Shown: positions 1 to 37,411 of the stretch, piece by piece
Numbering within the stretch: the stretch's first letter is position 1
How the letters are laid out: the number at the start of each line of letters is the position of its first letter
Origin: Macrostomum lignano
Taxonomy: Eukaryota
Assembly: GCA_002269645.1 (NCBI GenBank)
Contig: NIVC01001132.1
Location: forward strand, 1-37,411
Reading direction: 5' to 3'
Length of the DNA stretch: 37,411 nt
The notes under the pieces: generated by a model
What the model saw: the letters and a program-made list of their open reading frames with translations, nothing else
Told to the model about the DNA's origin: nothing
Database searches by the model: none
Made by a program: the position numbers and the translations under genes

Positions 1-1114
1 ATGGCAGATGCAGAATATCACCAGGCCAATTAGAACGACGCCAGTAACTGAGCTGACACAGATGATGGCTATCATGGATTTGATAAGCCGGACTTTTCGT
101 CCGAATCTTTCGGAGACGGCTTGCGTTTGTCTCCGGACGAGTATTGGTCATGTGTGCAGCATCTCTGGCTGCCGCCAGGGCCGCAGCAGTAGGACTTCGC
201 AGACGGCCTGGCAACCAATTCAGCATAGGAGTTCGCTTTGCTGCCGTCGTCGGATTCCGGGCAGACGAACTTGTCGTAGGTCCTCGTTCCCGATGCTCGA
301 GAAGCGAAGCACACAGTGATGTCGCCAACTACTAAGCCCTTCGGAAATCGAAGAAGCCACTGCGCTGACATTGCGTTGTCCAAAAAGGTACATTAAACTA
401 TTGGGGACGTATACCGAGTCCAACTGAAGTCAATTGCTTCGGCACGTACTCCACTGAAAAATTGATTAAATACTCATTATTATGCTGAAGTTGAATATAG
501 AAGTTCTTTAATTTAAATTTAAAAGTGGGGCTAGTCGTGCAATAGAATCATTACCCATTGTATCCATCGCCAAAACTTCGGAGAAGCTTAAGATTATTGA
601 GAGCGTCTGAAAAAAATTAGAAGTTTTCAGCGGTATAATTGTATTTTTATAGTATAGTTAAAGTTTTAGTATATTTGACTAGCAATCTAGTGCCCCTTCG
701 GGGCGCTCAATAAGCGAGGTGCAAATAATAATAATATTAATTGCATTCGCTTGCCGCAAAACATCGTTTTACAACCAACAGTGAGGCAATCTGCCCATTT
801 TTGACTCCTGAGCGCAAAAAGGGTGTGAATACTGTACGCACTCGCACGCACTCGCACGCGCTCACACAAGATGTACAGTGACCAGGACCTTGGGATTCGA
901 GAGTGAGCCACAAAAACTAACCAGAAGTCAAGTGTCAGACGTAATAAGATGGTAGTCTCGACGCGTACGTATGTGTGATAGCGCTTCAACAACCCAATTC
1001 ATGCATTAGTAAGCCATGGCACTTACGTATAGTGTTGATTGGTAGTAGGAATCCAATAGAAATTAAACAAAGTAGGTTTGATAGACTGCTTGAAATGAAA
1101 TATTGCAACGCCAT
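1..1114 (-). CDS. Gene A: Shisa-like 6-Cys membrane protein, 3'-partial (runs off window start). Exons 1114-1027, 606-555, 453-<1; three apparent 1-nt frameshifts in exon 3
   Basis: Exon 1 ATG 1114 encodes signal peptide MALQYFISSSLSNLLCLISIGFLLPINTI and ends at C|GTAAGT (phase 1). Exon 2 follows TTTTTTTCAG and ends YNG at GG|GTAATG (phase 2). Exon 3 follows TTTTCAG and encodes ITVC..FVCPE..SYCCGPGGSQRCC, then a TM (SMIAIICVSSVTGVVLIGLVIFCICH) in a shifted frame. Adding one base at about 423, about 385 and about 80 restores a frame colinear with genes B and C. Confidence 0.8.
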
Positions 1115-1366
1115 TTTTTATTAAGATAAGTATGTAGTTGTCTGTTAATGTATTCAACGTTTTTACAGTTAGTGATTGATGCCTTGAAAGCCACTATATA
1201 TTCCACATGAAGTATGCGAATAAATTAAGAAAGATAAATGCCATAGATAAACCATGGTAGCCACAAAGTCAACAAAAAGAGAAGTACGAAGTACAAAAGC
1301 TTACTTAGTTCTGAAGAAAATTGATTTAGAAAAAATCTGCAACGAGTCAACGAATTCATCATAAAG
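1115..1366. promoter_or_regulatory. Putative bidirectional promoter between genes A and B
   Basis: Only 252 bp of AT-rich DNA separate the divergent start codons at 1114 (-) and 1367 (+). Inferred from the gene models; no TSS data. Confidence 0.5.
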
Positions 1367-4300
1367 ATGGCATACAAAATGGTATTTTCATTGAACGCGA
1401 TAGGTCTACTTCTCTTGGTAGAATACTGTACATGTAAGTAGCTTTCAGCAGAATTATTTGGTTTTAAAATTAATTCTCAATCTCACCTTACTTTAGAAGA
1501 TCACTCTCACCTCTAAATGATCAATCTCGCTTTTAAATGGTCACTCTCATTTCTAGATAATCAATCTCACTTTTAGAAGATCAAAAAAAGTTTTTAAATA
1601 CTAGATCTCACTTCTAGATGATCTATCTCACTTCTAAATGATCAATCTCATTTCTAGATGATCAATCTCATTTTTAGATGATCAATCTCACTTCTAAATA
1701 ATCAATCTCACTTTTGGATGATCAATCTCACTTTGAGATGATTAATGTCACTTCTAAATGATCAATCTCATTTTTAGATAATCAAAATCTCACTTCTAGA
1801 TGAGCAAATTAGATTATCAATCTAATTTCTAGATGATCAATCTCACATTTGAGATGATCTATCTTCTAGATAATCAATCTCACCTCTAAATGATTAATCT
1901 CACTTCTAGATGATCAATATGACTGCTCAACCATATGATTAGTTACACTTCCGAATGCTTTAACTCTCTTTTAGATTCTCAATAGGGATTCTAGCCTTTT
2001 AAAAATATTATTTATACATTACATTTAAATCCGCATAAAAATAAACATTCCAGGTGATTTAAGTGTTCATGAAATGAGAGGAAACTTGTACAAGGGGTAA
2101 CTAAAAACTCAAAGCAGTGATTTGAATTCAGTACAAGTTGATTCAAAATTTCATTTGAGCTGTTTGTTCTGTATTTCAGAGGCGGACGCGCTTCAGAACT
2201 GGACTTCGACGTAAACTCAGTGTACGTCTCGAAAGAACTCCGACCGCTAGTATTATCAGGTGACAGACTGCGTTCGGACATAACAGCGAGCGATGTGGCC
2301 CTCTGCTTTGCCGGCCGTGGCAAGTATGATCAGTTTATCTGTCCAGAAGAAGACGTAGATTCCAATGCAAAGTCCTACTATGACCTGCTGTCAAACGCTG
2401 ATACAAAGACGTATTGTTGCGGTGAGGAGGACGAGCAGTACTGCTGCACAAAAGCCGAGTTCGAGGCGCTGAAGTCAAGTTTGTCCACGGGAGCCATTGC
2501 AGCAATCGTGATCTGCTCTTTACTTGGAGTGGTGGTCATGGGTTTGATCATTTTTTGCGCTTGCAAGTTTTTCTGTCTTGTCAAACAGAGGCCCAACGCT
2601 TCTAGGCCGATGGGGGTGAGTAATAAATGCAGTTCTTTCTTATCATGGCTTAAGGAGATCTGATTTAGTGAAACAAGATAAAAAGTTTATAAAAATTAAA
2701 AATCAGATTGACGTAACAGAGCTGCATGAAAACGCCTCTGTGCAACCCCTGGGCTCTGGCGCTGAAAGGTACACCCACCAGGCGTCTGGATGGTGCGGTA
2801 GCTGAGGTTGCGGCCAAGATCCCATTATCCATAGACAGCGGCGCGGCAGTCACCAATCACATGTGAAAACTCCCACTTGTGAGACGGGACTTCCGGTCTG
2901 TAACAGACGAAGATTCTTGACCCCAACTGTACTAGAAATGGCCGACTAGGGACTCTATGGACAGTCTAGTCAGAGCTGTAAACGAGGACATTTGGATCTT
3001 TTAGCTGGTGAGCGATTCTAGACTACGATTCCCTCCTAAGCCACAGGATTCCAAGGGTGGATAAAACGCCATATTTTTATGTTGATGAGGAAGGGCAGGT
3101 CCCAGAAATCTCTCGTGATGCCCTTCCATAGAAAAGGTCGGCAAACTCCGGCTTGCGGGCGATAAGCGGGCCTCGAAGCCTCTCGAAACTTAAAAAAAAG
3201 CGATCCGGCCCGCTAAAGGTGTGTTTCTCTTCTCGGATTTTTTTCTTCTCTCTCCTCTCCCCTTTCCCTTCTCTCCACACTCCCCTCTTTCCTCTCTCTC
3301 TTCTCTTCCTCTCTCCTCCTCTCTTCTCGTTTATCCTTTCTCTCATCCCATCTCATGCCTCTCTTCTCACATCTCTTATCTTCTATTATTTCTCTTTTTC
3401 ACTCTCATCTGGCCTGCAGACATGAGCTAAAATCCTTATCTGGCACTTGAAGCGAAAAAGTTTGCCATACTCTGTCCTATAGGGACAGGGAAGCTAAAGC
3501 TGAGAATGGGGGTGGCCGCTCGGGCCATTAAAACGGGCTCTTGTTTATAGCCCTGAGACTACGCGTCACACGATCACGATCACGTGATACATGATATTGA
3601 AGGCCGTGACTTGTCCTTGATCTTCGTTACCAAGCAACCCTGGTGATGTCACCCACCAGTGGCGCTGCTATTGGACGAGAAACTGGGGTGGGGTGCAACG
3701 GAGAAAAACTATTCATGATGGAGGATTACGTAACAGACAGGAAAAGCTTGGGGAGATGTGGGGTCATAAAAACTGTCACACGCATGAATGATTTCGAACA
3801 ATAGAAAGGAGGGTGGGGTTGGTGCTCGAGGGAGTGGGTGGGCGATAAGCATGAGTCATTGTGATAACTCATTTTCAATTAGTCATCATGGGGGGGGGGC
3901 AGGAATCACACGGGAAAAGGGAGGGAGCGCAAAAAATAGCGGGGAGGGGCAGGGAACCTGGACGTGTCTGTATCAAGATGGCGATCATTTTAAGGATAAC
4001 CTTTTGCATTGTTGAAAGAGTGAAAATGAATTTCAGAATATTTGCTAATTGGTTCACCAAAGCGCGACGTGATTAACAACCAAATGCCACCGATTAATAA
4101 AAAGTGTGGGAGCAATGCAACGTAGACAACAAAAACTACTTAAGTAGAACGGGAAAGTACGTTTCTTGGAAAGTTTTCTGGAGGCCAGTTTTACGGAGAA
4201 AATACTTTGCATCGATAGCACGTTTTTTGTGACAGTCAGGTACAAATACTCAGCAATATCGAAAAGTCGCCATCACAGCAGATTCGGTCTGTGGTCGCCA

Positions 4301-4744
4301 ATTTTGAGAGTGCAGGTAAAGTCTCAATCTTTGCGAGTGACGCTACTCAGCTACGCCGCGGCAGACTAGCTTGAGTTGAGGAATGAAGTGGGGGAGCGGT
4401 GTGCGAGGGTTGGACGTGGATTAAAGCTACCCGATCAGTTTTCTCGTATCTTTTATTTCAGAATAGTCCAAGAGATAGTCACTGACGCATAGATTTGGCG
4501 ACTTTTTAATGTTGCTGATATGACTACAACAAGTAACAACTTATGCTGTTAAATTTATTAACCAAACATTAATTAAAAGTGCGTCACAACTTTGTGCCAA
4601 TTTATCATTATGCAGCCGCCGCGGTTCGGCTCGCCCTACCAGCAGCCGGTGCCCTACGGCTCTGGCGGAGGCTTCGCGCAGCCGCAGCCGATGCCGTACG
4701 CACCGCCGCCGCCGCCGCCCATGGCACCACCGCAAATGTACTAA
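1367..4744 (+). CDS. Gene B: Shisa-like 6-Cys single-pass protein with Pro/Tyr-rich tail; join(1367-1433,2054-2096,2180-2615,4616-4744), 224 aa
   Basis: Signal peptide MAYKMVFSLNAIGLLLLVEYCT|GTAAGT; micro-exon DLSVHEMRGNLYKG|GTAACT; exon 3 ALC..ICPEE..TYCCGEEDEQYCC plus TM (AIAAIVICSLLGVVVMGLIIFCAC), ending at GGG|GTGAGT; last exon PPRFGSPYQQPVPY...PYAPPPPPPMAPPQMY*. Phases 1/2/0 match and the total of 675 nt is divisible by 3. Extra exons within 2616-4615 cannot be excluded. Confidence 0.8.
1477..1917. repeat. Degenerate ~20-bp minisatellite (consensus about TCTAGATGATCAATCTCACT) in intron 1 of gene B
   Basis: Tandem variants of gatcaatctcacttctagat are directly visible. Confidence 0.9.
3225..3410. 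repeat. Pyrimidine (CT)-rich low-complexity tract
   Basis: Almost entirely C/T on the + strand; explains the spurious F/S/L/P-rich and R/E/K/G-rich ORFs. Confidence 0.85.
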
Positions 4745-5213
4745 TAATAAAGGACAACAGACCTGTCCTAGATTCAGAGTTGCAGAGATGTGATGATAAA
4801 AACTGTGTTCTTTTAATTTGAGCGCATGCTTTTTAATTTCCTTTGACAGAGACATATCAATAAGTTTGGAATACTTGCCAAACAGGCATCTGAATAAACG
4901 AGTTTTACTACTGACTGTGAAAGCAGTTGCCTACTTTTCTGTTAAAATGGCGTCATAGCACGCTTTTTCTAACTATTTTTGTCAAGAAAAGACCTAAACA
5001 CAATATTCCTTTACTTAAAGGACAACAACACAGCAAATATACCTGCTAGAAACTTTCGATAGAGACTTATGAAATTTATAAGTCAATTTATCAAAAATAC
5101 TGACCCAAGTTTTATTTTGTTTCTAAGCTGAACAAACAAACAATGTAACTTTCCTAACTGGAAAATATTTTCTCCATATAGATTGCCTGCAAAAGGACTT
5201 CAGATTGCCTGCT

Positions 5214-5432
5214 CACGGTCTATAGTTCACAGCAGTTCACAGTCTATAGTTTACGGCAGTTCACAGTCTATAGTTCACAGTCTATAGTTCATAGTTTATA
5301 GTTCACAGTCTATAGTTCACGGTCTAGAGTTCTCGGTCTATAGTTCACGGTCTATAGTTCACAGTCTATAGTTCACGGCATATAGTTCACAGTCTATATA
5401 TAGTTCACGGTCTATAGTTCACGGTCTATAGT
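5214..5432. repeat. 14-bp minisatellite (TATAGTTCACRGTC)n
   Basis: Tandem units of tctatagttcacgg/tctatagttcacag, abutting the 5' end of the LINE fragment. Confidence 0.9.
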
Positions 5433-6843
5433 TCTGCAGGAATGAATTGCGCGACATCTTCGCCGGCATTGTAAACGCGCCCGCATCGCCGCTGCCCGCC
5501 AGCTTTGCGCTCCCACTGGACACGCTGCTCCCAGCTGAGGAGGACTTCTGCACCAGACCAGTCACAACGGAGGACGCAATGCTGTTCGCTCGGAAAACAT
5601 CAGGCGACAAGGTGCTCGGCCCGACGAAGTCCGTTCGAAGCGCTGCGGCTCCGCTGTGTAGCCTCCCAGGTTACAGGCGTCATGAACCGCGTGCTCGCCG
5701 GCGCTCCTGCACCCACCGAGTGGACCGTCGCGCACATCGTGCCGATCCCGAAGAAGGCAGGGACAACGTGGAAAGAAGACCACCGAGGGATCTCGCTGAT
5801 GTCCTGCACCACGAAGCTCTTCAACTGACTTCTGCTCGATCGGCCTGCCTGACCTGTTCGATACTTCATCAGGAGTTCTGCGGGGCGACACGCTAGCGCC
5901 CTTTCCCTTCGTGCCGCTGATGGCTGGGTGCTTCGGACCGCTCTCCCCTCGGCTGGGACGGCTTCCTGCTGCGCAGACACATCGGTCGCCGCCACGTCGA
6001 AAAGCGCCTAAGCGTGCTTGGCTACGCCGACGACCTCGCCCTCCTGTCCTCGTCCGTTGAAGGCGCCCAGTGCCAGATCGATAGGCTGGTCGAGGCGGCG
6101 GTGTCGCGTGGCGTTGTTCTGATCGTCAACACGCTGAAGACCGAGGTGCTGACTGTGCCGGCCGACATCCCAGCGGACTTGACGTGCCGCGGCGCAGACG
6201 GGCAGACGACCAAGCTCGCACGCTGCCAGCGGTTCACCTACCTCGGCGGTCTGGTGCCCCACGTGGAGGAAGACCTCCGGCGGCGCAGAGGACTTGCCTG
6301 GGCGGCCTTTCGTTACACTCGAGCCGTCCTCCAGTCTGAAGCACTGCCCGACCGCCAGAGGGCTCGGCTGTGGCAGGTGCCAATCGAAACCGTCCTGCTA
6401 TACAACGCCGGAGACGTGGACGCTGACGGCTACGCTAGAGCGGCAGCTGGACTCGGCGCACTTAGGGCTGCTCCGTGCGGCCTTTCAAGCTGACGAGAGC
6501 GTCGGGACCGAGGCCCTGTACGATCGGGCCAAGCTGCAGCGCCCGTCCACCATCTTGCGCCGGCGGCGACTTCAACTGGCGAGCCACGTGATCCGGGCGA
6601 AGGCTACTGCCCCCAACCTGTTCAGGACGTCCTGCTGCTCACCTTGCAGGGCCCGTTCAGGCGGGATCAGGCCCGAACCGGTCGATACGTGGACTGCCTG
6701 CTGTGCGACGCTGGGGCGCCCGACACTGCCAACGGAGCGGACTTTGTTCGCTCCAAGGCTCTGCGGCGCGCCATCTGACGCGCCCTGCTCTAAATGTGAC
6801 TTTGCATGCGGGGCCGCGAATTTTGTTGTTGTTGTTGTTGTTA
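5433..6843 (+). mobile_element. 5'-truncated, frameshifted non-LTR retrotransposon (RTE-like) reverse transcriptase and 3' end
   Basis: Overlapping ORF pieces encode WTVAHIVPIPKK..HRGISLMSCTTKLFN, LGYADDLALL, FTYLGG and ETVLLY(N). It ends in a (TTG)n tail at about 6824-6843. The clade assignment is tentative. Confidence 0.85.
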
Positions 6844-6897
6844 GTGAAGTATTGAGGGTTTGTCTCGGGTTGTCTCGAGGTAGTCTGGTAGGTCCTT

Positions 6898-6924
6898 GAA
6901 TCCCACCGCTGCCACCAATGTTGT
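6898..6924 (-). mobile_element. Orphan LTR 3' end (..ACAACA) plus tRNA-Leu primer-binding site
   Basis: The minus strand reads ACAACA-T-TGGTGGCAGCGGTGGGATTC, complementary to a tRNA-Leu 3' end (GAATCCCACCGCTGCCACCA). The extent of the LTR towards higher coordinates is not resolved. Confidence 0.65.
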
Positions 6925-8178
6925 ACCTGTGCTTCTCCTACTGTCTAGCACAGTGATTTGGGCTCTCCGTCTTCTCAACCGGAAGCCTTCGATTAGCTCT
7001 TAGTAGCGTAGGTAGTGCTGCCACCAGTTCCTTCAGGTCTCGGCGTTCGGTGAGGTGAGCTTCCCGTCGGAGCGAAATAAACAAGTCAACGATTTCAGCA
7101 CAGCGTGAAGATTTGCAGATTAATGAACAAGGCGTCCTGGTCAGCAGATCCCACCGGGCTCAAGGGGTGGCTGGGAAGGCAGTGTTAGCCTCCCTTAGGC
7201 TTGGGCTTCTAAGTTTAATCAGGCAAATTACAGATAGCTTTAATTGGCAACTGAATGAAGTATGGAAAACTAGACTAAAGAAGAACAACAACAAGAAGAA
7301 GAATCCTTGACTGAACCAAGGGTGAGGGGCAAATATTTTAAGGCAGGAAATCCCCGCTGCACCAGTGTGCGCCGGACCTCGTGACTCTGTTCAATTTTTA
7401 GAACTGACGTCACCCTCCGCCTTAGGGAAGGCAGGATTTGCGGGTAAAGTGCACAGAGCCGCATGACTCAGTATCTATTTTTAGAAACATGAGTCACCTA
7501 TTACCTTACAGAAGGCAAGGGCCCCGAAACACGTGATTCTTCTCGTAAACACGGGCCAAAGAGTGCAGTAAACATGTTTACTGCACTTTAGGACTTCGAG
7601 AAAACAAGACTTGGCAGGTGACTTGCTCACATGACATGGGAAACAGGCCACCAGCGTGACCTCAGGACAGGAACTAAACGCAGAGCAGGCCACAGCGGAG
7701 AAGCTCGTGGCTGCAAGAAAGAGCGCAGAGAAGAGGGGGGCGACAGAGAACAGGCAGCAAAAGGGAGGGAGGCTGCCCAGCGGCAGACAGCAACCCAGGG
7801 AGAGGGCGAGGGCGAGGGAAGCTGCTGACAATAGTACAATGCCTAACACCAAACTAGCGGATCACTACATTAATATACAAAAATTTTCCGGCTTTAATTA
7901 CCTACTCCTTGTCTGAGGCAAATATCCAGCTTCCGCTTTCTCTTCCCTTCCCTATTTGAAGCATGGCTCAGAAATCTATATTGTTTAATCAAAGCTTATG
8001 CTGACATGCTTTGGCGACCCTAAGCCCATAGACATGGCATTTATCCTTTAAGGGACAAAAATAATCGTTAAAATAGTAAAACAAAGCATTTAAAGACACG
8101 CAGACAATTTAGGCATTTCTGGTCAAATGTTCAACCCGAAGCATTCATCGCCTGCAAGCCTACTGGATCATAGCGTGA

Positions 8179-9991
8179 ATGAATCGTCAGAGTGTTGTTA
8201 TTTTGTTTATTTCTTTATTACCATCGGCTGTGATATGTAAGTTTGCACTAATTTATTTAATTTCTTGTCATTAATTTAATGACAAGAAAAGATTCAGTCA
8301 GTGACATATATGATTCAGTTTTCTATGTGTACAGTTTTCTAAACTTACTCCTTGGTGAACATAAAAAAGTCTTGGGTCTTCTTTAACTTTAGGTGGATAA
8401 AATAGTTGCAGTTTTGATAGATTCATAGTTTTGTCTTTGAAAAGGTTTTTGATGGTGCTGATTTCAAATTTTGAGCTTCACTTTTTCGTAGCTTACAACC
8501 AATCACCGAGGCATGGGGAATGGGGGGTGTTAGAGTGGGGAGAATCTTCATGGGGATTGATTTTACGTACCTAAACTTCAATAGAGGCACCAGTGTCTAT
8601 TAAAGATTAGGTAGATATATTCGGAGACTGAGAGAAAGGGTTCTAGGAGCAAATAAGCCATTAAGCATAAATAAAAAATTCAGCAAGTTATCAAACACCC
8701 CTCAATGGAGAAAAATTATAATCCGATCAAAACTAATTGATATCAGTTACCTTCAGAATGGAGACAACCCAGATTAGTAGAAAAAAGTATAGGTAAGCTC
8801 ATAAATAAGTAAAGAATGTACGGCTAGTAGTCACAACAATGAAAGAACGATATCGAATCAAAAAGCGGTCGGAGAGAGGCGGGTGGCGAACCGATGATTC
8901 AGCATTTTTTGAAAACACTAACCTGACGCGGTTACTGTCGCTGGACTATAACAAATTAGAAATGACACTCTTTTTAACGGTGTTAAAATTCGAACCCTCT
9001 AAATCTTTTTTTTTAAATGAACTCGTTGAATTGTGGAAAATATTAACATTTAAAAGTCATGATTCTAAAAAAAGTTCGATGTTTTCAAACATATAAATCT
9101 TTTTTTGCTTTATTACCATTTTGGACAGCCTCTAAGGCTCTAAGAAAGTTTCAGAAAAATCGGAAAATCGGAAGTATGAGTCCAAGTGCCGCTCAACCCT
9201 ATAAGCCTGTTCTTATACTAGTGATTTACTACTTTCTCAAAACTTTAGGCAACACGTCAAGTTCGAGTCAAGCAAAATTTAAAGGGTACGTAGAAGTCAT
9301 TACACAGAAAATCTTTTTAAATCATTTGCTACTCTGCTTATTTACATCGATAATCCACAAGTTTCTTTATAAACTTCAGAGGCGTTCCAGCCAGTGAGTC
9401 GATGCTCAGAAACGACACCGTTTACATTTCCGACAAGATCCGCCACCTGTTAGTAGACCCCAGCACAGGACTGTTCAAGTCAAATGTCAACTTTGAAGTG
9501 ATAACTGTGTGCTTCGCGCGTCGATTTGATCACAGCAGAGGCTCGCGCCAGTACGAAATGTTCGTCTGCCCGGAGCAGTCCGGTGCCACACAAGTCGCTA
9601 CTTACTCCGGCTTGGTTTCCAGGGGCGAGACAAAGTCCTACTGCTGCGGTGCCAAATCGAAACAATGGTGTTGCGATTTTATTGAATTCTCTGACAAACA
9701 CCGAGAAGAACAAAAGCGTTTATCGAAAGTTCTCATAGCAATAATTTGCGTTGGCTCGTTTGCTGTAGTCATCCTTATTGTCCTGATTGTAGCTTGCATT
9801 CACCACAGCTGCAGCCGACAGAATGGAAGAAGTTCATCGCAAGTAAGTAACTAAAACTTAATTTTTTGACACACCCGGCTTTCAGTTTGTCAGCTAGTTA
9901 TTAGTTAGTTAGTTAGTTAGTTATTAGTTAGTTAGTTAGTCAGTTAGTTAGTTAGATAGACATTTAGATAGTTAGTTAGTTAGTTAGTTAT

Positions 9992-10075
<84 letters not shown>

Positions 10076-10076
10076 C

Positions 10077-10136
<60 letters not shown>

Positions 10137-10179
10137 GAGTGAGTGAGTTAGTTAGTTAGTTAGTTAGTTAGTGAGTTAC

Positions 10180-10225
<46 letters not shown>

Positions 10226-10226
10226 C

Positions 10227-10276
<50 letters not shown>

Positions 10277-10693
10277 GAGTGAGTTACTTAGTTAGTTAGT
10301 TAGTTATTTAGTTAGTTAGTTAGTTAGTTAGATAGTTAATTTGGTAGTTAATTTGGTAGTTAGTAAATTATAAATTTCATAGAACTGTATTTATTGCTGC
10401 TAACAATAAATTGCAATGATTGCATCCCCTGTACTCAGGGTTTTCAAAAGCAGGAACAACAACAACATGGAAGCCAGCAGCAGCAGCAGAGTTATCAAGG
10501 GTTGCAGCTGCAGCAGGACTCCCTGTCGCACCAGCAGGCACATCCATATGGAGGCTTCACACAGCCGCAGGTTCGCCCAGAATACCCCCCGATGCACCAG
10601 CAGTCGCCAGAGCAATACCCTCCGCCACCGCCTCCTCCATACATGTATTCTGGAAGCAATGACTCGATCCAGCAAGTGCCACAAAAGCAATAA
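8179..10693 (+). CDS. Gene C: Shisa-like 6-Cys single-pass protein with Gln-rich PPxY tail; join(8179-8236,9249-9285,9380-9842,10439-10693), 270 aa
   Basis: Signal exon MNRQSVVILFISLLPSAVI T|GTAAGT; micro-exon TTTAG|GC..KFKG|GTACGT; exon 3 TVC..VCPEQ..SYCCGAKSKQWCC plus TM (VLIAIICVGSFAVVILIVLIVACI), ending CAA|GTAAGT; last exon after CAG encodes QQ-rich..QYPPPPPPPYMY..*. Total of 813 nt is in frame. Confidence 0.85.
9895..10337. repeat. (TTAG)n microsatellite in intron 3 of gene C
   Basis: Long run of TTAG with occasional TGAG/ATAG variants. Confidence 0.95.
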
Positions 10694-11035
10694 TGAGATG
10701 CCAAAAACTAAATCAATGAGCAACATCTGTACCGACAAACTATAAATTTCTGAATTTTCATTATTATGCCCCAAAGAAAAGCTGAGCATTTATGTTGAGA
10801 AATTTAAGTTCAAATATCAAAGAATGCTTCGAAATATTTAGTCTTATTGATAACACTTTTTTTCAAAAATATTAAAATTCGAATTTTAAATACTGAAAAA
10901 CTGCTCTTTTACTCAACAAAATGTCTCGACAAAAATTAAATAAGAAATATTCACGACTACAGTCATAAAAACACTGCACTCAAAAGATTGTACATTTTCG
11001 AGATGGAATGTTTTTTAGTCTAGTACGTGCTACTC

Positions 11036-11292
11036 AGCATCATTCCCCCTTTAGCATGATTTCCCCTTTGGCATCATTCCCCCTTTTAGCATCATTCCCC
11101 CTTTTAGCATGATTTCCCCTTTGGCATCATTCCCCCTTTTAGCATCATTCCCCCTTTTAGCATCATTCCCCCTTTAGCATCATTCCCCCTTTTAGCATCA
11201 TTCCCCCTTTTAGCATCATTCCCCCTTTAGCATCATTCCCCCTTTTAGCATCATTCCCCATTTAGCATTATTCCCACTCAGCATCATTCCCT
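11036..11292. repeat. 19-20 bp minisatellite (TAGCATCATTCCCCCTTT[T])n
   Basis: Directly visible tandem units. Confidence 0.9.
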
Positions 11293-11564
11293 TCTTACCT
11301 TAGCTCATATCGTATTGTTTGTACAATTCTGGCTCAAAATCATATTTTGATGCAAAATAATTCAGTAGTTACAGCAGCGTGGGTACTAGGAAAATGGAGA
11401 AACCAACTTCTAGGATGAATTGTTTCATGAATTTTTTACTCGAACCATGGCTGGTTCTCCTAGCCTGAATCCCAAGCCACTCTGGTAACTTGATAGAGCA
11501 GAAGTTTGATTTTATACATGTAGAAATGTACACGCGCCACGCGAGAGAGCCAAAAACCACGCGA

Positions 11565-12024
11565 GTGTTTGGCTCAATTGATCAGCTGTGTTTGGCTCAG
11601 TTGATCAGCTGTGTTTGGCTCAATTGATCAGCTGTGTTTGGCTCAGTTGATCAGCTGTGTTTGGCTCAATTGATCAGCTGTGTTTGGCTCAATTGATCAG
11701 CTGTGTTTGGCTCAATTGATCAGCTGTGTTTGGCTCAATTGATCAGCTGTGTTTGGCTCAATTGATCAGCTGTGTTTGGCTCAATTGATCAGCTGTGTTT
11801 GGCTCAATTGATCAGCTGTGTTTGGCTCAATTGATCAGCTGTGTTTGGCTCAATTGATCAGCTGTGTTTGGCTCAATTGATCAGCTGTGTTTGGCTCAAT
11901 TGATCAGCTGTGTTTGGCTCAATTGATCAGCTGTGTTTGGCTCAATTGATCAGCTGTGTTTGGCTCAATTGATCAGCTGTGTTTGGCTCAATTGATCAGC
12001 TGTGTTTGGCTCAATTGATCAGCT
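11565..12024. repeat. Near-perfect 23-bp tandem array x20 (GTGTTTGGCTCAATTGATCAGCT)
   Basis: 460 bp = 20 units with no spacers; units 2 and 4 carry one A>G variant. Confidence 0.95.
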
Positions 12025-12869
12025 GTTTAACTGACTTGGTCAGCTATTTGATTATTTTAAGTCCTGTTATAATTTTCAAAATTTCGGTTACTTTTACTAA
12101 CGACTTCAAAGCAATGTACACAACAAGATTTATAGTTTTATAGATTTATAACAATTGAAATTCTTCTTTGCTAAACGAAAAGCTCTATGAATATCAATAG
12201 AGCTAAAAAAGACAAAAACTATCAAAAGATGAATATAGGATTTGTCTCCTATCAAAAAGCGTTAATAGTTTTTGTGCTGTAACAGCAAATCCCTAGCTGT
12301 CTCCGTAAATTATTATTCAAAAAGCTGCCGCCTAAAATTTGCCAAAAAACGTAGTTTCCCGTCCGGTGTCCTTCGTAGTCCTTGGTTCCATATTTACATA
12401 AGAATTCGTGCACCTTTCTCTTCAACTAATCTATCTAAGGTACCCGTCGGCGTTCCTCGCTAGAAAACATAATTGTTATTTACGATGAGTAAATTTTTAC
12501 TGAATTTTGCCATCGAATTTAGGTTATATTACGAAAAATGGTAAGGTACCAATTAACCTGACGCTTATATGCAAAGCAGCATAGCAGTGGAAATTCGTGA
12601 GAAGAGTAAGCTTGAAAAAGGTAAACTAACGAAAGCGAATAGCTTAGGGCTTGTGTTATACAAATTTTTAGTCGAAAAGCAGAACTCCCGCTGGGCTTTC
12701 GCTTGCAAATCTGTTTTCTATGGTAAAAGTTGTCCTGTTGAAATTTTTGACTTCTAATCAGCCTTGAATTCCCAATTTCTAAGCGTAACTCAGCCGTTCT
12801 TCATTCGGACTAAAAAGATCCAAGCAACAAGATCGCAGGTACACAACAGCAAGCAAAACTTTTACGAGT

Positions 12870-15800
12870 ATGAAGAATCGGCAAATTACGCATTTACTGG
12901 CAGTTATCACACTGCTCATTGTCGGACTTTTGACGGGTGAGTTTTTCACCATATTTAAACACATTTTAAATGCAAACTGTAGTTGTTCACACAGAATATA
13001 TCAGCTACTGTCGTTCAAGCACAAAGCCGATCAGATCACAATCTTTTTGACTCAACCTATCATTCCTGATTTTTTAATTAAGGTCTTTAAGGCGTTGAGC
13101 TTTTAAGGTGAAGAACGGAAGATTTATTGCTAATTTTATTTTGTTCAAACCAAAATCTCTGCATAGCTTCAAACGGAGCACAGAGCCCTAGGCCTACGAA
13201 TAGGACTTTTAAGCTTGAGGAAACTCCTAATGTGAATTACTTTATTGGTCATGGAGAGCTGAGTAGCAAGCACAACTATAAGCACACTGTTAAGAAAAAT
13301 GGACTTTAAATAGAACTTTTGACAGATTTATCCAACCTATCTGTACCATAAAACGCTTCCTTTTACAATGTCCGCATCTCAATACTTTGTTTTCAAGTAC
13401 GAGCTATTTATGATCAACATTCACTAAATTAAGTGATGTTGATGTTGATGCTAAACGAGCCACTTTACCTGATATTTTGATCAGAACTTGAGGTTTTTCA
13501 AAGCAACTACTGCTAAATTCAACTTCTCATGCATTTTAGGCGCCGAGTCGCGTGATTATAAAGGGTAAGATCAGACAGAGGCTTTAGTAGCTACTTATAC
13601 CTTTCTTGCTCTTAAATAAGCGAATACTGCATTTAACAATGCATCACCACCCTTGCTTCATTCAAGATCCAAAAGAGGTTCCGCAACGCTGGTAAAGAGA
13701 CCTAAATTAACACAAGTCCCAAAGAATCTCTGGCGGTATATGAGCAGAGATGGAGCAAATTTCAAATATGAAGAAGTCACACTGTGCGAAATGCCCTCGT
13801 TATATGAAGATTTTCTGCACGTCTGCCCAGATAAAATTGATTATTTGGCCAACGTTTCTTTCACCGATGTAAACTTCAGAAACACCACGAAATCGTTCTG
13901 TTGCAGTTCCCGTTACGTGCACGGCGCGTGCTGCAACAGTAGCGAATTTAAGGAATATATGTCCTACTGCCTTAAGAGAGACATACTACTAATTGGCCTT
14001 TTTTGGTGGTTACCAAACTTTGTACTACTTCTATTTTCTATTTACTACATTTGTGTAAGTGAGTTCAAATCATGTTTATTTATATTTGAATCAAGCTAGA
14101 CATAGAATATGATAGATAGAATGGCATACATTTTAGTAAATCGGTTTTTTAGACACATTTTTATGCAATATTTATAGCTTAAGTTTAGATAATGTAATGC
14201 CACTTAACGAAAGCAGTTTACCTGCTAATTATTTTTATCTTAATCCAGGGATTCGGATACCTTTGTATCCGCTGTATTTATCCTTATGCGGAGGAGAAGT
14301 ATATTGACAAAGCACGCATCCAATTCGGCTCGTGTTGTTTTGCCATACTGATGTCGATTTTACTTTTGCCGATTCTCTGCATTAGCTGCCGTTTAATCGC
14401 GCTATGTGTCAACGACAGGCCCGATGTCAGTTCTGACATGCGCCAATGTTGGAAAAGCCTCTGGTCTTGTAATTCGAACAACTCAGCACCAGCACCATCA
14501 GCATCAACTACCTCTGCTGATACCAACAACTCAGCACCAGCACCACCAGCACAAACTACCTCTGCTGATACCAACAACTCAGCACCAGCACCACCAGCAC
14601 AAACTACCTCTGCTGATACCAACAACTCAGCACCAGCACCACCAGCACAAACTACCTCTGCTGATACCAACAACTCAGCACCAGCACCACCAGCACAAAC
14701 TACCTCTGCTGATACCAACAACTCAGCACCAGCACCACCAGCACAAACTACCTCTGCTGATACCAACTGTCATGACTTATGGGGTGGGGCCGCGTGGTAG
14801 GGGTGGAGCTTGTTTAGTAAGCCTAGCTAGCAGTACGTACGGTAATGTACATGCGCGGGCCACCGTGCCCTTGGCCTATAAAATATACAGAGCGTGGAGG
14901 GTTTTGCCTCAACTGAGTTTACTCCAGAATAAGCGAATTGACTTCATTACAATTGGCGACGAGAATGGCTTCAGTTGGACAACTAGAGCCTTACGAGGAA
15001 GGCAAAGATTGGGACGCCTATCAAGAGCGAATGGACTCTTACATGCTTGCAAACGGCATAGAAGGCGACGACAAGAAGAAGGCAGTGTTTCTGACATTGA
15101 TTGGCGAACGATGCTACGCAGTCCTGCGGGATCTCTGCAGTCCGACCAAGCCAACAGATCTGCAATACAGCGCCCTCACCGAGCACCTTCAAAAGTACTT
15201 CAAACCGAAGAAGCCAGTAATCGCTGAACGGTTCAAGTTCTACAAGCGAGCACAAAAGGACGGAGAGACGGCTGCTCAATTTCTGGCTGCGCTGCGGAAT
15301 CTGGCCGATTCGTGCGAGTTCGGGGGGTTTCGAGAAGAAGCTCTCCGAGACTGTTTCGTCTGCGGTCTTCGGGACCAGCGGACCCAGCAGCGACTCCTGA
15401 TGGAGGAGAAGCTCACGCTGGATGCGGCCAAGAAAATTGCCCTCGCGGCGGAGATTGCTAAGTCGGAAACGGAGCAGTGGAAATCGAGCTCAGACGTCAG
15501 CTCAGTCCAGCAGGTAGCGCCAGACTCGAAGGCGTGCTACAGGTGCGGATTGAAAGGCCACCTGTCGGCAGCCTGCCACTTCAGGACCGCAAAGTGCCAC
15601 AACTGCGGGAAAGTTGGACACCTGCAGAAAGTTTGCCGCTCAGCCAAGAAAGCCTCCAGAACAACGAAAGCCGGACGGCCAGAGAACGGACCAGCGCACG
15701 CAATGCAAACGGAAGAGGAGGAGGAAGCAGCAACTGGCTGGATTTCGCAAGTCACTGCATCGGCCAAGAAGATCAGCGTAAGCCTGCTGGTGAATGACCA

Positions 15801-18800
15801 GCCCCTCACCATGCAGCTGGACACCGGTGCCTGCGTCAGCCTCGTACCGGAGTCGGTGTGGAAGCAGCTCGGCCGACCTCCGCTGACACCAACACGCCTG
15901 CGACTCCGGACCTGGACGGGCGAGCCAATACAAGTCAAGGGAACAGCCGAGGTCAGGGTCAACTACGACGGAAGACAGCATGATAAGCTGCCGCTGGTGG
16001 TCACCAGTCAGACCGGAGCCTGCCCATTGCTAGGACGCAATTGGCTGGAAAAAGTGCGACTCAACTGGACTCAGTTGTTTGCCAACCAGATCAGCCAGGC
16101 GCCGGCGCAGAACAGCGGGCCTCTCGACCAGATGCTGGAGGAGTTCGCTGATGTTTTCGACGAGAGCCTGGGGCAGTTGAAGGATCAGACAGTCGCACTG
16201 AGACTTAAAAGTGACGCACAGCCTCGATTCTGCAAGGCCAGACCCGTGCCATTCGCAGTGCGGGACAAGCTTGAGCTCGAGCTCCAGGACATGCTCAACA
16301 AAGGGATCATCCGCCCGGTGACCTACAGTGAGTGGGCTACGCCAGTGGTTCCGGTACTCAAGGCGGACGGCTCAGTCCGACTGTGCGGCGACTATAAACT
16401 GACGTTGAACCCTCAGCTCCACATCGACCAGTACCCGCTGCCTACGCCTGAAGAGCTTTACGAGCAGATGGGACGGGGTCAGCTGTTCTCAAAACTCGAT
16501 CTGTCACAATGTTATCTTCAGTTTCCACTCGACGAAGAGAGCTGCAAGCTGACGACCATCAACACGCATAAAGGGCTTTTCGAGTACCTCCGGTTGCCAT
16601 TTGGCGTCAGTTCGGCTCCTGCGATTTGCCAGAGGCTGATGGAAACACTTTTGAAGGGCGTGCCGGGAGTCTGTTGTCGCATTGATGACATCCTGGTCTC
16701 CGGTCCGTCAATGAGTGAGCACCTAGCAGCGCTTCGAGAGGTACTGACCAGGCTGAGAGCGGCGGGCTTGCGGCTGAAGCGAATCAAGTGCAAATTTCTG
16801 CAAGAAGAAGTCGAATACCTGGGCTCGTTGCTGAGCAAGGACGGAGTCAAGAAGCTGCCTCAGAAGGTGGAAGCAATAGTCAACAGCCCGAAGCCAGCGA
16901 CAGTATCAGAGCTGCGATCATTCTTGGGCCTCGCAAACTACTATGCTCGACATGTCAAGGACTTCTCCACGATCGCTGCTCCTCTGTATCAACTGTTGAG
17001 GAAGGAGACGGACTGGCGGTGGGCTGAGACGGAGGACCGAGCCTGGGACCATCTTAAGCAAGAACTGAGTTCGGACAGCGTGCTGACGCATTTCAACGAG
17101 CAGCTTCCAGTGGTGGTGGCCGCGGATGCTTCATCGGTCGGCATCGGCGCGGTGCTGTCCCACACGATGGAGGACGGCTCGGAACGGCCGGTGACTTTTG
17201 CTTCAAGGACGCTGTCAGCAGCGGAGCGAAATTACTCGCAAATTGAGAAAGAAGCCCTCGCCATCGTGTTCGCCATCAAGCGGTTCCACCAGTACCTGTT
17301 CGGCCGGAGCTTCACGATAATTACGGATCATCAGCCGTTGACGACGATTTTCGGACCGAAGGTTGGCATCTCGCCGACTGCAGCAGGGCGACTTCAGAGA
17401 TGGGCACTGCTGCTGTCAGGGTACAGCTACAGCATCCGGTTCCGCAAGACTGCTCAGCACAGCAACGCAGACGGCCTGTCTCGCTTGCCCCTGCAGATGA
17501 AGGACGACAGCCCAGACGACGACGATCGGGTCTGTCAGCTGACGGGCGAGTTTCCATTGACGGCGGCGGATGTAGCGGCAGCAACGAAGCGGGATGACGA
17601 GCTCCGAGATGTTCTCCGGATGATAATGACTGGCTGGCCAGAGTCGGTTCCGCCGCGGCTCGAGCCCTACTTTCGTCGTCGACTAGAACTACGAGCGTAA
17701 GCGTGGAAGACGGCTGCGTGATCTGGGGAACTCGCGTGCTGGTTCCGGAAGCGTTGCGACCTGGAGTTCTGCGCGAGTTACACGTGGAACATTTCGGCAT
17801 GGCCCGGATGAAAAGTGTCGCCAGAACCTTCGTCTGGTGGCCAGGAATGGATTCTGACATCGAGTCGGTTGCCAGCAGCTGCCAAGCCTGCCAATCCGTT
17901 AAGCTGCATCCGGTGCTGGCTCCACTGCACCCCTGGGTGTGGCCAGACCAGCCCTGGGACCGCATCCACGTTGACTTTGCCGGGCCGGTTTGAGGCCGCC
18001 AGTTTCTCCTCGTAGTCGACGCGCACTCAAAGTGGCCGCATGTGGAGGCCGTGTCAACACTCGAATCGGCCGAGCTGGTTCGCAAGCTGCGAGTGTTGTT
18101 TGCACAATGGGGTCTGCCGAGAGAACTGGTATCGGACAACGGTCCAGCATTCATCAGTCAAGGATTTAGCGATTTCTGCAAAGCAAATGGAATTCGCCAC
18201 ATAAGAAGCAGTCCATATCACGCCAAGACCAACGGACTGGTGGAACGGCTGGTGAAGTCGTTCAAGATGGCCATGGAGGCGTCACGGAGCAGTCAGCCGG
18301 ACCTCGACATCCGCCTGTGCAACTGGCTGCTGGGCTACCGAGCTAGCCCGCACCCAACGACCGGTCGGACACCAGAGGAGCTTTTCCTGAAGCGGCAGCT
18401 CCGGACTCGAATGGACCTGCTGCGGCCGTCAGCCCGGGATCGAGTACTGCGGGAGCAATCTGCCCAGAAACGACAGCACGACCGGCGGTCGCGGGAGCTG
18501 CCGGAGGAGCCGTGGTCGGAGGCCTGGGCCAGGGACTACCGGCCTAATGCGGCGGCCTGGCAACCAGCAAAAGTTCTCGAGCAGACTGGGCCGCTGAGCT
18601 TCCGAGTCGAAACGAGCGACGGCCTGACCTGGCGCCGTCATGCCGACCAACTGCGGGGCCGGCGAGTTGAGAGCGACAAACCTGACGGTCTGGCAGCCGG
18701 GACCGAGCCAGCTGAAGCTGCGGACTCGACCGGGACCGGCGCGGAGCACCCGGAGCCGGAGCCGCCAGACGCGCCCTGCGGACTGCAGCCTGCACGCCGG

Positions 18801-19357
18801 CGACGGCCACCTGAGAAGCTGACCTACTCGAAACTCGGGAGCTGTGATTGATAGGAAGCGGACTTCTTCTGAGAGGGGAAAAGTGTCATGACTTATGGGG
18901 TGGGGCCGCGTGGTAGGGGTGGAGCTTGTTTAGTAAGCCTAGCTAGCAGTACGTACGGTAATGTACATGCGCGGGCCACCGTGCCCTTGGCCTATAAAAT
19001 ATACAGAGCGTGGAGGGTTTTGCCTCAACTGAGTTTACTCCAGAATAAGCGAATTGACTTCATTACACCAACAACTCAGCACCAGCACCACCAGCACAAA
19101 CTACCTCTGCTGATACCAACAACTCAGCACCAGCACCACCAGCACAAACTACCTCTGCTGATACCAACAACTCAGCACCAGCACCACCAGCACAAACTAC
19201 CTCTGCTGATACCAAAAACTCAGCACCAGCACCACCAGCATCAACTACCTCTGCTGATACCAACAACTCAGCACCAGCACCACCAGCACGAACTACCTCT
19301 GCTGATACCAACAACTAAGCAACTGTGGTGGCAACTACACCAGCTACTAACAAATAA
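12870..19357 (+). CDS. Gene D: Shisa-like 6-Cys protein with two predicted TMs and a 16-aa repeat tail. Exons 12870-12936, 13540-13564, 13667-14054, 14249 onward; last exon interrupted by Gypsy at 14767/14768. Current frame stops at 14800 in the LTR (343 aa); orphaned 3' part 19068-19357
   Basis: Signal MKNRQITHLLAVITLLIVGLLT G|GTGAGT; micro-exon AESRDYKG|GTAAGA; exon 3 TLC..VCPDK..SFCC..ACC plus TM, ending TGT|GTAAGT; exon 4 after TAATCCAG encodes GFGYLCIRC..FGSCCFAILMSILLLPILCISC.., then (NNSAPAPPAQTTSADT)n. Colinear with gene G. Confidence 0.85.
14477..14767 (+). repeat. 48-bp coding tandem repeat, 6 units upstream of the insertion
   Basis: Encodes NNSAPAP(S/P)A(S/Q)TTSADT x6; continues for 5 more units at 19070-19309. 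Confidence 0.95.
14768..14951 (+). repeat. Gypsy 5' LTR (TATAAAA box at 14877-14883)
   Basis: Direct repeat of 18884-19067 with TG..CA ends. Confidence 0.95.
14954..14968 (+). promoter_or_regulatory. Primer-binding site, probably tRNA-Ser type, overlapping the gag ATG (14965)
   Basis: TGGCGACGAGAATGG begins 2 nt after the LTR and resembles the complement of tRNA-Ser(GCU) 3' ends (..CTCGTCGCCA). The host tRNA set was not checked. Confidence 0.7.
14965..18851 (+). CDS. gag-pol: Gypsy gag-pol polyprotein, broken by an 8-nt insertion/stop at about 17692-17700 and an in-frame TGA at 17991-17993
   Basis: Two CCHC knuckles (CYRCGLKGHLSAAC, CHNCGKVGHLQKVC), protease LDTGA, RT (KLDLSQCY, RIDDILV), RNase H (ADASSVGIG, YSQIEKE, TDHQPL), integrase HHCC, DFAGP / SDNG / ERLV, and a GPY/F-like GPLSF. 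Confidence 0.95.
18884..19067 (+). repeat. Gypsy 3' LTR
   Basis: Preceded by the polypurine tract; matches the 5' LTR. Confidence 0.95.
19070..19309 (+). repeat. 48-bp coding repeat, 5 further units of gene D downstream of the insertion
   Basis: Same unit as 14477-14767, followed by AAC AAC TAA. Confidence 0.9.
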
Positions 19358-19707
19358 TCGATAGATGATCAAACTACGCATGTTACAGCCTACAATTCAG
19401 TATTGTATAACTGAATAATCATTTGAAGAAAGTGGATGCATTGCTCTGAAAAAGCAACAGCATCAAAAACACCGAACCTATATTGATGTGTTATAGCGTA
19501 TCACGAAAGCTCCTACTACAATTTATTTAATGCTCCAAAGCAAAGCAAAATATACCTAATCCTGCTGCACTTTACCTGAAAATGTCATTATTGAAGTCAT
19601 TTTTGGTTTGTTTTATTATATTATTATACTACGGGGAATTATTTTTAACTTTCATCAGCCAATAGATTCCTAGGGGGTAAATTCCAAGTTTGGAGGAAAG
19701 AACTCGA

Positions 19708-19814
19708 CCATAGACTATTTCAGATGAGCAATCCAGTGTATTTCCTTCATCCATGGTCTGAACATTCTTGCACGATGGAGAGAAGAGATTTCTGTTTATG
19801 GTTGTAGTCTATGG
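19708..19814. mobile_element. Possible 107-bp miniature inverted-repeat element (CCATAGACTA..TAGTCTATGG)
   Basis: Perfect 10-bp terminal inverted repeat; no TSD evident. Confidence 0.4.
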
Positions 19815-20485
19815 CTGTTATGCTAAATTGATGGGTTCGGCCTTTTTAAGCCTGTAGCTTCGGGCCTAAGAACTCTGAAATGAATCACTAAGAGCTCTGG
19901 CCTCTCACTCCTGTCAGATGGTCAGCGCCATGGTAGCTAGATTGTGGGCGAGCAGCAAGGTCCTATAGCTAGGAGAAGACAGCGAGAGACAAGCGAGGAG
20001 AATTTGAAAGGTAGAGATTAGCTAATCCGCAGATTAACTAACCCGCTACCACCAGTCCGTGCGCCCCGGCTCACCAAACCGGAGCTATCGAAATCGGACT
20101 TCCGACTAGATGGGCACTGCAGTTACCTGCCATCTAGTGTCTTTTAGCTGTCTAAATTTCGAAGTCATAGCCGAATAGAAGGGACGCTGCTGGGACTAAT
20201 ATCGCATTGGCCATGCAGGGACAGAGAGGACTTTTGCAGGGGGTTCTTGCGCTGGCGAGCCTTTATACACTACTAAATGTACTATTTCATCACCAAATTC
20301 CCAGAAGTGCATGTATAAGTACACGTAACTGCACGCTTTTGGCACTAAATGTGTTAACACGTCGACGGATAGCGATGATGTAGATGCATTGTCACTTTCG
20401 GAGATCTTTAGACTAATATTTAACTTACTTTAGCCGCTTAACTGCCTGTGACCGCACCAAAGCGCCAGTCTGGCTCTTAATTTGC

Positions 20486-21191
20486 ATGCTTAACATAATC
20501 GGGACGCTGAACTGCCGCACTCTCAAGGCCACATGGCGGAGAGGGCTGCTGGCGAGGCTAGCGCTCGACCTCAGCTGTGATGTCATCGCACTACAGGAGG
20601 TGTCTATCAGAGCCGACCCCGGACTTCACTGTGAGGACCTAGGCGCCGGTTGGACACTCTGGTACACCTCAGCGGATGAGCGAGGCCGTGGAGGAGTTGG
20701 AGCGCTGATCGGACCGAGGCTGCAGCAGAGCTGTCGCTGCGTCTCCCTGTCTTCTCGGCTGCTTCGGGTCGACGTCCGGCTTAACGGCCGGAACGCCCGC
20801 CTGTTCTGCGCGTACGCGCCGCCTGCTACCCGCTCCGATGAGGCTCAGGCCTTCTTCGAGCAACTCTCGATGCGGGTGGAGGAGATGGCGCAACGTGACA
20901 CAGTGGTCATTCTCGGAGACCTGAACGCAGTTCTGCGTAGGTCCGAGCGATCGCTGTTCGTGACAGCGCGCGAGAACGGCAACACCGGAGCGCTAGAGGA
21001 CTTCCTGGAGAGACAGGACATGGTGTCGGCCAACACCAGATTCCGCAAGTCACCGGGCAGGCTCACGACCTTCGTGGGCTGCAAGCGGAGGCGGCGGAAC
21101 GCGCGCGGCCGGAACGCTACGCGGAGGCTGGCACAGCTCGACCACGTGCTTGTGCGCTTTCGTGAGCGCCGCCGCGTCACCAACTGCCGCA
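20486..21191 (+). mobile_element. 3'-truncated non-LTR retrotransposon, APE-type endonuclease domain
   Basis: Motifs TLNCRTL, IALQEV, GRGGVG, CAYAP, GDLNA and LDHVLV. Similarity ends abruptly at a CCATAGAC motif (21192). Confidence 0.9.
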
Positions 21192-22131
21192 CCATAGACA
21201 TAGACACTATTACCATTGTCTATTACCATAGACACTTGCATTTCGGCACGCATTAGGCGACTTCCAAAGCATTCTTGCACGCTGGATCAAAAAGAATTGT
21301 CTGAATTGAATTTCTGCTAGTTTTTTCAGAGCTGGACTTTGTTCAAAGTTGAACGTGAAAGGTGTATTAAGAGTTAATATTGAATAGTGTGACGTTGTCG
21401 GTTTTAAGTGGTCCCGCAAAAGGGCCGTTGGACTACAATTTCCCTACAATTTCTCATTTAAATTTTCCAATCTCGTATTCTCACGTTTACTTGTAGTAGC
21501 GCGCAACGAATTTGTATTAATTGCTAAATCACTGCGTACTTTGTAATCTTTGCGTACGCCTGTAGGATCTCGCGCGATCAATAATTTCAGTTTCTTGTTT
21601 TTATCTCGCCAGTCAATGGAAACTCTCCGCATACATTATGTTAACCCTTCTGCGCTCCTTTATTAACCCCCGCCTGGCGGCGGCCTGGGGGGTTTTTCAC
21701 GTTCTCTCCTCACTTCTAGGCGTCTGGCTCTTGTTTTCCTTCTCCTCCTGGCTGCCTTGAGCCTCCTTATCTCTCGCCACGGCTCCTCTGTCTGGGCCAG
21801 CCTGTTTACACACTGTTACTCCACTGTGTACTGCCACGGGCTAACGCCCAATCTCGCCACTACTTATCTGCCTGTCTACTTGCTACTCACTGCCTCCACT
21901 GTGCTCATCGCCATCACTTACCACGTTGCGTCGCCATTGCATCCTTCGTCTGCTACTTGACTTCATATTCTAATCACATCAACCATTGTTGCAGCCGCCA
22001 GTGCCCCAGAACACTATAAGTTTTGTATTGACATTAACCAACTCTAATTTTTTGAAAATTTGGAGATATATTTTAGCTCTAATATTTCACAAGAACATAC
22101 TCAAATCAGTATCCTTATATACTCGTATATA

Positions 22132-22901
22132 CACTCAGCAACATTGAAACGTTTCCACCCTCGAGCCAGCCGTTTATGTAAATAATAAACGCCGTTTAAT
22201 TCACATTCTGTGGTTAGAATGTCTGAGGCTGCGTTTAATGGTCTCGAGGCGAGCGTAGCGAGCCGAGGACCATTGATTGCAGCCGAGGATATTCTAACCA
22301 TAGACTATGATGAATTAAACGGCCTTTATCATATATTAAATTCGATTGCTCCTGATTTCGAGGAGATTATATGATATAATATCCTAGTTTTTGTTAAAAA
22401 TTACCACAGACAACACATTCCCGGCTCAGAATAGTACAATTTTTTAACGATTAAATAAGCAATCGTATTTTATATTAAGAGCTTCAAAACTGGTTTTTGT
22501 CGCCAGACTTGTGCCATAGACGTTTGATGATTTCGTCAACACGCACTTGGGCCAAAGACAAAAACTTGGGTCATAGACGCCAGACAGGTCGAAGGAAACA
22601 GTCACACGGAGCAGACAGCAGCAGCTTACAGGAGTCTAAAATCCACCGCAACCGAACGCAATGGTTCGCCAAATGACCGACCTGGAACGAGCGCGCGCCA
22701 TTGGCATGCTGGACGCTGGGATGTCCATCCGAGCTTTTGCTCGCCAAATTGGGCGGTCGCACACAGCAATCTGCAAACTGCAGATCAAGTGCAGAGAAAC
22801 GGGCAGCGTGTAGCTGGCCACGCGCGGCCGGCGGCTCAATATGAGCAGTACAACTAGGAGGGCGGACCGGCGATTGCTGCGAATACCAATTTTGCTGAGT
22901 G
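22132..22901 (+). mobile_element. Internally deleted Tc1/mariner DNA transposon
   Basis: TA|CACTCAGCAA ... TTGCTGAGTG|TA (10-bp TIRs, TA TSD); contains a transposase N-terminal fragment. Confidence 0.85.
22661..22882 (+). pseudogene. Tc1 transposase N-terminal HTH fragment with an internal stop
   Basis: MVRQMTDLERARAIGMLDAGMSIRAFARQIGRSHTAICKL..RETGSV*..GRR..TTRRADRRLLR is a typical Tc1 paired-like HTH; no DDE domain present. Confidence 0.85.
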
Positions 22902-23129
22902 TATATGTATTAAAGCAGCTTCGTTAACAAGATTGCGGGGCCAGCAGGCCGACAAGTTTATGCTGTGTATAGCATCGAATGGGAAAGCTGAATGTGCATT
23001 TGAAAAGCTGAATAAAGTTATAGGTGTTCTTTGTTGCTTTGCGGCGCACTTTTTGTTTTCTGCCGAGGTGTCACTTGAATTGACTAAAAATTTTCACTTT
23101 TCAATCGCGTTGTCTTTTCATTTAATTCT

Positions 23130-25322
23130 TATTTTATACCTATAAAATTAACAAATAAATTACTTGATTTGCGACATCACAGATGAGCTTGCAAGTAAAG
23201 TGCAGGTGGATAGTTGTATTTTATTTTGCCGTTAAGTAATAAATAAATTAAAGTTAAATTCATGATACGTTATAAAAAATCAATATTAGGTTCGGTGATT
23301 TCAACTTTTTTTACATTTTTTTCGGAGCAATGAGTCGACTTTCTCCAAATAGTTTTTCAGCTGTACGTTCAATACTGAATTTTAGTATATATGTAAAGTT
23401 TGACCATCTGTAAAATTAGGTTTTAGCGGCTCTGCAGTCTATGGCGAACTGTTGTTATCAGTAGAAGCTGTTGAAGTCGCTGCTGGGGGTGGGATGTTGG
23501 CATTGGGAGAGGCTGTTGGCAACTGCTGATGCTATTCTAATGCTATAAATACTTCTGGAACGCACAATACTATTTTACTTACCTCCAGTTTCACTTCTTG
23601 TCTGGCAACACGGATTGCGCCAACAATTCCTTAGATTCCTTGTTAATGATCCTTTCCAAAATTGAGAAGTATTCCCATAGCAATCGGCAATACGTTCATT
23701 TTTCGCATCCGGATCGCTACATCAGCATATAAGTAGCTGCATAAAGAAAGGCAATTAGTTGATTTATATTCACTTTGTTAAGTATTTACACCAGATAAGA
23801 ACAGTAGCTAGGTACAGGTACAGGTATATGGCACTAGTAATGCTATATATAACCCAGAATAGTCAACAATTCTGAAAGCTATTGCCCTGATCTTATGACG
23901 CAAGTTAAGGATCTAGAATTCTTGCCATAGTATAAATATTCGGTCTGAAATCTAAATGCCTCTACCCCTACGAGAATTCAAACCCAAACATGAGATTCGC
24001 GTTGACTTACACCACACAGTCGGCATAAAACCGTGAGCATCAAAATGACAAAGGGTAAAACTACTGACACAACAAGTAATATGTAGCGTGACCGACTATC
24101 GTCACTCATTAATTTCAACGCAAATTGGACATCAGCAGTGCAGCACGAAGACTCGCAGCAGTGGGATCTCGTGCTGGCTTTAGAGCTCACTTCAGAGAAG
24201 GGATCGTTGACCAAATAGTCAACCTTATCAGGGCAGGCCTGTAGCTCTGAATTCTTTAGTTCGCACACTGTGACTTCGTCATATTTAAAATTGATTCCGT
24301 CTCTGTCCATATCCTGCCTAAGACTACTGGACACCTTTACTTTGTCACCTTTGAGCAGCTCTGCTGAACCTCTTTTGCCTCTAAAGTGAAACGAGATAAT
24401 GATAGTTAAATAATACAGTATTGTCTAATTTAAAAATAAAGGTAGTGACTAATAAACACATTGCAAGTCTTACCCTTTATAATCTTTCGAACAGACGCCG
24501 CCTAAAATTGATCAGAAGTTATACGTATAAGCATAGGAAAATACTTTTCGAAGAATTTCTTGGCGTTTTATATTGCACTGCTGGTAACTCTACATGTACG
24601 TAGTTCCTACGTAAAAGTTAGCTGGAAATTTCAATGCAGCAGAATCGTAATAGCATGAATTGGCGACAAGGCCTACTTGAAAATTTGGTCAGCATCTAAA
24701 ATCCTTGGTTTTCGTTGGTCCAATTCCATGCACCAGAAGAAAAGGAATGGCGGGAGTTTAGTGTAAAGAGGATTTTTAAACACTTGCTGACCAAATCTTG
24801 AATGAAGATCTGAGGATCTATTGAAGTTCAGGCCAGTAAATGGAGAGACTGTTGGCCCCTATGACCCATAATGACGTGGTAAACTACTCTGCAGTACGAG
24901 TCTGGTTTGGCCTCTGTCCCAACCTGCTGCCATTAAAGACGCCCCGACGGGACCCTTGGAGCAGTTCCTGAGCGATGCCAAAAGGCAGGTGCATGAGCAA
25001 CACCTCTGGAGCTGCCTGCCGCCGATTTTACAAGGCAAAGTGGGCCATGGGCCCGCGGGCAGCGGAAGCTTCCCAATCTGGGCCCAAAGCCAGCTGAAGT
25101 CCCTGTCCAGGACAAGAGCTACAACCGAAAGGGTGGACAGGCCACCTGCTGAAGACTCCCCCGAACCCTGGACCTTTTGTGGAAGTTTTCTCTGATTTGG
25201 TACCTTTCAAAACTCCTGCGTGGTGTCGCAAACTTAAATAATCACCACGATTAGTTTCCAGACTTGTTTTAGTGTAGGTTTATGAAATAGACAAATACGT
25301 AGTATTTGCGGTTTTAATACTA
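23130..25322. repeat. Direct segmental duplication (3' part of gene E), paired with about 29820-31730 (gene F)
   Basis: Exon 3 proteins differ at about 6 of 123 residues; introns and flanks align up to the start of the Bel/Pao LTR at about 25325. Confidence 0.9.
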
Positions 25323-25551
25323 TATATCGATCGGTGAGTTTTCAGTCAGCCCCCCCCCCTCGGTCTCGTTAGAGCTTTTTAGCCCTCGCCCTTCTTACCC
25401 ATTTTCTTCTTATCTATTCTCTACCCCCCCTCTCTCAACCACGCAAATAAATATACTGCTGGAGGAGCCTTTTCATCCTAACGTTGTTTTTCAAGTTGTT
25501 ATTGTCAACGTATTCACTGGCCAGTGTTATTTCTTCAGTTATTTTTCTACA

Positions 25552-25569
25552 TGGCGCCCGAACAGGGAC
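25552..25569 (+). promoter_or_regulatory. tRNA-Lys(UUU) primer-binding site
   Basis: TGGCGCCCGAACAGGGAC, the canonical 18-nt tRNA-Lys3 PBS, lies immediately after the LTR end ..TCTACA. Confidence 0.9.
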
Positions 25570-26365
25570 TTATCTGCTATCAGATATGTCAACTCAACAG
25601 TTTCTTCACGGCTTGCGACGCTTTGTGGCGCGTCGAGGACTTCCTTCGTTGATCAGCGACAACGCAAAGACCTTCCGTTCAGCAGCTCGGATCCTCGGTG
25701 CCAGCACTAGCGATCAGGTGCAGGCGTTCTGTGCCGAAAGGAGAATTACCTGGCAGTTCATACCGGAAAAGGCCCCATGGTGGGGCGGATTCTGGGAGCG
25801 GTTAGTTGGAGTCATTAAGAGTTCTTTGAAGAAAAGCATCGGTCGTGCTCAGTTAAACTTTGATCAGTTGTCGTCTACAATCATCGAAATCGAAGCTATC
25901 ATCAACAGTAGGCCATTGTTGTACGTCTCTGCCGATGACCGGAGTGAAGTTATTACTCCTTCACACTTTCTACTTGGAGTGCGACTCACTTGGGAACCTG
26001 ATCAAGGTGCGACTCAATCGTCAACGCTGCTGTCACTACCTAGACGACTCGATCTTCTGCGCAACGCTCTGAATCGTTTTTGGAAGGTTTGGCAAGAGGA
26101 CTACGTCACCGCTCTCCGCGAGAAGCCGTTGCATGGGCAAGGATGCGGTCCCTTTCCGAAACCTGGTGATGTTGTGGTGGTGTGCGGAGAATCACACCAG
26201 CCGAGGCTGATGTGGAAGCTCGGTGTAGTTGAGTCGGTTTCTGTTGGTCGTGATAGTGTTAGTCGCTCTGCTCTGGTTCGTGTAGTTAGCGGTGTGGGAG
26301 CTAGGAGGAGGGAGCGCATTAGGCGCCCGGTGCGAGCCTTGGTGCCACTCGAAGTCTCTGAGTGA
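25570..26365 (+). CDS. Bel/Pao integrase core plus C-terminal (DUF5641-like) fragment
   Basis: LRRFVARRGLPSLISDNAKTF, APWWGGFWERLV, EIEAIINSRPL, ITPSHFL, RFWKVWQEDYV, WKLGVV and RRPVRALVPLE are characteristic Bel/Pao integrase motifs. Confidence 0.9.
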
Positions 26366-28002
26366 ATGTTAAAGTGTCGAGATAGTTCAATTTCAAAACT
26401 TTACTTTTCCGCCATTACTATTTAATGATCGCGCATTTTGCTTTCGGTTTCTTTGTTGCAAGAGGTCACTCGTTTAGCCTTGGTAGTTTTTTTTTGTTTC
26501 CTAGTGACAGTTACCTATTGGCCTTAGCGTCATCGTGTTATTTTCTCTAAATCACAAAGTGTTTTGTCACCAACCTTTTGTATGTTTCATGTCATTTATT
26601 ACAATTTTTTTTCATTGTTTGTCGAATCTTTAGTGATGATTGGTGAAGGAATCCTCAACCTTTTCAATGGTCTAAATTTTCTTATAATGAAGTCATTGTC
26701 ATTTCCTGTGTTTGTTTTTTTTGCGTTTTTTTGGAATTTTTGGTATCGGGAAAAATGTGATCATTTTTGGGGGAGTGTCGCGAAATTTCAGCTTGCGCTA
26801 ATAGAATTCACTTGCTCCCTTTTCATTTTCTTCCATTCCCTGTGTGCCTAGTCCATCTTCTATCTACCGTGCTCTATGTACTGTACACTCTTATCTTGTT
26901 TTCCGATTATCGATCGGTGAGTTTTCAGTCAGCCCCCCCCCCGGTCTCGTTAGAGCTTTTTAGCCCTCGCCCTTCTTACCCATTTTCTTCTTATCTATTC
27001 TCTACCCCCCTCTCTCAACCACGCAAATAAATATACTGCTGGAGGAGCCTTTTCATCTTAACTTTGTTTTTCAAGTTGTTATTGTCAACGTATTCACTGG
27101 CCAGTGTTATTTCTTCAGTTATTTTTCTACAACAGTATTCTGATCACAGTATCAGGTAAAGTGGCTCGTTTAGCATCATCAACGTCATTTAATTTAGTGA
27201 ATGTTGTTTTATCATCTCTGTTAAACCATATTGTTACAGTCTTTATATATATAAACTTTCTCTATGAAAAGGGAGTGTCGCGACCTGTATATACGTTGCT
27301 TTAGTTGTCCTTGTCGCAAAATGTGTTTAAATATGGTGAAAAACTCACCCGTCAAAAGTCCGACAAAGGGCAGTGCGATAAATTCCAGTAAATAAGTAAT
27401 TTCTCAATTCTTCATAAAATTTTTGCTCGCTTTTTTGTACCTGCGATCTTTTTGCTAGGATATTTTTAGTCCGAATGAAGAACTGCTGAGTTACACTTCG
27501 AAATTAGGAATAAAAAGCTAAAATAAACATTTTCGTTGAAACAGGTCAACATTTACCATAGAAAACAAAGTTCAGCGGGAGTTCTGTTTTTCAACCAAAA
27601 TTCGTATAATGCCAGCGTAGCTACAAGTCCTTTGCTTACGTTAGTTTTACTTTCTTAAGTTTACTTTTCTCAAATTTCCACTGCTATACACAGAATGCGT
27701 ATATACACAGATAACCTAAATTTGATGAAAAAATCAAAGTCCCCTAGTTGTACGCGTGTAACCATGCGATAAATTTTGGGGTAGAGAGATTACTATGGTT
27801 TACTATGGTTAAATCTTCAGATTTCTAACTCCTAAAATCTGGCAAGTTTAGACATAATAGTGTAACTGACTGACTGTCAATTATATTCGATTATTCTTCG
27901 TCAAGAGCTAATAGCCATTGACTTCTCACAATTTCAATTCAACTCATTTCTCATGACATTCGCCACAAGGTGAACAATAACTCTTGCATTATCCCCAACC
28001 CC

Positions 28003-28376
28003 GGGGGGCCGTAGCCCAGCGGTAGCGCAGCTGCTCTGGTGTGCCGCGACCCAGGCTCGATTCCAAGTGCAGCCACATTAATTTGGGGCTGAATTGGAAT
28101 TTCGGCTTGGCTCGCTTGTGCAATTAACGGCCTTGAGAGCCAACCCCCCAAGGCGCAGTGAAGTGTACATGCCTAACAATTGATAAAGTTAGGGCCGCTG
28201 TACACTCCTGTGTGAGTGTGTGCCTGCGTAACGTATCCGCGCACTTGTATGCCTGCTCAGGGGAGTCGGCGGAATGGGCAGTAATGCCTCTCGCCGGTTG
28301 TGTGCCTATGTCGCTTAAAGTGCGCCAGGGTGCACACAACCCCCCTGCCTCTAAAAAAAAAATAAATAAAAAAATC
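28003..28376 (+). mobile_element. tRNA-derived SINE-like element, copy 1
   Basis: Pol III A-box TAGCCCAGCGG (28012-28022), B-box-like GGCTCGATTCC (28054-28064), body homologous to 32296-32618 (-), and an A-rich 3' end at about 28352-28374. Confidence 0.7.
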
Positions 28377-28440
28377 CCCAACCCCGATTTTTACGCTTAC
28401 ACCTTTTGCCAGACTCCGTGAACCTAAAAAAATTAACGAA

Positions 28441-29663
<1,223 letters not shown>

Positions 29664-30147
29664 TCATACGCTTACACATGTAGCTTCATAGTTTCATATT
29701 GATCAAAGTTTTTGCTTTAATGAATAGATACGATACCTTTACGTTTAAAAAAGCTATCCAAAATGTACCATAACGTTTTGTAAGGTATTATTGTAGGTTT
29801 AGTAGGTTTGTTTAGTGGTTATTTTATATATGTATAAAAAATAACAAATAAATTACTTTTTTTGCGACGTCATACTCGTAGATGAGCTTGCAAGTAAAGT
29901 GCAGGTGGATAGTTGTATTTTGTTTTGCCGTGGAGTAATACTCGTAAATAAATTAAAGTAGTGATAAATTCGGTATACGTTATAAAAATCAATATTAGGT
30001 TCGGTGCTTTCAGCGTCGTTACATTTTTTCGGAGCAATACGTCGACTTTCTCCAAATAGTTTTTTCAGCTGTACGTTCAATACTGAATTTTAGGTTATAC
30101 GTATAGTTTGACCATTTGTCAAATTAGTTTTTAGCGAGCTCTGCAGC

Positions 30148-31976
30148 TTATGGCGAACTGCTTGCATCAGTAGAAGCTGTTGATGTCGCTGCTGGGGGTG
30201 GAATGTTGCGGTATTATGAGAGGCTTTTGGCACTGCTGATGTTATTCCAATGTTATAAATACTAATAGAACGCACAATACTATTTTACTTACCTCCAGTT
30301 TTACTTTTTGTCTTCCAAAACAGATTTTCCCGATGCATTAGGATAAATGTTAATGAATCTTTCCAAAATTTAGAAGTATTCCCATAACAATCGGCAATAC
30401 GTTCATTTTTCGCATCCGGATCGCTACAGCAGTATATAAGTAGCTGCATAAAGAAAGGCAATTAGTTGATTTATATTCACTTTGTTAAGTATTTACACCA
30501 GATAAGCACAGTAGCTACAGGTATATGGCACTAGTGATGCTATATATAACCCAGAATGGTCAACAATTCTGAAAGCTATTGCCCTGATCTTAGGACGCAA
30601 GTTAAGGATCTAGAATTCTTGCCATTATATAAATATTCGGTCTGAAATCTAAATGCCTCTACCCCTACGAGAATTCAAACCCAAACATGAGATTCGCGTT
30701 GACTTACACCACACAGTCGGCATAAAACCGTGAGCATCAAAATGGCAAAGGGTAAAACTACTGACACAACAAGTAATGTGTAGCGTGACCGACTATCGTC
30801 ACTCATTAATTTCAACGCAAATTGGACATCAGCAGTGCAGCACGAAGACTCGCAGCAGTGGGATCTCGTGCTGGCTTTAGAGCTCACTTCAGAGAAGGGA
30901 TCGTTGACCAAATAGTCAACCTTATCAGGGCAGGCCTGTAGCTCTGAATTCTTTAGTTCGCACACTGTGACTTCGTCATATTTAAAATTGGTTCCGTCTC
31001 TGTCTATATACTGCCTGAGACTTTCGGACACCTTTACTTTGTCACCTTTAAGCAGCTCTGCTGAACCTCTTTTGCCTCTAAAGTGAAACGAGATAATGAT
31101 AGTTAAATAACACAGTAATGCCTAATTTAAAAATAAAAAGGTAGTGGCTAATAAAGACATTGCAAGTCTTACCCTTTATAATCTTTCGAACAGACGCCGC
31201 CTAAAATTGATCAGAAGTTATACGTATAAGCATAGGAAAATACTTTTAGAAGAATTTCTTGGCGTTTTATATTGCACTGCTGGTAACTCTACATGTACGT
31301 AGTTCCTACGTAAAAGTTAGCTGGGAATTTCAATGCAGCAGAATCGCAATAGCATGAATTGGCGACAAGGCCTACTTGAAGATTTGGTCAGCATCTAAAA
31401 TCCTTGGTTGTCGTTGCATCAGAAGAAAAGGAATGGCGGGAGTTTAGTGCTGAGAGGATTATTAAAAAAACACTGGATGAACTTACTGACCTAATCTTCA
31501 ATGAAAGTCTGAGCAATCTATTGAATTTCAGGCCAATAAATGCCGAGGCTGTGGGCCCCAAGGCCCTCGGGCCAGGGCTTTCTAATCTGAGCCCAGAGCT
31601 AGCTGAAGTCCCTGTCCAGGACAAGAGATGCAGCCGGAAGGGTGGACAGGACAACTGCTGAAGACTTGTTTTACTCGTAGTGTAGGTTTATGAAATAGAC
31701 AAATAAGTAATATCTGCGATTTTAATACTAATATAGGATTATAATTTCGTCGCTATAATAGGGGGGTTTTCGGGGGTCGTAAATCTCTGGATTATTAAAA
31801 ATTCCTAAAACAGAATCTGAAGTATTTTATAACTAAGGAAACATACTAATTAATAAAGAGCAGAGCATGTAATACAAGATAAATTTAAATTATATTGCGG
31901 AAAACTTACCCATTAAACATCCGCCTATGAGTAGTACGACAGCTGCAGGTAAACAGTTGATCCGCCAACTCATCAT
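30148..31976 (-). CDS. Gene F: Shisa-like 6-Cys single-pass protein. Exons 31976-31910, 31200-31173, 31077-30708, 30443-30293; last exon uncertain (about 30235-30148 or to 30090)
   Basis: Signal MMSWRINCLPAAVVLLIGGCLM G|GTAAGT (67 nt, phase 1); micro-exon GVCSKDYKG; exon 3 with Cys domain plus TM (YTLLVVSVVLPFAILMLTVLCRLCG|GTAAGT); open exon 4 LLIYCCSDPDAKNERIADCYG..KTG. Confidence 0.8.
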
Positions 31977-32295
31977 GAGACTTTTGGGTGTGCTTTGCAA
32001 CGGTTGTTGGGCTACAGCAGCTGTTCAACTTAAGCTGACTAACATTAGCTAGTTAGATTTTTTATTGTTTTAGCTTTTTTTCTCATTGAACTCAGTCTAT
32101 GGCAATCTTTCTATACAATTGACTTATCAGAATCAAAATGCCCAGTTTGTGTATTTGGTTGAAATTTGTTTTGTTTCATCTTGATCATCATGAATGACTA
32201 CTGTAATGCCGAGAATCCATAGGCAGGACTGCGTTGTCTCATCGTTTCGACGACGCGACTAAGCATTAACCATAGACGAAACTGGCGGGCACGGC

Positions 32296-32618
32296 GCACC
32301 CTAACGCACTTTAAACAACGTTGTCACACACAGCCAGCGAGAGGAATTGCTGCCCATTTTGCTGACTCACCTGCGCAGGCACACAATTGCACGCGGATTC
32401 GTACGCAGTCATACGCGTTGGCAAACATTCAACACAGGAGTGTTCAGCCAATCCTAACTTTTCGTACTCGTACCGTTTTGGCATGTACACTTCACTGACT
32501 TCACTGTGCCTTGGTGGTTGGCTCTCAATTGAGTTAGTTGCATACGAGCGGAGCTAAGCCGAGATTCCAATTTAGCACCAAATTAACTTGACTGCACGTG
32601 GAATCGAGCCTGGGCCGC
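32296..32618 (-). mobile_element. SINE-like element, copy 2 (A-box lost, 5'-truncated)
   Basis: The reverse complement aligns with about 28045-28335 (CCCAGGCTCGATTCCA.GTGCAG, GAGAGCCAACC.CCAAGGC.CAGTGAAG, ACACTCCTGTGT, AAAGTGCG..AGGGTGC). Confidence 0.7.
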
Positions 32619-32816
32619 TGGTGTATGAAGACCAAAAGACCACTGGGCGCCGCACAAACCAGTCCATTAGTGCTTCCAGCAACAAAGGCATTAAAACACG
32701 AACTTGGCACAGAAACGAAGCGGGCCTCCAAAGCCAAACACAACGGGGGATAAGAGCAGCAGCTAGGCATTGAGCAAAAAACAAATCAGCGGGAAGAGCA
32801 CCGTCAAAAATGAGCA

Positions 32817-33240
32817 CTAAGGGCGGAAGAAAAAACGCAGAGAGGCCGCAGCAACACCCGAGTTGGGCAAGTAGCGCTCCACCGCCGAACTCTTCCAGTC
32901 GCCGATCCGATGGTTCTCCGCCACCGGCAGGCCCATGTGAGCTGCCCAGGTGGCCCCACCTGGGCGCAGGCTGTGAGCCGAGTAGAGCTTGCCGCCACAC
33001 CCAGCCCTCTGCAGCTTAGAGTCAAGAAACCGGTCCAGGTCCCTAGGGGGTAGATGGCGCCGCTGTCCATTGCGATCGATGAAGGACCAGAGTGGCGCCT
33101 CGGCTATTGCCAGCTTGTTGACCCACAGAAGTCGGCGAATCGCCACTACCGGCAGAGCGCGGGGCAGGCGGGGAACTTCGGAAGCAGGACGCGATGGACT
33201 CGATCTCGGAACTGCACCGCACAAACCGGTCCATTAAAAA
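32817..33240 (-). mobile_element. Tyrosine-recombinase C-terminal fragment (DIRS/Ngaro- or Crypton-type element remnant)
   Basis: YSAHSLRPGGAT (H-x-x-R), HRIGDWKSSAVERY (W and catalytic Y), and an upstream frameshifted CPVVA motif. Confidence 0.8.
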
Positions 33241-33673
33241 TTAGTCGAGGCATTCAGTCTACAAATAAAAAACTGTTCAATATCAACTCCCTATAGTGTC
33301 ATGAAATTTTTCCATCATTCATACCATGCCCATGGACTGCTCGTATTAGGGCATCATCAAACTATTAACAGATAAGCTGAGGACATGCTGTAAGATTTTG
33401 TCTAGCTGAAAGAAATTAAAAAAACATGCCAAAACGACATCACTGATGACATTGCAGGTAAAGTGCAGCCGGATTAGGTATATTTTGCTTTGCTTTGGAG
33501 TATTAAATAAATTGTAGTAGGAGCGTCCGTGATACGTTATATCACATCAATATAGGTTCGGTTCTTTCAGTGTTGTTACTTTTCAGAGCAATGCATCCAC
33601 TTTCGTCAAACTATTATTTAGTTATACAATACTGAATTGTAAGCTGTAGCATGCGTAGTTTGACATCTGTCGA

Positions 33674-36578
33674 TTAGTTGTTAGCAGCTGGCGTAGTTGC
33701 GACCACTGGTGCTGAGATGTTGGTATTAGCAGAGGTAGTTGGTGCTGGTGGTGGAGGTGCTGAGTTGTTGTTGTCAGCAGATGTAGTTGGTGCTGGTGGT
33801 GGAGGTGCTGAGTTGTTGGTATCAGCAGAGGTAGTTTGTGCTGGTGGTGGAGGTGCTGAGTTGTTGGTGTCAGCAGATGTAGTTGGTGCTGGTGGTGGAG
33901 GTGCTGAGTTGTTGGTGTCAGCAGATGTAGTTTGTGCTGGTGGTGGAGGTGCTGAGTTGTTGGTATCAGCAGAGGTAGTTTGTGCTGGTGGTGGAGGTGC
34001 TGAGTTGTTGGTATCAGCAGATGTAGTTTGTGCTGAGTTGTTGGTACAACAAGAGCAGAGGCATTTCCAACAGTTGTCCATTCCATTACTGACATCGAGG
34101 GCGCCGTTGGCACATATCAGTAATAAACAGTATCCAACGCAGAACATCGGACAAAATAAAATAACCACAAGCATGCAAAACAAACACGAGCCGTATCGGT
34201 TGCGCATGGATTCAATATTTTCCTCTCGCTCATTACGATAAGGATATGCGCAGCGGACACAAAGGTATCCGAATCCCTGGATGAAGATAGAAACAATTAG
34301 CAGGTAAATTGCTTTTGTTAAGTGTTACATTATCTAAACTTGTGTCTAAAAAACCGATTTACTAAAACGGCCATTGCATCTATCATATTCTACGAGCGTA
34401 TGTCTAGCTTGATTCAAATATAAATAAACATTGATTCGAACTCACTTACACATACGAAATAAAAAAAAAATAGAAGTAGTACAAAGTTTGGTAACCACCA
34501 AAAAATTGCAATTAGTGCTATGTCTCTCTTTAAAATATAGGACAGATCTTCCTTAAATTCGCTACTGTTGCAGCACCCGTAACTGCAACAGAATGATTTC
34601 GTGCTGCTGGGGATGTTCACATCAGAGAAAGAAACGTTGACCAAAAAATCGATCTTTTCTGGGCAGGCAAGCAGCTCATCTCTGTTAATGTATATATTGC
34701 ACAGTGTGACTTCTTCATATTTGAAATTTGCTCCATCTCTGTTCATATACCGCTTGAGATCATTTGACACTTTTGTTTTAGGACTTTTTAGCAGCGCTGC
34801 GGAACCTCTTTTGTATCTTGAATGAAGCAAGGGTGGTGATGCATTGTTAACTGCAGTATTCGCTTACTTAAGAGTAGAAAGACCATGAAGTGTATTTCAA
34901 ATACACACATTTTTTCTTTGTCTGGATCCCCAAAAATATTCAAGTGCCAATTTCCATGAAAATCCAGAACACGGGCGAAGTTTTCCGCTCTATTTGATGA
35001 AGGAACTTCGAGAATCATGAAAAATCGGCATCGTCGAGATATTAAACGATTCTCCTAGGGGAGTCTGGTGGCAAAAACCACCAACATTGGCAAAATTTTT
35101 CTGCTCGAAAAATCTCATTATGAAACCACGTGGGAGTAACAAACTATGCATATCAGTCGTAGAGGCCTTTGTTCTCAGCACTCTAGGCAACAGGGTCCCC
35201 TTCATCACCGTCTGGAGCATCGGCGGCGACCGTCGGAAAAATCACGATGTTGGGGGAGCCAGCTCGTCAGGGCCGCGTGGTGGTATCCGTTGAAAGTCCG
35301 GAAGGTCGCCTGCATGTCTACAGGTTAACCTAGAGGGTCGCTATCGTCCATTTAATTCACCGATTAAGTCTACTGACTGAATGCTGCATGCAGAAGAGGA
35401 TTCTTCCATTTCAGTTTTCAGCCGTCTCTGAGATGCCGATCAGGTGCTTTTGTCGAAGGTCTCGATGGTCGCCGCCGATGCTCCAGACGGTGATAAAGAG
35501 GACCCTGGTGCCTTGAGTGCTGAGAACAAAGGCCTCTACGATGGATGGACCCAGATCATTGAGCCAATATGGATTCACTATGAAGGCTTATACAGTGTAG
35601 TGTGGGTCGTCCTTGCCACCAGTGTCTTCGAAAAGAATCGTTGAATATCTCGACGATGCTGACGTCCAATGACTTTGAAAGTTAGTTCGTCAGAAAGGGC
35701 GGGAAATTTTGATTTATAAGGTGGACTTTTAGGAAAATGGGTAATTCGGTTTGCGAGCTATCGTGAAATGGGTCGTGTGTATTTGTAATACACCCCGTGG
35801 TCTTTTCCCATGGGGGAAAATAGCGTGGGTATTTCTACTGTTAAGAGCAACAAAGGTATGAGTATAAGTGGCTACTAAAGCCTCTGACTGGTCTTACCCT
35901 TTATAATCACGCGACTCGGCGCCTAAAATGCATGAGAAGTTGAATTTAGCAGTAGTAGCTTTGAAAAACCTCAAATTCTGATAAAAAATATCAGGTAAAA
36001 TGGCTCGTTTGGCATCAACATCAACATCACTTAATTTAGTGAATGTTGATCATAAATAGCTCGTACTTGAAAACAAAGTATTGAGATGCGGACATTATAA
36101 AAGGAAGCGTTTTATGGTACATATAGGTTGGATAAATCTGTCAAAAGTTCTATTTAAAGTCCATTTTTCTTAACAGTGCGCTTATAGTTGTGCTTGCTTC
36201 TCAGCTCTCCATGACCAATAAAGTAATTCACATTAGGAGTTTCCTCAAGCTTAAAAGTCCTATTCCTTTGCTCCGTTTGAAGCTATGCAGAGATTTTGGT
36301 TTGAACAAAATAAAATTAGCAATAAATCTTCCGTTCTTCACCTTAAAAGCTCAACGCCTTAAAGACCTTAATAAAAAATCTGGAATGATAGGTTGAGTCA
36401 AAAAGATTGTGATCTGATCGGCTTTGTGCTTGAACGACAGTAGCTGATATATTCTGTGTGAACAACTACAGTTCGCATTTAAAATGTGTTTAAATATGGT
36501 GAAAAACTCACCCGTCAAAAGTCCGACAATGAGCAGTGTGATAACTGCCAGTAAATGCGTAATTTGCCAATTCTTCAT
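33674..36578 (-). CDS. Gene G: intact Shisa-like 6-Cys protein with two predicted TMs and a mucin-like repeat tail; complement join(36578-36512,35922-35898,34816-34450,34276-33674), 353 aa
   Basis: All junctions are GT-AG with phases 1/2/0, and the 1062 nt are open. Signal MKNWQITHLLAVITLLIVGLLTG, Cys domain TLC..ACPEK..SFCCSYGCC, TM1, loop, TM2 (SCLFCMLVVILFCPMFCVGYCLLLIC), then (NNSAPPPPAxTTSADT)n. Confidence 0.88.
33722..34042 (-). repeat. 48-bp coding repeat of gene G (one 33-bp partial plus 6 full units)
   Basis: Visible in ORF 33674..34207. Confidence 0.92.
34872..35840. mobile_element. 969-bp non-autonomous DNA transposon with TTAA TSD in intron 2 of gene G
   Basis: TTAA at 34868-34871 and 35841-35844. 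TIRs GAGTAGAAAGACC and the reverse complement CAGTAGAAATACC match at 11/13. The empty site with a single TTAA is present in paralogue D (about 13608-13611). Confidence 0.85.
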
Positions 36579-37411
36579 ACTCGTAAAAGTTTTGCTTGCT
36601 GTTGTGTACCTGGGATCTTGTTGCTTGGATCTTTTTAGTCCGAATGAAGAACTGCTGAGTTACGCTTAGAAATTGGGAATACAAGGCTGATTAGAAGTCA
36701 AAAAATTTATTTGCAACAGGACAACTTTTACCATAGAAAACAGATTTGCAAGCAAAAGCCCAGCGGGAGTTCTGCTTTTCGACTGAAAATTTGTATAATA
36801 CAAGCCCTAAGCTATTCGCTTTCGTTAGTTTACCTTTCTTAAGTTTACTTTTCTCACGTATTTCCACTGCTATGCTGCTTTGCATAAAAGCGTCAGGTTA
36901 ATTGGTATCGATTGATTGAGGCTTTTACTCGTAGAATGGCTATACACAGATATAACCTAAATTCGATGTCAAAATTCACTAAAAATTTACTCATCGTAAA
37001 TAACAATGATGTTTTCTAGCGAGGAACGCCGACGGGTACCTTAGATAGATTAGTTGAAGAGAAAGGTGCACGAATCCTTATGTAAATATGGAACCAAGGA
37101 CTACGAAGGACACCGGACGGGAAACTACGTTTTTTGGAAAATTTTAGGCGGTAGTTTTTTTTTAATAATAATTTACGGAGACAGCTAGGGATTTGCTGTT
37201 ACAGCACAAAAACTATTAACGCTTTTTCATAGGTGACAAATCCTATATTAATCTTTTGATGTGTTTTGTCTTTCTTTTACCTCTATTGATATTCATAGAG
37301 CTTTTCGTTAGCAAAGAAGAATTTTCAACTGTTATAAATTATAAAACTATAAATTTATGTACATTGCTTTGAAGTCGTTAGTAAAGTAACGGAAAATGTT
37401 GAAAATTATAT

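Follow-up and report, generated by a model that had tools for sequence, protein, structure and literature searches.

Gene organization at the locus

The window analysed is one entire contig of 37,411 bp from Macrostomum lignano assembly Mlig_3_7. When a family HMM was run against all six-frame ORFs, exactly seven ectodomain exons were observed, each belonging to a gene (A to G, Table 1) built on a four-part plan consisting of a signal-peptide exon, a micro-exon, an exon encoding a C..CP..CC..CC ectodomain together with a transmembrane (TM) helix, and tail exons. The micro-exon (A 52, B 43, C 37, D and G 25, E and F 28 nt; overall range 25–52 nt) ends (Y/F)(K/N)G and was present in 7/7 copies. 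Splice boundaries were all canonical AG/GT and intron phases 1, 2 and 0 were conserved from A to G. The donor motif TAYAARGG|GTRA occurred seven times against 1.1 expected; six occurrences serve as donors of micro-exons and the seventh falls within E exon 3 on the opposite strand, whilst the micro-exon donor of gene C departs slightly from the motif. Apart from E, every copy (A, B, C, D, F and G) had an intact hydrophobic first exon after the ATG, and in the D type a Kyte-Doolittle peak at residues 4–27 corresponds to a putative signal peptide. Six ectodomain cysteines (C42, C54, C79, C80, C88 and C89) were invariant in 7/7 copies, the invariant columns being C, CP, CC and CC. The same six-Cys pattern holds in A', an eighth member past the left edge of the window, and in H, a gene found on a sister contig. 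The TM helix lies within the ectodomain exon, 10–30 residues past the CC, in B–G and in the intact A allele, and AlphaFold predicted a helix for residues 91–134 of B exon 3. The original prediction of seven spliced paralogues sharing one plan is borne out by these data.

Table 1. Features of the 37,411-bp window
Feature	Positions	Strand	Ectodomain exon (family HMM)	Structure
Gene A	1-1114	-	1-453	exon 1 1027-1114 (MALQYFISSSLSNLLCLISIGFLLPINTI); micro-exon 555-606; exon 3 1-453
Gene B	1367-4744	+	2180-2615	exons 1367-1433, 2054-2096 (43-nt micro-exon), 2180-2615, 4616-4744
Gene C	8179-10693	+	9380-9842	exons 8179-8236, 9249-9285, 9380-9842, 10439-10693
Gene D	12870-19318	+	13667-14054	exons 12870-12936, 13540-13564 (25 nt), 13667-14054; exon 4 from 14249
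LTR retrotransposon within D exon 4 tail repeat	14768-19067	+		187-bp LTRs 99.5% identical; target duplication CCAAC
Gene E body (E/F type)	23583-24501	-	24011-24380	micro-exon 24474-24501; exon 3 24011-24380; exon 4 23583-23736
LTR-flanked remnant separating E body from first-exon relic	25325-27131	+		LTRs 25325-25551 and 26908-27131, 97.8% identical
Relic of D/G/H-type first exon	27349-27415	-		MKN*EITYLLEFIALPFVGLLTG; in-frame TGA
Gene F	30293-31976	-	30708-31077	exon 1 31910-31976 (MMSWRINCLPAAVVLLIGGCLM); micro-exon 31173-31200; exon 3 30708-31077; exon 4 30293-30443 (modelled as far as exon 4)
Gene G	33674-36578	-	34450-34816	exons 36512-36578, 35898-35922, 34450-34816, 33674-34276; intact open model

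The cluster had been described as hidden, which is only partly so because B, C and D are annotated in GenBank on this contig (PAA71858-60), their spliced models matching the database proteins exactly; for E, F and G comparison with database proteins found no full-length annotated protein. The spliced translation of B (224 aa, tail PPRFGSPYQQ...PPPPPPMAPPQMY*) is identical to PAA71858.1 / PAA64266.1 (P0020), and that of C (270 aa, with a Gln/Pro-rich tail containing PPPY) to PAA71859.1 (P0006), placed by the database on the 37,411-bp contig. The GenBank model of D is PAA71860.1 (P0015), the annotated CDS of which jumps the retrotransposon. For F, PAA49566.1 (P0004, a 79-aa fragment) corresponds to the stretch from exon 1 through the micro-exon into the first part of exon 3, with 100% identity in exon 1 and one of 46 residues differing in exon 3, whilst database comparison found no annotated protein for G, the best match being the D-type protein P0005 at only 64% identity. 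GenBank gene models of M. lignano originate from a genome-guided RNA-seq transcriptome (PMC5730564), and models from this annotation indirectly indicate expression of A', A, B and C, although the reads concerned may derive from sister copies; for D the CDS that jumps the retrotransposon calls for particular caution on expression. Two annotation pitfalls were also observed, one model being spliced over a retrotransposon and another joining a LINE ORF to a family exon.

The assembly was made from one inbred line; it is neopolyploid and highly redundant, blocks of at least 95% identity making up 180 Mb of it (PMC5730564). Near-identical sister contigs of the locus (L001, L002 and L003) are present, and they vary in gene content, L002 being without E and L003 carrying H in place of E, as well as in repeat copy number. 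Gene A is truncated by the window edge, so that its Pro-rich tail ending ..PPPMYHQ* falls beyond the window, and within the window it carries four frameshifts. An intact A allele matching proteins P0007 and P0008 is present on L001 (8579-9055). Since each frameshift is a single-base homopolymer deletion relative to the sister contig, these are probably assembly errors. Alternative reading frames exist for the gene A tail.

Relationship to Shisa-like proteins

Full-length B, in the form of a one-residue variant (P0001), scored 25.4 bits against Pfam Shisa_N, above the cut-off of 22, and A, A' and C gave sub-threshold scores of 15.8–20.6 bits. Weak CYYR1 and DUF4690 matches were also observed for B, exon 3 scoring 16.7 bits on CYYR1 (PF10873), below the cut-off of 31. 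The Pfam search returned no match of their own for D–G, leaving B alone at a curated threshold, and D–G are instead linked to A–C by profile-profile comparison (hhalign, 96.9%, E 1.6e-10). A search of the family profile against 1.84 billion representatives yielded only 13 matches, among them a CYYR1-family protein, the sole believable match outside M. lignano, and a Shisa_N/WBP-1-like M. lignano protein. The Ptychodera match P0012 scored 44.8 bits on CYYR1 (PF10873). In the same search the family amounted to 8–9 members, all of them at this locus or on its near-identical sister contigs.

Shisa-like/STMC6 proteins are defined by a C*C*CC*CC pattern with a TM helix and PY motifs (PMC5578492), and these adaptors include CYYR1, WBP1, WBP1L, VOPP1 and TMEM92 (Pei & Grishin 2012, as cited in PMC5578492 and PMC11399591). 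The M. lignano proteins share with them a putative signal peptide, the six-Cys pattern, a TM helix directly following it and a Pro-rich tail, the last found in A, A', B and C, and their best outside profile match is a CYYR1-family protein. The predicted PY tail, with PPxY or LPxY motifs, held for two members only, a motif scan detecting canonical PPxY as PPMY in A and PPPY in C and none in B, A' or D–G. They differ from STMC6 proteins in a longer ectodomain, with approximately 40 extra N-terminal residues and a 23-residue loop ahead of the first CC, in the second hydrophobic segment and 16-residue repeats that D and G carry instead of a PY tail, and in forming one tandem cluster found only in M. 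lignano. Likeness to Shisa proper (Shisa_N; Shisa1-9, including CKAMP44/Shisa9) extends to the gathering score passed by full-length B and to the general layout, in which a single TM helix links a Cys-rich ectodomain to a Pro-rich tail; however, only the CP..CC..CC part aligns (profile positions approximately 15–44 of 50), and the M. lignano family has no known Frizzled/FGFR or AMPA-receptor context.

An unrelated cysteine-rich membrane family that had converged on a short Cys pattern and a TM helix might give a similar appearance, and six of the seven copies fall under the Pfam thresholds. The UniRef label 'CX domain' carried by B, C, D and A stems from the source database and was not reproduced by hmmscan, no Pfam CX match being obtained with exons at E up to 10 or with full-length proteins at E up to 1. 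A confident ectodomain model (pLDDT 84.8, pTM 0.72) had no Foldseek match in the PDB with E <3, a PDB sequence search with the family found no match, and the extra N-terminal part of the ectodomain lies outside Shisa_N. Against convergence, the weak matches were obtained independently and all point to a single superfamily, A, A', B and C matching Shisa_N and B also CYYR1 and DUF4690; the only believable matches beyond the family itself in the 1.84-billion search fall there too, and the pattern, TM position and Pro-rich tail agree with the published definition. We therefore regard convergence as very unlikely. Judged from these profile comparisons, the family belongs to the Shisa-like/STMC6 superfamily, as had been proposed, and forms a divergent branch within it.

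Rearrangement, divergence and gene damage

Sequence comparison within the window substantiated the duplication, inversion, chimerism and transposon disruption that had been noted at this locus. D (12068-14767 and 19067-19618) is an inverted copy of G (37410-33417), E and F form a tandem duplication (23121-24859 matching 29811-31559 at 89.5%), and E is a chimera of a D/G-type first-exon relic and an E/F-type body. At the position of this relic L003 carries the complete D/G-type gene H. The LTR-flanked remnant next to the relic has an internal ORF matching DUF5641. The retrotransposon within D encodes protease, RT, RNase H and integrase domains in a pol frame with one break after 17700 and another between 17993 and 18042, and is absent from D on L002. 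It interrupts the 48-nt repeats of D exon 4 (16-aa NNSAPAPPAQTTSADT; 14477-14767 and 19067-19321), and the exon 4 stop (TAA, 19316-19318) falls 13 codons short of the end on the sister contig. G is fully open and carries 6.8 copies of the 48-nt repeat at 33708-34035. The D–G tails are Cys-rich, followed by Ser/Thr/Pro/Asn repeats, and owing to another strongly hydrophobic segment D and G may cross the membrane more than once. Two in-frame TGA codons, one of them in exon 4 at 23722-23724, make E a probable pseudogene; as further damage, F on L003 has lost 8 nt, H on the same contig is frameshifted, and D carries the retrotransposon and an early stop. Together with the presence/absence differences between sister contigs, these features are consistent with the birth-and-death dynamics originally suggested.

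Sister-contig copies of A–C and D exon 3 were 98.9–99.5% identical, with dN/dS <0.5. Values for the A–C pairs were 0–0.43, with 0.19–0.43 for C and, for B, 0 non-synonymous and 3 synonymous differences, one residue differing across four assembly copies of B; the D pair shared 99.5% identity at a dN/dS of 0.26. On these rates A–C are under purifying selection. Comparison between paralogues gave a different picture, with unusually divergent exons in D and G. D and G introns are 94–98% identical (divergence 0.037) against 82% for exon 3 and 71.5% for exon 4, so that divergence in these two exons exceeds that of the flanking introns 5–10-fold (Fisher p 9e-16 and 6e-25, respectively). The corresponding dN/dS values were 0.66 and 1.69, with synonymous sites also elevated; G–H exon 3 gave 0.94 and E–F 1.03. 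D and G introns share 98% identity against 70% to H, yet in every variable segment of exon 3 G is closer to H (80–95%) than to D (72–85%). This conflict between exon and intron trees points to exon-limited exchange between paralogues, in a comparison of three sequences (D, G and H) from a redundant neopolyploid assembly.

Such a pattern might be produced by a variable recognition-receptor locus of the kind originally suggested, comprising D–H or the whole cluster, in which selection and exon-limited gene conversion keep loops diverse for immune, self/non-self or gamete recognition. In keeping with this, exons 3 and 4 outpace their introns, dN/dS in D/G/H reaches 0.66–1.69, each paralogue has Cys1-Cys2 and CC-CC loops of its own between identical framework blocks, patch exchange is implied by the tree conflict, and sister contigs differ in gene content and repeat number. 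However, the family has just 8–9 genes at one locus, sister-contig copies differ by 0–3 residues per exon 3, many D–H copies are broken and none of the binding-domain types of known recognition systems occurs. Synonymous divergence of the D/G/H exons is also high (0.25–0.28), and therefore imported patches or old paralogy fit better than selection on point mutations. With A–C near-identical in up to four assembly copies, the analogy with recognition loci finds little support, and we consider a receptor locus improbable. Equally low credence is due to the narrower proposal that D/G/H form a diversity-generating surface-protein system in which patch exchange under diversifying selection keeps the loops and the membrane-proximal exon different; if true, this would be a recognition-type locus on a Shisa-like scaffold, not described for this superfamily.

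Neutral decay in a repeat-rich neopolyploid genome offers another account, D–H being redundant and drifting to pseudogenes with their diversification reflecting relaxed constraint and assembly noise. The stop codons, frameshifts and insertions in E, F (L003), H and D, the dN/dS values near 1 for E–F and G–H, the redundancy of the assembly and the homopolymer errors demonstrable at the contig end are all in line with it. Decay cannot, however, yield exons 5–10 times more diverged than their own introns, and it sits poorly with the retention of six cysteines, framework blocks and all splice sites in 7/7 copies, with an open G and with the constraint between D and its sister copy. This account is unlikely, if less so than a receptor locus.

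MHC genes and venom toxin genes are multigene families with exons that diverge more than introns or that swap patches. D and G resemble them in combining near-identical introns, far more divergent exons and conflicting exon and intron phylogenies, but differ in that only three M. lignano sequences are concerned, synonymous sites are elevated too and several copies are pseudogenes.

Proposed functions and significance

The reading we favour, at a probability of roughly 0.6, is of a single-locus, lineage-specific tandem family of Shisa-like (STMC6-type) proteins in M. lignano, evolving by birth and death and divided into two subfamilies. Subfamily 1 (A', A, B and C) would comprise type I proteins in which a signal peptide precedes an ectodomain of approximately 100–170 residues, its C..CP..CC..CC cysteines predicted to form three disulfides; a single TM helix then leads into a cytoplasmic tail that is rich in Pro and Gln and ends PP(x)MY, with canonical PPxY in A and C. 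By analogy with CYYR1, WBP1L and Shisa, these are most likely adaptors, the ectodomain and TM helix contacting a partner membrane protein and the tail recruiting WW-domain (NEDD4-type) ligases or other proline-binding modules and so controlling trafficking or turnover. CYYR1 binds WWP1 via PPxY motifs (PMC11399591); as B and A' are without canonical PPxY, recruitment of WW-domain ligases may not extend to every member. In subfamily 2 (D, E, F and G, with H on the sister contig) the ectodomain framework and gene structure have been kept, the PY tail lost and a Cys-rich juxtamembrane segment gained, D and G having also acquired the second hydrophobic segment and 16-residue Ser/Thr/Pro/Asn repeats in varying number. 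As shown by the comparisons above, its copies change quickly in both the Cys1-Cys2 and CC-CC loops and in exon 4, swap exon-sized patches among themselves and are often disabled.

Shisa-like/STMC6 proteins are small adaptors controlling membrane-receptor trafficking and degradation, and are usually studied as single genes. At this locus an entire sub-branch instead forms one tandem cluster, with a conserved set (A', A–C) and a fast-changing set (D–H). The model spliced over a retrotransposon, the fused model, the alternative frames of the A tail and the homopolymer frameshifts at the contig end also make it a caution for annotation. M. lignano is a regeneration model amenable to transgenesis and RNAi, and the conserved set would provide testable candidates for flatworm-specific receptor regulation, whilst the D/G pair, with its near-identical introns and mosaic exons, offers a small, naturally occurring system in which to study how paralogues of a neopolyploid genome exchange patches limited to exons.

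Gene plan and family membership

A six-frame scan of the window with a family HMM detected exactly seven ectodomain exons. In all seven copies the columns C, CP, CC and CC are invariant and are followed in the same exon by a hydrophobic helix, the exon starting at a conserved phase-2 acceptor and ending at a phase-0 GTRAGT donor. Upstream of every ectodomain exon lies a micro-exon of 25–52 nt ending in (Y/F)(K/N)G, with the last Gly codon split across the donor (GG/GTRA). This donor motif occurs seven times against 1.1 expected; six of the sites are micro-exon donors and one lies inside exon 3 of E on the opposite strand, the micro-exon donor of C being a variant of the motif. A first exon farther upstream encodes Met and a hydrophobic stretch and has a phase-1 donor. 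Since the HMM count, conserved phases, micro-exons, first exons and splice sites (AG/GT throughout the models) all check out, and the B, C and D models, once spliced and translated, exactly reproduce database proteins, the gene plan of the original prediction is correct.

Exact look-ups placed three GenBank proteins on this contig, PAA71858.1 (B), PAA71859.1 (C) and PAA71860.1 (D), and the B exon is 100% identical to an M. lignano protein. The window is a complete contig in assembly GCA_002269645.1 (Mlig_3_7), the GenBank annotation of which was built from a genome-guided RNA-seq transcriptome (PMC5730564). The M. lignano assembly is highly redundant because of extra chromosomes in the sequenced line (PMC5730564), and three sister contigs were used for comparison: L001 (43.9 kb, 96–98% identical to window 1–11291), L002 (239.8 kb) and L003 (74.4 kb).

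When the HMMER search against Pfam proposed in the original prediction was run, full-length B scored above the Shisa_N cut-off (25.4 vs 22 bits), with weak matches to CYYR1 and DUF4690, whereas A, A' (a relative on sister contigs) and C remained below it at 15.8–20.6 bits and no Pfam match was found for D–G. A UniRef label of 'CX domain' was not reproduced by the Pfam search. There are two subfamilies, one comprising A', A, B and C and the other D–G and a further sister-contig relative, H. Profile-profile comparison shows them to be homologous (96.9%, E 1.6e-10), as do the intron positions and phases that they have in common. Two articles that quote the paper founding the Shisa-like/STMC6 superfamily of membrane adaptors (Pei and Grishin 2012) define its members by an ectodomain of the pattern C*C*CC*CC, a single TM helix and PY motifs (PMC5578492; PMC11399591). 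Compared with this definition A and C fit fully, B and A' fit save for a canonical PPxY, and D–G fit in the ectodomain and TM helix only. AlphaFold modelled the B ectodomain with confidence (pLDDT 84.8, pTM 0.72); Foldseek searches with two AlphaFold models gave no usable PDB fold match, and PDB sequence searches with two profiles found no solved structure of any sequence relative.

Copies A', A, B and C

Copy A is truncated by the left window edge and, relative to L001, is frameshifted by four single-base deletions (window 1–453 vs L001 8630–9105). Each of the four removes one base from a homopolymer run less than 450 bp from the contig end; the frameshifts were therefore rejected as evidence of a pseudogene and are most likely consensus errors rather than biology. 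The intact A allele encodes the database protein P0008. Two deposited models read the A tail exon (L001 7553–7785) in different frames, Pro-rich and ending PPPMYHQ in P0008 and Arg/Cys-rich in P0007; these are mutually exclusive and cannot both be right. B and C are intact. The sister contigs carry an eighth member, A' (P0010, 378 aa), on the far side of A. The UniRef protein P0009, in which a LINE-like RT ORF is fused to C exon 3, is an annotation artefact.

A comparison of B exon 3 across sister contigs shows no non-synonymous and three synonymous differences, and exon 3 dN/dS is 0.19–0.43 for C and 0.26 for D; over four assembly copies B differs at one residue. The low ratios and the near-identity of B indicate purifying selection.

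Mosaic and decaying copies D–H

D and G are inverted copies of each other. G has a fully open four-exon model, and a search with this full model found no annotated G protein, the best match being a D-type protein (P0005) at 64% identity. D is intact through exon 3. Its tail exon contains 48-nt repeats interrupted by a 4.3-kb LTR retrotransposon, and the reading frame stops at a TAA 13 codons early. The insertion is absent from D on L002, and the 99.5% identity of its 187-bp LTRs suggests that it is recent; it is flanked by the target duplication CCAAC, and its pol frame is broken twice, after 17700 and between 17993 and 18042. The deposited D CDS (P0015, window 12870–19318) skips the element as if it were an intron, a jump that probably derives from transcripts of a TE-free sister copy mapped onto the window contig. 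In both D and G another strongly hydrophobic segment, the second (Kyte-Doolittle up to 2.65), precedes a series of 16-residue Ser/Thr/Pro/Asn repeats, of which there are approximately 11 in window D and 6.8 in G, and approximately three in a D-type protein from a sister contig. G intron 2 carries an insertion relative to D with an internal inverted repeat (34978–35235 vs 35709–35463, 72% identical), possibly a foldback or MITE-like element. The contig end (window 37410, matched to 12068) coincides exactly with the end of the D/G inverted repeat. The assembly was probably interrupted by this repeat, and the locus may therefore continue beyond G. A palindromic assembly artefact was rejected as the source of this repeat, its arms being only 72–98% identical and encoding differing proteins.

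D and G share 98.0, 90.2 and 94.5% identity in introns 1, 2 and 3, with a pooled divergence of 0.037, and 98.5–100% in exon 1 and the micro-exon, whereas identity falls to 82% in exon 3 (Fisher p 9e-16 vs introns) and to 71.5% in exon 4 (p 6e-25). The differences are patchy, falling in the N-terminal segment, the Cys1-Cys2 loop, the loop before CC, the juxtamembrane region, exon 4 and, as a 15-nt indel, between the CC pairs, with identical framework blocks between them. D-G dN/dS is 0.66 in exon 3 and 1.69 in the non-repeat part of exon 4, synonymous divergence in the exons being high too (0.25–0.28), and G-H dN/dS is 0.94. A three-way comparison places D with G in the introns (98%) and H well apart (70%), whereas in exon 3 G and H (80–95%) are closer than D and G (72–85%) in every variable segment, and exon and intron trees of these three sequences are thus in conflict. 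Our interpretation is that the D/G/H paralogues have traded patches the size of exons, a process that would naturally be confined to exons because old paralogues retain similarity only there. Selection may be superimposed on patch exchange, three sequences being too few to separate the two.

E and F, which are direct copies, behave ordinarily in exon 3 (97.3% vs 93–98% in introns), with exon 4 more divergent (84%); their dN/dS of 1.03 fits E being dead. E has a TGA stop in exon 4 and lacks a first exon of its own type; upstream, on the other side of an LTR-flanked remnant, is a relic first exon of D/G type that contains a further TGA. On L003 the D/G-type gene H stands beside F at the position of E, and the match of its first exon to this relic identifies E as a chimera, its 5' end being H-type and its body E/F-type. 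The remnant is an internally deleted element situated exactly at the chimera junction. F has a partial model with open exons through exon 4, and on L003 it carries an 8-nt frameshifting deletion. The gene order on L002 is C, D and F, without the 8.5-kb segment that contains E in the window; its breakpoint falls inside F exon 4 (window 30307; L002 near 18954), so that the 3' end of F on L002 is different or truncated. Gene content therefore differs between copies of the locus. Database proteins of E/F type are fragments only, and UniRef labels on two short ones, 'PDGF_2 domain' (P0003) and 'DNA-methyltransferase' (P0011), are regarded as mis-annotations.

Repeats, mobile elements and structural features of the window
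Feature	Window position	Remarks
20-nt array	1490–1918	
14-nt array	5213–5434	
Non-LTR retrotransposon fragments	20486–21256, 5447–6900	one with an endonuclease/exonuclease/phosphatase-domain ORF; the other with LINE reverse transcriptase-like ORFs, no Pfam match at 1e-3
(AGTT)n	9884–10364	0.48 kb, C intron 3
18-nt array	11036–11291	
23-nt minisatellite	11565–12026	20 copies; 0.46 kb vs ~1.2 kb on L002
LTR retrotransposon in D	14768–19067	protease, RT, RNase H and integrase domains; near-complete
Segment missing from L002	21802–30306	8.5 kb
LTR-flanked remnant	25325–27131	LTR pair of 227 bp, 97.8% identical, enclosing only a DUF5641-containing integrase-like ORF
(TGTC)n	28441–29663	1.2 kb, between F and exon-1 relic
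F exon 4	30293–30443	
G intron 2 insertion	34881–35841	~980 bp

Family size and proposed function

HMMER, run over the full set of 1.84 billion cluster representatives (E up to 0.001), gave 13 matches. M. lignano accounts for eleven of these, ten being encoded at this locus or on its sister contigs and the eleventh a more distant Shisa_N/WBP-1-like protein; the others are a hemichordate 'shisa-4-like' protein, CYYR1 by Pfam, and a spurious repeat protein. A word-indexed protein search with the seven-exon profile returned two fragments only. By the HMMER counts this is a small, single-locus family, species-restricted within the searched library, and not a large receptor repertoire. The proteins are already known from databases as 'hypothetical' with automatic domain labels. 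Among the papers searched, none mentions the genes or describes a cluster of Shisa-like genes in M. lignano. Expression look-ups with their gene ids gave no match in the article texts or in the searched rows of the supplements of PMC5816591 and PMC7336406, the large tables of which use a later id version.

These data demonstrate the gene models and their homology, conservation of A–C and the mosaic and decaying condition of D–H. A', A, B and C would act as adaptors of type I topology. A partner membrane protein would be contacted by the TM helix together with the disulfide-bonded ectodomain, and the Pro-rich tail would bring in WW-domain ligases or comparable modules, as has been demonstrated for CYYR1 and WBP1L (PMC11399591). 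D–H would represent a derived branch in which the membrane-proximal region and the tail are built differently, and for which a role as recognition receptors seems quite improbable.

Follow-up and report, generated by a model that had tools for sequence, protein, structure and literature searches.

In Shisa-like/STMC6 proteins, a signal peptide is followed by a C..CP..CC..CC domain, a single transmembrane segment (TM) close behind it, and a cytoplasmic Pro-rich tail, which typically serves as an adaptor and commonly contains PPxY. Membrane-tethered mucins of the MUC1 type, and type I proteins with mucin-like stalks, carry a Pro/Thr/Ser-rich (PTS) VNTR domain N-terminal to a single TM, and the length of this domain varies between alleles. 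The E. coli leader peptidase is an N-out/C-out hairpin. The polymorphic mucins of Schistosoma mansoni (SmPoMucs) are secreted and are not known to have a TM hairpin. The SmPoMucs form a flatworm-specific multigene family in which tandem repeats vary in number, recombination is frequent and diversification shows signs of being unusual, with a connection to glycosylation status, and in all this the genes described here resemble them; SmPoMuc repeats, however, are short, N-terminal and encoded one exon each, and these mucins lack a six-Cys Shisa-like domain (PMC2576457).

The window analyzed here (37,411 nucleotides) is one entire contig of the Macrostomum lignano assembly Mlig_3_7, on which seven genes (A to G), each coding for a six-cysteine Shisa-like membrane protein, are clustered. 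Genes D (forward strand) and G (reverse strand) are inverted paralogues specific to the M. lignano lineage, with four exons apiece and canonical splice sites throughout. Exon 1 codes for a signal peptide, exon 2 is a micro-exon of 25 nt, and exon 3 provides the six-Cys ectodomain together with TM1; in exon 4, the last, a charged loop leads into a strongly hydrophobic Cys-rich segment (TM2) and then into in-frame 48-bp (16-aa) repeats, NNSAP(A/P)PPAxTTSADT. The loop, the second segment and the repeats, all proposed in the initial annotation, were present in both genes. A sister contig (L001) is 98 % identical, and the GenBank model of its copy of D is BOX15_Mlig031209g1 (P0001). The four-exon model of D was the same as P0001 everywhere except in the repeats. 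The GenBank annotation of the assembly derives from an RNA-seq-based, genome-guided transcriptome (PMC5730564). Transcripts skipping exon 4, named in the initial annotation as evidence that would count against the architecture, were not what the sister copy displayed, because its RNA-seq-derived model includes this exon. Neither Mlig031209 nor Mlig026036 turned up in a full-text literature search for expression data or in the supplements of three M. lignano papers, and gene G had no annotated model and no protein in the protein databases.

Exon 1 of D (12870..12936, + strand; donor G/GTGAGT, the slash marking the exon boundary) encodes the predicted signal peptide MKNRQITHLLAVITLLIVGLLT(G) (GES H = 1.91), with the same N-terminus as P0001. 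Exon 2 (13540..13564), flanked by ttttag and GTAAGA, is the micro-exon (AESRDYKG), which occurs in P0001 too and brings exons 1 and 3 back into frame. Exon 3 (13667..14054; acceptor ...caag/A, donor TGT/GTAAGT) contains the six-Cys ectodomain (C..CP..CC..CC), with the sequons NVS, NTT and NSS. The greater part of TM1 (residues 137-160, 13983-14054) is also encoded here, and the remainder (14249-14269) lies in exon 4. The pre-repeat part of exon 4 (14249..14476; acceptor ...atccag/GGATTC) is translated as GFGYLCIRCIYPYAEEKYIDKARIQFGSCCFAILMSILLLPILCISCRLIALCVNDRPDVSSDMRQCWKSLWSCNS ahead of the 16-aa units, and comprises the end of TM1, the loop RCIYPYAEEKYIDKARIQF (14270-14326), TM2 GSCCFAILMSILLLPILCISCRLIALCV (14327-14410) and a Cys-bearing juxtamembrane stretch (14411-14476). 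On the reverse strand, the exons of G are arranged in the same way: exon 1 (36512..36578) with the predicted signal peptide MKNWQITHLLAVITLLIVGLLT, exon 2 (35898..35922) with the same micro-exon as in D, exon 3 (34450..34816) with the six-Cys ectodomain and TM1 (34521-34450, resuming at 34276-34256), and exon 4 (34276-33674). The pre-repeat part of the last (34043..34276), translated as GFGYLCVRCAYPYRNEREENIESMRNRYGSCLFCMLVVILFCPMFCVGYCLLLICANGALDVSNGMDNCWKCLCSCCT before the units, holds the loop RCAYPYRNEREENIESMRNRY, TM2 GSCLFCMLVVILFCPMFCVGYCLLLI (34192-34115) and a Cys-rich juxtamembrane stretch. In the repeat tail (33674..34042), a partial unit of 33 nt is joined by six complete units of 48 nt, and the degenerate terminal unit ends in TAA (33676-33674).

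The repeat array of D is interrupted by a 4.3-kb LTR retrotransposon (14768..19067, + strand). Its LTRs (14768-14951 and 18884-19067) are 184 bp long and 100 % identical, with TG..CA ends; the target-site duplication is the 5-bp CCAAC at 14763-14767 and 19068-19072; and the Pfam domains appear in the order gag-asp_protease, RVT_1, RT_RNaseH, Integrase_H2C2 and rve. The direct TG..CA repeats, the short duplication and the pol order PR-RT-RNaseH-IN were in agreement with a Ty3/gypsy element, and the insertion site was empty in the sister contig. The proximal array (14477..14767) holds six 48-bp units and the first codon of unit 7, and the distal array (19073..19357) holds the rest of unit 7, units 8-11 and the degenerate terminal unit. 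As it stands, D ends in ...TSADTN-CHDLWGGAAW, with the stop (14798-14800) within the 5' LTR. Past the insertion, the third codon of the terminal unit is TAA (19316-19318; NN-stop) in place of the TTA (NNL) of the sister contig, and thus the final 13 aa before the ancestral stop (19355-19357) are lost.

The arrays were located with Tandem Repeats Finder at 14477-14767 (period 48, 6.1 copies, 98 % matches, score 561), 19067-19321 (5.3 copies) and 33708-34035 (6.8 copies). All three were indel-free, with 94-98 % matches at the 48-bp period. When the flanks of the insertion in D were joined (..14767 + 19073..), the number of units came to exactly 11, of which eight had the same DNA sequence; the protein of this empty-site D is 414 aa long. 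In G, six full units stood beside a partial one of 11 aa and the degenerate terminal unit NISAPVVATTPAANN, which precedes the stop, and the spliced protein has 353 aa. These figures agreed with the unit numbers first noted for D before the insertion and for G. Unit number differed by copy: 11 in the D of the window, 5 in L001, 3 in P0001, whose model has a 96-nt gap (a count that may come from collapse during transcript assembly), and about 6.7 in G. It had also been claimed that nearly every unit bears a sequon, and N-x-S/T was indeed found in 10 of the 11 units of D, the exception being unit 10 (KNS), and eight times in the tail of G. This likeness across units is because of very recent amplification rather than selection, as the eight identical units indicate. 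The tails were acidic and rich in Thr, Ser, Asn, Ala and Pro, with Pro, Thr and Ser together making up 49-54 % (Pro 18-24 %), only 0-2 Lys/Arg per 122-178 residues, and neither Tyr nor PPxY. P/T/S-rich tandem repeats and copy-number variation (VNTR), by which mucin-like PTS domains are recognized, were both found. In the AlphaFold2 model the tail had no structure, and confidence there was very low (pLDDT about 30-35).

Hydropathy was scored with TopPred-style GES, Kyte-Doolittle and Hessa-scale sums. The signal peptide of D, G and P0001 was followed by two segments scored as 'certain' (GES H = 1.99-2.26 and 2.34-2.53), and the second segment was limited to these three proteins; paralogue C gave a signal peptide and only one TM in the same scan. 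TM2 was 26-28 residues long; its GES H was 2.34 and 2.53, it matched TM1 on the Kyte-Doolittle and Hessa-scale sums, and its scores were at least as high as those of TM1 on all three scales. In G, four K/R lay in the loop window versus none in the 15 residues past TM2, consistent with the positive-inside rule, whereas the asymmetry in D was weak (three ahead of TM2 versus two past it). The AlphaFold2 model, a poor one with a mean pLDDT of 51.5, had helices at 122-170 and 176-214 with a break at PYAEE. Taken together with the signal peptide and the six-Cys, sequon-bearing ectodomain, two TMs predict that the tail is exoplasmic. Thus, of the two-TM protein with an extracellular tail proposed in the initial annotation, the second segment stood firmly by hydropathy, and the outward position of the tail is probable as judged from sequence. 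The reading of D and G as hairpin membrane proteins with an exoplasmic, disordered and glycosylated repeat tail was given a probability of about 0.55.

Under this hairpin reading, the N-terminal Cys-rich domain would enter the ER lumen by way of a cleavable signal peptide, and transfer would be halted by TM1, leaving a charged, Cys-bearing loop of 20-30 residues in the cytosol. The hydrophobic segment of exon 4 would then enter the membrane and complete a helical hairpin as its second arm, so that the C-terminal tail would be translocated. The tail would be an intrinsically disordered series of tandem Pro/Thr/Ser/Ala/Asn-rich units with near-zero Lys/Arg, each with one N-x-S sequon and with TTS clusters as candidate O-glycosylation sites. 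Passage through the secretory pathway may yield a short glycosylated, mucin-like stalk, displayed at the surface of the cell or inside a lumen, the length of which could shift when the 48-bp unit undergoes unequal recombination or replication slippage. Like MUC1-type mucins, D and G would have a membrane-held Pro/Thr/Ser-rich VNTR of variable length. They differ from those mucins in that the array is C-terminal, so that a hairpin is needed to bring it outside, and is very short, at 3-11 units of 16 aa each.

A possible but unlikely alternative is that the tail is cytosolic, with TM2 embedded, palmitoylated or re-entrant, and that the repeats are an amplified adaptor tail offering multivalent polyproline ligands (APAPPA/APPPPA) to SH3, WW or EVH1-type partners. 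Both hydrophobic segments are Cys-rich with a central Pro, and TM2 of D includes an Arg, so a segment that does not span the membrane, or is palmitoylated or re-entrant, is conceivable; the weak charge asymmetry in D points the same way. Furthermore, a single TM and a Pro-rich tail are found in paralogue C, the gene A product P0007 and the database protein P0008, with PPxY in C (PPPPPPPYMY) and P0007 (PPPMY), and the homologous tails of the single-pass A, C and P0008 are Pro-rich and cytosolic. Genes E and F, with one TM, have a single homologue of the repeat unit about 470 bp downstream, and thus the ancestral tail may have been cytosolic. However, the models of E and F (P0003 and P0004) translate this unit-like sequence in other frames. 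The length and scores of TM2, the absence of PPxY from the whole tails of D and G, their near-zero K/R and the sequon in each unit also argue against a cytosolic tail.

The Shisa-like label of the initial annotation is tentative, and draws on the cysteine pattern, on profile comparison and on repeated Shisa_N matches below threshold in the paralogues. C41, C54-P55, C79-C80 and C89-C90 were invariant in C, D, E, F and G, and the D/E/F/G profile aligned with the A/B/C profile at an hhalign probability of 97.3 % (E = 2e-11) with all six Cys matched. Against Pfam Shisa_N (PF13908, cut-off 22 bits), A, B, C, P0007 and P0008 scored 15.8-20.8 bits, all below the cut-off, and further sub-threshold matches to CYYR1 and SNORC were found in the paralogues. 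The spliced D and G proteins and P0001 matched no Pfam family, giving only below-cut-off noise (Expansin_C, Frag1 and TMEM52). P0001 and P0002 are named 'CX domain-containing protein' in UniRef, although the current Pfam CX model gave no match. Accordingly, membership of the D/G cluster among Shisa proteins is suggested by similarity at a sub-threshold level. D and G share the signal peptide, the C..CP..CC..CC domain and the TM close behind it with Shisa-like/STMC6 proteins. They differ in the second span, as judged by hydropathy only, and in the PPxY-free repeat tail with sequons, predicted to be exoplasmic, whereas C and P0007 in the same cluster keep the canonical PPxY Pro-rich tail.

Searches with the full G protein were dominated by low-complexity candidates, with P0001 as the sole return, and tail-less and paralogue-profile searches gave only further M. 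lignano fragments. In an exhaustive profile search of 1.84 billion representatives, nine matches were obtained; eight can be assigned to M. lignano, either from the database name or because they are identical to genes of the contig, and the ninth is P0008, the origin of which is unconfirmed. With this 140-position profile, which has no TM2 columns, the two-TM architecture was found in none of the nine matches but P0001. The PDB search with the family profile matched only HKT transporters, a spurious TM match. In addition, comparison of the loop/TM2-coding DNA of D with the E/F intron, made with exonisation in mind, gave nothing significant (best E = 0.14).

The exons of D and G were unexpectedly about eight-fold more diverged than their own introns. 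All four exonic indels were multiples of three (3, 3, 15 and 6 nt), and the intronic ones were not. The loop/TM2 part differed at 28 % of nucleotides but retained its Cys positions and hydrophobicity; the six Cys and the TM1 core WWLPNFVLLLF were also retained. The dN/dS ratio was 0.98 overall and 1.67 in the loop/TM2 part, the latter not significantly above 1 (Fisher p = 0.21). For exon 3, gene conversion from E/F was rejected as the source of the divergent patches: 20 substitutions there were unique to D and 21 to G, and E-like tracts were absent.

A speculative idea, to which we attach little probability, is that D and G (and E and F) belong to a hypervariable surface-glycoprotein system. 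Its ectodomain, loop and TM2 would change far faster than the introns, driven by diversifying selection, by micro-conversion with unseen paralogues as donors, or by both, and its exoplasmic mucin-like tail would vary in length from copy to copy. Such a system might act in a recognition process marked by conflict, for instance in mating, between sperm and egg in this hermaphrodite, or toward microbes, and would parallel the polymorphic mucins of schistosomes in a free-living worm. Also improbable is the view that D and G are decaying duplicates, with the extra segment a neutrally drifting exonised intron and the array a minisatellite of no function: the retrotransposon split and the premature TAA of the window copy of D, the dN/dS values, the missing G protein and the restriction of detectable relatives to M. 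lignano and P0008 fit it, but neutral decay predicts equal exon and intron divergence, opposite to the pattern observed, the ORFs of G and of D in the sister contig are intact, exonic indels are in frame, the Cys, the TM1 core and the TM2 hydrophobicity are conserved, and the sister copy has an RNA-seq-derived model.

If the hairpin topology fails, D and G would be no more than rapidly evolving orphan paralogues with a minisatellite in the coding sequence. If it holds, a single added exon segment would have given an adaptor scaffold, originally single-pass and with its tail in the cytosol, the form of an N-out/C-out hairpin with a glycosylated stalk. This would be a clean natural case of topology change through TM gain, and would place the Shisa-like fold beyond its usual WW-domain adaptor role. 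The predicted architecture is a lineage-specific curiosity. Within the cluster, variation of a VNTR, hyperdivergence focused on exons and a fresh retrotransposon inside the array come together. Since transgenesis works in M. lignano, it is tractable for studying the diversification of young membrane-protein genes.

Seven related genes, A-G, were found in the window, in DNA with GT-AG introns, microsatellites and retroelements. Gene A (72-383), gene E (exon 3, 24334-23978), gene F (exon 3, 31031-30675) and gene G (36578-33674) lie on the minus strand. Gene B (2220-2663), gene C (~9.3-10.7 kb; BOX15_Mlig026036g1, database protein P0002) and gene D (12870-19357; counterpart GenBank BOX15_Mlig031209g1, protein P0001) lie on the plus strand. 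D and G are inverted duplicates, with D 12068-14767 matching G 37410-33767. Both gave four-exon models in which all splice sites were canonical: 12870-12936, 13540-13564, 13667-14054 and 14249 onward for D, and 36578-36512, 35922-35898, 34816-34450 and 34276-33674 for G. Outside the repeats, the D model differed from the independently annotated P0001 by two residues (NTT vs NST and LIALCV vs LIPLCV). The exon 4 order proposed in the initial annotation was borne out, namely a loop (YPYAEEKYIDKAR in D, YPYRNEREENIESMR in G), a Cys-rich hydrophobic stretch, and then 16-aa units. In addition, intron 2 of G was ~980 bp longer than that of D, and the added DNA (34878-35805) was a foldback/MITE-like element whose terminal inverted repeats are long but imperfect, their arms measuring 31-121 nt and being 72-87 % complementary. 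A basic motif, (D)YKG(G/S/Y)(K/V/I)R(G), was kept across the family where exons 2 and 3 meet, immediately downstream of the signal peptide (window 13540-13700 and 35922-34790; P0005, P0007 and P0008). It might be a dibasic propeptide-processing site.

The topology was analyzed by a TopPred-style GES scan, Kyte-Doolittle averages and Hessa-scale sums. D, G and P0001 showed three strong hydrophobic segments on all three scales: a signal-like N-terminal segment (residues 5-25; K/R n-region, T-G-A ahead of a charged stretch), TM1 (D 137-167) and TM2 (D 187-214, G 182-207). TM2 scored at least as high as TM1. In the same scans, paralogue C had a signal segment and one TM only. TM1 was taken as one span because 31 residues are too short for two; homology with C, E and F puts its end close to the exon 3 boundary, with a Cys-rich juxtamembrane stretch after it. 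The ectodomain held six or seven Cys and two or three sequons. G carried four K/R in the loop window vs none in the 15 residues after TM2, and D three vs two; the tails had 0-2 K/R in 122-178 residues. AlphaFold2 on P0001, with a seven-row alignment, gave a poor model (mean pLDDT 51.5), with helices at 122-170 and 176-214 broken at PYAEE and a disordered tail (pLDDT ~30-35). With a signal peptide, a luminal Cys domain and two spans, the tail would be exoplasmic, a reading to which we assign a probability of about 0.55. Alternatively, TM2, which contains Cys and Pro, could be a non-spanning element.

The repeat tail itself was examined with Tandem Repeats Finder, which placed indel-free 48-bp arrays at 14477-14767 and 19067-19321 in D (plus strand) and at 33708-34035 in G (minus strand). 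Joining the flanks of a 4,300-bp element (14768-19067) that splits the D array restored the 11 units claimed before insertion, and the ~6.7 units reported for G resolved into one partial, six full and a degenerate terminal unit. The tails were acidic, with 49-54 % Pro+Thr+Ser, 20-25 % Ala and 13-16 % Asn, and carried 10 (D, pre-insertion) and eight (G) N-x-S/T sequons; mucin-like is a fair description of this composition and of the VNTR behaviour. Since eight D units were identical at the DNA level, retention of the sequon within the array is attributed to recent amplification rather than to selection. Between the D and G consensus units, 3 of 48 positions differed (two synonymous, one Ala/Pro). 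Overall, the initial interpretation of a two-TM protein with an exterior mucin-like tail is plausible and partly supported: two spans and a VNTR tail stood at the sequence level, whereas extracellular location and glycosylation we can only infer.

The element in D has 184-bp LTRs that are 100 % identical and a CCAAC target duplication, and its insertion site was empty in the collinear sister contig of the same assembly (NIVC01001769.1, locus L001; ~98 % identity), so the insertion is very recent. Searched piece by piece, it matched Pfam aspartyl protease, RT, RNase H, integrase zinc-binding and integrase core domains, and by domain order it is classed as Ty3/gypsy type. Its pol is not intact, because the integrase is spread over separate ORFs and the core domain matched in its C-terminal half only. 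The element cuts the D tail short after six units and appends CHDLWGGAAW and a stop. Furthermore, codon 3 of the degenerate unit that ends the D array (19316-19318) is TAA in the window vs TTA (Leu) in the sister contig, so D here would lose its last 13 residues even without the insertion.

Regarding the origin of the tail, E (23533-23340) and F (30240-30050), both on the minus strand, hold one copy of sequence homologous to the D/G unit plus 3' flank, ~470 bp downstream of exon 3 and ~67 % identical to D over ~370 bp. This single homologous copy indicates that the array grew from a pre-existing terminal segment by amplification. In D's frame, the E copy would end in PPPAATSTASTDNNSSP and a stop; the older models P0003 and P0004 read the E/F sequence in the two other frames. 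A TM2-like ORF was looked for in E and F, and none was found. Single-copy unit-like sequence in the absence of such an ORF is the main argument for the rival reading of an ancestral cytosolic tail.

The counterpart of D in the sister contig encodes five units (L001 11466-11879). P0001 has three, so 96 nt of the array are left out of its annotated CDS, reflecting either another copy's transcript or short-read assembly collapse. For this assembly, the GenBank models were built on a genome-guided transcriptome based on RNA-seq, from which repeat-overlapping transcripts were discarded (PMC5730564), and this origin supports exon 4 in mRNA. Skipping of exon 4 had been named as evidence against the architecture; P0001, such a model from the sister copy, includes the exon. 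The removal of repeat-overlapping transcripts may be the reason why the interrupted D has no annotation. Since this neopolyploid genome has been reported to contain ~180 Mb of non-repetitive sequence in duplicated blocks that share 95 % identity or more (PMC5730564), the two contigs are taken to represent duplicated copies or haplotypes within a single inbred line. A block at 21801-30307 is missing from the sister contig, which has a single E/F-type gene only; this is due to either tandem duplication in the window or collapse in the sister contig. Among the contents of the block are gene E, a (TGTC)n array (~307 copies, 28441-29663) and an integrase-like ORF (25484-26365). Just upstream of the block lies a 256-aa ORF (20486-21256), a putative LINE-type endonuclease. 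Other very long repeats were (AGTT)n (~120 copies, 9884-10364) inside the last intron of C, an 18-bp repeat (11036-11291), and a 23-bp satellite (20 copies, 11565-12026) that extends visibly further in the sister contig.

As for family placement, Shisa/STMC6 proteins are single-pass, with six Cys and a Pro-rich cytosolic tail bearing PPxY (PMC10531659; PMC6125347). The six Cys (C..CP..CC..CC) were invariant in C, D, E, F and G, and a D/E/F/G profile matched an A/B/C-type profile with 97.3 % probability in hhalign (E = 2e-11). C and P0007, the product of gene A, show the classical layout of one TM followed by a PPxY-bearing, Pro-rich tail. P0008 also spans the membrane once and has a Pro-rich tail, and the B ectodomain exon encodes six Cys and one TM. 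Shisa_N Pfam scores were 15.8-20.8 bits in A, B, C, P0007 and P0008, all under the cut-off of 22; B also matched CYYR1 and SNORC weakly, and Pfam gave no family match on D and G. P0001 and P0002 are named 'CX domain-containing protein' in UniRef, and the current Pfam library gave no CX match in either. D and G thus share the six-Cys ectodomain pattern with Shisa/STMC6 but have neither the single TM nor the PPxY tail. Membership of the Shisa-like superfamily is likely, at sub-threshold similarity, and D and G are treated as a related structural variant rather than as demonstrated members. When 1.84 billion representative proteins were searched exhaustively with a profile, nine matched, eight of them M. 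lignano by database name or identity with window genes; the ninth was P0008, of unconfirmed origin. P0001 alone among the nine had the two-TM-plus-repeat architecture, which so far appears confined to Macrostomum.

Nucleotide identity was compared between window 12937-14476 (D) and 36511-34049 (G). It was 98.0 % in intron 1 (588 nt) and 94.5 % in intron 3, vs 82 % in exon 3 and 71.6 % in the loop/TM2 part of exon 4. By the Nei-Gojobori method, dS was ~0.25-0.28 in both exons, and dN rose from 0.19 in exon 3 to 0.42 in exon 4; dN/dS in exon 4 (1.67) was not significantly above 1. Divergence at synonymous sites exceeded that of introns ~8-fold (Fisher p ~1e-12). The divergence was patchy, with perfectly conserved blocks between patches, and all exonic indels were in frame. 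With E as the outgroup, 20 changes were unique to D vs 21 to G, and no E-like conversion tracts were seen. A similar exon-focused pattern was observed in the tandem paralogues E and F, which are 96-100 % identical save two patches at 74-88 % (24336-24277 and 23676-23380 vs 31033-30974 and ~30370-30080), in the 5' part of exon 3 and the presumed last-exon region. Exon-focused divergence argues against pseudogene decay. The pattern instead suggests diversifying selection, micro-conversion from paralogues outside the window, or both. If this hyperdivergence is part of a recognition system, it would raise the interest of the D/G architecture.
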